Source: a virus
Lineage: Duplodnaviria; Caudoviricetes
IMG/VR virus record: IMGVR_UViG_3300020037_009644
Span: 89,448-153,447 of that record
Length of the DNA stretch: 64,000 bases
Reading direction: 5' to 3' (one strand)
Below the pieces are notes generated by a model. That model did no database searches and was not told the DNA's origin. It saw only the letters and a list, made by a program, of their open reading frames with translations. Positions 1 to 64,000 of the stretch are shown here, piece after piece. Position 1 is the stretch's first letter; each line of letters opens with the position of its first letter. A program made the position numbers and the translations under genes.

Positions 1-31
1 CAATAACCGAAGAAGGAAGGCGAATGGTCAT
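1..31 (-). CDS. 5' fragment of the next gene (MTIRLPSSVI...), runs off the window edge
   Basis: ATG at 31, 11 nt after the stop of the 2213-aa gene; preceded by TAT-N6 like other structural genes; only 10 codons visible. Confidence 0.45.
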   Translation of the reverse strand, partial: MTIRLPSSVI

Positions 32-42
32 GACATAATACC

Positions 43-3000
43 CTAAGAGTAGTAATTGATTTTTGCTTTAGAAACTGCTGGCTTCAAGATGTCGATCAGT
101 GTTTCCAGGATTTGTTTGACCTGGGCATTTCCGCTAACGTAGCCAAAAGAATCGATGACGTTCAATGTGAAGTTAAAAATCCCATAAGCTTCATCGTGAA
201 GAATGGCGAAATCTTTCTTTTTGACAATTTCGGTGTCAAAGTTAATGATCTTGGTTGTATACAAATCTTCGATGGCTGGCAAGACGACGTCGATATTGGA
301 GTTAAAGTTGAGGTCTTTTGATTGACCAGCAACGAGAGCTGGCGACTTTGCTATATTGCTGAATTTGACGTTATCGAAAGAGGCATAAGCCGTATGTTTT
401 CCAAGATAATCACCCCCTAAAAAGAGCTGATTGATCGAGTCGGCAAAATTGATGTCGGAGGTTAAAGGCGAATCCCCACCACGCTGACCGAAGACCAAGC
501 CTTGACCAAACTTAAAACCTTGTCCGAACTTAATGGTTCCACCCTCTTCTCCATCAATGAACATTCTGATTTGGTCTTCGTTGTCTCGATTGTTGAAATC
601 AAAAGTAACCATGATACGATGCCAAGTTTGTCGAGCCCAAGAGACATACTGGCTAATTTTAAACTCTTGATCATCAACTATAACCGAAAGGCTAATAAAA
701 CCATAAGGATCTTTGTAAATTGAAAAGCGATTTCCGGAAACACCTGTCGGAATATAAGAAATTACGACCGGAGTATTTTGATACGGCAAGGATTGCTTAA
801 GCTGAACCGTTCTTGAATCCGAACGAATCGTTGCGTCTCCGGAAATATCTTTGTCCGAGTTGGCAACTTTGATGCTGACTATTTCCGATATTCTTCCTGA
901 TGTTTTAATTGTATTTCTGGTCAAAGAAACAGTTTCTTCTACCGTTGCTCCATAAGCATCGAAATAATAACGAAGAGTCGGATCATTGGGAACGTCGTAC
1001 CGCGGGGAGATCCAAAATTCAATTGTCCCAGAATGATTTAAAGGCAAAATTCCAGCATTGTCGATAACATAAGGTTTTTCGGTAATTAACAAAGCCTTTT
1101 CGAAATTGGAGTTGACCGAAGCTGAGGTCTGAATAAAATCTCGGTCTCCGGAAATCCATAGATCGGCATCATTTTCAAGAGGAAGAGAATCAAAGTGAAG
1201 AAGAACAAGAGTATTTTTGTTCTTCTTGAAAGGAGATATCCTGATTGAATCCTCGGTAAAACTCATGCCGTCAATGGAAGCTGGCTCTCCGATGCGAACA
1301 TCTGTCATTTTTTTATTAAGAATTCTTAGCTCGTCAAGAATACCTTTAACCTGTTTATCTCCGTTCCTCGATGATCCTATAAAAATCTTTTCGTTTTCAA
1401 ATGGATCAAATGGGAGAGAGAGGTAAGAGGAATAGTCAAACTCATAAAAAGCTTCTGGAAGAAGATACGGAACAGCAATCTCTCCGGCAGTTTCCAAGGT
1501 AAAAAATCCATTGACAAAACCAGCGTTACCAAGGCTGGTGTGATAGAGCTTATATATCCCAGAAGAAAAATCAGGCGGGGTCGGAGATGATACTCTGACG
1601 GTGTGCTCGTCGATTCTTTCGACAATTGAATAGGTTCCGACGGCTGGTCCTGGAGAAGAAATGACGATGTATTGATTGAGATCAGAGTCGACAAAAGATC
1701 CGCTCGAATCTGTTAAAAGATCTCCGACGCCACTCAACGTTCCATATCCTGAAGATACCTGGGTAGAATATCTCAAAATTGGATAATCATTATTACCTTC
1801 GCTGTACATCAAAGAGTAAGCTTCTTTGATTTCAACAGAGGTAGCATTGGCTGTCGAATAATAAGGAGTGACAATAACGTCGACGTCTGAGATTGAAGAA
1901 AATTTGTTAACCGTATTCTTGATCCCAGCAGAAGAAAACAAAAGCGTCTCTGTCGTGCTTCCGTTAATTGTAACAGAAACAGGGGTTGTAAAATCGGTAT
2001 TTGACGATGTAACTCGAACTGATAGAGTTCTTCCTTGAGTTCCGTTGCTTGGCTGATAAGTTGTCAGATTATTAGCCGTAAAGACTCCTGATCCGAATGT
2101 TGCATTGTCCGGTCCGATTGGAACGAGAGGAAGGAGGACAGAATAAATGTTGACCTCGGAGAGATTGATCGGGGCGGGAAGTTGTGTTTTAATTATGCTA
2201 GACGAGCTGCCGTAAACAAACTGTCTTTCACGAATTCGACGATGATTTAATCCGAGGGTTCGAACCAAAATTGTATCGCCAACCAGAGCATCTCCGAGAA
2301 TTGTCAAAACATCTTGATTAAGAGCATTTTTGTCGATGCTATAATCTGGGAGATCTGCGCGAAGTCCAGCAAGTTCGGTCTCAACTCCATCACGGAGAAC
2401 AGAGACAACGATGTTTTTGTAAAATGCTAATTGGCTAGAAACGACTACGCTGTAAGCGTTGACGGTAAACTTAGCGTTGTCGAATGAAAGAGGAATGATT
2501 GAGCTTAAGGTTAGTTGATTTCCGGAGACAGAACTGATTGTATAGCTGCCCAAACCAAGCTCGGGAAATTCTACAAGATCTCCTCCAACAATTCCGCCGG
2601 TGGTGAAATTAACCGAGTCTGAATAAATGATGCTGGACCCAGCCGCAAGATGCATGTCGGCTCCATTGATGACATTCTTGGGAACCGTTCCAACGACATA
2701 TTCCGGTTTGATTGTTCTAAAACGATCAGAAGACGAAGAGATTGGTCGTCCGCCATATTTCAGAATGTTGGGGACCTCGAACCCGTCAACGAAGAGATGC
2801 ATTTCGTCACGCAGATCTGAGGAAGAGAGCTTCCAAGAAATTCCGATATGATGCTTTTCTCCAGCTAACCAATCAGAGACGTCTTTGCTAATTTGACGAA
2901 GAGCTCCTTGGTTATCATAAATTGAGAAACAAAGATACCCAGAGCCATCTTTGAAAAGAGAAATTCTGTTTTTGTTGTTTTCTTTTCCAAAGTCAAAAAT

Positions 3001-6000
3001 GTAGTGAAGATCATCGGCAAGAAATGAGAAACCGTCAAAAGAATATCCAGGAGAATATCCATCGAGCGGGTGGTACCCATCAATCGCTAGATAATCTGTA
3101 TATCCATCCGGGGCAATTCCATCGTAGCCATCGATGTTGAGAATAAAATCAATAGAAGATGTTCCTGATCGAAGAACGTCGAGCATCTCATTGAGACCTG
3201 GGATATATTTGACGTTGTAAACGTCTCCAGAAGAAGAAACTTTGCCAGAATAAACGTGACCATTTAAAGAGTCGACTTCATCTTTGACATACAATTTCCA
3301 GCTATTAACGTCGACGTCGTAATAAATGAAGACGCCATAAAGAGCGGTGTAAATTGCCGAAGGGACGCCGGAGGAAAGATCTTTTGTCAAATCGAAAGTG
3401 TTATTTATTGAATACTCTGGATTGGTTGACTCCGCTCCAATAAAGATATTAGAAGATGGGATTGTGCTTCCATCTCGCAAAAGATTTGAGAAAGTTAATG
3501 TTGCGTCGTTATCTAAGCCATTCCAATCTGGGATAATCCACGTTTCCAGGGATCCCTCTTCGAGACGAAGATTAGAGGAAGCTGCAAGAGAGACGGTTTG
3601 ATTTGATTCAGAAATATTAAGCCCGGAATTATATTTTCCAGATTGAAGTATAAGATCTCTGGTGGTCTCGATGGGATTGAAGCTGAGGTAGCTATAATTA
3701 AGTACCCAATGTTCAAAAATTGCCTCGATAAGCTCGGGCTCGATGTGAGTGATATTCTTGACCAAATTTTTTATCGAAGGAATTGTCGGTCCTTTGGTAA
3801 AACTCTGCAAAGCTCCCATCAGGGCGTCGCGATATCTTTCACGGGGAAGTTGGGGGTCAAAGTTATTGAGAATTGGGATATTGACAAGAGAGCCAAAGTT
3901 TCTCAACAAGCCGTCTCGAAGAGCGCCTATTTTATAGGAAACATAGTAATCCGTCCCTATGTCCAAAGAACGAAGAGCTTGATTAAATTGAATACAGTTG
4001 TCTCCAAATTCGTAGGAGATTAAAATTTGGTCAGTAACATAGGAGTAATCAATCAGAAGGTCACCCTTGCTATAATCGACGACGGGTGTTCCAGCACCCG
4101 TCATTTGAAATGAATAATGAACGATGACCGAATCCCCGGGAGCAGGAGAGCCAGTCAGCCCAGATAAAGTAATTGTATAGCCAGAATATGAACCGTAACC
4201 ATCCCAAAGCTCAACGTTGTCTGAGGTTCTGACAACGGAAGAAACTCCCGCAAGCTCAATGCCGTCACCGAGGTCTGTCAATTCGATATTCAATGGGCTC
4301 AAGATTATCTCTTGACTTTCCAAATTGATTGGAGACAAAGAGATGACGTTGGCAGAAAATGTTGCATTTTCTCCGAAGTCAAGAGGGGAGGTTGAGTTTG
4401 TTAAATTGAAGTGATCGAAGACTCCATGAATAGAAAAGACATCAGAGGTTACCGAAATTGTTTGATTGTCAACAATGTATGGAAGAGATGTATCTCCATT
4501 AAGAAATCTTTCATCCGATCTATTAAAGACGGATTGAGTCACCTCCTCATTGGTAAACTCTGAATATTCAATCGGAATAATGGTCGATGAATTGAGAGAA
4601 TAATAAAGCTGATTAACTCCATAGATTTGGGAAAAGTTGGTAGTTATCGTTCCTTTTTTGTAACTGATCGACCCGAGATCGTAATCGGCATCGTTGCTGA
4701 TGGCAACGTAAATTATTCCATCTGAATAATTAATCAAATATTGCCCAATTGAGGCGAGGCGATTGATATTTTGGTCTTCGGTTTCGGTTTGTCCGTCAAA
4801 GTATATCTCGGTCTCAAAAATATCGGTGTTCGAAAAATAACACGAGCTATTAAAAGAAGAGCCGATTGATTCTTCGGTTGATCCTTGAATGTAAGAGTTA
4901 TTGAGAAAAGCTTTGAATACCCTAATCGAACTGGCATTAACAACCTCTTCGGTCACCAAAATTGTTTCGTTGGTCACCTGGGAATATGAAGCCCTCTCTT
5001 GCAGTTGGGTCGTTACTGTCGGGGGATTGTTGCCGGTAAAAAAGACCTTGTTCCCGCGCCAACCATCAATGCGATAAATTTCTCCGGATGTTTCGTTGTA
5101 AATTCTGAAGACGTCGGTAACCGGACCGTTGGAAACTTGAAGCGAATTGGTTGAAGAAATTTTATTCCCAACACGTTCGTTAAGAACCTCGGTGTGAATT
5201 TGAGGAACGTAATCGACTCCAGAGACGAGGACTCTTTCATAATCAAAGGTAATCGAAGCCTCTTCTCCTTCGAGATCACGCAAGGGAGATCGAACGAGTT
5301 CTTGAGAGCTTGAATCGTAGGTGTAATCTAGATTTTCGGAAAAATATTTACGATAGAAATAACTCGCTGCCGGAGGGAAGTTACCGGTGCCATTGTTTTG
5401 TGTTTCGCCGTAGACAAAAACCGTCCCGGTCGAATAGTCAATTGAGAATTCTCCAGGAAAAGAAGGAAGACCATCAATTCTAAAAGCAATTTCTTTTACA
5501 AAAGCTGGGTGGGCTTCAGAAAATGGTGGATCGGCTAGCGGGTCTAGAAAAGAGACACCATCGGAAGAAACTTCGACATCATTTTGATCGACAACTGGAT
5601 AGTGTCGAAGAGAAAATTTGGTTAAAATTGGAGGTGTTACTTCGCGGATGATCTCAAGAACCTGAGACACTTCGACAGAATCTGGATCGATTAGTTTGCC
5701 AAGGTTTTTATATTCGTAGTCGATGTAGATGAGGTCTCCAGGTCGTGGGATTGCAAAATCTGAATCTTCAAGGACCGCGCCGGAGAGACGAATTTGATTC
5801 AGCTCCAGCGTCTGATAAACAGAGGCTAGATCTGGATCGTATCGATCTGTTTTTAACTGATAGCCGTATTGAGCTGGGTCATAGTTAAAAGAGTTTCCAT
5901 TACCATAAACGATTAAAATTCTAGAAACTTTGATAACCTGAGAATATTTAACGGAAAGGATCAATCCCTCGAAAGTGCCTCCGGAATCAGTTAATCCGCC

Positions 6001-6684
6001 AGAAATTAACAATTCATTATCAATTGAAGACGCCTGGAGAGAAACTGGATAGCTAGGAAAGGAATCAAAGGATTTAAAGTCTGAAATTTTCTTGCCATCT
6101 AGAGATGTAGAAACTCGAATAATTTCATAAGCCCCCTCTTCATTCAACCGATCCCAAGGACCAGCCGATCTTGTTTTCTTTTCATTTTCAACAACCAGGG
6201 AGAGGTAATTGTCATTTTTAAGCTGTTGAATATCGTAAGAAGCTCGGGCGATTTCTGTTGCTTGAGAGTTGAGAATGTCGTTGATCAGCGGATCTCCCAA
6301 GTTGTAAATATTGTCTTGCAAATATTGAGAGAGAGATTTTTTAACTTCATTTTCTGGATCGATTGGTCCAAAAATTAGCTTGGAATTATTTATTCCATCT
6401 TCTAAAAGAAAGGCAACTCCATTTTTTGATTTGAAGCGGACAGAATCGGTAGATTGAAAAATGACATTGTAAGCTGCCGAAGGAACCAACGATTGACAGG
6501 TTATTCTGAGAAATTGATCCTTAATCGATGTTTTTAATGGAAGAGAGCTTGTAATTCCAGAATTATCGTTTGCTTCGATAGCGATGTTTCCCGTTCCAAT
6601 CAAAGAATCCAAGGGATAATTAAATTGAACCAAAATCTGAACGCTAGATATAGCTTGAATAGAAATAATACGAAGAATAGCCAT
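43..6684 (-). CDS. Giant baseplate wedge/peripheral baseplate protein with LamG/concanavalin-like domains (2213 aa)
   Basis: Follows the baseplate J-like gene; wedge-like segment 'ERYRDALMGALQSFTKGPTIPSIKNLV'; LamG-like motifs (GSLETWIIPDW, HHIGISW...MHLFVDG, KGILDELRILN, WHRIMVT...RMFIDG). Confidence 0.65.
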   Translation of the reverse strand: MAILRIISIQAISSVQILVQFNYPLDSLIGTGNIAIEANDNSGITSSLPLKTSIKDQFLRITCQSLVPSAAYNVIFQSTDSVRFKSKNGVAFLLEDGINNSKLIFGPIDPENEVKKSLSQYLQDNIYNLGDPLINDILNSQATEIARASYDIQQLKNDNYLSLVVENEKKTRSAGPWDRLNEEGAYEIIRVSTSLDGKKISDFKSFDSFPSYPVSLQASSIDNELLISGGLTDSGGTFEGLILSVKYSQVIKVSRILIVYGNGNSFNYDPAQYGYQLKTDRYDPDLASVYQTLELNQIRLSGAVLEDSDFAIPRPGDLIYIDYEYKNLGKLIDPDSVEVSQVLEIIREVTPPILTKFSLRHYPVVDQNDVEVSSDGVSFLDPLADPPFSEAHPAFVKEIAFRIDGLPSFPGEFSIDYSTGTVFVYGETQNNGTGNFPPAASYFYRKYFSENLDYTYDSSSQELVRSPLRDLEGEEASITFDYERVLVSGVDYVPQIHTEVLNERVGNKISSTNSLQVSNGPVTDVFRIYNETSGEIYRIDGWRGNKVFFTGNNPPTVTTQLQERASYSQVTNETILVTEEVVNASSIRVFKAFLNNSYIQGSTEESIGSSFNSSCYFSNTDIFETEIYFDGQTETEDQNINRLASIGQYLINYSDGIIYVAISNDADYDLGSISYKKGTITTNFSQIYGVNQLYYSLNSSTIIPIEYSEFTNEEVTQSVFNRSDERFLNGDTSLPYIVDNQTISVTSDVFSIHGVFDHFNLTNSTSPLDFGENATFSANVISLSPINLESQEIILSPLNIELTDLGDGIELAGVSSVVRTSDNVELWDGYGSYSGYTITLSGLTGSPAPGDSVIVHYSFQMTGAGTPVVDYSKGDLLIDYSYVTDQILISYEFGDNCIQFNQALRSLDIGTDYYVSYKIGALRDGLLRNFGSLVNIPILNNFDPQLPRERYRDALMGALQSFTKGPTIPSIKNLVKNITHIEPELIEAIFEHWVLNYSYLSFNPIETTRDLILQSGKYNSGLNISESNQTVSLAASSNLRLEEGSLETWIIPDWNGLDNDATLTFSNLLRDGSTIPSSNIFIGAESTNPEYSINNTFDLTKDLSSGVPSAIYTALYGVFIYYDVDVNSWKLYVKDEVDSLNGHVYSGKVSSSGDVYNVKYIPGLNEMLDVLRSGTSSIDFILNIDGYDGIAPDGYTDYLAIDGYHPLDGYSPGYSFDGFSFLADDLHYIFDFGKENNKNRISLFKDGSGYLCFSIYDNQGALRQISKDVSDWLAGEKHHIGISWKLSSSDLRDEMHLFVDGFEVPNILKYGGRPISSSSDRFRTIKPEYVVGTVPKNVINGADMHLAAGSSIIYSDSVNFTTGGIVGGDLVEFPELGLGSYTISSVSGNQLTLSSIIPLSFDNAKFTVNAYSVVVSSQLAFYKNIVVSVLRDGVETELAGLRADLPDYSIDKNALNQDVLTILGDALVGDTILVRTLGLNHRRIRERQFVYGSSSSIIKTQLPAPINLSEVNIYSVLLPLVPIGPDNATFGSGVFTANNLTTYQPSNGTQGRTLSVRVTSSNTDFTTPVSVTINGSTTETLLFSSAGIKNTVNKFSSISDVDVIVTPYYSTANATSVEIKEAYSLMYSEGNNDYPILRYSTQVSSGYGTLSGVGDLLTDSSGSFVDSDLNQYIVISSPGPAVGTYSIVERIDEHTVRVSSPTPPDFSSGIYKLYHTSLGNAGFVNGFFTLETAGEIAVPYLLPEAFYEFDYSSYLSLPFDPFENEKIFIGSSRNGDKQVKGILDELRILNKKMTDVRIGEPASIDGMSFTEDSIRISPFKKNKNTLVLLHFDSLPLENDADLWISGDRDFIQTSASVNSNFEKALLITEKPYVIDNAGILPLNHSGTIEFWISPRYDVPNDPTLRYYFDAYGATVEETVSLTRNTIKTSGRISEIVSIKVANSDKDISGDATIRSDSRTVQLKQSLPYQNTPVVISYIPTGVSGNRFSIYKDPYGFISLSVIVDDQEFKISQYVSWARQTWHRIMVTFDFNNRDNEDQIRMFIDGEEGGTIKFGQGFKFGQGLVFGQRGGDSPLTSDINFADSINQLFLGGDYLGKHTAYASFDNVKFSNIAKSPALVAGQSKDLNFNSNIDVVLPAIEDLYTTKIINFDTEIVKKKDFAILHDEAYGIFNFTLNVIDSFGYVSGNAQVKQILETLIDILKPAVSKAKINYYS

Positions 6685-6715
6685 AATTAGATGCGATCTT
6701 TAGGAGAGAATTTAA

Positions 6716-9700
6716 TTATCGTGATTCAATATAGACCAAGACATTATTGGCTGCTATTGATTGATCTTTTCGAACAGAGATGCTGAGAACTGATCCGACC
6801 GAACCGTTGACGTTAAAATAGGTAGTTCGAACACGATCGACGCCATTGACCGAGTAAGAAACGTTTTCAAGATCGGAAGAATCGACGGTTGCCCCGAGAG
6901 TTCTAACGTTAAGCGCAGAAGAAACAGCGTCGATGACATTTTGACGGACGGTTGCCGAAGAGTTGATCATTTCTGGAGTCACAATAATATACAATGTCAC
7001 GTCGACCAGAATTACTGTATCTTCTTTGACTATAACGTCGGCGTTGACCGGTCGGACATCTTCGATTAGTAATGTTGAGTCCGAAATCATTTTATTGTAG
7101 TTGAAGGTAACCGTAATTCTTTCGTTGACCTTGGGGGCGAGATAATCGTAGTAAGTTTTATATCTTGATTTGGTAACCGGTTGATTGAAATTAGATATTG
7201 TTAAGATGGCTCCCGCAGAGGTGCTTGAGGTAAATCCGCTTGAAATTGCGATAGTGTCAACTAAAAGATAAGTTTTATTGGTAACTTGTGTGCCAGATTT
7301 TGTAAAAGAGATGAGTTCGGTATCCGAAGAGGTCGTCAGATAAAAACGAACTCGAAGCCGATCTCCAATTTGTGGTAAATTATCGTTGTTATCTACGGTA
7401 TCTGGAAGAGAGACTTGCATTCTAGTAAGAGAAAGATCAACGATCGCCTCATCTTTGACGAAAGAATTATCAAGAATTTTGTAACCCAGGATATCGTAAT
7501 CATGAACAATATTCAAAACGTTTAGATTGTTATCGGTCGTGACTTTTTCCATTTTAACCAGACGACCAATCTTAACGTTAGACGAGATTGAGGCAATCGA
7601 AGAGAGTTTCAAAAACTTCCTTGCTGCCGAGGAAAGATCTTGAGTCAAACCGTTAGCAGAGGCTGTAAAAACGATATCTTCGGCATAGGAGATTGAGGTT
7701 CCGGTTACCGCAAAGATTCCGCCAGACTCGGTGATCGAGTTTAATCCGCTGAGATTTAATGACAGCTTGCTGGGAGCCATTCTTAAATTTTGAACAATTG
7801 AGTCTTCTGAAAAAAGATGCGACGTCGGCTGATTGCCAACTTGCGAAGAAGAATTGGTCGCAAAATAATTACCAGATCGAAGAGCCGGCAGGTTGGAAAG
7901 AAGAGTTGCCGGAAGAAGAGAGCTGACGTTGGCAAAATAGTTAACTTCGACCACGGTTCCAAAGACGGCTGTCGACGATGGTGTTACCGAGATGACGTTA
8001 GAATTAAAATTCCCGGGGGAATCTGTATTGTAGACATCCTCGGCATTGTAAAAAACAGTCACCCCGTCTCCAACCTGAGCGATGGTGTCGGTTGGAAGAT
8101 AGATAGCCAGCCCGTTGAAATTTCCGTCGTTGTTGATCGTGTTCCAAAGCTCCGCTCCATCAGAAGATCTTTTGATCGAGATGACGTTGGTAACAGCCGA
8201 AGCAACGACACAAGAAATTCTCGATGAAAGAATGGTTATGGTACTCGCTTCTTCCAAAAAGACGTTGACCGAGACGACGGCGGAAATTGGGTGGGTAACC
8301 GTTGCCGTTAAATAGCTTCCGGACGTTGCCAAAGAACTTTCCTCTCGACGAACGGCGTTAGAGTATCCCCAATCCAAAGAGTCGGTAACACTTCTAATAT
8401 TGAAAGAATATTCTTTGTTATCAAAGTCGAAGTAGGGATCGTAGCTATAAACCCAGGTATAATCTACCTGAAGTTTATCGGAAACAGCCGGGAGAGTAGA
8501 TCCGGTAATCAGTATTCTTCCGGTTAGATTGATACTGCCCGAGCCGTCCGGATTTTGATTAGAAACAACATATCTTTCTCCGGTGGTAACGTTGAAGACC
8601 CGGGTAACTGACGCAGAGGGGAAGTGTTTAAGCTGAATAGATGTTCTATTGGCTGGAGAGACGGTTGAGTTCTCGTTGGTTACGGCAATGTTCTGAATAA
8701 CCTTGCCAATTTTAGAAACATCTGAGTAGGTTAAAGTATCTTGACCGTTAAATGAGATCTTGGACTTATCTTCTGGAAAATCGGAAATGTGATCGTTGAT
8801 CCAGGTCAACTTGTCAAAACCCCAGGGAGACCCTTTGTAAGCTCCGGTATCTTTGACAAGTTTGTAATTTCCGGAGACGCGACCGAGAGAATCAATAGAA
8901 TACGGCTTGAAATTAGCTCCGGATCCTGAACCGACAACGGAGACCAAGTTATTAACCGGTTGAGCTGGAAGAGTTTTATTTTCGAGATTAGAAATTCTTT
9001 TTAAGGTAACCGTTTTATTGGAGTCGCCAGCAATTTGACCAAGAACAAAATCATTGGCAGAATTTGTTGGATCGTCTTTATTGGATTTGTCCTGATAGAT
9101 AAAGGTGTCAACAGATTCCTGCAATCTTCTTCCAAAAACAACGATATCAGCTTTTCCGCCTGTTCCTTCTGAAAGAATTGTTGGGGTTTCAGTTATCTTG
9201 GTAACCGTCGAGACCTGAGTTCCGTCTCGGGTCATCAATGGATCTCCCGGCGTAATAACGACCGATGTAATTACTCCGGGATCATTCTCAACGGTGTTTT
9301 TGTATCCGAGGGCTGTTCCGGTATTGGCTCCTGAGAAAATGGCGAGAAGCCTATTCTTAAACGAAGCATCCGATTCGGCATTTTTACCACCGCCAAAAGG
9401 TTTGACGTTGGTAATATGAGCAATCCCAGCAATTGTCGTCGAAGACAGGTTGTACTTCGAAATGTTAGCCTGTTCTCCGGGGGAAGTGGCTTCGGTGAGA
9501 ATTTCGACGGCGTAGGTGTCTGAATTGTTGAGGTAGTCGAGGTCGGCTCGGTACTTTGCGACCGTGGCTTTGTAAGAACTTTCGAGAACCGGAGAGATGA
9601 CCAGGTTGTTGACGGCGGAGAATGTTGCCCCATTTCTAGCAGAGAAAAGATCGCCCTTACGAACTCCAAGATCAGCTTCCAAAGAATTGAAGGTCAGTAA

Positions 9701-9970
9701 TGCTGCTCCAGTTGCTTTGGCTCCTCGCTGACGGAGGGCTCCGATGTTAGTTGCCCACTTGTCAATGTCTGAACCGATGGAAAGTCGAAGAGACTGTTTT
9801 CTCGAGTTATCGTTGATGACCGAATAGAGTTTCTGCAACTCATAAGAAACTCCTTCGACGAAGAGATCTCGCGAGACAGCTCCCGGCTGCAACGTCAGAA
9901 GTGGCTGATGTTGTTTAAAATATGAAAGAAGTCCTTGGACTATGTCTGAATAAGAGCGAATTTTAGCCAT
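6716..9970 (-). CDS. Baseplate J/gp6-like wedge protein (1084 aa)
   Basis: Baseplate-J hallmarks: 'DIDKWATNIGALRQRGAKATG', 'EATSPGEQANI', 'GGKNAESDASFKNRL', C-terminal 'SVNGVDRV'; follows the gp25-like gene. Confidence 0.85.
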   Translation of the reverse strand: MAKIRSYSDIVQGLLSYFKQHQPLLTLQPGAVSRDLFVEGVSYELQKLYSVINDNSRKQSLRLSIGSDIDKWATNIGALRQRGAKATGAALLTFNSLEADLGVRKGDLFSARNGATFSAVNNLVISPVLESSYKATVAKYRADLDYLNNSDTYAVEILTEATSPGEQANISKYNLSSTTIAGIAHITNVKPFGGGKNAESDASFKNRLLAIFSGANTGTALGYKNTVENDPGVITSVVITPGDPLMTRDGTQVSTVTKITETPTILSEGTGGKADIVVFGRRLQESVDTFIYQDKSNKDDPTNSANDFVLGQIAGDSNKTVTLKRISNLENKTLPAQPVNNLVSVVGSGSGANFKPYSIDSLGRVSGNYKLVKDTGAYKGSPWGFDKLTWINDHISDFPEDKSKISFNGQDTLTYSDVSKIGKVIQNIAVTNENSTVSPANRTSIQLKHFPSASVTRVFNVTTGERYVVSNQNPDGSGSINLTGRILITGSTLPAVSDKLQVDYTWVYSYDPYFDFDNKEYSFNIRSVTDSLDWGYSNAVRREESSLATSGSYLTATVTHPISAVVSVNVFLEEASTITILSSRISCVVASAVTNVISIKRSSDGAELWNTINNDGNFNGLAIYLPTDTIAQVGDGVTVFYNAEDVYNTDSPGNFNSNVISVTPSSTAVFGTVVEVNYFANVSSLLPATLLSNLPALRSGNYFATNSSSQVGNQPTSHLFSEDSIVQNLRMAPSKLSLNLSGLNSITESGGIFAVTGTSISYAEDIVFTASANGLTQDLSSAARKFLKLSSIASISSNVKIGRLVKMEKVTTDNNLNVLNIVHDYDILGYKILDNSFVKDEAIVDLSLTRMQVSLPDTVDNNDNLPQIGDRLRVRFYLTTSSDTELISFTKSGTQVTNKTYLLVDTIAISSGFTSSTSAGAILTISNFNQPVTKSRYKTYYDYLAPKVNERITVTFNYNKMISDSTLLIEDVRPVNADVIVKEDTVILVDVTLYIIVTPEMINSSATVRQNVIDAVSSALNVRTLGATVDSSDLENVSYSVNGVDRVRTTYFNVNGSVGSVLSISVRKDQSIAANNVLVYIESR

Positions 9971-9999
9971 TTCAGTTAAATAAGAAAATAGTGGTTGAA

Positions 10000-10425
10000 T
10001 TATTCAACGTTAACCACCGTATCTGTGGTCTGAAGAGCTTTGTTGGCAATCGAAATCATAGCTTGTAAAAACCTGGGATCGAGTGAGTTTTCGTTGACGA
10101 TGACCGTTCGAATAGCAGCAAGCTGCTCTTGAGGTGAAAGAACCTGATTTTTCTCTTGTTCAGACTGAATTTTTTGAAGGGTTTGTAGGGCAGATCGGAT
10201 TTGAGACTCCGCCATGGTTGCTCTAAATGTAAAATCAAGAAGAGACCCTACTACCGCGATAGCATTACATCCGTACCAAGGAAAAAATCGATTGGCTCCC
10301 AAGGGCGTCGAGACAATCTTATGAATATCTTGGATTAATTTATCAACATCGGAGACGGTAGATAAATCTCCGGCTGTTTCTTTGATAACAAGTGTTCCTT
10401 GACTTACCCTAAGATCGAAGCTCAT
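10000..10425 (-). CDS. gp25-like baseplate wedge/sheath initiator (141 aa)
   Basis: Size, 'IHKIVSTPLGANRFFPWYG' (TPxG...PxYG motif), position before baseplate J. Confidence 0.8.
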   Translation of the reverse strand: MSFDLRVSQGTLVIKETAGDLSTVSDVDKLIQDIHKIVSTPLGANRFFPWYGCNAIAVVGSLLDFTFRATMAESQIRSALQTLQKIQSEQEKNQVLSPQEQLAAIRTVIVNENSLDPRFLQAMISIANKALQTTDTVVNVE

Positions 10426-12125
10426 TGTTGAATTGATAATCCGTTAACAAAGAAAATGGATGGGTTGCGATAGTAAAGATCGGCGAAGGTAAAAATTTCG
10501 GAGATCTTTTTTTCGAGAGTAGAAATGGCGTCCAAAATTGGAACAGCAGCCTCCCCTATAGTAATGCGATTTTGTACCTCTGGAACGTCCTTAAATGTTG
10601 GATTATAAGAGACCATTCTAACAAAGCTTTCTTGATCCAAAAAAGATATAAGGGTATCTAGATTTAATCCCCAAATTGCCGAGTAGATAGCAAGAACATC
10701 CACCAATCCGAGACCAGAAACCTCTCCTTTAATTTGTTCAATTGTTTTTAGCGCATTGAGACCATCGTTGACCAATTTATTTTTTTTGTTGGTCAGCTCG
10801 GAAATTTGTTCGATCAACGTTGTGTTTTTTTCGGAAAAATTGTTTTGAGCAAACGGGGAGGCAAAGGATCCGAGAGATTGGAAATCTTGAATTTGACGAT
10901 CGGCATTGAGTTTTTTGATTTTGAGCTCGGCAATTTGGGTATCCAGGGTGCTTGAAGAAGTTTTAAACCCAGCCCGACAAGAGCCTCCCAGGGATCCGGT
11001 GATTGGTCCGTCTGGTCCAAAGTTTGGAATGAAGTTTATTTGACTTTTAACATAATCGACTGTTGAACAAGCAACATTTAATTGTTTGATGCAAATTTTG
11101 ATACTTCGAAGAAGTTTGGAAAGATTGGTCACCTGCACAGATGTTATCTTAGAAACCATATCTTGAACCGAAGAAGAGATCCCCTGAGAATCTGAGTTAA
11201 CGCTAATCAAAGCGACCAGGGCGGTAATATCTCCATCAGAGGTAGCTAAGTTTTGAGGACTTTGCTCGAGTGTATTAGAAACAGATTTTAGAAAGTTGAC
11301 GTCGGGAGTCGTATCCATCAAACGTTGTCTGATAATAAGCTCAATCCCGGGTCGTAGAAGAGTTACGCTATTACTAATTTTGCAAGCCTTGCCGTCCTTA
11401 AGAAAAGGAATGCAGACCTTGAAAGAGTCGGGGGTTACCGTATTATCCAAACGGTAATCAACCATGAGAGGCTTGATTAGGTGTTGGACCGTCTTAAAAT
11501 CCTCGCCTGCCTTTTTAATGTCGGCTGCGTTGTTCGGATTATTATCTGAAAGATTTCTAGCCTGTTCGACTCGATCGTTTACAGAAAAGCTTTGCAGATC
11601 GGTCTCTTCTGGAGCGAGATCGTCTGTCAACATTTTAAATGGTGGAACGTTGCGAAGAAATAATCCGTAAAGAGAAGATGAGAGATCTTGTTTGCTGAAA
11701 ACCTGGGATGTCTCCCTTACTCTTCTTTCACGAAGGGTCATGGCGTTTTGAAGATCCTTAAGAGACGTCGTGATCGAGTTGGCAATTTGAAACCTAGACT
11801 GACCATTAGAAACAGGAAATCCGGGGTTGTAAAAACCGTTTGCTCCAACGACAGGCAAACCAATCATTCGATAAAAGGCGTGGCATCTGCTCTCCATTGA
11901 TTTATTGGTCACCTCAATATTTTTGAAATCAGAGACCAAAGAAGATTCTGCCGTCGAGTTATTATTTCCAGATGGCGTTGATAAGACAGGTGCAGCCTTG
12001 GATCGAAGAGCATCAATAGGAGTTACATATGTTTGAAAGAGTTCATCGATCGAATGCTCGAGATCTTGAAGCTCATCGTTGGGATCGATTGATGAAAGAT
12101 TGGGAAGAAGAACGGAATCAACCAC
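10422..12125 (-). CDS. Hypothetical baseplate-associated protein, helical/coiled-coil (567 aa)
   Basis: Long ORF, overlaps the gp25-like start by 4 nt; no recognised motif. Confidence 0.6.
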   Translation of the reverse strand: MVDSVLLPNLSSIDPNDELQDLEHSIDELFQTYVTPIDALRSKAAPVLSTPSGNNNSTAESSLVSDFKNIEVTNKSMESRCHAFYRMIGLPVVGANGFYNPGFPVSNGQSRFQIANSITTSLKDLQNAMTLRERRVRETSQVFSKQDLSSSLYGLFLRNVPPFKMLTDDLAPEETDLQSFSVNDRVEQARNLSDNNPNNAADIKKAGEDFKTVQHLIKPLMVDYRLDNTVTPDSFKVCIPFLKDGKACKISNSVTLLRPGIELIIRQRLMDTTPDVNFLKSVSNTLEQSPQNLATSDGDITALVALISVNSDSQGISSSVQDMVSKITSVQVTNLSKLLRSIKICIKQLNVACSTVDYVKSQINFIPNFGPDGPITGSLGGSCRAGFKTSSSTLDTQIAELKIKKLNADRQIQDFQSLGSFASPFAQNNFSEKNTTLIEQISELTNKKNKLVNDGLNALKTIEQIKGEVSGLGLVDVLAIYSAIWGLNLDTLISFLDQESFVRMVSYNPTFKDVPEVQNRITIGEAAVPILDAISTLEKKISEIFTFADLYYRNPSIFFVNGLSIQQ

Positions 12126-12131
12126 CTGTTA

Positions 12132-14276
12132 TCATGCCTTTCCGGATAGAGCAACGTCGGTTGCATCTCGGCGAACCGGTGAATTGGTGAGCGAAGCAAC
12201 GAAGGAGTAAGGAAGAGATTGTTCGGTAATTGAGGGGGTGGGGTTGGTTGCCGAGCTAGGGGAGTAGACACTAAGAATGTTGTTATCGTAGGATACGGTA
12301 ACAGATCCCCCTCCAAGATTGTCGGAGTTTATCAAGGCTACGAAATATTGCGAGCCATCATAGGTAAATTTTGAAACTGTTCCGAAAGAAACGTCGGCGG
12401 AAAGTTTATTTTCAAGCAAGGGTATACACGCCGAAGTCAATCCGATTCCGAGGCTGGTTCCGGTGGCATCCTTGAGATCGACGATGATTTTGATCGGGAG
12501 AGTGGTAAACTGAAGGTTAGGAGAGAGGGTAAATGTCGTCTTGAATTTGCTGACCGAGGCAAGAAGGACCGAGCAGAGCGTGCTGTTCGTTTGATTCTGA
12601 AGATCGGTGAGGCAAGTCGTAACTTGGGCTGTAAAATCAGCAGCCCCTTCGGTCGAGACGTTGGTTCTGAACGAGGCGAGAGCTGAGTTAAGACAAGACA
12701 ATGTCCCAGAAATGTTAGGAAGAACTCCGGTGCTCGGAACGGCTTGTCCGGCGGGTGTTGCTGGAATTTTTCCGGACACTGCCTCGATTCCTTCGGTCGT
12801 CAACATCGAATTGAGCGTAGCTTTCTCGATTGAAACCTCGGGAACACAACCCACGGTCGTCAGATTCAGACCAGCTAATGCAGGGACGTTTGGCTTCCAG
12901 TTTAGCTCGACGGTTGAGAAATCAATTGAGTCGTCGGAAATCGGAATGGTCGTTCCCGAAGATCCGTCTTGATGAATAAAGGTATTCAGGGTCGCCTGGC
13001 TACCGTTGGCAAGAAGGAACGGGGTTACTCCGTCATCTTCGTAAACAAGACCTCCTTCGATACAGAGGGTTCCAGAGGTAGCCAAGGAATCGTCGAGCTC
13101 GCCATCGAAATCAAGAACTCCAACGTAGGGCTTTGCAACGACAATGCAATTCAAAATTCGGAAATATCTTTGATTGTCCAATGGAGAGTACCCGCTCGGT
13201 TCGAGCCCAAAATCTTCGAGATTGAGAAAAATTCTAATATCTGCCGAGTAAGGAGCTTGTTTGAGCGGGGTATCTTTAGAGTAGGTCGTTTCGTCCGGAT
13301 AAAAGATGTTGAACTGAGGCGGGAGCGGGGTAATAATATCGGAAATTTTGTATTCCGCGTTGTTAATCGTGTCCCAGACCTGCCAGGTTTCGCGACGAAT
13401 CGGTGGAATTGAGAAAGCAGCCGCAATCTCGGGAGGAAGACCAAGGGCGGAAGCGGAATCAAATCCTATTTGTTTGAAATATCGGAGGTTAGCTCTCGGT
13501 GCGGAGATTCCATTGGGGGTGTTCTTGAGAAATGAAGGGCAGACGGAAGGGTCGCAACAGCCGTCTTCGTCAGAGTCGGAACAAAAGAGAAATCCGGCAA
13601 GATTGGCTAGAGATTCGATAATAGCCATCACAGATGCCAAAGAAATAAACATTGCAAAAATTGACTGCATAGTGCATAAAAGCTCTGCAATTTTGTTAAT
13701 GGCGGATTCTAATGATGTAGCATCATTGAGCTGCAACCCATTTTGCATTACCTCAATGTTATGAATGATTTGTTCAATGAGACCGAAAATTTCGTCGATG
13801 ATATAAGTGATCAAAGCGAGAATGAGAATGAGAAGTGAGATGATAAGACGTGGAAGAAGAAAAACGGGAAATATTGAGAGAAGATCTGGTAAACACTGAC
13901 TGAAGAGGACAATTAGTTTTTCGGCGACGAGGAAAGGCGAAGGGATAGCGCACAAAATATCAATAATGCACTTAAACATTTTGAGCACGGCTGTGAACAA
14001 ATTGTACAAACTCAAATAAGGAGCCAACTGAGACAACAAATTACTCAATGCGTCATAAATTGTATGCATCGACGAGTCCGGAAATGGCTTAAACGTTCCA
14101 GACGGCAAAAACGCCCCGAGCTGACTAACATAAGACGTTAGATCATCAAGAAACGGAGGAATTTCAAATTGTGGGCTAGCATTAACCGGCGCAACTGGAA
14201 TCCCAAAGCCAGGCACGCTGGGTAGCGGTGGCGGATTCTGTTGAGTTATCGAGTTATCATTGGCAGAACAAACCAT
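12132..14276 (-). CDS. Virion protein with hydrophobic helical, Cys-rich N-terminal third (714 aa)
   Basis: 'FPVFLLPRLIISLLILILALITYIIDEIFGLI' and other hydrophobic helices; lies in the baseplate module. Confidence 0.55.
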   Translation of the reverse strand: MVCSANDNSITQQNPPPLPSVPGFGIPVAPVNASPQFEIPPFLDDLTSYVSQLGAFLPSGTFKPFPDSSMHTIYDALSNLLSQLAPYLSLYNLFTAVLKMFKCIIDILCAIPSPFLVAEKLIVLFSQCLPDLLSIFPVFLLPRLIISLLILILALITYIIDEIFGLIEQIIHNIEVMQNGLQLNDATSLESAINKIAELLCTMQSIFAMFISLASVMAIIESLANLAGFLFCSDSDEDGCCDPSVCPSFLKNTPNGISAPRANLRYFKQIGFDSASALGLPPEIAAAFSIPPIRRETWQVWDTINNAEYKISDIITPLPPQFNIFYPDETTYSKDTPLKQAPYSADIRIFLNLEDFGLEPSGYSPLDNQRYFRILNCIVVAKPYVGVLDFDGELDDSLATSGTLCIEGGLVYEDDGVTPFLLANGSQATLNTFIHQDGSSGTTIPISDDSIDFSTVELNWKPNVPALAGLNLTTVGCVPEVSIEKATLNSMLTTEGIEAVSGKIPATPAGQAVPSTGVLPNISGTLSCLNSALASFRTNVSTEGAADFTAQVTTCLTDLQNQTNSTLCSVLLASVSKFKTTFTLSPNLQFTTLPIKIIVDLKDATGTSLGIGLTSACIPLLENKLSADVSFGTVSKFTYDGSQYFVALINSDNLGGGSVTVSYDNNILSVYSPSSATNPTPSITEQSLPYSFVASLTNSPVRRDATDVALSGKA

Positions 14277-15136
14277 TATCCATTTTCTTTCTTAGGTCTT
14301 CTATTTCCTTCTATAACATTTTGCTTAGCATCTAGTGGTCGTAAGTTTGATAGAGCCCAACATTTTTTGAAATCATCACACTCCATAGAAGTGATATTAA
14401 AATGTGACACAGGAATAATATGATCAATCTGCCAAGTTGGTTTTTCAGCATGATGAGACTTGCTATATCTTCCCCAATTTTTCCAAGTCATCCATAGTTC
14501 AAATTGTGATTCAAGATGTTCTTTTAATTCTTCAATTGAATAATCCACATATTTAGTAAAAGATTTACCGCCTTTTTTAATTTCGTGTCTAATTAAAACT
14601 CCAACATCATGACGAAGTTTAAAAATAGGATCATTTTCTCTTTTATTCTTTAATCTAACACGTTGTTTTTCAAGATTTTCAGGTTTACTTCTATATTTTT
14701 TATTTCTAGCTAATATTTCTTCTTTATTACCTTCGTATCTTTTTTTATCGTAGGCTTTAAATCTTTCAGGATCTTTTTTTCTATTATCTCTTTTAGATTT
14801 TTGAAAACAAATTTTGCAATGTGGAAGTAATCGAGATTTATTTCCACTACCAAATTCGCAAAGTAGTTTGACATCTCCACATGTCTTACATTTTTTCTTA
14901 CCATCAAACTCTTGACCTGTACACAATTTACATTTGTTCTTATATATTTTCAATTGGCTGTTAAGAAATGCAAAATTTGAAATTTCTTTTTCAAATTTGC
15001 AGCCTTTACAAATTTTCTTTCCGGTGAATGAATCTTTATCAATGCATTCAATACACTTTCTATATCTCTCGTGAAAACAAGAAATATTTTTCTTTTTAGA
15101 ACACTCGGTGCATTTTTTTAAACTCTTATCTTTCAT
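14276..15136 (-). CDS. HNH homing endonuclease with repeated CxxC zinc-finger motifs (286 aa)
   Basis: Six CxxC pairs; C-terminal 'WQIDHIIPVS...CWALSNLRPLDAKQN'; AT-rich DNA unlike flanks. Confidence 0.8.
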   Translation of the reverse strand: MKDKSLKKCTECSKKKNISCFHERYRKCIECIDKDSFTGKKICKGCKFEKEISNFAFLNSQLKIYKNKCKLCTGQEFDGKKKCKTCGDVKLLCEFGSGNKSRLLPHCKICFQKSKRDNRKKDPERFKAYDKKRYEGNKEEILARNKKYRSKPENLEKQRVRLKNKRENDPIFKLRHDVGVLIRHEIKKGGKSFTKYVDYSIEELKEHLESQFELWMTWKNWGRYSKSHHAEKPTWQIDHIIPVSHFNITSMECDDFKKCWALSNLRPLDAKQNVIEGNRRPKKENG

Positions 15137-15537
15137 TCAATTTCTCCAGACAGGAAATCTCTATTCTTAATTTGTTCAGAAATGTAATCTTTGATATCAG
15201 ATCTTATTTCTGGTTTCAGCTTCATAATTTCTTCCCATTTGGTCATAGAGAGATCATCTGGAAGTTTTATTCCTACATTTTTATCTTCGTGAATATACTC
15301 AGTTATTTTAACCCCAGCAACGATAGATTCTTTGGTAAAAGAATATGTTTTTTGATAATTCCACAAACCAGCAAAAAATGGTTTTACTTTTTTATTTTCC
15401 ATATACGATTGTTTTCTTATCCCAAGGTTTTTAAGAGCCTCTGTTTTTCTAGGCGTTGGATCCAAACCGTCTAATTTCTGAAATGGATCCTGAATGCTTA
15501 ATCTTTTTCCGTCTTTATCAAATGCGATTGTAATCAT
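15133..15537 (-). CDS. Hypothetical protein (134 aa), coupled to the HNH gene
   Basis: AAGG upstream, ATGA overlap with HNH gene, AT-rich. Confidence 0.6.
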   Translation of the reverse strand: MITIAFDKDGKRLSIQDPFQKLDGLDPTPRKTEALKNLGIRKQSYMENKKVKPFFAGLWNYQKTYSFTKESIVAGVKITEYIHEDKNVGIKLPDDLSMTKWEEIMKLKPEIRSDIKDYISEQIKNRDFLSGEIE

Positions 15538-15551
15538 GATTTTTACCTTAG

Positions 15552-17573
15552 CTAGAATGTTTTGCCGGCTGGATATCTTGCAACTGATCTATCAGCGGTT
15601 CCTGGATAAAAAGTAACTTTTTCTCCATCTATGAAAACAGAACTATTGCTCTTTAAAATAATATCTTGCTGAGCGTCGAGAGTGATCCCTCCAGGAGATA
15701 TCAAAAACAACCCCTCGGGACCGAAGCGCAAAATTCCGAGCTGTCCGTTTATATTGATTCTCATTTCGAAAGTTCCATTACGCCATCCAGAATTTTGATC
15801 CGAAAACCTAGAATCCTGACTGCTTGGCAACCCAACTCCGCCAACTTCGATCAGAACATCTCCGTCCATCTGGGCGGCGTAAGAAATTCCCTGTTTGTCT
15901 CGACCATAGCGAGCCACTACCCCTCCGGCACAGTCAACCCATAGAGACTGACGATCGATGGTATTCGCGCCGAAATTAAGAGAGACCATTCCGTCAAAAT
16001 TCAAGGTTGCCGATCTTCCTCCGGCGTTAGCGTCTGGACCGTTGACGATGATAGTGTCCGAGACAATTTTGGGAAGAGGTTTGTAGATCGAATTAAGCCT
16101 GCTGGTCTGGTCGAAGTTTACCAGCTTTAATCCCGCCTGAATATAGTTTGCCGACTCTTGAAATTCTTGACAGGTCTTTGAGATGTCGTGGTAAGCCGTC
16201 CCGAGTCTGATCAGAGAGTCGGAGAATCTGTCAACCGGACTAGCATATCCATCGAGGTCCTGATCCGAGCCGGCAAGCTTGACGACCGGATAAGAAGAGA
16301 AGTTTCCAAGGTAAATATCTTTAGAGTCATTTGGTTTTACAAGAGAGTTAGGATTTATCGAAGAATCTTCCTTGCTTTTGAGAACAGAATAGTTCTCGTA
16401 CCTCGTTAGTAGCGCGATGTTCCCTGTCTCGGAGCTGGCTGGAAAGTTGGCTTTGATCTGACTTTCTTTATCAATATCAACGAAGAAGCGGCTGCTATTC
16501 TTTCCGTAATTAACATTTTGGGTTATGTCTGGAGTAGAAAGGTCGCTATTTTCGAAGGGTTTTCGAGAGTTAATTTCCCAATGATAAGCGAGACTTTTTC
16601 GAAATTGCTCGGTAATATTTTGATAAGCGACAGATTTGTTGACCGAATCTTTGAGAGAAATTTCCGATATCTTCCCAATAGGAAGTGGATTTCTATTTAA
16701 ATCCAGGATGTTTCCGAAAACGTCGGTCCCTGTACCACGAATTGTCTCCATTAAATGATTGGGGAATTCAGGAGAAAGAGAAAAGGCATCCGTGCGATTT
16801 TCTCGACGAGAGTTTCGAAGAACCGATGGAAGAAGAGCCGGGTCTCCATATCTAGAGGACTCTTCTGAATATGAGGAGACCTGGTAGCTGGGATCGAATT
16901 CGTAGACAATTTCTTTGGACTCGACGAGAGCCGGATTTCTGATCGCTCCACCAATTGTCTCTTGAGAAACGGCGACCGTGGGATCTAAACCGATTTTGAA
17001 AAGGCTGTCTTCGTATCGATGTTCTTCCAAAAATGACGAATTGCTCGCCGAGGCTGAAGAATTAGCCAGGTCTCTTTTAATTATCCCAGTAATTTTTCGG
17101 ATCGAAGAACTAAATTCCCATTGGTCAGAAAAATTGTTGGAAATAATCTCGCGGATTGGATCGGCATGGAGATAAACGTCGTCTTGTCCGACCTTGAATC
17201 CGATTTTTGGGTCGAGAAATAGATTATTCCCCCCTTTGACCTGGGCAAGAATTCTCCCCGGTTTCAAATTTCCGAAAACGGTCGAATCTGAGAAAATTTG
17301 GGGATTGGCTTTGTATCCCAGGATAAACCATTCTCCACCTTGACCCTGAGAAAGCTTAACCGAGGTTCCGACTCGAGGATAACCGCCGAGGAACTCACCG
17401 TCTGTTCCGATCCACGGAGCTGGAATCGGGATGGTGAATTTTTGACGTGGTTGAGAAAGAGAAACTTCGTCGAGACCTACTTCGACAGTTCCTTGGGTTG
17501 GATTGACCTTGAGAATCGTCCCGACCCGATGATTTCCAAACGGAGAACCAAGCCTTGCGTCAAGAGGTGGCAT
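15552..17573 (-). CDS. Baseplate spike (gp5/gpV/VgrG-like) (673 aa)
   Basis: N-terminal OB-fold-like 'VGTILKVNPTQGTVEV...GGYPRVGTSV'; beta-rich C-terminus 'LISPGGITLDAQQDIILKSNSSVFIDGEKV'; GGAGG SD; follows hub. Confidence 0.7.
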   Translation of the reverse strand: MPPLDARLGSPFGNHRVGTILKVNPTQGTVEVGLDEVSLSQPRQKFTIPIPAPWIGTDGEFLGGYPRVGTSVKLSQGQGGEWFILGYKANPQIFSDSTVFGNLKPGRILAQVKGGNNLFLDPKIGFKVGQDDVYLHADPIREIISNNFSDQWEFSSSIRKITGIIKRDLANSSASASNSSFLEEHRYEDSLFKIGLDPTVAVSQETIGGAIRNPALVESKEIVYEFDPSYQVSSYSEESSRYGDPALLPSVLRNSRRENRTDAFSLSPEFPNHLMETIRGTGTDVFGNILDLNRNPLPIGKISEISLKDSVNKSVAYQNITEQFRKSLAYHWEINSRKPFENSDLSTPDITQNVNYGKNSSRFFVDIDKESQIKANFPASSETGNIALLTRYENYSVLKSKEDSSINPNSLVKPNDSKDIYLGNFSSYPVVKLAGSDQDLDGYASPVDRFSDSLIRLGTAYHDISKTCQEFQESANYIQAGLKLVNFDQTSRLNSIYKPLPKIVSDTIIVNGPDANAGGRSATLNFDGMVSLNFGANTIDRQSLWVDCAGGVVARYGRDKQGISYAAQMDGDVLIEVGGVGLPSSQDSRFSDQNSGWRNGTFEMRININGQLGILRFGPEGLFLISPGGITLDAQQDIILKSNSSVFIDGEKVTFYPGTADRSVARYPAGKTF

Positions 17574-20500
17574 TGATTGCCTCCGAGAAGTTCTTGAGAT
17601 ATTTTTCTCTCATCATTTGGTCTGCCTGGTCCTTGGGATCGGTTGATTGGTCGAAAGAATCGAGCGTCTCGGTTGGGGGATCCGAGAAAACAGCCCAAAC
17701 GTCGATTACCTTGTAAAATAGATTATCTCTCTCTGCTTGGCTTAGTCCTTCGGGGTTAACTATATCCGAACCCTGAGAGATTGTTGCCGAAGTAGAATTA
17801 ATCGCCAAAGATCTTGCTATCGACCAAGCTTGAGAAGATGGAGATTCCGAAGACGTCGCGAGATCGATCTCGACAATTTGGACCTGAGTCGCATCGATTG
17901 GAACGTTGTTTTGATTATCGGAAATGACAGATGGAGAATTAGAAGAAAGAGAAAACTTCGAAGGGTTAGCGAGCCATGATTGAATCGAAGCAGCAAATTT
18001 GGAGAGGGTTAAATCCGGAGCGTCGAACCCTAGATCGGAATTGTAATAAAGACGGATCTCGATGGACAGGGAATTGGTATCCCGGGTTGGGGTCAATAAT
18101 CCTGAGGTTGAAAGGGCAAGAGTTGCAAGGTTTTGTCGATTCTGAGTCCCGAAAGAATTGGAAACTAGCTGGGTCATTTGATCTTGCTCACCCAAGTTGT
18201 CGTCATCAACATTCCCGGTTTCGGTATTGTCAGAAACGATGACCGTTATCGGAATGTTTCCGCTGGGATCGTCGTTACGAACGTGCTTGATCAAGTCTGC
18301 TTGGTTTCTATTGGTGTACAAACCTTTTCCGATAATATCCAATGGGGTTGGGATAAATTGACCGGGCTTGTGCGCGAAGGTTAGGTTGATCGATGAGGTA
18401 AAAGATTGACCGTAGGTAAAGGACGTCAACACCGACTCGTTGTACATTAAAAGATCTCGATCAACTATATAAGAAACCTCGCCAGCCTGAAGATATTCAT
18501 TGCCGCGGGAGGTCAAAGATCCGGTGAAAATCTTTTTCCTTGCCTGGTTAAGAAGCCAGACGGCGTAGGGTCCACACTGGGATTCGGGATCCGAGAGGAG
18601 AGGCATAGAGATGGCGTTATGACCCCGGAACCCATACTGTCGCCACATGTCGTAGTCGACGGCTAGGGCTGAAGAAACAAAGTTTCCAGATTGTCCAATT
18701 TCCAAACCGCTGGCACCTTGGACCAAATTGTTAGATATCGATCCGTTAACTTCAGCAACAGTCCAGTCAGGACCTTTTTCGGAAAGGGAGAAAGAAATAA
18801 TGTCAACATCTTTGATGATATATCTTTTACCAGATCCTTCGCCCAGGTCATCGATAGACTCATCCTCGATCATGTGCTCGAGAATTTGGGGAAGAGCGAC
18901 GTCCTTGTTGATCGAAGAGAGAAGAGATCCTTTGGCTGGATCAATGTCGGCGTTGACCTGAATTCCTTGATTGAGGTTTTTTAACGCCCCTGATAAAAGT
19001 TTGATAACTCCCTGTCTCTCGGCAATGAGAGAGGCGAGTTGTTTGGTCAAAGAGAAGATGTCTATTTGAGAAATTCCTCGTCCGATCGCCGATTTATTGT
19101 TGGGAAGAAGATCGGCAAATGTCGGTACGGAAATGTTTTGATTTTTGAGACGGGTTGTTATTGTTTCAAATCTTAAGCTGAGAGAATCTCCGGAAACTGC
19201 TCCGAGATCGAAGGTGTCGACCGAATTTGTTACGGATACCCGCTTGACAATGTCGAAATTGATTTGAGAATTATTTGGATATTGAAGAGAAGATGATAGC
19301 TCGGAAAGCGCCTGTTGATTTATCTCTTGGGCAAAATCTGGTTCGGCTTGCATTAGAAGATTTCGAAGAGATTGTCCGCCAAGCTTACCATCATTTTCTG
19401 TTGTCAAGAAAATGAATCGGAGGGAGCTTGCCGAGACGTTGGGCATAGATGAGCCAGATAGAAGATCTGCGGAAGAAGAGTCGTCGATGGACCCGAGAGC
19501 TGTCGTCCGAAGACGTATTTGATCTTCGAGGACTTCGATCTTCGACGTTAGTCCTTGAACCTGATGATAGAAAAGGCTCTCGAGGTATTTGGGAAAAATT
19601 TGGACGCCCTGAACATTTTTCTTCTTGAGCATTTCGTACATGACCGAAGACGGGATTCGGTTGTACATCGGTGGTCTAGCGTTGATATGACCTTGTGAAT
19701 CGGCGAAGAGCTCGAGACCGAGAAGATCGGAAACCATTTTTGCCTGGTCTCCAATTTTGGTATAAGTGCTTTTAAATGTACTCAAAGCCCCAGCAATGCT
19801 CGATTCGAAAGCTTGAATGTCATAGTTTTTATCGTAGCTGTCGTCTACGATAAAGTAATTGATATCTTGGTTAGCTTTGACCTTAAAGAATCGACGCTGG
19901 GTCAGCTCGAAAATTTTCTTTCTAAAACTCTCTTGGGCTTTTCTCTGATCATTCTCGGTCAAAGCAGAATCTTGATCTGTCAAGGTTGGATCGTAGGTAA
20001 TGTCGTCTCCAACAATTCGGAGGGCTCCATCAGCCGTTCTGATGTTGGCTCGTTGAGATTCTTCCTGAAAAAAGTTTTGTTGTTGCTGAATTTGATAGTC
20101 GAGATCGATGATATCTTTGGCAAGGTTGGTAATAGAGTTCTTATCTAGCCCAGATAGAATCGAGGTGTCGACATTAATCTTACCGTTGACGTCGACCTTG
20201 TAGAATTGTGGATTGTTGGCGAGATCTGGGAAGATGGTCGTCAGTTGGTCGAACCTTTCAGAACGATCACTAAGAAGCTGAGAGATTTTTCTAGTTGCCG
20301 TGGTTATGTCGAACTCGCCGCTTCTCAAAAAATTGTAGGCTTCGTTGTTAATGATCATTTTCTTGAACGGAACGAAATTGCCCCAGACCGAGTTTGATTT
20401 TGAGATGTCGGAGATAAGACCTTTCAAAAATGACTCCGACCAGCTTTGATTGAAGAGCTCGTCACGGGTAATCATTCCGGAATTGACCGAACTTTTCATG

Positions 20501-22548
20501 AAGGTATTAAAGTTGTATGGCTGACCTGTTACCAAGAGAGAGAGGACGTTCATAACGTCTTGCCCGGCAAAAGGATCGTTGGTTATGACCGGACTTGTTT
20601 CGTTACGAAGCGAGCCGGTTCCAAAAGCGTGAGGAGCCCCGGCAGCGGTCAACGTTCCGATACCCTGCTTCCAGCGGTAAACCATTCCTGCTGGATCGTG
20701 CATCTTGTTTCTGAATTTGGATGAGGCGACATTTTCAGGAGTCAGAATTTCGATGTCACGAATATTGTAGGTATCCTCTTGAAACTTTAGACCCTTATTC
20801 CTTCCGGAGGAAAATTTAACACAGCCCGAATTAATCAGAGCGACGTTTTCGTCTAGAAGAGGCGGGATTTCTCCGTTAATCAGTCCGGTTGAAAGATCGT
20901 AGTTTATTTTAAACGGAGTCAATGGGTCGTAGAGAGAGCTGTCGATAACCGAGACCGACGGTTTGATATTGAGTTGACCCATATTAAGATAGTGACAATT
21001 ATCTTTGGCAGAAATGGTCATCCCATAAAACCCACCGTTAGAATTGTGGGTTACGTTGTCGACGATACCGGAGAAAATTTGAGGACCGACTGATGAGCGG
21101 GTAAACTCAGATCGAAGGAGCGTCCACAACCAGAGAGGAAAATCAGGTCCGGCAATAGCATCTTTCTCGGCTGCAATAAAGCTATCCTTGCTGCCCGAGA
21201 ATCCGGCAACGATATTTTCAATGGAGGAGTCGACCGAACCGATGGCAGTATTAATCTTACTCAAAATGTTGTCGTTCCAGCTGGCATTAAAGCCTTGGGC
21301 AATTCTGGCATCGGTGGAAGTTTGCGAGGAGACAAAAAGATGGACAACGTCGTTAACCCCGACGATACATTTGTTGTCGAATTCAAGCATCAATCGATCA
21401 CGAATGAAATTAGTTCCCTCGTTGAATTCCTTGATCGTATTTCTTCGAGAATCTTCGAGACCCATCGAGAGATACATATTTTGGATAATTTGGGTAAAAA
21501 TTGGAACTTCGATTAGAGAGAGACCGTTGGCTCCCAAGGTCGCCGAGGCGTCGAGTTGGATTGCCGAATTAAATCCGAGAACTCCGCCGTCATAGGTAAA
21601 AATAATCTCTCGACCTTCTTCGTCGATGACGGCGCGGATCCGTTTGAAAAGAAGTGAGTTGCTATTTTGAAGAAATTTGATTTGAGGGACCGATCGAGAA
21701 ATACGAAGCTTGGTCAATTGGCTTTGCAAGTCTTTGATGCTCTCGTCGAGAAGTCCGGCGGTGCTATTGAAAAATGGATTGTTGGTTATTCCGGAGGTGT
21801 CCGAAATCGCCTTTTCGATATCCAACGAAGAAATGACCATTATTTTATTGGGATCTTCGATGTTAAAAGACCCAGACCCTTCGCCAAATCTCGTCGAGAC
21901 GGTTGTTTGAAATGATGAGAGGGTTGTTAGTTCTATGACTCCGGTTCCTTCTCCAACGTCTGCAAGATAAGGAACGGCAGATGTATTGACCCAGGTCGTT
22001 ACTTCGTTGGGATCGGAAAGATTTTTGACGTTCTTGAGAAAATCGAGAGTCGCCAAGGTCGATCCCGAAATCAATCCAGGGCTCAGAATATTTAAAGTAT
22101 CGACCGAAGAATAAACCTGAGAGAGGGTATAAGAATTTAACCCTCCCGAAGCTTTGGCGATTTTTTCGATCTTAGAAAGGCGTTCGTGAGCTGCAATTAG
22201 GCGACACTTGTTGTAAAATAATCGCTTGAGAGCCTTGATGTAGTTCTTTTCTTGATCATTCATCAGGTCGTAGCGGTAGTTTTCGGCGAGAGAAGAGAAG
22301 TGGCGCTTTTTGATAACAAGAACCGCTTCCGGATTCTGCATTAGGATCTCGAGATTTCTTGGACGAATGTTATTCCGAGATCCGTCCTGCACATACCTTC
22401 TTTCTTCGCTTTTATCTATCGCTTGCTGAAACGGACCGAGCTTGGTATAATCGTAGGGATTACCCGGATTGGTTGGAACGTTTTCGTAAACGCCAAACTG
22501 CTCGTTAACATAGCCTCGAAGAGAGTCTCCCAGTGATTCAAAACTCAT
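17560..22548 (-). CDS. Baseplate hub (gp27-like) protein (1662 aa)
   Basis: 'QIFSGIVDNV...TISAKD', 'LELFADSQGHINARPP', 'GSLTSRGNEYLQAGE' resemble hub motifs; lies between tube initiator and spike. Confidence 0.65.
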   Translation of the reverse strand: MSFESLGDSLRGYVNEQFGVYENVPTNPGNPYDYTKLGPFQQAIDKSEERRYVQDGSRNNIRPRNLEILMQNPEAVLVIKKRHFSSLAENYRYDLMNDQEKNYIKALKRLFYNKCRLIAAHERLSKIEKIAKASGGLNSYTLSQVYSSVDTLNILSPGLISGSTLATLDFLKNVKNLSDPNEVTTWVNTSAVPYLADVGEGTGVIELTTLSSFQTTVSTRFGEGSGSFNIEDPNKIMVISSLDIEKAISDTSGITNNPFFNSTAGLLDESIKDLQSQLTKLRISRSVPQIKFLQNSNSLLFKRIRAVIDEEGREIIFTYDGGVLGFNSAIQLDASATLGANGLSLIEVPIFTQIIQNMYLSMGLEDSRRNTIKEFNEGTNFIRDRLMLEFDNKCIVGVNDVVHLFVSSQTSTDARIAQGFNASWNDNILSKINTAIGSVDSSIENIVAGFSGSKDSFIAAEKDAIAGPDFPLWLWTLLRSEFTRSSVGPQIFSGIVDNVTHNSNGGFYGMTISAKDNCHYLNMGQLNIKPSVSVIDSSLYDPLTPFKINYDLSTGLINGEIPPLLDENVALINSGCVKFSSGRNKGLKFQEDTYNIRDIEILTPENVASSKFRNKMHDPAGMVYRWKQGIGTLTAAGAPHAFGTGSLRNETSPVITNDPFAGQDVMNVLSLLVTGQPYNFNTFMKSSVNSGMITRDELFNQSWSESFLKGLISDISKSNSVWGNFVPFKKMIINNEAYNFLRSGEFDITTATRKISQLLSDRSERFDQLTTIFPDLANNPQFYKVDVNGKINVDTSILSGLDKNSITNLAKDIIDLDYQIQQQQNFFQEESQRANIRTADGALRIVGDDITYDPTLTDQDSALTENDQRKAQESFRKKIFELTQRRFFKVKANQDINYFIVDDSYDKNYDIQAFESSIAGALSTFKSTYTKIGDQAKMVSDLLGLELFADSQGHINARPPMYNRIPSSVMYEMLKKKNVQGVQIFPKYLESLFYHQVQGLTSKIEVLEDQIRLRTTALGSIDDSSSADLLSGSSMPNVSASSLRFIFLTTENDGKLGGQSLRNLLMQAEPDFAQEINQQALSELSSSLQYPNNSQINFDIVKRVSVTNSVDTFDLGAVSGDSLSLRFETITTRLKNQNISVPTFADLLPNNKSAIGRGISQIDIFSLTKQLASLIAERQGVIKLLSGALKNLNQGIQVNADIDPAKGSLLSSINKDVALPQILEHMIEDESIDDLGEGSGKRYIIKDVDIISFSLSEKGPDWTVAEVNGSISNNLVQGASGLEIGQSGNFVSSALAVDYDMWRQYGFRGHNAISMPLLSDPESQCGPYAVWLLNQARKKIFTGSLTSRGNEYLQAGEVSYIVDRDLLMYNESVLTSFTYGQSFTSSINLTFAHKPGQFIPTPLDIIGKGLYTNRNQADLIKHVRNDDPSGNIPITVIVSDNTETGNVDDDNLGEQDQMTQLVSNSFGTQNRQNLATLALSTSGLLTPTRDTNSLSIEIRLYYNSDLGFDAPDLTLSKFAASIQSWLANPSKFSLSSNSPSVISDNQNNVPIDATQVQIVEIDLATSSESPSSQAWSIARSLAINSTSATISQGSDIVNPEGLSQAERDNLFYKVIDVWAVFSDPPTETLDSFDQSTDPKDQADQMMREKYLKNFSEAINATS

Positions 22549-22565
22549 GTATTTTACTTTATCTT

Positions 22566-23408
22566 TTAAATGTTGGTATTTTTGGGAACGGCAACCTGAT
22601 TCTCGACAAGGGTCGAATAAGAATAAGGTCTGCCATGTCGAGGATCTGTTCTTGAAGGTCCAGAGGTTGCCGAACGATGCCAGCCAAGAAAGTTCTGACG
22701 AAAGCCGCGAGTTTGAGTCGCAATGAAAGCAATTTGATAGGTAAACATACCCATGTTATTGACATCTTCGGTAACTGCAAAATCGTCGAAGTATCCTCGG
22801 TAAACTCGTCCGGCGTGATACATCTCGACGGTAAAAGCCAGAGAAGCGAGTGACGGAGGGCTTTGAGCTGCCGAAGGAATAAATGATTGACTTCCTGAAA
22901 GAATTGAGGTTAGAAATGATTCACCGGCGTTAAGAGCCGAGTCTTCGCCGAAAACATTTCCGGCAAGAACCTCGGCATTGGCTTGGGCTTCAAGATAGAG
23001 GGCGTAGGGATCGAAGGAAAGTTGTTCGTTACGATAGATATCTCGAAGAACGTTAATTCCCTCAATGCCCGAGGTTCCGGTGGTTCCAGATAACGTAATG
23101 CGAGTCAGCTCTTCCCCCCAATATTGAAGAACGAATCCACCTTTGGTTCTTGTTGGCTGATTAGATTTTTTCTCGGAGACGACCATGTTCTGAGGGTTGA
23201 TGTACATCTGAACCAGAGGTCCCTCGGGAACCAGCCAATGAATGATCTGGCGCGTGTCTGTAGCCGCTCGGTTGTTTGGGAGGCGAGATTGTCTCGTCCC
23301 GTAACCGAAAGATGATGGGGCGGTATTTCCAGGCAACCCGCTATCTTTAACGCCGGCGTTAAATAACGAAAGGAAAAGATCGTTTGGTTCAGATGGAAGA
23401 GTAGGCAT
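22566..23408 (-). CDS. Tail tube initiator / baseplate tube-like protein (280 aa)
   Basis: 'MYINPQNM...TRTKGGFVLQYWGEELTRITLSGTTG...YRGYFDDFAVTED'; directly after tape measure. Confidence 0.7.
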   Translation of the reverse strand: MPTLPSEPNDLFLSLFNAGVKDSGLPGNTAPSSFGYGTRQSRLPNNRAATDTRQIIHWLVPEGPLVQMYINPQNMVVSEKKSNQPTRTKGGFVLQYWGEELTRITLSGTTGTSGIEGINVLRDIYRNEQLSFDPYALYLEAQANAEVLAGNVFGEDSALNAGESFLTSILSGSQSFIPSAAQSPPSLASLAFTVEMYHAGRVYRGYFDDFAVTEDVNNMGMFTYQIAFIATQTRGFRQNFLGWHRSATSGPSRTDPRHGRPYSYSTLVENQVAVPKNTNI

Positions 23409-23423
23409 GATTATTTCCGACCA

Positions 23424-25499
23424 TTATGTTAAATTTTGACCCATGTGATTAGCATGAATTTGTCCGAGGTTATACTTGCCTATTTCAGCCTGAGCAACGT
23501 TGAGCGCCATGGTCTTTTGACAATCGGGACACATTGAGACGGCGGAGAAAGTAACCGACTGTTGCTGCGGCGGAGAGTCTGAAGAATTATTCTTGCTGTC
23601 CCTAGCATCTTGTTTGGTTGCCCAGTCGTTGATCTCCCCACGAGTCGCTGGGCTGATAGCATCGATGGCATCGTTGGTCATAAGACCCTCGGTATCGACT
23701 TCCCATGATTTGAATTTATTTTTAAGGGCATCTACAAAAGAGTCAATATCTTTGACACCATCAAGAAAATTACCAATACCCTCAACTATTTTTTCATTTG
23801 GTCGGGGTTGATAGAGACCTGGATCGGTTGGGAACGTTGGATTGTTTGCCGAGGTCGTGCTCGCCTCTCTCATTTGAGCTCTAATCGTCTCTGCTGATTG
23901 AGTATCACCTTCGCCTGGTCCGATAGTTGCCCTGACGGTTTGGTTAAGAGACATCTGGGTATTTGCGGCAATTTCTTGAGCGTAACCAGAAATAAAATTG
24001 AGGAGTGTATTATTTCTTTCCTCGAATTTAGCACCCTTTTCAAGATTTTCTTGAAGGAGCGTATCAGAATCTTTGGCAATTGGGGAAGTCATTCCACCCT
24101 TCATAGCCTCAAAAAATTTATAGGCTTCAGCTTCGTTGTTGACCAATTTGGTTGGTCCGGAGGTAATCAACTGAACCTGCTTGGTTAGCTGGCGAGCGGC
24201 GCCTTCATCTTTCGCTGCATCCTCGAGGGTTACAATTCTGCCACCAAATTGTTTCATCAAAGAAGTTTCCGCCATCTTTTGAATCTCATCGAATTTACCC
24301 TGAGATTTGAGAAGCTCGATTTGGTATCCACCTTGCAACCCTCCAGCTCCACCAGAAGATGACGAGAGAAAAGATCGTTCGGCAAGCTTCATGCCGCCAA
24401 GATTTCCGGTAATATCGGTCAGCATCTCTTTGATTGCCTCGGGACCCAACTTGGCATTTTTGAGCGCCGGACCCAGTCTCTCGACAACGCGGATAGCTGC
24501 CTCGGAATTGTTGCCGAAGAACTTGAACGAAGCGCTGGCTTGATCGGTATAGCTTTTAATGAATTGAAGAGGAATTTTTAACTCGTTGGTCGCATCTTGC
24601 AGGGCTGAAACGTAGCGAAGAGAATCTTCAAACCCCTTGCTGGTAGAATCGCCAAAACGATTGTAGAGATCGGTAATTTCTCCGAAAACATCTTTGAAAG
24701 ACATTCCGGAGCCGGTGGCTGTTTTCAGAGCGGCGTCAAGAAGACCGTATTGGCGAGAGCCGTCGGAGGCTCCCATAATGTTGGCAGACAAAGCTCCGGG
24801 AAGTTGAAAGAGCGTCGAGCCGAATTTTTCTACCTGAGAGGTCGAGAGTCCGGTTGCGAGGGCAACGTCGGTGTTCATTTTAGAATAAGCGACCATTTTT
24901 CTTTCGAGAAGATCGTAGTTATCACCCGTCTCGCCGAGAACTTCGGACAGTTGACCCGAGGCAGCGGCAACCTGAATCATCGAAGATTCAGCTTGCTTGA
25001 CAGCATCGGAGTTTTTAGCCATGTCGTTTAAAACATCCACTATTTTAGATTTGGGGTCGATATTAAATAATCGAATAAGATCACTGACATTCTCTGTCAA
25101 ATTACCAGCAGTCGTATCTGTATCTCCAATTAGTTTATTAAGCGCTCCGAAAGATGCTGGGGGCGGAAACCTTGAAAGCGTAATAAGATCAGCTGTTACG
25201 TCTGTAACAAGCATGCCAAATTTTTTAATGCTATCACCACTAAACCCTAAACTAGTCGCAAGTTTTCCAGTAAGATCTTTAGCTCCCTCGGCAATTTCAA
25301 ATAATGATTTAGTTATTTCTTCTGCTGTTTTTCCAAATGATGCTCCTGCACTTTTTGACATCTCGATGACTTTTCCCATCGAGTCTTTATATTTTTCAGC
25401 AAACTTATCGAAACCCAAAGAAAGATCTTTAAGAATATCCTGAGCTTCCTGAGGAGTTTTATTTTTGAGAAACTCTATTAGATCGGGTGTGTCAGGCAT
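23424..25499 (-). CDS. Tape measure protein (691 aa)
   Basis: Helical A/G/L/K/S-rich sequence; canonical position after the frameshifted chaperone. Confidence 0.7.
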   Translation of the reverse strand: MPDTPDLIEFLKNKTPQEAQDILKDLSLGFDKFAEKYKDSMGKVIEMSKSAGASFGKTAEEITKSLFEIAEGAKDLTGKLATSLGFSGDSIKKFGMLVTDVTADLITLSRFPPPASFGALNKLIGDTDTTAGNLTENVSDLIRLFNIDPKSKIVDVLNDMAKNSDAVKQAESSMIQVAAASGQLSEVLGETGDNYDLLERKMVAYSKMNTDVALATGLSTSQVEKFGSTLFQLPGALSANIMGASDGSRQYGLLDAALKTATGSGMSFKDVFGEITDLYNRFGDSTSKGFEDSLRYVSALQDATNELKIPLQFIKSYTDQASASFKFFGNNSEAAIRVVERLGPALKNAKLGPEAIKEMLTDITGNLGGMKLAERSFLSSSSGGAGGLQGGYQIELLKSQGKFDEIQKMAETSLMKQFGGRIVTLEDAAKDEGAARQLTKQVQLITSGPTKLVNNEAEAYKFFEAMKGGMTSPIAKDSDTLLQENLEKGAKFEERNNTLLNFISGYAQEIAANTQMSLNQTVRATIGPGEGDTQSAETIRAQMREASTTSANNPTFPTDPGLYQPRPNEKIVEGIGNFLDGVKDIDSFVDALKNKFKSWEVDTEGLMTNDAIDAISPATRGEINDWATKQDARDSKNNSSDSPPQQQSVTFSAVSMCPDCQKTMALNVAQAEIGKYNLGQIHANHMGQNLT

Positions 25500-25513
25500 G
25501 GTTTCTCATTATA

Positions 25514-25906
25514 TCAATTGTTGCTGTTGGAGAATCGGCGGCGTTTTCTTTGTTCCTTGGCGAGCTTGGCTAACTTCAGAGCTTTCTTTTTTATGGGGAC
25601 AAGAGGAGTTTGGTCCAAGGTTTCCATGATCTTGTCGAATTGTTCGTCGTCCATTTCGATAGTATTCTTCTCTTGATCTAATATCTTTCGAGCCATCGAA
25701 GGATTGGCGAAGGATCCTAGAAAGACAGCATAATCTTTATCTTTTTTGGATTGCTCGATAAGATCTTCTCTGTACGAATAATACATCCAGAGATATGTCA
25801 AAATGTTTTCTGGATCCAAGATCTCCTGAATCGTTGGACTATCGAGAGGGGAGCAAAATGTTTTGCAGAGATACCAAAGAAATTTTTGGTCAGGCTCCCC
25901 AACTAT
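25514..25906 (-). CDS. C-terminal extension of tail assembly chaperone (G-T-like), reached by -1 frameshift; includes the 101-aa ORF
   Basis: The -1 frame is open from the A7 slippery run (IVGEPDQKFLWYLCKTF...) into the 25514..25819 ORF, which itself starts only at a TTG. Confidence 0.75.
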   Translation of the reverse strand: MVGEPDQKFLWYLCKTFCSPLDSPTIQEILDPENILTYLWMYYSYREDLIEQSKKDKDYAVFLGSFANPSMARKILDQEKNTIEMDDEQFDKIMETLDQTPLVPIKKKALKLAKLAKEQRKRRRFSNSNN

Positions 25907-25912
25907 TTTTTT
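25848..25912 (-). promoter_or_regulatory. Programmed -1 frameshift signal: A AAA AAA plus downstream GGGGAGC/GCTCCCC stem
   Basis: Heptamer at 25906-25912 just before the TAG; 7-bp GC-rich stem begins 5 nt downstream. Confidence 0.75.
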
Positions 25913-26568
25913 ATTTCTTCTATAACCTCTTTGGGAGAATCGATGACGAGATCTTGCTTCAGCTCGCTATACACCTCCCAAAGCTTTGAAACTTCTTCCT
26001 CTCTCATCTCGTCAAGAAGAGCGAGGACCGAGGATGGACCGCTACCTCCGAGAACGTAGGCGAGATCTTTTCCGTTGATTGCAAAAAGAGAGCGGGCAAG
26101 AGTCTGATCTCGAAAATCAAAGCTGAGAAGAGCTTCGCTCTTTGGAGTTTCGTCAGCCATTTGGATTAAAATTTCGCGAAGCTCTTTCTTCTTTAGGCTT
26201 TGCAAAGAATAGGTTACCCCGTTGATCGTGACATCCTTCTGCGAGCGCTTGATTCCGAGAAGAACTTCGAGCTTGGATTTTGATTTCGGCGAGATTGGCT
26301 CTTGTTTAACCTTGGCTTTGGTGACCAATTTGGCAAGAGCTTCCTTGTCTTCTCGATAATCAATAAAAGCTTCATCCTCCGATTCGAAAGAAGAGGCTGA
26401 GGCTTCGGCTTCCATGATGACCGGTGGTTGCGAAACAAATTGTTCCTCGTTGGGGACAGTGAGAATTCGTTTGGGCACCGATTTAAATGGCAGCTCTTGT
26501 TTTTCGGCAGCTCCCATTTCCGCAAAACGACGACGACCGACAGGAGAATTTAGTTCGTTCAATTTCAT
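25903..26568 (-). CDS. Tail assembly chaperone (221 aa)
   Basis: Between tube and tape measure; 'DVTINGVTYSLQSL'; ends ATA AAA AAA TAG; AAGGA SD. Confidence 0.75.
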   Translation of the reverse strand: MKLNELNSPVGRRRFAEMGAAEKQELPFKSVPKRILTVPNEEQFVSQPPVIMEAEASASSFESEDEAFIDYREDKEALAKLVTKAKVKQEPISPKSKSKLEVLLGIKRSQKDVTINGVTYSLQSLKKKELREILIQMADETPKSEALLSFDFRDQTLARSLFAINGKDLAYVLGGSGPSSVLALLDEMREEEVSKLWEVYSELKQDLVIDSPKEVIEEIKK

Positions 26569-26583
26569 AAATAGATTCCTTGT

Positions 26584-26622
26584 AAAATAAAAGGGAGAAT
26601 GATGAAAATCATCTTTCTCCCC
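26584..26622 (-). terminator. Intrinsic terminator/attenuator after the tube gene
   Basis: GGGAGAAAGATGA-TTT-TCATCATTCTCCC followed by TTTTATTTT on the minus strand. Confidence 0.65.
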
Positions 26623-26658
26623 ATCAATATATCAGAGTTTTAGCTTAATTAGCTGATA

Positions 26659-27285
26659 TTAAGTGTTTTCGTTCATGTACGCGTTCAAAAGACCTGCTTG
26701 ATCAAGGGCGCCTGTAAATGCACCTCTATCCGCCTGTTGCTCGAAGGCGTTGAGAACTAGCGGAGCGCCGTTGCCATTGCCGACCGAAGTAATAACGTTA
26801 CCTCCGTTGATCTGGCTGTAGATTCGTTCAGCCTTAAAACTACAGCTTTCTTCGATGATAAATCCTTCGGCGTTGTATGTAAAGTTCAAATTATCGAACC
26901 AGACATCTTCGACGATGGTAATCAAAGCATTAGACTCGTCCGCGTCGGCAAAGATGTCTTGAATTTCGATATCGAAAGGAATTCGTTGCGAATGAACGTG
27001 AATATATCCTCGATTGGTTGCCTCGATAAGTCTTTTGCGATCGTAGCGATACCGATTGATCGATCCCGAGATTTGGGTACTCCGATTGGGGGCGGAGTCG
27101 ATAACTCCGTCCGTTCCAATCTCGGAAATCATCGAGATGTCTCTTTGTTCGGTCAGCTGGAAAGTTTTGACAGCTCCTAGAACCAAGCCGTCAACCTTAA
27201 TCAGAATGTTGGTTGCAAGATGGACCTTGGTGGCATTATTACCCTGAGAGTCCCGAATTGCTGTCCCTGTATTTCGTGTAGGCAT
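26659..27285 (-). CDS. Tail tube protein (208 aa)
   Basis: Directly after sheath; 'ILIKVDGLVLGAVKTFQLTEQR...ISEIGTD', 'PFDIEIQD', 'IIEESCSFKAE'. Confidence 0.8.
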   Translation of the reverse strand: MPTRNTGTAIRDSQGNNATKVHLATNILIKVDGLVLGAVKTFQLTEQRDISMISEIGTDGVIDSAPNRSTQISGSINRYRYDRKRLIEATNRGYIHVHSQRIPFDIEIQDIFADADESNALITIVEDVWFDNLNFTYNAEGFIIEESCSFKAERIYSQINGGNVITSVGNGNGAPLVLNAFEQQADRGAFTGALDQAGLLNAYMNENT

Positions 27286-27308
27286 GTTTAGCTAATGATT
27301 CCTATGGA

Positions 27309-29762
27309 TTAAAAGTTACCTAGTTCAAATTCAACGTAGATCCAGTTGATTGGATAACGGGGGCGAATTCTAGCTGTGAAGTCCCATTGACGAGGCTCGA
27401 TTTCGTTTTGAGAAACCTTCGGGCTATCGTAGCTCGAGATAAATCCGGCGGAGACGAGACCCTTGAGAAACTTGTCAAACTTAGCCTGAAGAGTTCCTTT
27501 GATTCCGCGAGATTCCGGCATGCCGATGTAGGGTTTAAGTGCAACACGAGCGGCTCGAGCAACGATGTCTCGGATGGCGACGATTGAATCTTCTTCTTCC
27601 TCGGCGGCTCCCGATTGAGTCGTTGTTTTGCCCCAGAGGCATTCAACTCCTCCGGCGACCGGAACAAGGACATTGACCCCGGCGGCGAGGAGATCTCGAC
27701 GAACTTGGGGCGTCAGAAGCTTATCAGAGAGAATTGTGATTCCCGTGAAAGTTTTGTTGGTCATCGGAACGGCGGGGTTCGGAAGAGCGGCAACCCATCC
27801 GGCAGCAGCGCAAGCCGAGAAGAGACCATCTACGAGAGTATTTTCTCCGGCAATATTAACGACCACCTCATCTGGGTAGAAGTAAACAGCGCGGAAGGTA
27901 TCACCCCAGCCGTCGGGAACAGAATAATTCGTCAGGTCCTCGACGTTGCCGTCAAGAATTTCATTGATCGAGTCTCCTTGAATTCCTTCCAATATTCCGA
28001 GATCTTCGACCGCGGCATCTTCTCGACCAAGAAGATTGTCGGGGGTCAGTCCCGCAATTGCTCCGGTGTACATTCGGCGCTCTTTTTTGTTAAGCGAGGT
28101 GCTCATCGCTTCACAGTGAGCTTTGCAAGCTTGAAGAATTCCGGAAATCGTTTGTGAAGGGAGAGGGATGACAATGTCAACGTCGATTTTTTCGAGAGCT
28201 TCGAAGGCATCAGCCCAACCAGCATCATAGAAATCAGCATCTTTGTCGTCGACGAGAGTAACTCGAAGAGAAGCTCCGGCAGCCGGGGCAAGATCTTGGG
28301 TCATTAAAACACGGCAAGAAGTTTCGGTATCGTCGATGACTTCGAACTCAACACCTGATTCGTCGGTAAACGATCCGCTAGAGATCGTCGCAATTCCGTT
28401 TGAAACCGAGGCGATGGTATAAGTTCCAGCATTCGAAGCCGGCTCGAGAATTTTCACCGAACGACCCACATCATTGGCGTCGAAGAGAACGACGCTAGAA
28501 TCTAGAGTTGCCGATGAGGGACCAACCGAAGCGATAACTCCATCGTCAGCAGATTTAGCAACGGCGTCCGTCTGGATTACCGTATATGAATATTCCAAAG
28601 AGGTGCTTTGAATAAACGCCGAGGGATTCGAGGAATAGGTCGGATCGTAGAAATCAACCTTGTTGGGAAAGATTTGAGTCTCAACTCCGGTGCTAGCCGA
28701 GGTTAAGAAAAAATGGACATTGGAGTCAGCGTCAGGAAGAACTCCGAGAGGAAGAGGGAAGTTGAGATCGTCGTCCTGATCGTTGCCCGAGGCTGAATCT
28801 TCCAATTCGTAGGAGACCCTGCGAGGGACGGCAGGCTTGGTTTGCAACGCAAAAACTCCGGGAGGAGAATTGGCAAAAGCAATTTGAGCTCCGAGGGAAA
28901 GTCGATTGGTGATCGAAGGGGATCCGTGTTTGATTTGAAGCTTATCGTTATTCGTAAAGAAAACCGGGGTGTTCAAATCAGATTCGGCAATATAGCTAAT
29001 GGTTAGCGATTGTCCTTTAAGAAGGGCTCCACCCTTAACCTTGAGAGTAAACTTATCTCCCTCGATAAAATAGGTTGTTCCCTCATTTATTGCAAATGAA
29101 AGAATTTCGTTAGAAACAGTCACGCCATCGCTTTTCCAGGTTACGACGTTGCCGTAGCCGTCGAGAGGAGAGCCGGAAACAGTTCCTTGAGCAACAAATT
29201 GAGCGAAACCGGGAATAACGTCGCCGTAACCGTCACGACGAACAGAGGTGCATTTGATCGTCCAGGTTTCAGTCGGAGCATTAAGATCGGAGAGGGTTAG
29301 ATTGGAGATGTAGCCGTCGCCAGTATTAAGCGAAGAGGCGAGATAGAAAGCTCCGCCAAGATCTACCAGGGAGGCAGTCTGCAATTCAAGATGACCTGTT
29401 TCGATATCAACTCGATAATCGTATCGTGAGGAAAAAGATCCTGAATTGGCGTCGAAAGATTGTTCTAGCCCGGCAAGAGTTACTCCGCTCTTCGCAACGG
29501 TAAAGCGGTTGCTGATGATTGGGTAAAGTGAAGTTTTGAAATGACGACCGTCGGTGTCAACCGACGTTGAGGTGTACTCGGGATTAAATCCATCTGATCC
29601 TCCGCCAAGAGCCTGAGAGACCAGCGTTTCGAATCTTTGACCTTCGCCCATGATGGCGAGAGTTTGAACACCGCTGGGCGAAGAAAGTCCAGAGGCAACA
29701 GTCTTGACACTGACGTAAACTGACGGCTCTGCGCCGTTACTTCCTGGAAATTGTGCCGCCAT
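27309..29762 (-). CDS. Contractile tail sheath protein with insertion domains (817 aa)
   Basis: N-terminal 'PSVYV'; 'WADAFEALEK', 'KAHCEAMSTSLNKKERR', 'LLAAGVNVL', C-terminal 'PRYPINWIYVEF'. Confidence 0.9.
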   Translation of the reverse strand: MAAQFPGSNGAEPSVYVSVKTVASGLSSPSGVQTLAIMGEGQRFETLVSQALGGGSDGFNPEYTSTSVDTDGRHFKTSLYPIISNRFTVAKSGVTLAGLEQSFDANSGSFSSRYDYRVDIETGHLELQTASLVDLGGAFYLASSLNTGDGYISNLTLSDLNAPTETWTIKCTSVRRDGYGDVIPGFAQFVAQGTVSGSPLDGYGNVVTWKSDGVTVSNEILSFAINEGTTYFIEGDKFTLKVKGGALLKGQSLTISYIAESDLNTPVFFTNNDKLQIKHGSPSITNRLSLGAQIAFANSPPGVFALQTKPAVPRRVSYELEDSASGNDQDDDLNFPLPLGVLPDADSNVHFFLTSASTGVETQIFPNKVDFYDPTYSSNPSAFIQSTSLEYSYTVIQTDAVAKSADDGVIASVGPSSATLDSSVVLFDANDVGRSVKILEPASNAGTYTIASVSNGIATISSGSFTDESGVEFEVIDDTETSCRVLMTQDLAPAAGASLRVTLVDDKDADFYDAGWADAFEALEKIDVDIVIPLPSQTISGILQACKAHCEAMSTSLNKKERRMYTGAIAGLTPDNLLGREDAAVEDLGILEGIQGDSINEILDGNVEDLTNYSVPDGWGDTFRAVYFYPDEVVVNIAGENTLVDGLFSACAAAGWVAALPNPAVPMTNKTFTGITILSDKLLTPQVRRDLLAAGVNVLVPVAGGVECLWGKTTTQSGAAEEEEDSIVAIRDIVARAARVALKPYIGMPESRGIKGTLQAKFDKFLKGLVSAGFISSYDSPKVSQNEIEPRQWDFTARIRPRYPINWIYVEFELGNF

Positions 29763-29833
29763 TTTCAGTGATCCTTAAATGATTTTTGAAAGGTTTTATG
29801 TGCCAACATTCTATGGAGATATTGGATTATGCG

Positions 29834-30625
29834 TTATAGATTGTTTAAAACATCCAAAAGATCAATATTTTCTTCGACGGTTAATCCCGCTGCCGGAGTA
29901 AATGGATCTTTATAGGTATCTCCGAATTCTAGGCAAAATTTGAAAATCTCAACGACGTTATCAATGGGAATTTGACGAACCCATTCGGTTCTTATTTCCA
30001 AAGAAATTGTTTGTTTGAAAAGCTTGTCATTTCGAGAATCTCCGTCGGTAGCTCCGCCGGCAGAGATATTTTTAACAACTATTCCTTGATTGACCAAGAT
30101 TTCAAAAGCGGTATCTTTAAAAAAGAGCATGATAAGATCGACGAGATCATTGCGAGATCCCGAGTTTTCTGATTGAACTTCTATGGTAAAAGTTCCTTCC
30201 CAAGCTCCAGACTGTTCAAAACATTGAGGGCGAGAAACTATAGCCGAGTTTCCGTAACCATCAACGTATTCGATCGACATATATCTAACGAATTCTTTGT
30301 TTCTAGACATCGAGACCGGTGAATCTCGCATTCCGGAATTACGAACCAAAATGGCTGGAAAATGCTGGGCGTCTTGGCGATAATACTCTCCGATATACAA
30401 TCGAGATTGAGAGCTGTCATTAACTCCGGCATCTAACGGAAGATTGGTATTGTTGGAAATTTTCGAGAATCCGTAGGAATCATTTTGGTAATGATAGTAG
30501 TGATCTTGGGAAAAGAACTCCTTCAATGCCCAGATAAGGGTATCGATAACATATCCGATACCTGAGTTTTGGGTGTACCCATGAAGAGAGTATAGATCAG
30601 TTTTCCAAAGATTACCGGTTGCCAT
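29834..30625 (-). CDS. Tail completion/terminator protein (263 aa)
   Basis: Upstream of sheath; 'FPAILVR', 'GTFTIEVQSENSGSRNDLVDLI', 'ISLEIRTEW'. Confidence 0.6.
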   Translation of the reverse strand: MATGNLWKTDLYSLHGYTQNSGIGYVIDTLIWALKEFFSQDHYYHYQNDSYGFSKISNNTNLPLDAGVNDSSQSRLYIGEYYRQDAQHFPAILVRNSGMRDSPVSMSRNKEFVRYMSIEYVDGYGNSAIVSRPQCFEQSGAWEGTFTIEVQSENSGSRNDLVDLIMLFFKDTAFEILVNQGIVVKNISAGGATDGDSRNDKLFKQTISLEIRTEWVRQIPIDNVVEIFKFCLEFGDTYKDPFTPAAGLTVEENIDLLDVLNNL

Positions 30626-30626
30626 A

Positions 30627-33600
30627 TTAGTATACGAAACTTATTGTGATATCTTTAACTTTAAGCGTACAACCAGATGAATGATTTTGTTGAAATGTTA
30701 CTATTAGATATGGACAGGTGGTAGCTGCACCAAAACCATAACGCACAACGCTTTGCGCAGTAACCGTTAATGCCAATGTAGTATCTACACCAGCATTCGC
30801 CCAAGCTACGTTGTTAGTATCTGTATTATTGGTTCGTAATGATAATTCAATAAAATTTGTTCCAGCAATAGTCGAAGCATTATATGTTAATTGACAAGCA
30901 GTTATTGTAACTCCTTCAGGTAAAACTCCAAGTAAAGGAATTAGTAAATTACCACCATTAGCAGTATTTAAATCTAAATAATTAAATATAAAGCTTGAAG
31001 GAAGAGGATCACCTAAATTAGTATCTTGACTAATAACTGTGAGATCGCCAGCGAGATTACCAGCAAGAACTGCATAGGACCCGTCGCTCAAATTTATAGT
31101 AAAATTGCCACAATTTATTGGAACAACATAACTAAATGTTTGATTCTTATTTCTAGTAACAACGAATGTATTAGAAGCATTGGGAGCTACATCTAGAGAA
31201 GACCCATCGATTGTCGTCGAATCAAAGAAATTATCTGTACAAATACCAGTAGCTTTTGTTCCTCCTGAAGGCATTCTTATAAATGCACTTATGGCGGCAG
31301 CTGATCGGTATATTTGATTTTGACAGATAGTATAATTTCTGATAGCGCTGCCGGTTCCAGCAGATGCTCTGATACCTGTTCCGGATGTTTTCAACCCTCT
31401 GACAATGTTTCCGGTAATAATCCCTGATGATTGAACATCAACTCCGGTATCGTACCCATAAACTAAACTATTGTATCTTCCAAAGTTAGTATGGTTGTTA
31501 ACCACCGTAGCTTCAGATTTAACGCCGCTAGATGAATGAGCAACAAAAATAGCATAGTTTGGTGGATTGGGAGTAAATAGGCTTAGATAAGAACTATCAT
31601 ATCCATCAAGATGATTTCCATCAATAAGAAGAGAAGAATAGCCATCTGTAATATCTAAAGTTTGAACCGAAATCCAGTGAGCGTAATTATTTTTGATCGA
31701 AACGCGTCCAAAGCCATATTCTGACTGATCAATGTTAAGTTGAAGATTGCCTGTTCCAAAAAAGTTTCCAATTATGAAGCAAGTATTGTTTTCAATCGTT
31801 AGCCCAGATGTAACGTTGTGTTTCAAAAATTCGGTAGAAGCATTGGTATCACCTGATATTACGTATCCGATACTGCCACAAATATTTTTAGAAATAGAAG
31901 AGTTGACAACATTCATCCCCGGAGACTCAACATCTGTTGTTCCAAGTTCGGTAGTCATGTAAAAACCCTGTTGATGAGAACAGAAGTTATTTTCAATTCG
32001 GACGTTTAAAAGACAGCTGGGGTTAGGAGAGAACCCAACTCCTAAATGATAAAATGCAGCCGCAGCTTGGTTTTTACCAACTTCCGAAATTGGCTCATCA
32101 ATAAACGAACAGTTGGTGACACCGACATTTTTAATCGTTTGACCGGTAATCAATTCAAAAAGAATAAATGGAGGTCTTTGGCTAGTATTTCTAGAGGTAA
32201 AAGTACATCGATTAACAAAGGTATTTTCACAATCAACGTTGGTTGAGTAGAGACAAGCGTTACCAACGTTGAGAAGATCCGCGGGGCTAGAGAAAGAAAG
32301 ACCGGTTGGATTGTAATTAAAGGTACAATCTTCGAAGAGAACGTTGCTGTCAATTTCAAAAGACTTGGCGGCGGTGCAGTTGAAAACTCCGTTCAGTCCT
32401 CGAATGATGATTTTTTTGTTAATGTTGACCAGCGGGATGGTGGTCGAGATATCAAAAGCCCCCTTAACCTGAATCTCATTTTGATATCCGTCTGAAAAAT
32501 TGATCCAATTGGTCAGAGAGGTAAAATCATAGAAGTTTCCGACAATGTTATTGTCGGAGACCCAAGTCAAAACGTTGTTGCTTGATTGTTTATGAACGAA
32601 TCGGCGAACGTCGGTTACCAGATCAACGGTCAACGAAGCAACGGTGACCGCCATAATTGCCAGAGGTGTTAAATCTTTACGAGACTGAAGTAGTTCGAAG
32701 AAGGTGACCGAGGGAAGATAGTAATTTCCTGAGCCTGGAGTGACGAAGTATTGCTGTTTGGTTGTTGTTAGAATAAGAGGAGTTAGTTCTCCTGATTCGT
32801 TAATGCAAATGACATAGGTCATCGGTTGAGGAAGAGATGTGCCAGCTGTATAAATTTGAGGAATTGTTACAGAGGAATTGTTAGCAATGACAATTTTGCC
32901 ATTAACCAATGCTATTCCGCCGTCAAAATAAACCTCTCCAGAATCAGCAACGGCTGAGACCGAGCTAACCCCCAAGCCTCGAAGGACTCCGTTCTCATGA
33001 AGAAGAGCGTCTCCGGATGTAATAAAGTCAATTGCTGATTGGGTAAAATCAACCTCGTCGACAGAACCGAATTGACGGGCATCGTTGGTTTTTTGAATGA
33101 TTGGGTATGTTGAAACCGGGTCCCAGTTGACCTCACAAGTTGCCAGAAGAAGATATTGATCGTTCAGCTGCAATGATGGATAAAGATCAATATCGACATA
33201 TCTAACATTGACATTGCTAAGAACATCCGTACCTGGGGAGGCTGAAATTTCTTGAAATGTTAAATCTATATAATCAGAATATGTCTCGTCGAAAAATCGG
33301 GTCGGAACGTTTTTTCTTCCTCGAGTTACTGGACCGGGATTACTTATTCCAGGACCACCTGAAATTGGAACTCCCAAATATCCGTCGTACTCTCCGGTTG
33401 TCGAATTATATTCGGTAACATAAAAACGAATTCGCTTCTGAAAATCGGAGGAGATTCCTGATAAATAACCACGAAGTTTGGGACTAACCGAAGAGATATG
33501 CCAGTTGGTCGTTGCCAACAATGTTGCCGACTCTGTTTGTCGAGGAAGACGAGCTCGTTCGTGAGAGAATGTTTTTCCCTGATCGGTTACGTAGATTTCG

Positions 33601-35837
33601 TGCCATCTTTGGTAATCATTTGACGTGGGAAGAGTATCTACCAGATTTTCGTTATTGAAAGAAACCGAGTCATACCCGAAGTAAATCTTGACAGGAAGCG
33701 ATGGAACTGCGGAAGTTGCGACGGGAGCTAACCCGCTGTGAATCGAGTTAAGAACAGTTATGACCGTCGATCCGCCCGAAGTGTCGCAAGAAGAAACATA
33801 AGCAACGTTTTTGATAATGAAGCGACCGTAATCAACCTTATTATAACTAGGGTCCGAAGAAACTATCGTCGGCTGAATTACCAGAGTTTTCCCAGGAGAC
33901 ATTCCAGCCGGAGCTAAATTGTGGAGAACTGTATAACTGGTTTCGACGGTCGAAACTCCAATAACTGTTCTCGAAGAAACGTAACCATCCCAATAGCCGT
34001 CCCCGATCGCCAGGTAGGTGTCGGCGAATGTATCTAACTTCCTACCGTTGACGTGGTAGTATCTTTGCTTAAGGGGAACGAGAACCTTGGTAGGAAATTG
34101 AGCCGCGACGGAATCGGTCCAAGAGGCAAGATATTCCGGAGATGCTGAATTTGATCCGGTTGATCCCAACCCAAGAGCGTCGTAAGAATCAGGAGTACCA
34201 GATCCCCCGCCAATAACGTTGTTTGGTGTGCTCGAGGTATCTAGAGTTCCGCTAGAATTATCACCTGAAATAATCGAAAACCCGGCATTTCCAATACAGT
34301 CGGCAAGCATGATTCCGAAGTTGCCATTCTTGGCAAATGACAGAAACCTCATGCTGTAACCGTAGGCATGGAGTGAATTATTGGTCTCGAGGACGACCGA
34401 CTCGAGAGTATAATTTCCTGGAGTCGCTCCGCTATTTCCGGTTACATCTATCGCATTCAAAACAATAGTTTGATCCGCGGGATTTCCATTAGGATAGAGG
34501 GCTAGATACAAAAGATAATGGCTGGAATTTAACTGTCCTGGATCGAAACCAATTCCCAAAGCCGAAGCTCCTCGTGGATGAGCAACAAGCATGGAGCTGA
34601 GAACGTTGGTCGAGACCGGGATTCCAGCTCGATAAGCGTTTACAGGAGCGGTGGCAAGAATTCCAAAGGTTTCTTTGTCGGCAGAGGGTCGATTGATTTG
34701 AGCAATGGCGTCGGTTGCATCGCAAAGATTGACCCCGTTGATCCTGACAATCCATTCGGTGTTTGGAATGAATCTTATTTCATCAACGAGGTAGTCTGCT
34801 TGGGTTCCGTTGCCGTAATTGATGGTAATCTGATCGCCAATTTGAACCTGAGAAAATTGGGCGTCAAAAATATACCCAGTATTATCATTTGGAAAAAAAC
34901 GAACAAGATCATCACCAACCGAGAGGTCGTCGACGAATCCGGTATTTGGAGAGTGGGTTAAAAATGTTTGACATCGTGTGGTCGAAACGACGTTGCTTCC
35001 GTGGGCTGCGTAGCCGTCCAACGCTCCAATATAGCTCGATCTCGCAATTGGGGCGACGGCGTTGGCATGCTGGGTCGCTCGATGCTGACCAAGATTGTAG
35101 GTCTCGGCATCGTCAAGATAATCCAAAGCTTTTTGAACGTCGGTCGCCGTTAATGGAATTTCAACAAAATTGTCGGTATTAACGACAATTGCCGAAGCGT
35201 TGTGTGCCCCGCTCGTTGAGTTTTCGTGATCAACCAGATCGTCATTAATTTCTAAAAGAGCATCTGCGACCGTGTCGGCTGAACGATCATTGCCATCTTT
35301 GTCAAGGAGACCTGTCCAGGTATAGCTAGGATCTCTTGTATCCGAAGGCATTGCGTTAATATCAATTTGAGAAGCTACGTGTCTTGCCTTCGTGCTGGAG
35401 TCTGAAAGAAATTCGCTTCCTGTAATATGAAGAATGAGATCGGAAAAAATTTGATTGGCAAAGGTGACCAAAGAAGCGATGAGGGCAGAATTATTGAGAA
35501 CTCCGGTATGAAGATCGGAGGTGGAATAATCGAGATCAAGCTTACTCTCTTCAATTCCTGCGTTGCTGGCAACCTGAGAGTTAACAATGGGAAGAGTCGC
35601 CAGCCCAACCGAGGTTAATTCGCTTGCCCTGATGTGACCATTCTCGTTAAATGAGACGGAGAGGAAAGAGGCTAGATCCGAAAGGTTGCCGGAAAATTCA
35701 CGACCCAAAGATCTTTCAACAGCGAAGACTGCGTCTCTTAGCTGATTGATAGCCGTACCACCAATCTCGGTTACGTTATCATCAACTCGAAAAATTGTGG
35801 TGTCGTCGTCGTAATTAAAAGGAAACGGTGAGCTCAT
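30627..35837 (-). CDS. Large virion fibre/appendage protein with C-terminal beta-helix-like region (1736 aa)
   Basis: 'INQLRDAVFAVERSLG' N-terminus; 'HxASxI...VQKALDYL' fibre-type motifs; C-terminal I/V-x-N-N repeats (RIENNFC, TIENNTC, SIKNNYA, IITGNIV). Confidence 0.6.
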   Translation of the reverse strand: MSSPFPFNYDDDTTIFRVDDNVTEIGGTAINQLRDAVFAVERSLGREFSGNLSDLASFLSVSFNENGHIRASELTSVGLATLPIVNSQVASNAGIEESKLDLDYSTSDLHTGVLNNSALIASLVTFANQIFSDLILHITGSEFLSDSSTKARHVASQIDINAMPSDTRDPSYTWTGLLDKDGNDRSADTVADALLEINDDLVDHENSTSGAHNASAIVVNTDNFVEIPLTATDVQKALDYLDDAETYNLGQHRATQHANAVAPIARSSYIGALDGYAAHGSNVVSTTRCQTFLTHSPNTGFVDDLSVGDDLVRFFPNDNTGYIFDAQFSQVQIGDQITINYGNGTQADYLVDEIRFIPNTEWIVRINGVNLCDATDAIAQINRPSADKETFGILATAPVNAYRAGIPVSTNVLSSMLVAHPRGASALGIGFDPGQLNSSHYLLYLALYPNGNPADQTIVLNAIDVTGNSGATPGNYTLESVVLETNNSLHAYGYSMRFLSFAKNGNFGIMLADCIGNAGFSIISGDNSSGTLDTSSTPNNVIGGGSGTPDSYDALGLGSTGSNSASPEYLASWTDSVAAQFPTKVLVPLKQRYYHVNGRKLDTFADTYLAIGDGYWDGYVSSRTVIGVSTVETSYTVLHNLAPAGMSPGKTLVIQPTIVSSDPSYNKVDYGRFIIKNVAYVSSCDTSGGSTVITVLNSIHSGLAPVATSAVPSLPVKIYFGYDSVSFNNENLVDTLPTSNDYQRWHEIYVTDQGKTFSHERARLPRQTESATLLATTNWHISSVSPKLRGYLSGISSDFQKRIRFYVTEYNSTTGEYDGYLGVPISGGPGISNPGPVTRGRKNVPTRFFDETYSDYIDLTFQEISASPGTDVLSNVNVRYVDIDLYPSLQLNDQYLLLATCEVNWDPVSTYPIIQKTNDARQFGSVDEVDFTQSAIDFITSGDALLHENGVLRGLGVSSVSAVADSGEVYFDGGIALVNGKIVIANNSSVTIPQIYTAGTSLPQPMTYVICINESGELTPLILTTTKQQYFVTPGSGNYYLPSVTFFELLQSRKDLTPLAIMAVTVASLTVDLVTDVRRFVHKQSSNNVLTWVSDNNIVGNFYDFTSLTNWINFSDGYQNEIQVKGAFDISTTIPLVNINKKIIIRGLNGVFNCTAAKSFEIDSNVLFEDCTFNYNPTGLSFSSPADLLNVGNACLYSTNVDCENTFVNRCTFTSRNTSQRPPFILFELITGQTIKNVGVTNCSFIDEPISEVGKNQAAAAFYHLGVGFSPNPSCLLNVRIENNFCSHQQGFYMTTELGTTDVESPGMNVVNSSISKNICGSIGYVISGDTNASTEFLKHNVTSGLTIENNTCFIIGNFFGTGNLQLNIDQSEYGFGRVSIKNNYAHWISVQTLDITDGYSSLLIDGNHLDGYDSSYLSLFTPNPPNYAIFVAHSSSGVKSEATVVNNHTNFGRYNSLVYGYDTGVDVQSSGIITGNIVRGLKTSGTGIRASAGTGSAIRNYTICQNQIYRSAAAISAFIRMPSGGTKATGICTDNFFDSTTIDGSSLDVAPNASNTFVVTRNKNQTFSYVVPINCGNFTINLSDGSYAVLAGNLAGDLTVISQDTNLGDPLPSSFIFNYLDLNTANGGNLLIPLLGVLPEGVTITACQLTYNASTIAGTNFIELSLRTNNTDTNNVAWANAGVDTTLALTVTAQSVVRYGFGAATTCPYLIVTFQQNHSSGCTLKVKDITISFVY

Positions 35838-35896
35838 TTATTTTTGGTTTCGGAATTAAGAAAAGGATATGATGTTGAGTTTTTATCGCGCATCCT

Positions 35897-36298
35897 TCAG
35901 GGAAGATCGTCTTCGGTAATTTTCTCTTCGTCTTTGAGAATTTCATTAACAACTGTATTGTTCGTTGTTGCTTCTGGAAGCTTAGATTTGAGTTGTGATT
36001 TGACAACCTTGACGACGTAAGCTGAACAGAATCCGGCAAGAACACCAAACCCGGCATGAACCAAAAGATTATCACCAATCTCAGAGGGGAAAGGGAGAGT
36101 CTTAACAAGACAAATTAATCCTCCAAAAACAGCAGGAAGAAGTGGAAGAATAACATCCCGCCAAATAGTTTCCATTTTGTTGCTTTTGTCATTCCATTGT
36201 GGGAATAAAGTTTCGGTCAGCTTGCGGATAAACCAAGTTAAGATCCAGGTTGAGACCGAGAGGATGATGAAGAACAAACCTAATTCTAATATTTCCAT
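35897..36298 (-). CDS. Small three-TM membrane protein, probable holin (133 aa from MEILELG)
   Basis: Three hydrophobic segments and a charged C-terminal tail; the ORF-track start at 36445 would read through a terminator and is unlikely. Confidence 0.55.
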   Translation of the reverse strand: MEILELGLFFIILSVSTWILTWFIRKLTETLFPQWNDKSNKMETIWRDVILPLLPAVFGGLICLVKTLPFPSEIGDNLLVHAGFGVLAGFCSAYVVKVVKSQLKSKLPEATTNNTVVNEILKDEEKITEDDLP

Positions 36299-36385
36299 GG
36301 AGATGTCTCTTGTGCCTTGTTGAAGAAAAGAAGATATTTCATAGGTATATGTGATAATACCATGATTTGTCATGGTAAATATTGG

Positions 36386-36422
36386 AAAAAGAAAAGGCGA
36401 CAGCTGCCTCGGCAGCGCCGCC
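36386..36422 (-). terminator. Strong intrinsic terminator
   Basis: GGCGGCGCTGCC-GA-GGCAGCTGTCGCC followed by TTTTCTTTTT on the minus strand. Confidence 0.8.
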
Positions 36423-36742
36423 CTGTCGTTAACCACCAATCCCAAAATACTAGAAGATCCTGAGAAAGAATTTTTTTATTTTATTTTTGCTGGATCTTTT
36501 CCAGAAGAACAAAAAAAAATAAAAAATCCCAAGATAAACCTATCTCGTCATCGATAGATGATCTACCATCTTGGGATCTTAATTTCTTAAGATGAGGTTT
36601 TCTTTATTGGGTCTTCCTGGTCTTTGTCCTGACCGAAGGTCCGCCCTCTGGCTGCGTAGCAGAGGTTTGATTTTTCATAAGATCTCCTTTCGGATCATCT
36701 GAAAATCCCCTATAGAGATCTCAGTTGAGACACCTTCTTTGA

Positions 36743-36792
36743 TCTCTTGATTTCTAAAGAAATCAAGAGAGTTTCTTCTAGAAGAAGAAACT
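36743..36792. repeat. Two adjacent perfect inverted repeats (13 bp and 10 bp)
   Basis: TCTCTTGATTTCT-AA-AGAAATCAAGAGA (36743-36770) and AGTTTCTTCT-AGA-AGAAGAAACT (36770-36792). Confidence 0.9.
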
Positions 36793-36911
36793 GACTTAGA
36801 TCTGAGAAGAAGTATTTATTCTAGAGGATCTTCTTTGGGGAGATCTAATTGATGATCTCTGTCAGGATCTCTGCTGGCTCCCCCTATTGTCCCCCTCATT
36901 TGGACCACCGT

Positions 36912-36940
36912 AGTATGAATTCGAAAACCGGAAAAGTCAA
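36912..36940 (-). promoter_or_regulatory. Sigma70-like promoter TTGACT-N17-CATACT
   Basis: -35 at 36940-36935, exact 17-nt spacer, -10 at 36917-36912; predicted +1 near 36905. Confidence 0.6.
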
Positions 36941-37194
36941 GGAACATTTCTTTAAAAAAGAAACGAAAACGCAGAAAGCCTGGAAAACAAGGGGTCCGCG
37001 TGGGTGTGGTTATTTTATTGAGATCATCCTCGATTTGTTTTATTGCAGACCTCGCTCGCGTTTGGTTTTGTAAGACCTCGAGGCACAGCCCTTCTCATTT
37101 TCGTCAATGAGAAAATTATTGAGATCAATTGGGCACTCACCCATCAGCAATGACCCTAGCTAGAAAGATCGGAGGTCTTTAAACGGCAAGCCTG

Positions 37195-37521
37195 TCAGGA
37201 TCTGGCGTAATCGTCCTTCAGGCGCACGACATCGTCGAGCTCCGGCGTAGAAACTTCTATTACCGAAACATCTCCATGTTCAGCAATCATTCGATGAATT
37301 GTTCCCGGATCGATATGGCAAACGTCACCTTGTCTCATAAAGAGGACGGCATCTCCAATTTCTAGGGTCAACAATCCAGATTGAACCATGATTGTTTCTT
37401 TTTTGATTTTATGGTACTGCAAAGATAATTTGTGACCATCTTTTATGAACAAAATCTTTCCGACGTATTTATCGGTTACAGCCCAAATATTTTCATGACC
37501 CCAAGGTTTTTCGACGTGCAT
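37195..37521 (-). CDS. Cupin, type II phosphomannose-isomerase C-terminal-like (108 aa)
   Basis: 'KPWG', 'LSLQYH...E', 'PGTIHR', 'EVSTPELDDVVRLKDDYAR'; AAGGA SD. Confidence 0.85.
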   Translation of the reverse strand: MHVEKPWGHENIWAVTDKYVGKILFIKDGHKLSLQYHKIKKETIMVQSGLLTLEIGDAVLFMRQGDVCHIDPGTIHRMIAEHGDVSVIEVSTPELDDVVRLKDDYARS

Positions 37522-37536
37522 ATTTCCTTTTAGAAT

Positions 37537-39144
37537 TTAAAGAACGAAGGTATGTGTGTGACTAAAGCTTTCCAAGGTTGTCGAATCTCCTCTAATTTGA
37601 TGACTATGAGCCTGGGCAACGATAGCTCCATTGTGACTGGTCGAAGTTAAAACTTGTCCTGGGGATATAATCGTTGGACCAACTTGAAATGTATGTGAAT
37701 GGGGTAGGATAAGACCGGGGACCGAAGAGACCGAGGTGGTAATAATTCTAGGTTGATCGGAAGTATTAGGGGTGAACAAGAAACGGTAAAAATTATCTGT
37801 TTTGCGAACTCTGGTCATAGCAAGTTTTTGAGCTCCCACAACCTGATCAAACAAAGCGTTGCGAGTTACGTTAAGGACTTCGTAGCGAAAAACTTCTGCA
37901 TCGGTATATTTATCGTAGGTGATCAACATGTCTCGATCGTTAATCGTTGGTGTTGAAAGAGTCCAGCCGTTGGGTGCATAGGTCGATTCTAGTCCGGCAT
38001 CTTGATAAGGAACATCGTCAACAGTTGCATCGAAACGAACCATAATTCTTCCATCAGATCTTCGAGGATTGTAATAAGGCTCCCAAGAAAGAACCCTCCC
38101 GCCACCTCCGCAGATAGGACATCGTGGATCTGCATATTCTTTGTTTGCTTGATAACAGGCGCAATACATTCCTTTCCAAACACGTTTGACAAGCATGCAT
38201 GGCTGACCGGTTGTTTCGAGGAGAATCTCTTCTCTCTTTAATTGTTCATCGTTAACGTTGGATCCTCGAATGATTCTTCCAACCCCAGAATATCCATCGG
38301 CACAATAATGTTCTCCGCCGAAGTAACTTCCGACGCATTTTCCGGTGATAATGTCTATTGGACGAAATCTTTTCCAGCCACGATAATCATATGGAGGAAT
38401 GGTAACCAAAACGGCGTCGGAAGCAGTTTCGGTGGTGTTCAGCATATCATCCGTTCGGTTGGCATAACCATCTAATTCGGTTACCGGAAAGTTAGGATAG
38501 CTAAAATCTGCCGTCTCGGAATGGATTTTGAAGTTTTGTTCTTCGAGTCCTTTCCAGATTGCCACTATTGGGCTCTCAAGATGATATCCATCATAACCAT
38601 CTGGCTGATGTTCGCGGACGTTGGTGTCCAAAAATCCTCGAATGAGATTGGTAACTGAATTATTGAGCAGGTCTCGGTTGGAATATTGGATAAGTTCGTT
38701 ACCAATCTCGATAATTCCGGAATTTGGAAAAGAAGAAATGTTGGAAAGAAAGATAGAAGTGTCATTTACTCCAAGAGTTTGCAGAAGAATAGCGTCAGGA
38801 TATATTTTGGAGTCTCCGGAATCAGGAAGGAGATCTAGATTGATCCAATCGTTTTGCCATTGGGTCGCCCGAACGGCAAAATAAAAAGTATCTCCTGGAA
38901 CAAATTCATTAATTTCCAATGAGAAGACCGTAGGATCAATTGAAATATATTTTGGACCCTCGGAAAAGACGGAGTCGAAATCTGTTGAATAATAAATGTT
39001 GTAAGCCAGCCGAAGGCTAAAGGGGCTGGGATAGGCTTTTTCCCATCCGATGGTTATTTTTGTTCCTTGACTATTTGATTGTGCCGTCGTGATTCCAACG
39101 TTGGAATGCGGGATGTAATAGGGACGGTCGGTTAGGGTGCACAC
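37537..39144 (-). CDS. Neck/head-closure-like protein with N-terminal FN3-like domain and C-terminal HxH motifs (535 aa)
   Basis: 'ITIGW...YNIYYS...PGDTFYFAVRA' (FN3-like); 'CAC...CPICGGGG' Zn motif; HSH/HSH/HTH at the C-terminus. Confidence 0.55.
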   Translation of the reverse strand: MCTLTDRPYYIPHSNVGITTAQSNSQGTKITIGWEKAYPSPFSLRLAYNIYYSTDFDSVFSEGPKYISIDPTVFSLEINEFVPGDTFYFAVRATQWQNDWINLDLLPDSGDSKIYPDAILLQTLGVNDTSIFLSNISSFPNSGIIEIGNELIQYSNRDLLNNSVTNLIRGFLDTNVREHQPDGYDGYHLESPIVAIWKGLEEQNFKIHSETADFSYPNFPVTELDGYANRTDDMLNTTETASDAVLVTIPPYDYRGWKRFRPIDIITGKCVGSYFGGEHYCADGYSGVGRIIRGSNVNDEQLKREEILLETTGQPCMLVKRVWKGMYCACYQANKEYADPRCPICGGGGRVLSWEPYYNPRRSDGRIMVRFDATVDDVPYQDAGLESTYAPNGWTLSTPTINDRDMLITYDKYTDAEVFRYEVLNVTRNALFDQVVGAQKLAMTRVRKTDNFYRFLFTPNTSDQPRIITTSVSSVPGLILPHSHTFQVGPTIISPGQVLTSTSHNGAIVAQAHSHQIRGDSTTLESFSHTHTFVL

Positions 39145-39158
39145 GCAAAAATACCGAT

Positions 39159-42100
39159 TTATGGAGATGAGGTGGCTTTGTAGAATTCTTTGGCTGCTTT
39201 GTTGTATTTATCCATCGAGATGAGCTGAAGATTTTTGAAGAAAGTTTGAATATGATTAACCGTCTCTTCTATTTGATTGAGGAGGTTTTCTTTTTCTTTT
39301 TGATCGCTAATCTTGAAATGTTTTTCAAGATCTTCTCCTGCCACCTCTTTGACATCTAAACACTTGGAGATCAAAAGAGTTCTAAATTCTTGTGGGTATG
39401 ATTTGGTTATTCTGTTGAAAGAAGATATCTTATCTTCTAAATTTGGATAAAACTCAATGTCATTTTCTAAATAAGAAAGATTTTCTCCGAGATTTTTGGG
39501 ACCTTGAGTTAAAATTGGCAAATGTTGATTGCTATCCTGATTTTTAAATGGATAACCGTAATTTACTTCAAGATTTTTCTTGCCAATGAACTGTTGAATA
39601 TGCTGGAGCTCGTGTCTTGCGGTATCTTTAAAAGAGCTTACCATACCCAGAAACTTTGATCGACTTTCAGTTCCTTCTAGGATGTTTTTCGGAGAAATTG
39701 AAAAACTAATTGTCAACCCTCCATCGGTGAATTGTTGGGCTAATCCTCCCCAATCTCCTCCGTAGATATCTTCTTGACCCTTACGAGTTGTCACAATTTG
39801 ACAAAATATCTCTTCTAGAATTTGTTTTTTAGATTGAAACTCAGGACCAAAGTCTTGATTTTGAAGATAGATTATTTTTTCAAGCTGAGGCTCTTCGGAG
39901 ATTAGCTTTTGACACTCCTGGGCAATTTCTGAAAATTCCAGAAGATTACGATGAGATAATCCTGTTTTCTTTAAGAATCTCTGAATGACATCGAGATGAT
40001 GGTTGAGATAGGAATAAATTTGAAGATAGGCTTCCATCTCGGTAACAATTCGAGAGGTGCTCGATTTATATCCCAAGGTCAATTCAAAATTCTTGGTTTC
40101 TTCGATTGGGTTAAGATAAATGTAATTCTCGTCGATGATTTGAAGATCTAAAGTTTTCTCTAAGGTTCGGCTAGAAAATGATCCATCCTCCATTTGAATC
40201 ATAGAAAATTCGAAAGATCCTTCCGTTTTTGCCTTCTCTATAATAGCAATTGCCTGTTTGTTAATGACAAGTTGAAAATCGGGAGACGAAGCAATATATT
40301 GAAAAATTTCCGAATCTTCGGGGTTGCTAGCTTGAGAAATAAGAGATTCAAGGACTTTGCTGGAATAATAAGAAATAAGCCAGGAAGAAACCTGCTTAAA
40401 AGCTTTTTCTGAGACGGGGATGCTTCTGGCAATTTTTTGAAGCAAAGATAAGTTGTTATTTGAAGCAGCTTTTTCTTCAGAAAATAAATGAGAAACTCCT
40501 TTATAGAACTCGCGGACGGCTTTGTGGTATTTAATTTTGTTGGAATCAGCATCAAGTTGATAGAGATTTCTAAATAACGACTGAAATGTTTTAACTATGT
40601 TGTTAAGATATGCGGTAAGTTTGTCCAAATAAAATATTTGATCATCGGATAATGAATCTTCGGGATCGCGAAGCAAATCTGTCCATTTAATTTTGGAATC
40701 GAAGTTTACTATGTTTTTTACCAAAAGCAAAATTTGTCGTGGTGATAAATTGTCAGACGAGACTCTCTCAATAAAAGCAGAGATATGATCGGCAAGATTT
40801 GGATAGAACTCAAAATCAGTTAACTGATGAGAGATTTCATCTAAATATGGCATTCCCGGTGACGTTTTTTCATCATCACCAATTTCATTACCAATCTCTT
40901 CATCTTTTTCATTTAAGAAATTGACAACGGTATTTTCTTCGCTAGAAACGATGGGGGAATAAAAATAATCAACATTGCTTTCTTGATAATCTTTCTTTTT
41001 TTTCTTAATTGGAAGTCCACGGACATAATCATTATCTTCTCCTAAAAATGACTTAAGCATGCTTTGCATGGCGTGTTGAAGCTCATGACGCATTGTTCTT
41101 TCTATTTCATTTAGATTTGCAATAAAAGACTTATATGAAGAAACGCCTGCAACAATGACCTTATTAGCTATATTGATGATTACAGTTTTTGAATCTTCGT
41201 TCCATTGTCCCCACGGATCACTGTCACTTGTGTTCATCCTAATTTTTACATTGATGGTATCTTTGAAATTTGGATTAATTTTGGTTATATATGGAAACTG
41301 ATCGATCTCGAAAGATTTGAAAAATGATGTTGAATCTGATCGAATTAAAGAAGAGGCTTTGTCGAAGATTTGACCTTGAGAGAAAGATAATAACCCATTG
41401 TTGATACTTTGAGTCTCTTTAAGAATTTTGACAATTGTTGTTGAAAAAACACCAATGGTCCAAGATGTTACTTCATCAAGAAGATTTTCTGGAACTTTCA
41501 AGATTCCAGCAATTTTTTGGAGAGAATCCAATCTTTCATCTGACTCTTTGTCAAAAGAAGATTTATATTTTCCTGTCAAAATCAGCATTGGGATTTTGAC
41601 TCCCAAACCATAGGCAAGATTGGCTCTTCCACGTCCGTCGCAAACTCCGCTCGAATTTGGTGTTTCAATAATGATGATAGTTGGGATATTGTCTTTAATT
41701 TCCCAAGCTCGTTCTGCCCATTTTTTTCCTCGAAAAGAAAATAACTCCTCGATGAATTCATCTTTGGAAAGGTTGGCTAAAGAATTTGGTTTAAAATTGT
41801 CGTATAGCCAAGAAGATAGATCGTCGTAATTACCGATGAACTCGGCATTTTTTTTCAAGAGCATTGATGAAAATTGATATTTGTCAGAATCATCAACGTC
41901 AGAAAAATGATCTTCGGCATCCCTAGCATCTTGAGAAGAAATAACTCCTCGGTCGACATATCTTTTCAAAATTTTTTTAAGATCATCTCCGTACGTTAGG
42001 CTTGCCTTGGAAGAGAGAAGTTCTTTCTTTTTTTCATCGTATTCCTTGCCTTCGACGTCGTGGTGATCGAGAACCTGATCGATGTAGTCCTCGGCTTCCT

Positions 42101-42473
42101 CCTCTCCTTCGTTTTCTTTAATGTACTCGGTTTGAGCTTGGAACCCTTCTATTTCAAATTCATTGTTTAGATAGTCCTCGTCGTCGGCTGACCCCTTGGT
42201 TGGTTTAGATCCCGTGGTTTGTTGTAAAACGTGAACTAATTCATGAGAAAGATAATGACCGATCTCCTCGGGAGTCGATCGGAGACGAGAGTTTAACGCG
42301 ATGATGGCGTGTTGGGTTCTTGCGGAAACCGGCAAGCCATCGGAAAAATAAACTGGAGTTTCGTCAATTTCATCAATCGAGACGCCGTATTCCTGGTATT
42401 TTTTAATTACCGCGTCTGATTTTTTAACCTCTTCCTTGATCGATTGAATTAGCTTAATATCATCGGAGTTCAT
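39159..42473 (-). CDS. Multidomain protein with three HExxH zinc-metallopeptidase-like modules (1104 aa)
   Basis: HELVH, HELQH, HELQH, each followed by a distal Glu motif (EFEIEG, FEFYPNL, IEFYPNL). Confidence 0.65.
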   Translation of the reverse strand: MNSDDIKLIQSIKEEVKKSDAVIKKYQEYGVSIDEIDETPVYFSDGLPVSARTQHAIIALNSRLRSTPEEIGHYLSHELVHVLQQTTGSKPTKGSADDEDYLNNEFEIEGFQAQTEYIKENEGEEEAEDYIDQVLDHHDVEGKEYDEKKKELLSSKASLTYGDDLKKILKRYVDRGVISSQDARDAEDHFSDVDDSDKYQFSSMLLKKNAEFIGNYDDLSSWLYDNFKPNSLANLSKDEFIEELFSFRGKKWAERAWEIKDNIPTIIIIETPNSSGVCDGRGRANLAYGLGVKIPMLILTGKYKSSFDKESDERLDSLQKIAGILKVPENLLDEVTSWTIGVFSTTIVKILKETQSINNGLLSFSQGQIFDKASSLIRSDSTSFFKSFEIDQFPYITKINPNFKDTINVKIRMNTSDSDPWGQWNEDSKTVIINIANKVIVAGVSSYKSFIANLNEIERTMRHELQHAMQSMLKSFLGEDNDYVRGLPIKKKKKDYQESNVDYFYSPIVSSEENTVVNFLNEKDEEIGNEIGDDEKTSPGMPYLDEISHQLTDFEFYPNLADHISAFIERVSSDNLSPRQILLLVKNIVNFDSKIKWTDLLRDPEDSLSDDQIFYLDKLTAYLNNIVKTFQSLFRNLYQLDADSNKIKYHKAVREFYKGVSHLFSEEKAASNNNLSLLQKIARSIPVSEKAFKQVSSWLISYYSSKVLESLISQASNPEDSEIFQYIASSPDFQLVINKQAIAIIEKAKTEGSFEFSMIQMEDGSFSSRTLEKTLDLQIIDENYIYLNPIEETKNFELTLGYKSSTSRIVTEMEAYLQIYSYLNHHLDVIQRFLKKTGLSHRNLLEFSEIAQECQKLISEEPQLEKIIYLQNQDFGPEFQSKKQILEEIFCQIVTTRKGQEDIYGGDWGGLAQQFTDGGLTISFSISPKNILEGTESRSKFLGMVSSFKDTARHELQHIQQFIGKKNLEVNYGYPFKNQDSNQHLPILTQGPKNLGENLSYLENDIEFYPNLEDKISSFNRITKSYPQEFRTLLISKCLDVKEVAGEDLEKHFKISDQKEKENLLNQIEETVNHIQTFFKNLQLISMDKYNKAAKEFYKATSSP

Positions 42474-42492
42474 GGTAGAATACCGGAATATT
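42474..42492 (-). promoter_or_regulatory. Candidate phage late-promoter motif NATAW-N5-YAT-N6-(start); other copies at 45613-45631, 43095-43113, 39145-39163, 29813-29831, 9974-9992
   Basis: Same motif at the same spacing before several start codons. Confidence 0.55.
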
Positions 42493-42494
42493 TA

Positions 42495-43094
42495 TCAATC
42501 TTCGGGATGGAAGCAATAACTTAGGCAGGGTGGGTTAATTTGATGACGATTGGAAATTTGGAGAATTGTCCGTTGATCGATACACTCGAATTTAACGAAA
42601 TCATATCCAGGAAACATTAAGCCGTCGACGTCGTGCTCCGCCCCAAGAAGATGACCGATTTCGTGACGAACGATTCCTCGAAAAGAGCTTTCTGAATAGC
42701 GACCATCGATGGCGTAGAGATAGTTTCCGGAGAGATCATTGGTAAAAGCAAGGGTAGACGCCGACGGGATAAGATAGGAATTCTCATTGATCTTAAGAAA
42801 TAACCAACCGCTTCGTGAGATGGTTTCGATGATTTGATCGGGATCCATGTCGAAATTCTCGGAAACGATTTTTAATTTGATGTTGCCGTTAAGGGCAAGG
42901 TTCCACTCTGCGACGGCTGATTGGATTTCGAATTTTTCCCAGCCGAAGAAATTTTGATCGACCCGGATGGGGATGGTGTGCTCGAAGCGATCGGAGGAGC
43001 AGTCTTGGGCTGAGGTATATTGAGGTGGAATTTGAGATGGACAGCCAACGGTGAAGAGAAAAATGAGGGAGAGGACGAGAAGGAGGCGACGCAT
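42495..43094 (-). CDS. Matrixin (M10, metzincin) metalloprotease, predicted lipoprotein (199 aa)
   Basis: HEIGHLLGAEH, Met-turn 'LMFPGY', 'AVAEWN'; signal peptide MRRLLLVLSLIFLFTVGC ending in a lipobox-like Cys. Confidence 0.85.
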   Translation of the reverse strand: MRRLLLVLSLIFLFTVGCPSQIPPQYTSAQDCSSDRFEHTIPIRVDQNFFGWEKFEIQSAVAEWNLALNGNIKLKIVSENFDMDPDQIIETISRSGWLFLKINENSYLIPSASTLAFTNDLSGNYLYAIDGRYSESSFRGIVRHEIGHLLGAEHDVDGLMFPGYDFVKFECIDQRTILQISNRHQINPPCLSYCFHPED

Positions 43095-43110
43095 GGTTAT
43101 ATACGCGGAT

Positions 43111-44745
43111 ATGGAAGATTTAGAAGAGCAAGAAAATAGTGAAGAGGGTGATCGATCCGACAGAGACGAGGTCGGGGAAGATGATACGCCATACCAGATT
43201 TACAAAGTAACTAATAAAATTAACGACAAGATTTACGTTGGATTGACTAAGCAGGGTTTGAAACAAAGGTTTACCGGACATTTTTCAAAAGCTAGACGCG
43301 TCGAAAAATCAAAAAGAAATTACTTTCAACATGCATTGATTAAATATGGCAAAGAAAATTTTTATATCGAAGAAATTGATACTTGTGTTGGATATAAAAA
43401 TGCCGGAGATTTAGAAACAAAATGGGTCGCTGAGTTAAAATCAAACTGTAAAGAAGTTGGATACAATAGTACCAGCGGAGGACAAAACTTTAAATGGACA
43501 CCCGAATCGATTCAAAAAATTAAAGATGGGATGCAGAGAAAATTCGATGAAAACCCAGGGTTGAAAGAGAAATTAATCGAAAATAATCGTCTTAAACTGA
43601 AAGAATATTACAAAACTCACGAAGCTATTGGAAAAGGAATTCCCCATACACTAAAAACTAGGCAGGAGCTTTCTCTGATTTTCAGAGAGAAAAGCAAAAC
43701 AACTCCAAGTCCATGGAAAGGCAAAAAACATTCTCCCGAAACAATTGAAAAAATGAAAGCTAATCGACCAAAGACGCTAACTAAATCTGCTAAATTGACA
43801 GTCGAACAGGTCGAAGAAGTTCAACGATTAGATTCTGAGGGCTATCCTATTGATGAAATTAAGAAAATATTCGCAATAGGAGATTCGATGTTGGTAAAAA
43901 TAAGAGAAGGAAGATATTTTGAACCTAGAAAAGAATATCCTGGACGACCCCATAAAAAGTATCAAAACTCTGAGGAAACGATAAAAATAATCAAAGATTG
44001 TAAAAATTCTGCTGAGGCGTCAAGAGCTTTAAATATTAGCTCCACCCTTTGGTGCTGGATTAGAAAAACTTACCCAGAGATAAAAACAAAATCAGACGAA
44101 ATTTTTGCGAAAAACAAAGTAGAAATAGTAGAAAAAGAAGAAATAGTTAAACTAACAAAAGAAGAGTTGAGAAAATTACAAAGCGAAAATGCAAAGGAAA
44201 GGTGTAAAAAAGACCCCAGTATTATTGAAAAAATGCAAGCCGGGTATGCTAAACGAGTTTTAGAACAAGGTCATCCATTGCTGGGTCGCCCACGCACAGA
44301 GGAAGTTAAACAAAAAATATCAAAAGCTCATTTTGCCTATACAAATGAAGAAATTTTAAATTGTATTGTCGAAAACAAATGTGTGACAACCAAACAGTGT
44401 GGAAAACATTTTGGTGTCGATCGAAGATATTGGTGCACAATTGTTAGAAAATACAATCTGCAAAAAGAAGCAAAAGAATTGATTGATGCCAATATTAGTA
44501 ATTTGATTGAAGAAAAATTCGATTTGAAAACAGTCAAAAACATAATTAAGAACAGCTCATCTGGCTCTGAAATCTGTAATGAGTTTGACATTGACTTTGA
44601 TATTTGGAAGTTGATTTTAAACAAATATGATCTAGAAAAAGAATATGATAAACAGGTGGTAAGAAATAAATGGAGTAAGAAAAAGGCTGATAAACTAGAT
44701 GATCTGGCGCGCGCGCAAATGCCTGAGTCTGGAATAAGCGGGTGA
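43111..44745 (+). CDS. GIY-YIG homing endonuclease with NUMOD3 motifs (start probably ATG 43111 or 43093)
   Basis: 'QIYKVTNKINDKIYVGLT...RFTGH...ALIKYG...E...GYN'; NUMOD3-like 'KGKKHSPETIEKMK', 'GRPRTEEVKQKISKA'; the only convincing plus-strand gene. Confidence 0.85.
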   Translation: MEDLEEQENSEEGDRSDRDEVGEDDTPYQIYKVTNKINDKIYVGLTKQGLKQRFTGHFSKARRVEKSKRNYFQHALIKYGKENFYIEEIDTCVGYKNAGDLETKWVAELKSNCKEVGYNSTSGGQNFKWTPESIQKIKDGMQRKFDENPGLKEKLIENNRLKLKEYYKTHEAIGKGIPHTLKTRQELSLIFREKSKTTPSPWKGKKHSPETIEKMKANRPKTLTKSAKLTVEQVEEVQRLDSEGYPIDEIKKIFAIGDSMLVKIREGRYFEPRKEYPGRPHKKYQNSEETIKIIKDCKNSAEASRALNISSTLWCWIRKTYPEIKTKSDEIFAKNKVEIVEKEEIVKLTKEELRKLQSENAKERCKKDPSIIEKMQAGYAKRVLEQGHPLLGRPRTEEVKQKISKAHFAYTNEEILNCIVENKCVTTKQCGKHFGVDRRYWCTIVRKYNLQKEAKELIDANISNLIEEKFDLKTVKNIIKNSSSGSEICNEFDIDFDIWKLILNKYDLEKEYDKQVVRNKWSKKKADKLDDLARAQMPESGISG

Positions 44746-45612
44746 TCGTCCGACGTTGCCATTCCACATAGACTGAATTCCAATTGGCGCTGGTTTCATA
44801 GACAATTTCGCATCTTTCACTCTTTCACGAATCTGTGTACCCCAGTAACTCGACTGCGTATTCAACATATCAGAAAGTGCCGGAGGAGTAAAAGCCACCC
44901 CGCTATCTGTCATATTCCATTCGCTTCCTCTTTCAATTAATGCTTGGCTTCCGAGCGCTGCCGCAAAGGCAATTTCCACAAACATGTCGTGGAACAAATT
45001 GATTATCGGAGTATCTTCAAAGGTGAAATATGTAAAGTGCGGCGTCGAATTGAAGTAGCTCAATGCGTTGCACAAGAACGTAATCAAAGTCGTTGGGTTA
45101 AAAATATCGCACTCTCGATAGATCGGGTTGCCGAATTGATCTTGACCGGCAACCATGCCAGAACTGCGAAGTCTTTCTTTCAAGCTCTTCAGAAGCTTGT
45201 TAATGTTGACAATTGCACACTGGGAATAATTGAATGGGATATCGTCGCCGAGGGCGTAGTACCCATCGACGTTGTTTCCCAGAGGCATTTGGGAAAGATT
45301 GATAATGAAGTTGCGGTCTTTGGTAATGACCTGCCCAGATGGAATGACCCCCCGCCAAACGTCGGAGTAAACACCGATTGCCGAACCGAGAGTCGTGGTA
45401 TAATCAAAACCAAAAACGCCGTCGCTCAAAGAATATACCCCAGACGATGTTGGTCCTAATATAACTAAACCATCAGGTTGTACAATGGTTACTGTTGGAA
45501 AACTTCCGCTCTGTAAAGATGTTAAATTTCCATTGAGATCGTAGAACTCCATTTTCAAAGAAACAGTTTCGGAAGGAGCTACAATTTCGCCGCGAGATCG
45601 CAAGGTTGCCAT
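44695..45612 (-). CDS. Neck/head-tail adaptor-like protein (305 aa)
   Basis: Ig-like N-terminus plus helical adaptor-like C-terminus ('FLCNALSYFNSTP', 'QALIERGSEWNMTDSGVAFTPP'); assignment rests largely on context. Confidence 0.55.
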   Translation of the reverse strand: MATLRSRGEIVAPSETVSLKMEFYDLNGNLTSLQSGSFPTVTIVQPDGLVILGPTSSGVYSLSDGVFGFDYTTTLGSAIGVYSDVWRGVIPSGQVITKDRNFIINLSQMPLGNNVDGYYALGDDIPFNYSQCAIVNINKLLKSLKERLRSSGMVAGQDQFGNPIYRECDIFNPTTLITFLCNALSYFNSTPHFTYFTFEDTPIINLFHDMFVEIAFAAALGSQALIERGSEWNMTDSGVAFTPPALSDMLNTQSSYWGTQIRERVKDAKLSMKPAPIGIQSMWNGNVGRSPAYSRLRHLRARQII

Positions 45613-45641
45613 GATTAAATGAGAAAATATGGCAACCTTGC
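45600..45641 (-). promoter_or_regulatory. 13-bp hairpin masking the start codon of the 305-aa gene
   Basis: GCAAGGTTGCCAT-N16-ATGGCAACCTTGC; on the minus strand the 3' arm begins at the ATG. Confidence 0.75.
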
Positions 45642-45650
45642 AAAATGGTA

Positions 45651-46112
45651 TTATTTTTTCTTGTTGATTTGCGTCTTTGGTGGACCAGCCGCCCCCTTGG
45701 ATTTTGAGAGATTGCTCAAATCTATTTGCTCGTCGACGTCTTCCTGAGCCAGCATTTGCTCGAAAAACTTGTTCTCGTCTTGCATATGTTGGACCTCGAC
45801 CTCCATCTTGAAAACTTCTTTGACCATCTCAAATCCGCCTTTATTGGGGACCTCCATCGGCAATTGGGAGACCGGCATAATCGGAGGTTGTCTTTTATAT
45901 GGACTTCCTCCAATTTTTAACCACTTTGATTTAGCTTTCAAATCTCCATTTTCGAGAGAAGCTTGAACCATCTCCTCGGAAATCGTCCCGTCACGAAGAA
46001 CGTTCATCGATTTCATCGCAGGGATTCGAACACCGTTGAGATCGTTAAGACCAAAATCCTTATTGGAAAGATTGTAGATCCAGATTTCTTTTTTCTCTGA
46101 ATATTTTTTCAT
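45651..46112 (-). CDS. Hypothetical protein (153 aa)
   Basis: ATGA-coupled to the cold-shock gene. Confidence 0.65.
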   Translation of the reverse strand: MKKYSEKKEIWIYNLSNKDFGLNDLNGVRIPAMKSMNVLRDGTISEEMVQASLENGDLKAKSKWLKIGGSPYKRQPPIMPVSQLPMEVPNKGGFEMVKEVFKMEVEVQHMQDENKFFEQMLAQEDVDEQIDLSNLSKSKGAAGPPKTQINKKK

Positions 46113-46384
46113 CCTGGAATTTGAATAACCTCGATGGCTTTGGGATCTCCGTCTCGGTTAGCTCCGACCTTAAATGAAACTTTGACCCCTTTGTTGATCG
46201 TTTTAAATCCCTGGCACTGGAGGTCGGAATAATGTACGAACATATCTTCCTGTTTGACTCCGTCCTTCTCCCAGGCGATGAATCCATAACTATTAAACCA
46301 AACGACTCGACCTTCGTAAATCGGGAGGTTGGATGTATCGACGGGCTCTTGCCCTTTGTCTTTGTTTGATGCTTTACTTGTCAT
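46109..46384 (-). CDS. Cold-shock domain protein (91 aa)
   Basis: 'GRVVWFNSYGFI' (RNP1), 'MFVHYSDL' (RNP2), 'GFKTI..G.KVSF', 'KAIEV'. Confidence 0.9.
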   Translation of the reverse strand: MTSKASNKDKGQEPVDTSNLPIYEGRVVWFNSYGFIAWEKDGVKQEDMFVHYSDLQCQGFKTINKGVKVSFKVGANRDGDPKAIEVIQIPG

Positions 46385-46401
46385 TGTTGGCTGATCTTTT
46401 C

Positions 46402-46722
46402 TTATGATAAAATGAGGGGTTGAGAATTGTCTTGATAGAGGAGATTTTCGGATTCTTTTTTGGAATCGGTTGCCGGAATTACCAACTTAGAATTAACAAC
46501 CAGACCACCGTAACAATCCAATGTTTTGTGAATTTCCACCGCTCCCATTGTTCCGATCGCCTCCCGTTCTTTGGGATTGGTGCATTTTAGAAGCATGGCG
46601 TCGTAACGATCCATGATTTGCTGAATCTCCATTCGGCAGCCGTACTGTTCCGAGAACTTCAGAATTCTTTTTCGAAATTCAGCTTCTGGTGTGATTTTGT
46701 TGTTAAGATTCATGGGGTTCAT
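46402..46722 (-). CDS. Hypothetical protein (106 aa)
   Basis: ATGA-coupled to the desulfurase gene. Confidence 0.6.
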   Translation of the reverse strand: MNPMNLNNKITPEAEFRKRILKFSEQYGCRMEIQQIMDRYDAMLLKCTNPKEREAIGTMGAVEIHKTLDCYGGLVVNSKLVIPATDSKKESENLLYQDNSQPLILS

Positions 46723-47810
46723 TTAGAAATTTTCTCCATAAGGTTAAGGATGAAGGTAGCATCGCGATCGTCATAATTTCCCCATTGAGAGACTCTCATG
46801 AAATCGGTATGCAGAAAGTTTTTATATTTGGGATCGAGGGCAGTTAAGGTGGGGGAAACTCCGGTTGCCATCGATCCGCAAGCCGATCCGAGACCGACGA
46901 AGACATTGTTCTCGGATAGTTCCATAAGATTGGTGACTGCTTTGTCGGGATGACAGAGAAAGGTTGCATGTGCCGAGCGATTGAATTCAGATCCAATGAT
47001 CTCGGCACCAAGAGAAGGAAGTCCGGCTTCGAAGATCTTTTGAAAAGATGCTGCTCGCTGAGCTCTTTCGGGGAGAGATTTAATCGCTTCGGCAAGAGCA
47101 AAAGATGATGCTCCGATCGATGCTACGGAAGGTGTTCCCGGACGGTCTTGGAAATAACGAGAGCCGGTTCCAAAAGGAATCCACAGTTTGGGGTCCCTAA
47201 TGTAAAGAATTCCAAGATCGAGCCCGCCAAATTTATGAGCTCCAAAGATCGCCATGTCGACATAAGATTCGGAAACGTTGACCGGAATCTTGCCAAGAGA
47301 CTGACTCATGTCGGAAAACAAGAAGTTGCATGAGGATCTTAAATATCTAACATTATTGATGATGCCCAGTTCGTTTTGAAGATGCGGGACGATTAGACAG
47401 TCCGATGGATTTAAATCTGCCGGATCAATGTTGAACTTGGTCGTAAATCTTTTTTCGGTCGTCTCCATTTTTGAAAATGGATCGCGCACGGCGTTGTGCT
47501 CCATCAGAGAACAAACAAAAGACCCGGAGAGATATTTTTCGGAAAGAATTTGAAAGGCATGCTCAGCTGCCGATGTACAGTTGTGCTCGAAGAAGATCTG
47601 ATTTGGGTTTTTTGCTCCGATCAGTTCGGCAATCTGAGCCCGTGATTCCTCGATAATTTGAGCAGCTTTGCGTGATGAGGCGGTGATTCCTGAAGGGTGT
47701 CCTAGATTTTGAGAATGAATGTTCCAAAATCTGCCAAGAGTCTCGGCGCTCGGAGGTTGATGGGCGAAACAGTCGAAATGATATGTTTTAGGTGGAGCTG
47801 TTGTCTTCAT
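46719..47810 (-). CDS. iscS: IscS/NifS-like cysteine desulfurase (start probably MKTTAPP, 363 aa)
   Basis: 'RAQIAELIGA', 'EHNAV', 'DMSQSLGKIPVNV', PLP-Lys 'GAHKFGG', 'RPGT', catalytic 'GSACGS'. Confidence 0.8.
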   Translation of the reverse strand: MKTTAPPKTYHFDCFAHQPPSAETLGRFWNIHSQNLGHPSGITASSRKAAQIIEESRAQIAELIGAKNPNQIFFEHNCTSAAEHAFQILSEKYLSGSFVCSLMEHNAVRDPFSKMETTEKRFTTKFNIDPADLNPSDCLIVPHLQNELGIINNVRYLRSSCNFLFSDMSQSLGKIPVNVSESYVDMAIFGAHKFGGLDLGILYIRDPKLWIPFGTGSRYFQDRPGTPSVASIGASSFALAEAIKSLPERAQRAASFQKIFEAGLPSLGAEIIGSEFNRSAHATFLCHPDKAVTNLMELSENNVFVGLGSACGSMATGVSPTLTALDPKYKNFLHTDFMRVSQWGNYDDRDATFILNLMEKISK

Positions 47811-48021
47811 TGTCTTGCCTTTTAGTAATCGTTTTGTGTTCTTCACACCTTGCTCCCGCAAAAGGCATAATTCCCATTGAGCGGAGTCGGTCATCTTTTT
47901 TTCGACATTCTAGACACGGTTTAATTATAGGTTTTTGAATTACAATACGTTCCTTTATCCTGATAACCTCACAAAGGTCGGGGTCGTAATATTGGGGATC
48001 TATAAAATTTGCATCGCGCAT
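47788..48021 (-). CDS. Small hypothetical protein with CxxC...CxxH (77 aa)
   Basis: Fills the gap between the 253-aa gene and the desulfurase; CLEC and CEEH. Confidence 0.5.
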   Translation of the reverse strand: MRDANFIDPQYYDPDLCEVIRIKERIVIQKPIIKPCLECRKKDDRLRSMGIMPFAGARCEEHKTITKRQDNEDNSST

Positions 48022-48035
48022 TATTTGTTTTATTT

Positions 48036-48797
48036 CTAAAGTCCAAAATCTTTTAGCGAATAATTTCCCGGTTGTCGCATTTCTTTAAGCGGACCGTCAT
48101 AAGATAAAAGATGTGATAAGGTTGGTGATTTAAGAATTTCTGCTGTGTCATGAAGAGCGTCATCAATATAACATTTGTTGCTCATAAGAACGCAAGCCTG
48201 AGAATAATCTAAATGTCCCAAATTATGAGCTCCATCATCTCCGTTTTGATATGCGAATAATCCGTTTCTAGTTCTAGGGGCTCCCTGATAACCTTTTGTT
48301 AAATATAATCCGTGGTTTACTGCTTCCGGACCACCTTGTCTCATCTGATGATAATCCAACTGCTTAGAAAGACACCAGCTTTTCCATCCCCCGAAAGAGA
48401 AGACCCCATACTGAGTCGCTCCAGCTTTGACAAGATAATCAACTTGTTCAACGAGTCTGTGAGGTAGTCCCATTGTTTTGTCGGCAACCCAATCTGGATG
48501 AGTTATCGCCGAAATTTTTACATCAGCCTGAACAAACATTTCATCTAAGACCTTGGTTGTCGGAAGTAGACAATTGAGATGATCTGCAAGAAGTTGTTGG
48601 CTTGTTGCCGAAACCATCACCGGAATTGGATCCGCTTCGGTGCCAATCATAAAAAGCGGGCAAACGCTAATTTTAAGGTTACCGATTGTAATAAAATGCC
48701 AACTTGCCAGATGATGATCGTTGATAGTTGTATTAAGAACTATTTTTTGATATTCGTGATCATTTTTGGCACTTCGTAGTTTTTCTTTGAGATTCAT
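48036..48797 (-). CDS. Conserved-looking hypothetical protein, possibly a cell-wall enzyme (253 aa)
   Basis: 'CLLPTTKVLD', 'GWKSW', 'NHGLY', 'HNLGHLDYSQ' look like conserved motifs; function not established. Confidence 0.4.
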   Translation of the reverse strand: MNLKEKLRSAKNDHEYQKIVLNTTINDHHLASWHFITIGNLKISVCPLFMIGTEADPIPVMVSATSQQLLADHLNCLLPTTKVLDEMFVQADVKISAITHPDWVADKTMGLPHRLVEQVDYLVKAGATQYGVFSFGGWKSWCLSKQLDYHQMRQGGPEAVNHGLYLTKGYQGAPRTRNGLFAYQNGDDGAHNLGHLDYSQACVLMSNKCYIDDALHDTAEILKSPTLSHLLSYDGPLKEMRQPGNYSLKDFGL

Positions 48798-48817
48798 ATT
48801 GTTATTTCTTCTTATCG

Positions 48818-49657
48818 CTAGACAAGAAGCTGTTTTACCAGGCTATCAATTCCCTGGCTGATCGCTAGCCCAGGTCGTTTGACATTTTCCTTACCATCGA
48901 TTAGGTTAAGAAAGTTTTGAATCGAATTTTCCAAGGCTGATTTTGAAGAGATTTTTTGCTCTTTATCGTTTTTGAGGAGAATGTCTTTGCCCGATTCGAA
49001 GTCTCGATAGTAACGTAGGCTTTTGCCACGACGAAGAGAAATATTAAAATCACGAATACGAGGAACCTCTGGTGAAAAATTTCCGGTTGTAACCTTGTGG
49101 TCGAAGTTTTGATAGGCAAGATTAAATGTAAAGACTTCAGATTGATCTTGATTAATTATTCGACTCTCTAAAAATGGCAAAGGGAGACCCCTGGTTAACC
49201 AAATGCTCATTGCTAGGTCGTGAACTCCATAATCCCAAAGAGAGCTGTAGTTTCTAATTGGACCCTGACCTCTACCGATCGATTCGATCCCGACAATACG
49301 ATCAACCTCTAGGGTTTGGTAAATTTTATCGAAAGCACTGGAAAAAAGATGAATGTAATCGACGATCACATTTGTTGGGTTGAGAATTTCAAGTTGAGTT
49401 AGTTCGACCATCTTTAGAGAAAGAGGCTTTTCAATCAGAAGCGGCTTGTCAATTTGCTCCGATAATATTTCTGATGCAATTGAAATATGAAATTCTGGCT
49501 GAGTTGCGATGATAACTCCGTCTGCTTGAGCAGCTAGCTCAAGATAATTTTCTCGAGTGGCGATGGAGAGATTAACCTTGGGGAAAAATGACTGCAAACA
49601 AGTTGCAATTTTTTTACCCCAGACTCCGTGACCGATCAAACAGATGGATTGGGTCAT
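48818..49657 (-). CDS. Gfo/Idh/MocA-family oxidoreductase (279 aa)
   Basis: 'LIGHGVWG', 'IEKPL', 'WDYGVHDL'. Confidence 0.85.
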   Translation of the reverse strand: MTQSICLIGHGVWGKKIATCLQSFFPKVNLSIATRENYLELAAQADGVIIATQPEFHISIASEILSEQIDKPLLIEKPLSLKMVELTQLEILNPTNVIVDYIHLFSSAFDKIYQTLEVDRIVGIESIGRGQGPIRNYSSLWDYGVHDLAMSIWLTRGLPLPFLESRIINQDQSEVFTFNLAYQNFDHKVTTGNFSPEVPRIRDFNISLRRGKSLRYYRDFESGKDILLKNDKEQKISSKSALENSIQNFLNLIDGKENVKRPGLAISQGIDSLVKQLLV

Positions 49658-50097
49658 TTGTTAGGAGCTTTTAGAGATAAGCCAATTGTGTTAATAGCAG
49701 CCCCGTACCCCACAACTTCCCCAACACAAGTTTTAGGATCTGCGTTAAAAATAACTCCTAAAAACTCTGGATCTGCGTAATATATTTTTTGACCTTGTAT
49801 CTCGACGAAACCTACTGTCAATAAATCTTTAGCCTCGAGATCTAGATTGGAAATATGAGGAAGAGCTGCGATAAACATTTCTTCAATATCTTTTTCTGAT
49901 ATTGGTTCTTTTCTTGGATTAATTTTGATAACATCATCATTATCTTCTAAATTTATTGTGATACGAGTAATTGACGTTATTCCATCTTGGTCTAAAATTA
50001 TTGTGGTGTTTTCAAAAGCTGAATAATCAAAACAATAATGTGGTAAAATTCTTCCATTTGAAAAGTCGTTGATTAGTAAATCTGTTAAATGTTTCAT
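49654..50097 (-). CDS. Hypothetical protein (147 aa)
   Basis: AAGGA SD; ATGA-coupled to the reductase. Confidence 0.6.
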   Translation of the reverse strand: MKHLTDLLINDFSNGRILPHYCFDYSAFENTTIILDQDGITSITRITINLEDNDDVIKINPRKEPISEKDIEEMFIAALPHISNLDLEAKDLLTVGFVEIQGQKIYYADPEFLGVIFNADPKTCVGEVVGYGAAINTIGLSLKAPNK

Positions 50098-50110
50098 ATG
50101 CGTTTATTCC

Positions 50111-51073
50111 TTAAATCCATTGGTTGTATTTTTCAAAATTGTCTTTATACCAGTCTATTGTTAATTTCATCCCATCCTCAAAAGAATATTTTGGTGACCA
50201 GCCCAGAGATTTGATTTTATCAAAGTTGATTGAATATCTAAAATCGTGTCCCTTGCGATCTTCTATGAATTTGATTTTTGGATTGGTAACTCCTAATTGA
50301 TTAGCAATGTAGTGAACCATTTCAATGTTTTCCATTTCAAAACCAGAACCTACGTTGTATATCTCTCCGCATTTTCCAGATAATAGGGCGGTCATTATAC
50401 CTTCGCAATTGTCGTCAACGTATTGCCACTCTCTAATATTTTTGCCGTTGCCGTGGATTGGAATGGCAATATCTTTGAGAAGATTGCAGATGATTCTAGG
50501 AACAAGATTGCGCGGTGGTTGTCTTGGACCGTAGCAATTACAACTTCTAGAAATCACCCAAGGTAGTCCGTGAGTTTCACCAGCTGCTTTGACCATAAGT
50601 TCAGCCGAGGCTTTAGACGCACTATATGGATTTCTAGGGTTTATTGGATCATTTTCATTCCATTTATGCGATTTTTCAGATTCTTTGAAATGTCCCATCA
50701 CCTCGTCAGTAGAAATAAGCATGTATTTCTCGACGTTATACTTAATTGCTTTATCAATCATAACCTGGGTAGAAGTTATGTTGTTATATGTAAAATCACA
50801 AGCATACTTGATACTGTCATCCACATTAGAAGATGCATGAGCTTGTAAAACATAATTTGGTCTTTCAATATCAAAAAGATTATCCATGAATAATTGATCG
50901 CCACAATCACCCAGATAAAATTTATGACGCGGATGTTCGAATAAATTATTCAAGCTATATTTTTCAATAGCTTTATCAACACAAATAAATTGTATTTTTG
51001 GATATTTGTCAATTGTATTTCTAATGAAGTTGCTAAAAATGAATCCAAGACTGCCACTAAGAAGTATTTTCAT
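50111..51073 (-). CDS. rmlB: dTDP-glucose 4,6-dehydratase (320 aa)
   Basis: 'SNVDDSI', 'ISTDEV', 'PYSASKA' (YxxxK), 'NCYGPRQ', 'GNGKNIREW', 'DRKGHDFRY'. Confidence 0.9.
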   Translation of the reverse strand: MKILLSGSLGFIFSNFIRNTIDKYPKIQFICVDKAIEKYSLNNLFEHPRHKFYLGDCGDQLFMDNLFDIERPNYVLQAHASSNVDDSIKYACDFTYNNITSTQVMIDKAIKYNVEKYMLISTDEVMGHFKESEKSHKWNENDPINPRNPYSASKASAELMVKAAGETHGLPWVISRSCNCYGPRQPPRNLVPRIICNLLKDIAIPIHGNGKNIREWQYVDDNCEGIMTALLSGKCGEIYNVGSGFEMENIEMVHYIANQLGVTNPKIKFIEDRKGHDFRYSINFDKIKSLGWSPKYSFEDGMKLTIDWYKDNFEKYNQWI

Positions 51074-51990
51074 ATAAATTTCTCAAATAGTGTAGGTAAT
51101 ATACTTATTAATTTCCTACCAAAATATTTTGTTCCATTTATTCTAAGAAGATTAATTTTTTCGTCAATACAATATTTACTTAAAGATGTATCTCTAATTA
51201 TTTGTTTTTCAAATCTCACATTTGCATCTTCTTCTGACATTCCTCCGAATCTAATTGGTTTAAAATGTTGCGCTCCATCGTATTCAACAAAAGTATTAAA
51301 ATCAGTTAAATAAAAATCTATTTTGAATTTTTTATTACTAATCTTACAAGGAAATTGAGGTTCAAATTTTATATTATTTTCAATCAAAAAATCTTTTATT
51401 CGACCCTCATTTTTACTTAATGGTGGGGTACAGTTAATACAGCCTCCAATAGATTTTATCAAAACACTTGGTAGTGACTTCCATACCCTTTGACACAAAA
51501 GGCATTTAAAATTGATATGTGTCTTGCAATTAACATAATCATCTATTCTTACAATGTTTTTATGAATTATTTTATTATCTATGTCTTCATTAGTCACCCT
51601 CGCTCTTTTAGAACACTTCGGACAACCATAATTTTTAAATATATTTGAAGGAAGACCCTTCCAAGCATAATTACAAGCTTTACATTTTAAATCAACCTTT
51701 ATTTTATAACATTTAACGTCACTTGTTCTTATGAAGCATTTATCTTTTATTCTTTCATCAAATATTTCATTTGTAATTTTTATTTTTTTATTACATTTTG
51801 GACATTTGGTGTGACCGTTGCATATATCTTTTGATAAACATTCAAATTTGTATTCGCAAATTTTACACTGAAACAATAATTTTGTTTTTGCATTTACATA
51901 ATTTCCAATACGAATTATGTTTATTTTTTTTCTCAAAATATGATTATCAATATCAGAATTAGTCAATTTAACATTTGATTTATATTTCAT
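51070..51990 (-). CDS. Zinc-ribbon-repeat endonuclease with C-terminal DUF559/Vsr-like domain, putative homing endonuclease (306 aa)
   Basis: Three CxxC...CxxC repeats; 'IDFYL...VEYDGAQH...RD...LLRI'; very AT-rich. Confidence 0.8.
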   Translation of the reverse strand: MKYKSNVKLTNSDIDNHILRKKINIIRIGNYVNAKTKLLFQCKICEYKFECLSKDICNGHTKCPKCNKKIKITNEIFDERIKDKCFIRTSDVKCYKIKVDLKCKACNYAWKGLPSNIFKNYGCPKCSKRARVTNEDIDNKIIHKNIVRIDDYVNCKTHINFKCLLCQRVWKSLPSVLIKSIGGCINCTPPLSKNEGRIKDFLIENNIKFEPQFPCKISNKKFKIDFYLTDFNTFVEYDGAQHFKPIRFGGMSEEDANVRFEKQIIRDTSLSKYCIDEKINLLRINGTKYFGRKLISILPTLFEKFI

Positions 51991-53248
51991 CTATCACCTT
52001 TAAATTTGGCATAGGAATTATCCATTTGCCTGTAAAATATTTATTGTTTTCAATTATTGAATCTGCAAAATTCCAAGCGCCAATAAGCATGTAATCTACA
52101 GGGTTATTTTTCATATATTCAACACCAACAATTTTAATATGAGTACCTGGCGTTAGCTTATTTATTTTTAATGCGTTTTCCTCTACAACATATTTAACTA
52201 TAGTCTGATCCATTCTAAGATGAGAAAACATTGTAGTTATTTTTGCTGGAGCACCAAACATAGCAATTGATTTATTTTCTTTTTTAAGCAATGAAAACAA
52301 TTCATGAATATTATTTTTTTGAGTCTCTATAATTTGTTTGAATTGTTCTATTTTATCATCTATATTATTTTCATTTTTTAATGTATTCAAATGATTTTCA
52401 ATATCAAGATTATAGCCTTCTTTAATAATTGTTGAAATATCAGAATCTTTATGTTTAACAAAAACCCTAATGTTTCCGCCCTGACCACAAACTCTTTCAG
52501 AATGAAAAATTGACAAATTCATTTTTCCAAAGAAATAATTCAGCGGTTTAAGCATGTGATAGTGCAAGTGCTCATGGTATATCGTGCTTAAGTTTCCTTT
52601 TTCTAAAATATCAATTGCGTAATTAACTTCAAAAACAAAAGCTCCGTCTTTTCTTAAAATCTTTTTGATGCCTTTTACGATTGTTTCCAAATCTGAATTA
52701 TGAGCGAAAACATTATTTGCAATTACAATCTTTGCACTATTCCTAAATTCCCACATTCTAGATAGCTTATTTGCTGTACTTTCATTAAAAAATTCAGAAA
52801 TAGTTTGTATATTTTTATTATTTGCTATCTCGCAAATGTTTTCCGCTGGATCTATTCCAATTAAATGATTCAAATTTATTTCTTTGAATTTTTCCAACAA
52901 GGTACCGTCATTAGATCCTATTTCGAAAATTAAAGTAGAATCATCTAAATTAAACATTTCATTAATTTGATTTGCATAATTTCTGAAATATTCATGATTT
53001 GCGAAGCTTGTTCCAGATAGATAAGAATAATTTTGATATAGTCTTTTTTGATCTACGATACAGTTTAATTGAATGTGCCCACAATCAACTTTATCTCTGC
53101 ATTGTGTTAACGTTAATGGGAAAACATCTTGTTTAGTTGGGTATGTTGGATATTCGTTTGCAAGAGCTGTTTCTCCCAATTCTAAAATTGGATATGTTTT
53201 GTTTCCGCAGAGAAGACATTTTTCGATGATGGTGTAGTTCGAACTCAT
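51980..53248 (-). CDS. NDP-sugar C-methyltransferase (TcaB9/NovU/EryBIII family) (422 aa)
   Basis: N-terminal Zn site (CLLCG...C...CGHIQL), 'EIGSNDG', 'GIDPA', 'NVFAH', 'IYHEH', 'GAPAK', 'PGTHI', 'AWNF'. Confidence 0.9.
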   Translation of the reverse strand: MSSNYTIIEKCLLCGNKTYPILELGETALANEYPTYPTKQDVFPLTLTQCRDKVDCGHIQLNCIVDQKRLYQNYSYLSGTSFANHEYFRNYANQINEMFNLDDSTLIFEIGSNDGTLLEKFKEINLNHLIGIDPAENICEIANNKNIQTISEFFNESTANKLSRMWEFRNSAKIVIANNVFAHNSDLETIVKGIKKILRKDGAFVFEVNYAIDILEKGNLSTIYHEHLHYHMLKPLNYFFGKMNLSIFHSERVCGQGGNIRVFVKHKDSDISTIIKEGYNLDIENHLNTLKNENNIDDKIEQFKQIIETQKNNIHELFSLLKKENKSIAMFGAPAKITTMFSHLRMDQTIVKYVVEENALKINKLTPGTHIKIVGVEYMKNNPVDYMLIGAWNFADSIIENNKYFTGKWIIPMPNLKVIDEI

Positions 53249-53251
53249 ATC

Positions 53252-53710
53252 TTAAAATTCAACACGTTCTAGAGTCTTTTCGTGGTTTTCGTGCGTCCTG
53301 GTGCTATTATTTAGAGAAAGCATAACGCAATCTGTGATGAAACAAGTTTTATGGACTTTCCACGGGGCGGTAAAAATCATTTGTCCGGCTGTATATCGAA
53401 CTGGTTTAATGTCTTTGCCATCTTGCTCTAGATCTCTTTCGTAATAATCGCACTCTCCGCTGATTAAATACAAATAATGAACATCGGGATGTCGGTGATT
53501 TGATCTCGTGCTCCCTGCTTTACTTTCAATTAAAGCCACCGAATCTAATTTTCCGTAAAATAAATTAGCTATTTTACCAGCATCATTAACAAATTCCGAA
53601 GGCATTGGAACGTTCGGATTTGTTGGGTAGTTTTTTAATTCAACGGATTTTATATAATCAATGTGACGTTGGTCAATTTCTTCTCTGGTTAATTCTTTTT
53701 TGGTCATCAT
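53252..53710 (-). CDS. Cupin, probable NDP-sugar epimerase/isomerase (152 aa)
   Basis: 'GSTRSNHRH...YLYLISG...APWKVH'; adjacent to the C-methyltransferase. Confidence 0.7.
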   Translation of the reverse strand: MMTKKELTREEIDQRHIDYIKSVELKNYPTNPNVPMPSEFVNDAGKIANLFYGKLDSVALIESKAGSTRSNHRHPDVHYLYLISGECDYYERDLEQDGKDIKPVRYTAGQMIFTAPWKVHKTCFITDCVMLSLNNSTRTHENHEKTLERVEF

Positions 53711-54846
53711 GTGCTTTCTTTTTGTTTAAATGAAATGATTTTATCTTCTAGCATTTTACTAATTTTATTCCAAGAGTGCTCTAATGCAAAAGACCTAGCT
53801 TTTTTATTTATATCTTCTCTGTACGTTTTATCTGTAAGAGTTTTTACAGCTAACTCTATAAAGGCTTTTTGATTTTCAGCGCGAGACATTGGGGAAGGAA
53901 CCATACTTACCACTCCTTGATATAAATCTTGTAAACAATCTTCTCCGCAAATAACCGGAGCGCATTCTGCGCTACAGCCTTCGATTGTTGAAATGGAAAA
54001 GCCCTCCGTGAATGCAACTGTTGAACAAGGAAAGGCAAATAATTCCGCTTTAGATAAAGCTTTGATAATTTTTTTCTTAGAAGATGATCCAATAAAATTG
54101 ACCCCCAAATGTTTCATTCTTTTTGAAGCTTCTTTGATATAGACTATTCTTTTTGCTGTTTCCAAAACATCTATATGTACATTTGGATTTTTATCAGCTT
54201 CATAGTCTTCAAAAACTCCTTCTGGAATTTTGTAATAGATATCTAATGTAGCATGAGGTACTTGTTTTTTTATTTCTGGAAACATTGAAAGAAGCCAATG
54301 TAGACCCCTATCTCCAGACGACGTTGAAATTATTTTTCCAGGAGTTTTTTCATCGGCGATATAAACATCTGGATCAGTTCCGTCTGGAACAATGGACCAT
54401 AGATGATGTTTTTCTTTTGAAATGAATTGTTTATGATGTTCTAAATGACCATTGGATGGACTTATGAAAAAATCTGCCAAATCTTCCCAATCTTCTGGAC
54501 AATAACTGAATCCATTTAACTGATGAGAATGAATTTTAGTTACACCTTTTGGTAAGCCACGTAACATTTCTGGTTCACTTATTGTAATTGCAGCATCATG
54601 ACTTTCGTCAATTATTTCCAATCTTTTTTTGAAATCATAGACTTTACAACCTTCCCATTCTGTTGGCTGATTAGGTTGTAAAGTGGTAAAAAGATTTACA
54701 TTATGACCAAGTTTTTTGAATGATTTGGCTAGTTCGAAAAAAATTAAATCAGAACCAGACAAACCTCTGTCGTTCGTATATGGATCTATAAATGACAAAG
54801 GATTATGAGCAGAACAAAAAGGACCTAAAAATAAATCAATTATCAT
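53707..54846 (-). CDS. GT4-family glycosyltransferase (379 aa)
   Basis: 'GLSGSD...LAKSFKKLGHNV', 'SSGDRGL', 'FPC...EGFSISTIEG'. Confidence 0.85.
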   Translation of the reverse strand: MIIDLFLGPFCSAHNPLSFIDPYTNDRGLSGSDLIFFELAKSFKKLGHNVNLFTTLQPNQPTEWEGCKVYDFKKRLEIIDESHDAAITISEPEMLRGLPKGVTKIHSHQLNGFSYCPEDWEDLADFFISPSNGHLEHHKQFISKEKHHLWSIVPDGTDPDVYIADEKTPGKIISTSSGDRGLHWLLSMFPEIKKQVPHATLDIYYKIPEGVFEDYEADKNPNVHIDVLETAKRIVYIKEASKRMKHLGVNFIGSSSKKKIIKALSKAELFAFPCSTVAFTEGFSISTIEGCSAECAPVICGEDCLQDLYQGVVSMVPSPMSRAENQKAFIELAVKTLTDKTYREDINKKARSFALEHSWNKISKMLEDKIISFKQKEST

Positions 54847-57800
54847 TGTTGACTTGGCTTTCCATTAACGAATGCTGGTGTTGGTTGATAAGGCGGCATC
54901 GGATTTGTCTTTGCCCATTCAATTTCTTCGTGAAACATTTTCTCCCAATCAGAAACAAGGGTATTGATTTCGAAGTTTTCTTTGGCGTAAGCTAATTGGA
55001 TCTCTGCTTTTTCTTGATCGAAATTATCGAGAGCTTCGGTAATTAAAGAAACTGCTTTCTCTCTATATTCTTCGGAAAAACAATCTCCTTCGATGAGCGC
55101 CCCGATGGAGGCGGTCTCTGAAAGAGCTGCTTTATCTGTACAAACGACGCGGCATCCGGCAGCAAGAGCTTCCATTGCAGAAATGCAACTGGATTCAGTG
55201 AACCAAGTTAAATGCGTCCAAACTCCAGCCGAAAGCATTTCATCAGCCAACTGGTTTTGATTAACTCTTCCTCGAAGATGAACTCCGAGATGAGCCAAAG
55301 ATTCTGCCTTGTTTTTCATTCTTTGAATTTCAGTAGCCAATCCTGGATTTTGAGTTGCCATTACCTCGGCATTGTTGAACCCGTAAAATAAATGGAGTTC
55401 AGCATCTGGAACTTTTTCTTTGATTTTCGGAAAGATGTCAAGAATAGTATCCCAGCCACGATCCGGCGATGATGTTACGACAATTTTCTTTGGATTGCGG
55501 ACGATGTTTTTATTTTCAAAGCGAGAACAATAGATTCCATTTCTAGTCTGTCTCAAATGTTCGGAATGAAGGTTGTGACCCTTTTGAAGGTAATCAACGT
55601 GCCACCTCGAGAGACCCAAAACTTTATTGGCTTTGAGAAGAAGTTTGCCGGAAGCATTGACCGCAACAACGTCATGGCAATGAAGAAGTTTAATTTTGGC
55701 GGTGACATTGTAATCGTCGTTGAGCATGTTGGCGAAACGACTCACAACCAGAACATCACAGGTTAGGTTTCTGAATTTGTCAGATGTGTAAAATCTAGCT
55801 CCGTCAAAAATACCCTCGACGTCAGGAGAGGTTCCGTAATAAACACGGACTTTATGTCCAAGCTTCGCCAGACCTCGAGCCAGGGCGGATTCCATATATT
55901 CTGATCCGCCAATACCGTTAACCTTGATCGATTCTGGAGTCCACTGCTCTAATCCATTTCCAACAAAGAAAATAATATCAAGAGGCTTGTCGTTTTTCGG
56001 AGCATTTTGATCAAGCCAAGATTCGACGAAAACATTACCTTGCCCCGGAACATCGGAATTTGGAGAACAGAAAGAGACGAAGCTTTGATCTACGTAAAAT
56101 CCGCTTTCTTCCAATTGCTTGACGACGCTCCATTGGGTTGGGGCGACGAGATGATTTCTGGGTTTTCCCGAATTCCAAGGCTCGTTTTTATCTTTGCCGT
56201 TGACCCACGGATCCGCCAATGGGACAAATTTACCTCGCATCCATGATTTATACGGGGTGACCAATAGAAACTTGCCAGACTTCTTATTCAGCATTTTTCT
56301 GGCTGGTTTGAACATCTCGGTAATCGGATCGAGAAGATGCTCATAAGAATCCGAGGTTGTGACGTAATCCTGAGATCCATCCTCGACGTGCTCGTTGGCG
56401 TCTTTGAAATAAGTTACAACATGCTTGGCTCCGGTTCCAAATTCTTGAGATTTGGAGTTTGCAAGAGCGACAGAGCTGTGACAGAGATCAAGTCCAATGA
56501 CCTTATATCCGAGAAGACCATATCTATTGGTAAAACACCCATCCATGCAGCCAAAGTCGACAAGAGATTTAGGAGCTGGATCGAGATGATTTTTGATGAG
56601 ATCGAAACGGTTTCCTTCTTGCCAGAAGAGTCCTCCTGGGAGAGGAACTCCGGATTCCTTCATTGGATCTCCGGGAGTGTTAAATTTCTCCATCAGCTTG
56701 GGATCTTTAATCCAATTGACCATTTGCTCCGTCGTTCGAAGGGCTTCCTCGATGGCGTAATTGTGACGAACTTCGACCGGAGCATTCTCAAGAAAAGAAA
56801 TGGCTGCCAAAATTTCATCGTGAAGAATGTATTGTTTCCAAATCAAAATAACCGAAGATTCCAATTGCTTATTGGAAAGTACGGCGGGAAGCTCGTGCTT
56901 ATCGTTTTCTTCTGGAATTGCCCAGGCTTGAGAATGAGGAGAGATCGCCGCTCCGAAGAAACTGTCTTCGGAAACGTCTTTCGGAGCAATATTTTTCTTT
57001 GCTGAATAAGAGGTGCCGCCGCTATCTCCGTCAAGAATGTTCATGATTTTCAAATATTGAGGTTCGGAAATTCCATGATTATACATGATTTCCTGTAATT
57101 CTTTATTTGCTGCTAATCGGTGAAAAGCTCTTTTATATTTTTCGAGATTGCGTCTGGTATTTTGATCATCAGGTCGAGCTTGAAGGGCTAATTCTGCCGA
57201 TCTAATTGCCCCGTTAATATCTCCAACGATTGAATAAACAATATTCAAAACATTGTGATATTCGTACTTTCTTTCCATCGGGTTGACGAAAAGCAAAGTG
57301 TTGGTAGGCGGAAGATTAAGTGCAATTTCGGCAAAATGAATTGATCGTTGAGCGTTGCGATATTGATCGATTCCCTTGATTGATTTCAGAAAATAAACCT
57401 GAGAAATGAGAAAATAAGCCTCTCCCCATTTTTCCTCGAGAGACGCTGCTTTGAAAGCCATTTCGAGACATTTGTCGTATTCGAGGTTGGAGAGATAATA
57501 CCTTCCTAGTTTAATACAAGCTTGATATTGTTCGTGAGACCAACCGCTTCTTTCGATATATTTTGTCAAATATTCGATCATCTTGTCATAATTGCCGACG
57601 TTACCATATTCCAATCCGGCGTAATACAGAATTCTGATTTCTGATTCGCCGTGCTTCGCAAGATATTTTTCGACAATACGAAGATTACGATTGGCTTCGA
57701 CAGCCTTGTCGCGACGATTATGAACAAAGACAACGTTGTGACAATTATCAATGGTTTCAATGTTATTCGAAAGAGTTCGGGGGTCTTCCGCCAGAATCCA

Positions 57801-58304
57801 TTCGTGGATGGGGTGGGTCCACTTGAATTTTGATTTGTTCGAGATTAGCCTTTCTCTCCACTGATAGGTGGTACAATTTCCGAATTCGTCGTGGGCGTAT
57901 TCATAGGGAAACTTAATCATGATCGGAGCATCGGTTTTCAGAAATCGAAGCTTCATCTCATATTCGGCAACGATATCCTTGAGAAGATGGGCGTTTCGAA
58001 TCGTGTCGTCAGCATCGACCCACATTACCCACGGCTGAGATGCAAGAGAAAAACTGTAGTTTCTCGCATCGGCAAAGTCATCGATCAACCCAGATTCGGG
58101 ATCATTGCAGCCATTGTACTCAAAAACTTTGTCGGTATATTTTTTGGCAATATCGATTGAATCATCATTGCCGCCCGTTATCACCACGATAATTTCTTCG
58201 ACGTAATCCTCAAAGGAGGAAAGACAGGCTGCCAATCTCGGTCCCTCGTTTTTACAGATGAGGCAGACGCTGATTGGAGCTTTAATCGATTTGGTTTCTT
58301 CCAT
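54843..58304 (-). CDS. Fusion of GT2, TPR, SAM methyltransferase and GT4 domains (1153 aa)
   Basis: GT2: 'ISVCLICKNE', 'DFADARN', 'VDADD', 'IHE'; TPR-like helices; methyltransferase 'VDFGCMDG'; GT4 'GIGGSE', 'SSPDRG', 'ESSCISAMEALAAG'. Confidence 0.85.
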   Translation of the reverse strand: MEETKSIKAPISVCLICKNEGPRLAACLSSFEDYVEEIIVVITGGNDDSIDIAKKYTDKVFEYNGCNDPESGLIDDFADARNYSFSLASQPWVMWVDADDTIRNAHLLKDIVAEYEMKLRFLKTDAPIMIKFPYEYAHDEFGNCTTYQWRERLISNKSKFKWTHPIHEWILAEDPRTLSNNIETIDNCHNVVFVHNRRDKAVEANRNLRIVEKYLAKHGESEIRILYYAGLEYGNVGNYDKMIEYLTKYIERSGWSHEQYQACIKLGRYYLSNLEYDKCLEMAFKAASLEEKWGEAYFLISQVYFLKSIKGIDQYRNAQRSIHFAEIALNLPPTNTLLFVNPMERKYEYHNVLNIVYSIVGDINGAIRSAELALQARPDDQNTRRNLEKYKRAFHRLAANKELQEIMYNHGISEPQYLKIMNILDGDSGGTSYSAKKNIAPKDVSEDSFFGAAISPHSQAWAIPEENDKHELPAVLSNKQLESSVILIWKQYILHDEILAAISFLENAPVEVRHNYAIEEALRTTEQMVNWIKDPKLMEKFNTPGDPMKESGVPLPGGLFWQEGNRFDLIKNHLDPAPKSLVDFGCMDGCFTNRYGLLGYKVIGLDLCHSSVALANSKSQEFGTGAKHVVTYFKDANEHVEDGSQDYVTTSDSYEHLLDPITEMFKPARKMLNKKSGKFLLVTPYKSWMRGKFVPLADPWVNGKDKNEPWNSGKPRNHLVAPTQWSVVKQLEESGFYVDQSFVSFCSPNSDVPGQGNVFVESWLDQNAPKNDKPLDIIFFVGNGLEQWTPESIKVNGIGGSEYMESALARGLAKLGHKVRVYYGTSPDVEGIFDGARFYTSDKFRNLTCDVLVVSRFANMLNDDYNVTAKIKLLHCHDVVAVNASGKLLLKANKVLGLSRWHVDYLQKGHNLHSEHLRQTRNGIYCSRFENKNIVRNPKKIVVTSSPDRGWDTILDIFPKIKEKVPDAELHLFYGFNNAEVMATQNPGLATEIQRMKNKAESLAHLGVHLRGRVNQNQLADEMLSAGVWTHLTWFTESSCISAMEALAAGCRVVCTDKAALSETASIGALIEGDCFSEEYREKAVSLITEALDNFDQEKAEIQLAYAKENFEINTLVSDWEKMFHEEIEWAKTNPMPPYQPTPAFVNGKPSQQ

Positions 58305-58363
58305 TTATTTTAATTCTTGACTTTTGGATGGTTGCTTTGAAGTTCTTACATAGCTATATCAGA

Positions 58364-61300
58364 TTAAGCGATTTGTTGCACTATTAAATTGGTTCCTGTA
58401 CCCCAAATTTGACCAGACCATGTATTAGTAGCCACGGGGGAATTTAAGTTTCGTGTGTTGATAAAGAACTCTAATTGATCATTAGCGCTAACGCTTACCA
58501 AAAATTCTTTTTGTATTAGTGCGTTACAAACAGTTCTTTTCGGCACCGCGCCCGCAAATTTGGGCGTCGACGCGGATTGTTCTTGCCAGGATTGCGGAAT
58601 GTGAGTTCCTTGAGTTTTTACTCCGTCCGCATTTAATCTACCATAGACCTGAATTTGAGCCCCAGAAGAAACGCCAGAAGCATATATATTGTAATTTATT
58701 TTATATAGCCCAGCTGCATCAAAATTAATAAGGGCAGCGGAGGTTCCAATTGTTGTGTGGCTAACTAAACCGAGCTTCATAATATCAAAAGTAAATGGCA
58801 CCGAAATTCCAGATGGTCCGAATGTGGGTCCATTAACCATGGTTAAACCAAGTTGTAAATAATTATTTCCACCAACGGCTATACCAGGAGAACCTTGTGG
58901 ACCAGGCGGTCCTCCAGATGGTCCGGTCGGTCCTTCAGGTCCAGGAGAACCTTGTGGACCAATTTGTCCTGTTGGTCCCTGCGTTCCAGCCGCAATCAAT
59001 GTACGAAGTTTATCAATTGCATTTTGAATTGTTGGAGCTGATCCGATGGGAATTAACGTTGGCGTCGCACCCAAACGATCATTGTAAAAGATTCTGTCGG
59101 CAGATATTGCCATACCAGTAGGATTACCTACGTTATGAATAGTAGTTCCGACGCCTGTTTGTAAGAATCCAATACCTTCTGTATAAGTCGACGCAGCGTG
59201 GAACATTTGCACTTTAGATGATGCTGGTACAGAAAATAATGGTCTATTAGTTTGACCTATTACTTGAGATTGGGTTAACGTAACGGTTAAAAATGTGGTA
59301 TTACCCAAGCCAATTAATGCTGCGTTTCCGAATCTTTGATCTAATACACTGTTTCTAATAGAAATATCAGCTAAGGTAAATTGTCCAACTTGAAATTGAG
59401 GAATGCTTCCTCCAAGATTTTGGATAGAACCTTCTTCAATATCTATTGTACAAGTTCCCGCTGAAGCCGAAATGATTGGAGTGGTAGATGCGTTGGTGGT
59501 GAAATTGATTCTGAATCCCATTAAATGTGCATCAGATCCTAAATTGACCCCATCTAATAAGTTTACAGCGTTTCCTGTTGGATCCGTTGAGGTCCAAAAG
59601 ATATGCGTCCAATCGTATGTTCCAGAAGGAACATCTCTGTTTCCTCCTCCGGCAGGATTAGTTACACAAATAATTGCTCTGTTATTACAGCGAGCAAGTT
59701 TATTAGCCAAATCTTCCCAAGTTTCTTCTTGTTCCCAGACTAAATAAGTTGGGCTATTATCATTGATAAATACATTTAACGTTGAATTTGTTGCAATGGA
59801 AGTTGCAAGATTTCCAGAAATATTGATACTATCAAATCTGCCTTGTGCTGTCGGTGTAGATGTTGGGCTCCATGAGAAGTTGGGACCAGAATAAGATCCG
59901 CCGCCCCCACCAACACCAGGTGAACCTTGAAGACCGGGGCTACCTTGAACTCCCGGAGAACCTTGAGCGCCTTGTGATCCTTGTGTACCAACTAAACCAG
60001 GCGATCCCTGGATACCCTGGATACCTTGCGTTCCAATTCCAGGAGAACCCTGAATGCCTTGTAAACCAGGAGATCCTTGTGGACCCGGAATGCCCGAAGC
60101 AACAAGTGTTTTTAATTTATCAATTGCATTTTGAACAGTGGGTGCAGATCCAACTGGAATTAATGTTGGAGATAATTGAGAATCATCATAATAAATACGA
60201 TTAGCAGCTACAGCCATGCCAGTAGGATTACCAACATTAAAAATTGTTGTGCCGATACCAGTTTGTAATAAACCAATTCCTTCTGTAAATGTAGAGCCAG
60301 AATGATTTATAGTTACTTTAGAAGTTAATGGGACTGAAAAAAGAGGTCTATTGGTTTGACCAATAACTTGTGACTGACTTAATGTAAGAGTTACAAATGT
60401 GTTGTCTCCAAGACCAAACATTGCCGCATTGCCAAATCTTTGATCTAGTGTGCTATTTCTTATAGAAATATCTGAAGATGCAAATTGTCCAATTTGGAAC
60501 TGTGGAATATTTCCACCAAGATTTTGGATAGAACCTTCTTCAAGATCTATTGTACAAGTTCCCGCTGATGTAGAAATGATAGGTGTAGATGTTGCATTGG
60601 TAGTAATGCTAACTCTAAATCCCATTAAATGTGCATTTGATCCTAAATTAACCCCGTCTAGTAAGTTTATATTATTTCCAATTGGGTCTGTCGATGTCCA
60701 ATAGATATGCTCCCAGTCATATGTACCTGCTGGTACATCTCTACTCCCTCCACCAGCGGGATTCATTACACAGATGATAGCTTTGTTATTACAAGACTCA
60801 AGTTTAACTGCAAGATCTCCCCAAGTTTCTTCTTCTTCCCAAATAATATATTTAGGACCATGGTTATCTATAATTATGTTTGCAACGCCATTGGTTCCAA
60901 TAGCTGTGACTTGATTTCCAGAAAAATTAATCCTGTCAAATCTTCCAATCGTTGTGGGGGTTGAAGTGGGGCTGATTGAAATGTTAGGACCAGAATATGA
61001 GCTTCCGGCGCCGGGAGATCCTTGTAAACCTGGCGATCCTTGTGGACCAATAGTTCCTACAGTTCCAGGAGAACCCTGAATGCCTTGTGCTCCAGTCGTT
61101 CCGACGAGCCCAGGGGATCCTTGAACACCTGGACTTCCCTGATTACCTTGAGTACCAACAAGCCCCGGAGACCCTTGTGGTCCTATTGTTCCGGCTGGTC
61201 CCGCAGATCCTTGAATTCCTTGTAACCCTGGCGAGCCTTGAACACCTTGCGTTCCGACAAGTCCCGGACTGCCTTGCGGTCCAATAGTACCAACTAACCC

Positions 61301-63526
61301 TGGCGAGCCCTGATTGCCTTGTGGACCTATAGTCCCAGCTGGTCCAGCTGAGCCTTGGTTACCCTGAATTCCAGGGCTACCTTGAACTCCTTGTATACCT
61401 TGTGTTCCAACCAAACCGGGACTACCTTGTGGACCTATTGTTCCAGCAGGACCAGCGGAACCTTGAACGCCCTGTGTTCCTACAAGTCCGGGTGAACCCT
61501 GATTGCCTTGTAATCCTGGTGAGCCTTGAATACCCTGAACACCTTGCGTACCGACTAAACCAGGGCTACCTTGTGGACCAATTAATCCAGGAGATCCTTG
61601 TATACCTTGATTGCCTTGAGTGCCAACCAATCCAGGTGATCCTTGTGGTCCTATGGTTCCTGCTGGTCCTGCGGAACCTTGATTTCCTTGAATACCAGGT
61701 GATCCCTGAATACCTTGTGATCCTTGTGTACCAACTAAGCCCGGCGAACCTTGAACACCTTGCGTTCCGACAAGACCAGGGCTACCTTGTAACCCAGGAG
61801 ATCCCTGATTTCCTTGAGGTCCAATAGTTCCGGCAGGACCAGCTGACCCTTGAATGCCCTGAGTTCCTGGTGACCCTTGATTGCCTTGAGGACCTATTGT
61901 TCCAGCAGGTCCTGCGGAACCTTGGATACCTTGTAAACCTGGAGATCCCTGTGGACCTATTGTTCCGGCAGGACCCGCCGACCCCTGAGGTCCATTTAAA
62001 CCTGGACTTCCTTGGGCGCCTTGCGTTCCGACTAATCCCGGAGATCCTTGGAGTCCTGGCGATCCCTGGATTCCCTGAGTTCCTGGTGATCCTTGAGTTC
62101 CTGGTGATCCTTGAATTCCTTGGATACCTTGAGTTCCAACTAGCCCCGGACTCCCTTGGTTTCCTTGAGGTCCAACTGTTCCAGCAGGACCAGCAGAACC
62201 TTGGGCGCCTTGCTGTCCTGGAGATCCCTGAATTCCCGGACTTCCTTGTGGTCCGATAGTGCCAGCAGGACCAGCAGAGCCTTGATTACCTTGAATTCCT
62301 GGACTTCCCTGAATTCCTTGAGTTCCAACTACGCCAGGAGAGCCTTGAATCCCCTGAGTTCCTACGAGACCAGGCGAACCCTGTGGTCCAATAGTACCAA
62401 CTGGTCCGGCAGAACCTTGAATTCCTTGTGAGCCGGGAGAGCCTTGCAACCCAGGAGATCCTTGTGGTCCGGCGACACCTGTATTTCCCCTGGTCCCAAC
62501 AAGACCGGGAGATCCTTGAATACCCGGAGATCCTTGTAATCCCTGCGTGCCAACTAATCCTGGCGATCCCTGTGGACCAACTGTCCCTGCGGGACCCGCA
62601 GAACCTTGAATTCCTTGTGGTCCAGGGCTGCCTTGTATACCTTGTGTTCCTACGAGTCCCGGGCTGCCTTGAATTCCGATAGTTCCAACAAGACCAGGTG
62701 ATCCTTGCGCTCCTTGAGTCCCTACTAAACCGGGGCTACCTTGAATTCCAGGAGATCCCAGTGGACCTATTGTTCCGGCTGGTCCAGCAGAACCTTGGAT
62801 ACCTTGAACTCCAGGAGATCCTTGCGCTCCAACTGTTCCAGCAGGACCAGCGGAGCCTTGAATACCAGGCGAACCTTGTAATCCTGGACTCCCTTGGACG
62901 CCCTGTGTCCCAACTAACCCTGGACTTCCTTGAATACCGGCAGAGCCTTGAGTTCCGACCAAACCAGGAGATCCTTGAGGACCAACATTTCCCTGAGTTC
63001 CGACCAAACCAGGCGAACCCTGGGGTCCGATAGTACCAGCTGGTCCGGCAGAACCTTGTGAGCCTTGTAATCCTGGGCTTCCTTGTGTTCCGGGAGAACC
63101 TTGAGCTCCGACAAGTCCAGGAGAGCCTTGGGGACCAATGTTTCCTGGAGAGCCTTGGGTTCCAGGCGAGCCCTGCAATCCAGTAGCTCCAATCGTTCCA
63201 ACTAGACCGGGGCTTCCCTGGATTCCTTGTGGTCCTGGCGATCCTTGATTGCCTTGTGTCCCAACAAAACCAGGCGACCCTTGATTACCTGGAGATCCTT
63301 GGTTTCCAGCTGAACCTTGGACTCCCGGCGAACCTTGAATTCCTTGTGGACCAATAGCTCCCGGAGATCCTTGACTACCTGGGCTGCCTTGATTTCCCTG
63401 TAAACCAGGAGATCCCTGAGATCCTGGATCTCCTTGAGGTCCAGGGGATCCCGGACTTCCTTGAGGACCAGCTTCTCCGGTAGCCCCTTGTGGTCCTCGA
63501 AATGGTTTTGCAAAACCTTGACTCAT
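58364..63526 (-). CDS. Collagen-like fibre protein with duplicated globular domain and C1q/BclA-like C-terminus (1720 aa)
   Basis: 276 Gly-X-Y triplets, two ~303-aa repeats separated by short collagen, terminal 'AGLYKINYNI'. Confidence 0.9.
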   Translation of the reverse strand: MSQGFAKPFRGPQGATGEAGPQGSPGSPGPQGDPGSQGSPGLQGNQGSPGSQGSPGAIGPQGIQGSPGVQGSAGNQGSPGNQGSPGFVGTQGNQGSPGPQGIQGSPGLVGTIGATGLQGSPGTQGSPGNIGPQGSPGLVGAQGSPGTQGSPGLQGSQGSAGPAGTIGPQGSPGLVGTQGNVGPQGSPGLVGTQGSAGIQGSPGLVGTQGVQGSPGLQGSPGIQGSAGPAGTVGAQGSPGVQGIQGSAGPAGTIGPLGSPGIQGSPGLVGTQGAQGSPGLVGTIGIQGSPGLVGTQGIQGSPGPQGIQGSAGPAGTVGPQGSPGLVGTQGLQGSPGIQGSPGLVGTRGNTGVAGPQGSPGLQGSPGSQGIQGSAGPVGTIGPQGSPGLVGTQGIQGSPGVVGTQGIQGSPGIQGNQGSAGPAGTIGPQGSPGIQGSPGQQGAQGSAGPAGTVGPQGNQGSPGLVGTQGIQGIQGSPGTQGSPGTQGIQGSPGLQGSPGLVGTQGAQGSPGLNGPQGSAGPAGTIGPQGSPGLQGIQGSAGPAGTIGPQGNQGSPGTQGIQGSAGPAGTIGPQGNQGSPGLQGSPGLVGTQGVQGSPGLVGTQGSQGIQGSPGIQGNQGSAGPAGTIGPQGSPGLVGTQGNQGIQGSPGLIGPQGSPGLVGTQGVQGIQGSPGLQGNQGSPGLVGTQGVQGSAGPAGTIGPQGSPGLVGTQGIQGVQGSPGIQGNQGSAGPAGTIGPQGNQGSPGLVGTIGPQGSPGLVGTQGVQGSPGLQGIQGSAGPAGTIGPQGSPGLVGTQGNQGSPGVQGSPGLVGTTGAQGIQGSPGTVGTIGPQGSPGLQGSPGAGSSYSGPNISISPTSTPTTIGRFDRINFSGNQVTAIGTNGVANIIIDNHGPKYIIWEEEETWGDLAVKLESCNNKAIICVMNPAGGGSRDVPAGTYDWEHIYWTSTDPIGNNINLLDGVNLGSNAHLMGFRVSITTNATSTPIISTSAGTCTIDLEEGSIQNLGGNIPQFQIGQFASSDISIRNSTLDQRFGNAAMFGLGDNTFVTLTLSQSQVIGQTNRPLFSVPLTSKVTINHSGSTFTEGIGLLQTGIGTTIFNVGNPTGMAVAANRIYYDDSQLSPTLIPVGSAPTVQNAIDKLKTLVASGIPGPQGSPGLQGIQGSPGIGTQGIQGIQGSPGLVGTQGSQGAQGSPGVQGSPGLQGSPGVGGGGGSYSGPNFSWSPTSTPTAQGRFDSINISGNLATSIATNSTLNVFINDNSPTYLVWEQEETWEDLANKLARCNNRAIICVTNPAGGGNRDVPSGTYDWTHIFWTSTDPTGNAVNLLDGVNLGSDAHLMGFRINFTTNASTTPIISASAGTCTIDIEEGSIQNLGGSIPQFQVGQFTLADISIRNSVLDQRFGNAALIGLGNTTFLTVTLTQSQVIGQTNRPLFSVPASSKVQMFHAASTYTEGIGFLQTGVGTTIHNVGNPTGMAISADRIFYNDRLGATPTLIPIGSAPTIQNAIDKLRTLIAAGTQGPTGQIGPQGSPGPEGPTGPSGGPPGPQGSPGIAVGGNNYLQLGLTMVNGPTFGPSGISVPFTFDIMKLGLVSHTTIGTSAALINFDAAGLYKINYNIYASGVSSGAQIQVYGRLNADGVKTQGTHIPQSWQEQSASTPKFAGAVPKRTVCNALIQKEFLVSVSANDQLEFFINTRNLNSPVATNTWSGQIWGTGTNLIVQQIA
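58985..61000 (-). repeat. Intragenic duplication of a ~910-nt domain (60092-61000 and 58985-59896)
   Basis: 'SYSGPN...GRFD.IN.SGN...NPAGGG.RDVP.GTYDW...QNAIDKL' occurs twice. Confidence 0.9.
61013..63496 (-). repeat. Gly-X-Y collagen repeat (GSP/GLV/GTQ/GIQ/GSA/GPA/GTI/GPQ)
   Basis: 2484 nt = 276 triplets; Gly register is consistent at both ends and I saw no break; synonymous codons are diversified. Confidence 0.95.
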
Positions 63527-63527
63527 C

Positions 63528-63860
63528 TTAGGTTACCTCGATCCCAAAACATTGAAAAGAAACATTAGAAAGACTAGATTTAACTCTAATGACGTCAGTG
63601 GCTCCAAGAGTTACCCCGATTGTTGCAATGAAAGTATCATTGTTTTCCATTGGTAAATCGAAATAAAGATATTGTTTAACCTCATCAACAGCTCCGCCCA
63701 CTGCCAAAGAAATTGAAAAAGTTATATCGGAAGATCCGTTGCAGTTACAAATTGTTATTGACGAAACAGCGCAGGTTTTTCCAACAGCAACGGTATACAA
63801 ATCTGTCAAAACGTTTGCTGATGGAGAAATTTGACTTAAGATTCGAAGTGTCTCAGCCAT
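63528..63860 (-). CDS. Small all-beta virion-associated protein (110 aa)
   Basis: 'DLYTV...VSSITICN...TIGVTLGATDVIRV...SFQCFGIE' resembles, from memory, a small protein common beside phage fibre genes; GGAG SD; stop 1 nt before the collagen ATG. Confidence 0.7.
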   Translation of the reverse strand: MAETLRILSQISPSANVLTDLYTVAVGKTCAVSSITICNCNGSSDITFSISLAVGGAVDEVKQYLYFDLPMENNDTFIATIGVTLGATDVIRVKSSLSNVSFQCFGIEVT

Positions 63861-64000
63861 TTTTATGCTCCCATAAAGACAAAGATTTTTTTGAATCCGG
63901 AATTATCGACAATAACTACTGCAGTAACTATTGATCAAAAGCCACTGGTGTTAATAGTTGCATCAATTTAAGTTGCAATACAAATCTGAACTGCTGTAAT

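What the first reader, a model, noticed from the sequence alone, without database searches (positions are those of the whole stretch)
3055..45267. A DGY tripeptide tags probable surface virion proteins: candidate modification or docking code
Seen: by manual count DGY occurs 22 times, in only 7 proteins: wedge 2213 aa (5), spike (1), sheath (3), terminator (1), 1736-aa fibre (7), 535-aa neck (4), 305-aa neck (1). It includes tandem forms DGYDGY and DGYWDGY. A rough composition estimate gives only 1-2 expected in those ~6500 residues. In the 1736-aa and 535-aa proteins, 7/12 and 4/5 DG dipeptides are followed by Y. I found none in tube, tape measure, hub, baseplate J, gp25-like, collagen or the enzymes. 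Codons vary (GAT GGC TAC, GAT GGA TAT, GAT GGG TAC, GAC GGT TAC), so it is not a DNA repeat. Inference: a short linear motif on exposed loops, used as a modification site (Tyr O-glycosylation is known from some bacterial S-layers; glycosyltransferases are encoded nearby) or as a repeated binding site for a decoration or fibre protein.
Basis: partly seen in the sequence, partly recalled or inferred. Interest (0 to 1): 0.88.

Follow-up and report, generated by a model that had tools for sequence, protein, structure and literature searches.

The report
DGY tag on huge-phage tail proteins
The outer tail, neck and fibre proteins of this uncultured huge phage and its clade carry the tripeptide Asp-Gly-Tyr about ten times more often than chance; it behaves like a surface tag that something reads, perhaps an enzyme that modifies the tyrosine, but no modification or partner has been shown.

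Summary
DGY occurs 22 times in exactly the seven proteins named, against 3.1 ± 1.8 in composition shuffles. In the tail/neck block it is by far the most enriched tripeptide: 27 observed, 2.7 expected, p 4e-18. It is in frame only, uses 13 codon spellings, and is residue- and order-specific: DGF 0.9x, YGD 1.1x, no NGY or EGY.

A complete 459-kb relative repeats the pattern. Its virion block has 69 against 6.3 expected, and the rest of its genome 15 against 16.8. Sites are conserved islands in variable flanks, and new sites keep arising in fibres. The sites share no domain.

A sister clade keeps the same sheath domain with none of the three DGYs (0 of 56), so the fold does not need them. The major capsid protein has none.

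The reading as a modification or docking code stays unproven. The glycosyltransferases near the finding are absent from all five DGY-rich relatives searched, and no sugar transferase tested tracks the motif.

This scan has already reported the same motif on at least seven other genomes.

The parts
43..6684 (-). 2213-aa baseplate wedge/fibre protein with a ConA-like lectin domain. It has 5 DGY at aa 828, 1185, 1193, 1202 and 1208 (window 4195-4203, 3124-3132, 3100-3108, 3073-3081, 3055-3063). Four of them lie in a D-G/A-Y-rich stretch that is kept in both clades.
15552..17573 (-). It has 1 DGY at aa 441 (16245-16253), which is not kept in relative G001.
27309..29762 (-). 817-aa tail sheath with 3 DGY at aa 149, 177 and 201 (29310-29318, 29226-29234, 29154-29162), all in one insertion domain. 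The site at 201 is invariant in 31 homologues. The family consensus has a further DGY at aa 184, where this phage has PGF.
29834..30625 (-). It has 1 DGY at aa 122 (30254-30262), kept in 58 of 63 homologues.
30627..35837 (-). 1736-aa fibre-like protein with no family match and 7 DGY (aa 274, 613, 617, 818, 1116, 1398, 1411). Four to five alignment columns are conserved, and 37 more carry DGY in only a few of the 34 homologues.
37537..39144 (-). 535-aa neck/fibre protein with a four-Cys cluster and three C-terminal HxH boxes. It has 4 DGY (aa 182, 185, 225, 283), kept in 33-42 of 43 homologues. The site at 283 is near-invariant inside a segment of pLDDT about 33.
44695..45612 (-). 305-aa neck-module protein with 1 DGY at aa 116 (45259-45267). 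Its homologues in G001 and G006 also have one DGY.

Best explanation
DGY is a short surface tag that something else reads. An Asp-Gly turn presents a tyrosine whose hydroxyl is the working group, and the most likely reader is a phage-directed enzyme that modifies that tyrosine on outer tail, neck and fibre proteins, with a sugar as the leading candidate. Shown: the enrichment, its restriction to these proteins, its residue specificity, its conservation and repeated gain, and its independence from fold. Inferred: that the sites are exposed, that a reader exists, and what the modification would be.
For: The enrichment is about 10x and no other tripeptide comes close. A complete relative shows the same, with 69 against 6.3 in the virion block and 15 against 16.8 elsewhere, and so do all 80 related loci. 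Tyr and Asp are specifically required. DGF is at 0.9-1.1x, NGY at 0-0.4x, EGY is absent and YGD is at 1.1x. That points to the hydroxyl rather than to aromatic packing. Profile comparison of the flanks of 13 sites finds no homology beyond about 9 columns. Conserved sites are islands in variable flanks. In the variable 1736-aa fibre family DGY occupies 42 alignment columns, against 9-23 for the control tripeptides, three of which (DGS, DGT, DGV) are expected about twice as often. The fold does not need the motif, because 56 sister-clade sheaths keep the domain and loop lengths with DS[N/S/A], PG[L/R/K] and D[S/A]S at the three sites. In a dockerin-like calcium loop the Tyr sits at position 7, which in EF-hand loops binds calcium through the backbone only (textbook knowledge). 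Two near-invariant sites lie in segments that the monomer models cannot place, with pLDDT below 50. Tube, tape measure, hub, gp25-like protein and baseplate J have none in 8400 residues. DGY-rich genomes carry 3-7 GT2 genes clustered near the tail module, against 1-2 in the sister clade.
Against: There is no chemical evidence of any modification. No enzyme tested tracks the motif: the GT4-like gene is in both clades, the CgeB-like gene is missing from two near-complete (100% and 91%) DGY-rich genomes, and the window's 1153-aa transferase is in none of the relatives. The contrast between rich and poor genomes rests on a single clade split, so any clade-specific gene would appear to track it. 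The major capsid protein lacks DGY. When a conserved site is lost, the three residues go separately: Gly persists, and Tyr is replaced by Phe or by Val, Thr or Ile. That pattern fits a turn plus a strand residue. Many fibre DGYs are followed by a hydrophobic strand inside repeated modules. I had no model coordinates, so exposure is inferred only from secondary structure and confidence. No sequon for Tyr glycosylation is known (PMC2943079).
Confidence: 0.38

Rival explanations
1. DGY is a docking site. The loops form a repeated contact for one shared partner, such as a decoration or fibre protein lying along the tail, or a neighbouring subunit. The Asp and the Tyr hydroxyl make the contact and there is no covalent change.
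For: The evidence is the same as for a tag read by something else. In addition, near-invariant DGYs lie in segments that monomer models cannot place (sheath 197-202, 535-aa 268-294), which is typical of interface segments. Positions in the sheath, the 263-aa protein and the 535-aa protein are strictly conserved, as expected for a fixed partner.
Against: No partner was identified. It is hard to see why one partner would bind sheath, wedge, neck and several unrelated fibres, or why variable fibres would keep gaining new sites. Tandem and near-tandem runs (DGYDGY, and the D-G/A-Y run in the wedge) do not look like discrete interfaces.
Confidence: 0.2
2. DGY is a structural micro-motif that nothing reads. 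A D-G turn followed by a strand-initiating Tyr stabilises the beta-rich outer domains and fibre repeats, and it has become a habit of this lineage.
For: All 7 modelled sites lie in turns or at strand edges. Losses follow turn and strand rules (Gly kept; Tyr to Phe, Val, Thr or Ile). Many fibre sites are followed by hydrophobic strands inside repeated modules, and one sits in a dockerin-like loop. DGF is 2.3x enriched across the relatives. The sister clade and T4 show a milder excess of 2-4x.
Against: The same sheath domain folds without the motif in 56 sister-clade proteins. Beta-rich inner proteins, the capsid protein and 119,000 residues of non-virion proteins in G001 show no excess. The strong preference for Tyr over Phe and the absence of NGY and EGY are not expected of a generic hairpin. 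Two near-invariant sites lie in low-confidence loops rather than in well-packed hairpins.
Confidence: 0.25
3. DGY loops are adhesive hot spots. Exposed Asp and Tyr give many weak contacts with host polysaccharide or matrix, which helps the long tail and fibres hold on to cells.
For: The motif is densest and changes fastest in fibre-type proteins, the parts that meet the host. The 2213-aa protein also carries a lectin-like domain.
Against: Invariance in the sheath and in the 263-aa and 535-aa proteins across relatives down to about 40% identity does not fit binding to variable host surfaces. A tripeptide cannot form a binding pocket on its own.
Confidence: 0.1
4. The excess is an artefact of composition, of a DNA repeat, of one shared domain or of local duplication.
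For: Four wedge sites and the tandem pairs are local duplications.
Against: Shuffle, dipeptide-aware and de-clustered controls all fail to explain the count. There are 13 codon spellings and the pattern is in frame only. No shared domain was found. Independent genomes repeat the pattern.
Confidence: 0.02

Closest known systems
Bacterial glycosylation sequons: Campylobacter PglB D/E-X-N-X-S/T and the Bacteroidota O-glycosylation motif D-(S/T)-(A/I/L/V/M/T) (from my own knowledge; PMC4894442 covers PglB)
   Same: Each is a motif of three to five residues with an acidic residue just before a hydroxyl or amide acceptor, and each is used on many unrelated surface proteins.
   Different: The acceptor here would be Tyr. 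Phage tails assemble in the cytoplasm, whereas those systems work in the periplasm with a membrane oligosaccharyltransferase. I did not look for such an enzyme, and no glycan has been shown.
Virion glycosylation of mycobacteriophages by phage-encoded glycosyltransferases (Freeman et al. 2023, recalled from memory and not read here; mentioned in PMC11256854)
   Same: The phage carries sugar-transferase genes next to its structural genes, which suggests sugar-coated virions.
   Different: In those phages the targets are capsid and tail-tube proteins, and no tripeptide sequon is described. Here the capsid and tube proteins lack the motif, and no transferase tracks it.
Tyrosine O-glycosylation of S-layer proteins (Paenibacillus alvei, Thermoanaerobacter; PMC2943079)
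   Same: It is a prokaryotic precedent for stable sugar-to-Tyr links on self-assembling surface proteins.
   Different: There are two to four sites per protein with variable flanking sequence and no consensus. Transfer occurs during secretion by an O-oligosaccharyltransferase.
Recurrent structural micro-motifs such as the Asp-box (S-x-D-x-G-x-x-W) and the tyrosine corner (L-x-P-G-x-Y), from my own knowledge
   Same: They are short turn motifs built on Asp, Gly and an aromatic residue, and they recur in unrelated beta proteins.
   Different: The spacing and residues differ. Those motifs occur across all of life and are needed for the fold. DGY is specific to one clade and one group of proteins, and the sheath domain can do without it.

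Membership tests
Protein glycosylation sequon system | A short acceptor motif used on many unrelated target proteins | tested here: met
   27 sites in 8 unrelated proteins. There is no flank homology. Sites are conserved and repeatedly gained.
Protein glycosylation sequon system | A transferase whose presence goes with the motif | tested here: not met
   The GT4-like gene is in both clades. The CgeB-like gene is absent from 2 near-complete (100% and 91%) DGY-rich genomes. The 1153-aa transferase is absent from all 5 relatives. Only the GT2 gene count differs, at 3-7 against 1-2.
Protein glycosylation sequon system | A glycan attached to the acceptor residue | not testable with these tools
   This needs mass spectrometry of virions or of expressed tail proteins.
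DxDxDG / EF-hand / dockerin calcium loop | D-x-[DN]-x-D-G with the following residue at position 7 | tested here: not met
   Only 1 of 37 genome sites fits, in the 968-aa fibre (Dockerin_1, E 4e-6). The flank statistics of the other sites show no D/N pattern.
Tyrosine corner | Consensus L-x-P-G-x-Y, with Gly at Y-2 and Pro at Y-3 | tested here: not met
   Here Gly is at Y-1 and Asp at Y-2. Pro is enriched only at Y-4 (6 of 36 sites).
Shared domain or repeat family | Detectable homology of the sequence around the sites | tested here: not met
   hhalign of 73 pairs of family segments (+/-45 aa) gave a best probability of 56% over 9 columns.
Contractile tail sheath (host protein of three sites) | Sheath fold and family signatures | tested here: met
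   PHROG tail sheath at E 5e-10. Foldseek matches to the phi812, T4, P1 and Mu sheaths, with E down to 5e-15.

The most novel reading that the evidence does not exclude
D-G-Y is the recognition site of an undescribed cytoplasmic enzyme that modifies tyrosine and coats the tails and fibres of a whole clade of huge phages. That would be the first sequon for a tyrosine modification and the first tail-wide modification code in a virus of bacteria.
Probability: 0.3. Interest if true: 0.9.

Novelty: new variant of a known kind. Interest (0 to 1): 0.7.

Why it matters
A three-residue motif conserved on the outer tail of a clade of uncultured 150-460-kb phages, found on hundreds of metagenome contigs, points to a process in virion biology that is not yet described. 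It could be a coat on the tail, a common docking rule or a stabilising device. The question can be tested directly: the sites are known to the residue, the sister clade supplies natural DGY-free versions of the same domains, and one mass-spectrometry or cryo-EM experiment would decide it. If it is a tyrosine sequon, it would also be a compact new tag for protein engineering. No paper in the library searched mentions the motif.

Tried and rejected
A DNA-level repeat is rejected by the frame and codon counts. Composition or dipeptide bias is rejected. A shared domain is rejected. A general property of myovirus virion proteins is rejected by the T4 control, 5 against 2.5.

A calcium-loop explanation fits one site only.

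Among candidate enzymes, the GT4-like, CgeB-like and 1153-aa transferases fail to track the motif. The 391-aa PLP enzyme in the neck module tracks the clade (5/5 against 0/5), but it is a NifS/IscS/DndA-type cysteine desulfurase, so a role at tyrosine is unlikely. A 410-aa FAD-binding oxidoreductase also tracks the clade (4/5 against 0/5). It has no solved relative and remains only a lead.

Locus L078 looked DGY-free, but that came from my ORF caller cutting off the sheath's N-terminal part. The long contigs carrying the DGY-less sheaths P0245 and P0252 could not be fetched, so I used IMG/VR loci instead.

Sheath searches of GenBank phages and a single-protein scan of IMG/VR found nothing. Solvent exposure could not be computed because the tools do not return model coordinates. 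The complex-prediction job was not used, because there was no candidate partner.
Full report
WHAT IS THERE. The window is the last 64 kb of a 153-kb virus contig. The contig is a fragment of a larger genome: the same genes lie on contigs of up to 169 kb, and the identical sheath on one of 256 kb. All large genes run on the minus strand. In transcription order they are as follows.
- A collagen-like fibre with a sugar-pathway and transferase cluster.
- A cysteine-desulfurase-like gene.
- Neck-module genes, including the 305-aa and 535-aa proteins.
- The 1736-aa fibre-like protein, the 263-aa protein, the sheath and the tube.
- The tube initiator, tape measure, gp25-like protein and baseplate J.
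- The 2213-aa wedge/fibre protein.
The sheath assignment is also supported by fold matches to the phi812, T4, P1 and Mu sheaths. The sheath has no match among 50,697 GenBank phage records. It does have hundreds of metagenomic relatives at 42-64% identity, on contigs of up to 459 kb.

THE OBSERVATION.
- The window holds 22 DGY, against 3.09 +/- 1.79 in 2000 composition shuffles (maximum 11). Counting motifs less than 30 aa apart as one gives 15 against 3.0.
- In the tail/neck block plus the adjoining 968-aa fibre, DGY is the most enriched of all tripeptides: 27 against 2.7, p 4e-18. With dipeptides taken into account it is 6.3, p 7e-10. The runner-up has p 5e-5.
- The pattern is in frame (27 in frame, 3 in another frame, 2 antisense) and has 13 spellings.
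- It is specific. DGF occurs 3 times against 3.5 expected, NGY 0 against 2.6, EGY 0 against 1.9 and YGD 3 against 2.7. Tyr follows 27 of 104 DG dipeptides.
- T4 virion proteins give 5 against 2.5.

RELATIVES. All 80 IMG/VR loci around homologous sheaths show the excess, 547 against 54.6 in total. The distribution among protein families is the same as in the window. The mean number per protein is 2.7 for the sheath, 0.9 for the 263-aa protein, 4.9 for the 1736-aa protein and 5.3 for the 535-aa protein. It is about 0 for the tube, tape measure and tube initiator.

I assembled a complete 459-kb relative, G001, from fetched pieces. Its virion block has 69 against 6.3 (p 2e-46), with DGF 7 against 6.1 and EGY 0 against 4.2. 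Its other 118,785 residues have 15 against 16.8. The enrichment therefore belongs to the virion block and not to the genome as a whole.

The major capsid protein lies just beyond the window end and matches the PHROG major head protein. It has no DGY here, in G001 or in G006.

HOW THE SITES EVOLVE.
- In the sheath, three alignment columns carry DGY in 26, 25 and 31 of 31 homologues. This phage has lost one of them (PGF) and gained another at aa 149.
- In the 535-aa family, five columns carry DGY in 29-42 of 43 sequences, while the flanks vary freely.
- In the 263-aa family, one column carries it in 58 of 63.
- In the variable 1736-aa family, DGY occupies 42 columns, 37 of them in only a few sequences. 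Control tripeptides occupy 9-23 columns, even though three of them (DGS, DGT, DGV) are expected about twice as often.
- Profile comparisons of the +/-45-aa surroundings of 13 sites find nothing beyond about 9 columns at the motif itself.
- The only weak flank preferences are Pro two residues before the Asp and a hydrophobic residue just before it.

STRUCTURAL CONTEXT. In the two AlphaFold models, all seven sites lie in turns or at strand edges. Sheath site 201 and 535-aa site 283 are invariant or nearly so, yet sit in segments with pLDDT below 50. By analogy with the nested domains of the T4 sheath, which I recall rather than tested, the domain that carries the sheath sites should face outward. 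I could not compute exposure. Some fibre sites sit inside recognisable modules: a dockerin-like calcium loop with Tyr at position 7, and repeated modules in which DGY precedes a hydrophobic strand.

THE KEY CONTRAST. A sister clade of aquatic huge phages is syntenic from capsid to fibres. Its sheath is about 40% identical and about 1070 aa long, and its complete genome G006 is 335 kb with terminal repeats.
- The same sheath domain is present, with the same loop lengths, but DGY is absent at all three sites in 56 of 56 sequences. The sites read DS[N/S/A], PG[L/R/K] and D[S/A]S instead. The fold therefore does not need the motif.
- This clade shows a weaker excess: 124 against 55 in 80 loci, and 17 against 4.0 in the G006 virion block, mostly in wedge and fibres. 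It includes tandem pairs and a D-A/G-Y run at the same place in the wedge as the window's cluster.
- The motif is thus older than the split between the clades, and it has spread into the sheath, neck and other proteins in the window's clade.

THE SEARCH FOR A READER OR ENZYME.
- DGY-rich genomes carry 3-7 GT2 genes clustered 30-45 kb from the sheath. Sister-clade genomes carry 1-2, located elsewhere.
- No individual enzyme tested discriminates as a sugar transferase should. The GT4-like gene beside the fibres is in both clades. The CgeB-like gene is missing from two near-complete (100% and 91%) DGY-rich genomes. The 1153-aa GT2-methyltransferase-GT4 protein of the window is in none of ten genomes.
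- Two non-transferase genes follow the clade. One is a cysteine desulfurase in the neck module, 5/5 against 0/5. The other is an FAD-binding oxidoreductase, 4/5 against 0/5, with no solved relative.
- All of this rests on a single clade split, so it proves nothing. Two earlier reports of this scan said the motif comes and goes with a sugar-transferase gene. I could not reproduce that with the transferases of this genome.

READING. The specificity for Tyr over Phe and for Asp over Asn or Glu points to chemistry at the side chains. The restriction to outer tail, neck and fibre proteins, the independence from fold and the repeated gains all point to selection for the tripeptide itself. That is what a tag read by something else looks like.
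- Modification of the tyrosine is my leading mechanism (0.38), with a sugar as the first candidate because of the sugar gene clusters.
- A shared docking contact comes next (0.20).
- A reader-free structural habit stays a serious rival (0.25). Losses follow turn and strand rules, many fibre sites sit in strand-initiating positions, and a milder excess exists in the sister clade and in T4.
- Adhesion to host polysaccharide (0.10) and artefact (0.02) follow.

NOVELTY AND STANDING. No paper in the searched library mentions the motif. This scan has already reported the same motif on at least seven other genomes of this clade, with the same verdict, so this window is a further instance rather than a first sighting.
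- the fold-independence shown by the sister-clade sheath;
- the absence of the motif from the capsid protein;
- the at-expectation count in 119,000 non-virion residues of a complete relative;
- the failure of three specific transferases to track the motif.

Noticed in passing
window 43051-44745 (+): A 564-aa GIY-YIG/NUMOD3 homing endonuclease is the only large plus-strand gene. It is wedged between the metallopeptidase-like gene and the 305-aa neck gene.
   Followed up: partly
L086:5563-7788 (beyond the window's high end, same phage): The major capsid gene appears to be split. An 81-aa ORF, a 332-aa LAGLIDADG endonuclease and a 261-aa ORF lie in a row, and the last matches only positions 68-317 of the 318-position PHROG major head protein profile. 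This is probably an intron or an intein; G001 has an uninterrupted 339-aa gene.
   Followed up: partly
window 46719-47894 (-): A 391-aa NifS/IscS-type cysteine desulfurase, which also resembles the DndA and SspA enzymes of DNA phosphorothioation, sits between the sugar genes and the neck genes. It is present in 5 of 5 relatives of this clade and 0 of 5 of the sister clade.
   Followed up: partly
window 37537-39144 (-): The 535-aa protein combines a conserved four-Cys cluster with three C-terminal HxH boxes, which resemble the metal-binding boxes of T4 fibre tips (consensus).
   Followed up: no
window 39159-43094 (-): A 1104-aa protein with an eCIS core (DUF4157-type) domain lies next to a 199-aa HEXXH metallopeptidase-like protein inside the neck module.
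   Followed up: no
G000 86572-89478 (just before the window) and G001 315070-317748: The last tail fibre carries dockerin-like calcium loops, one here and two in G001, each with Tyr at position 7. It is the protein densest in DGY, with 5 here and 10 in G001.
   Followed up: partly
G000 30436-31668: A 410-aa protein with an FAD/NAD Rossmann N-terminus and no solved relative lies beside the DUF5907 fibre genes. It is found in 4 of 5 clade relatives and 0 of 5 of the sister clade.
   Followed up: partly
window 3055-3132; G006 wedge aa 2079-2093: The wedge protein keeps a short D-G/A-Y tripeptide run at the same place in both clades. In G006 it reads as a pure run of DGY and DAY units.
   Followed up: no
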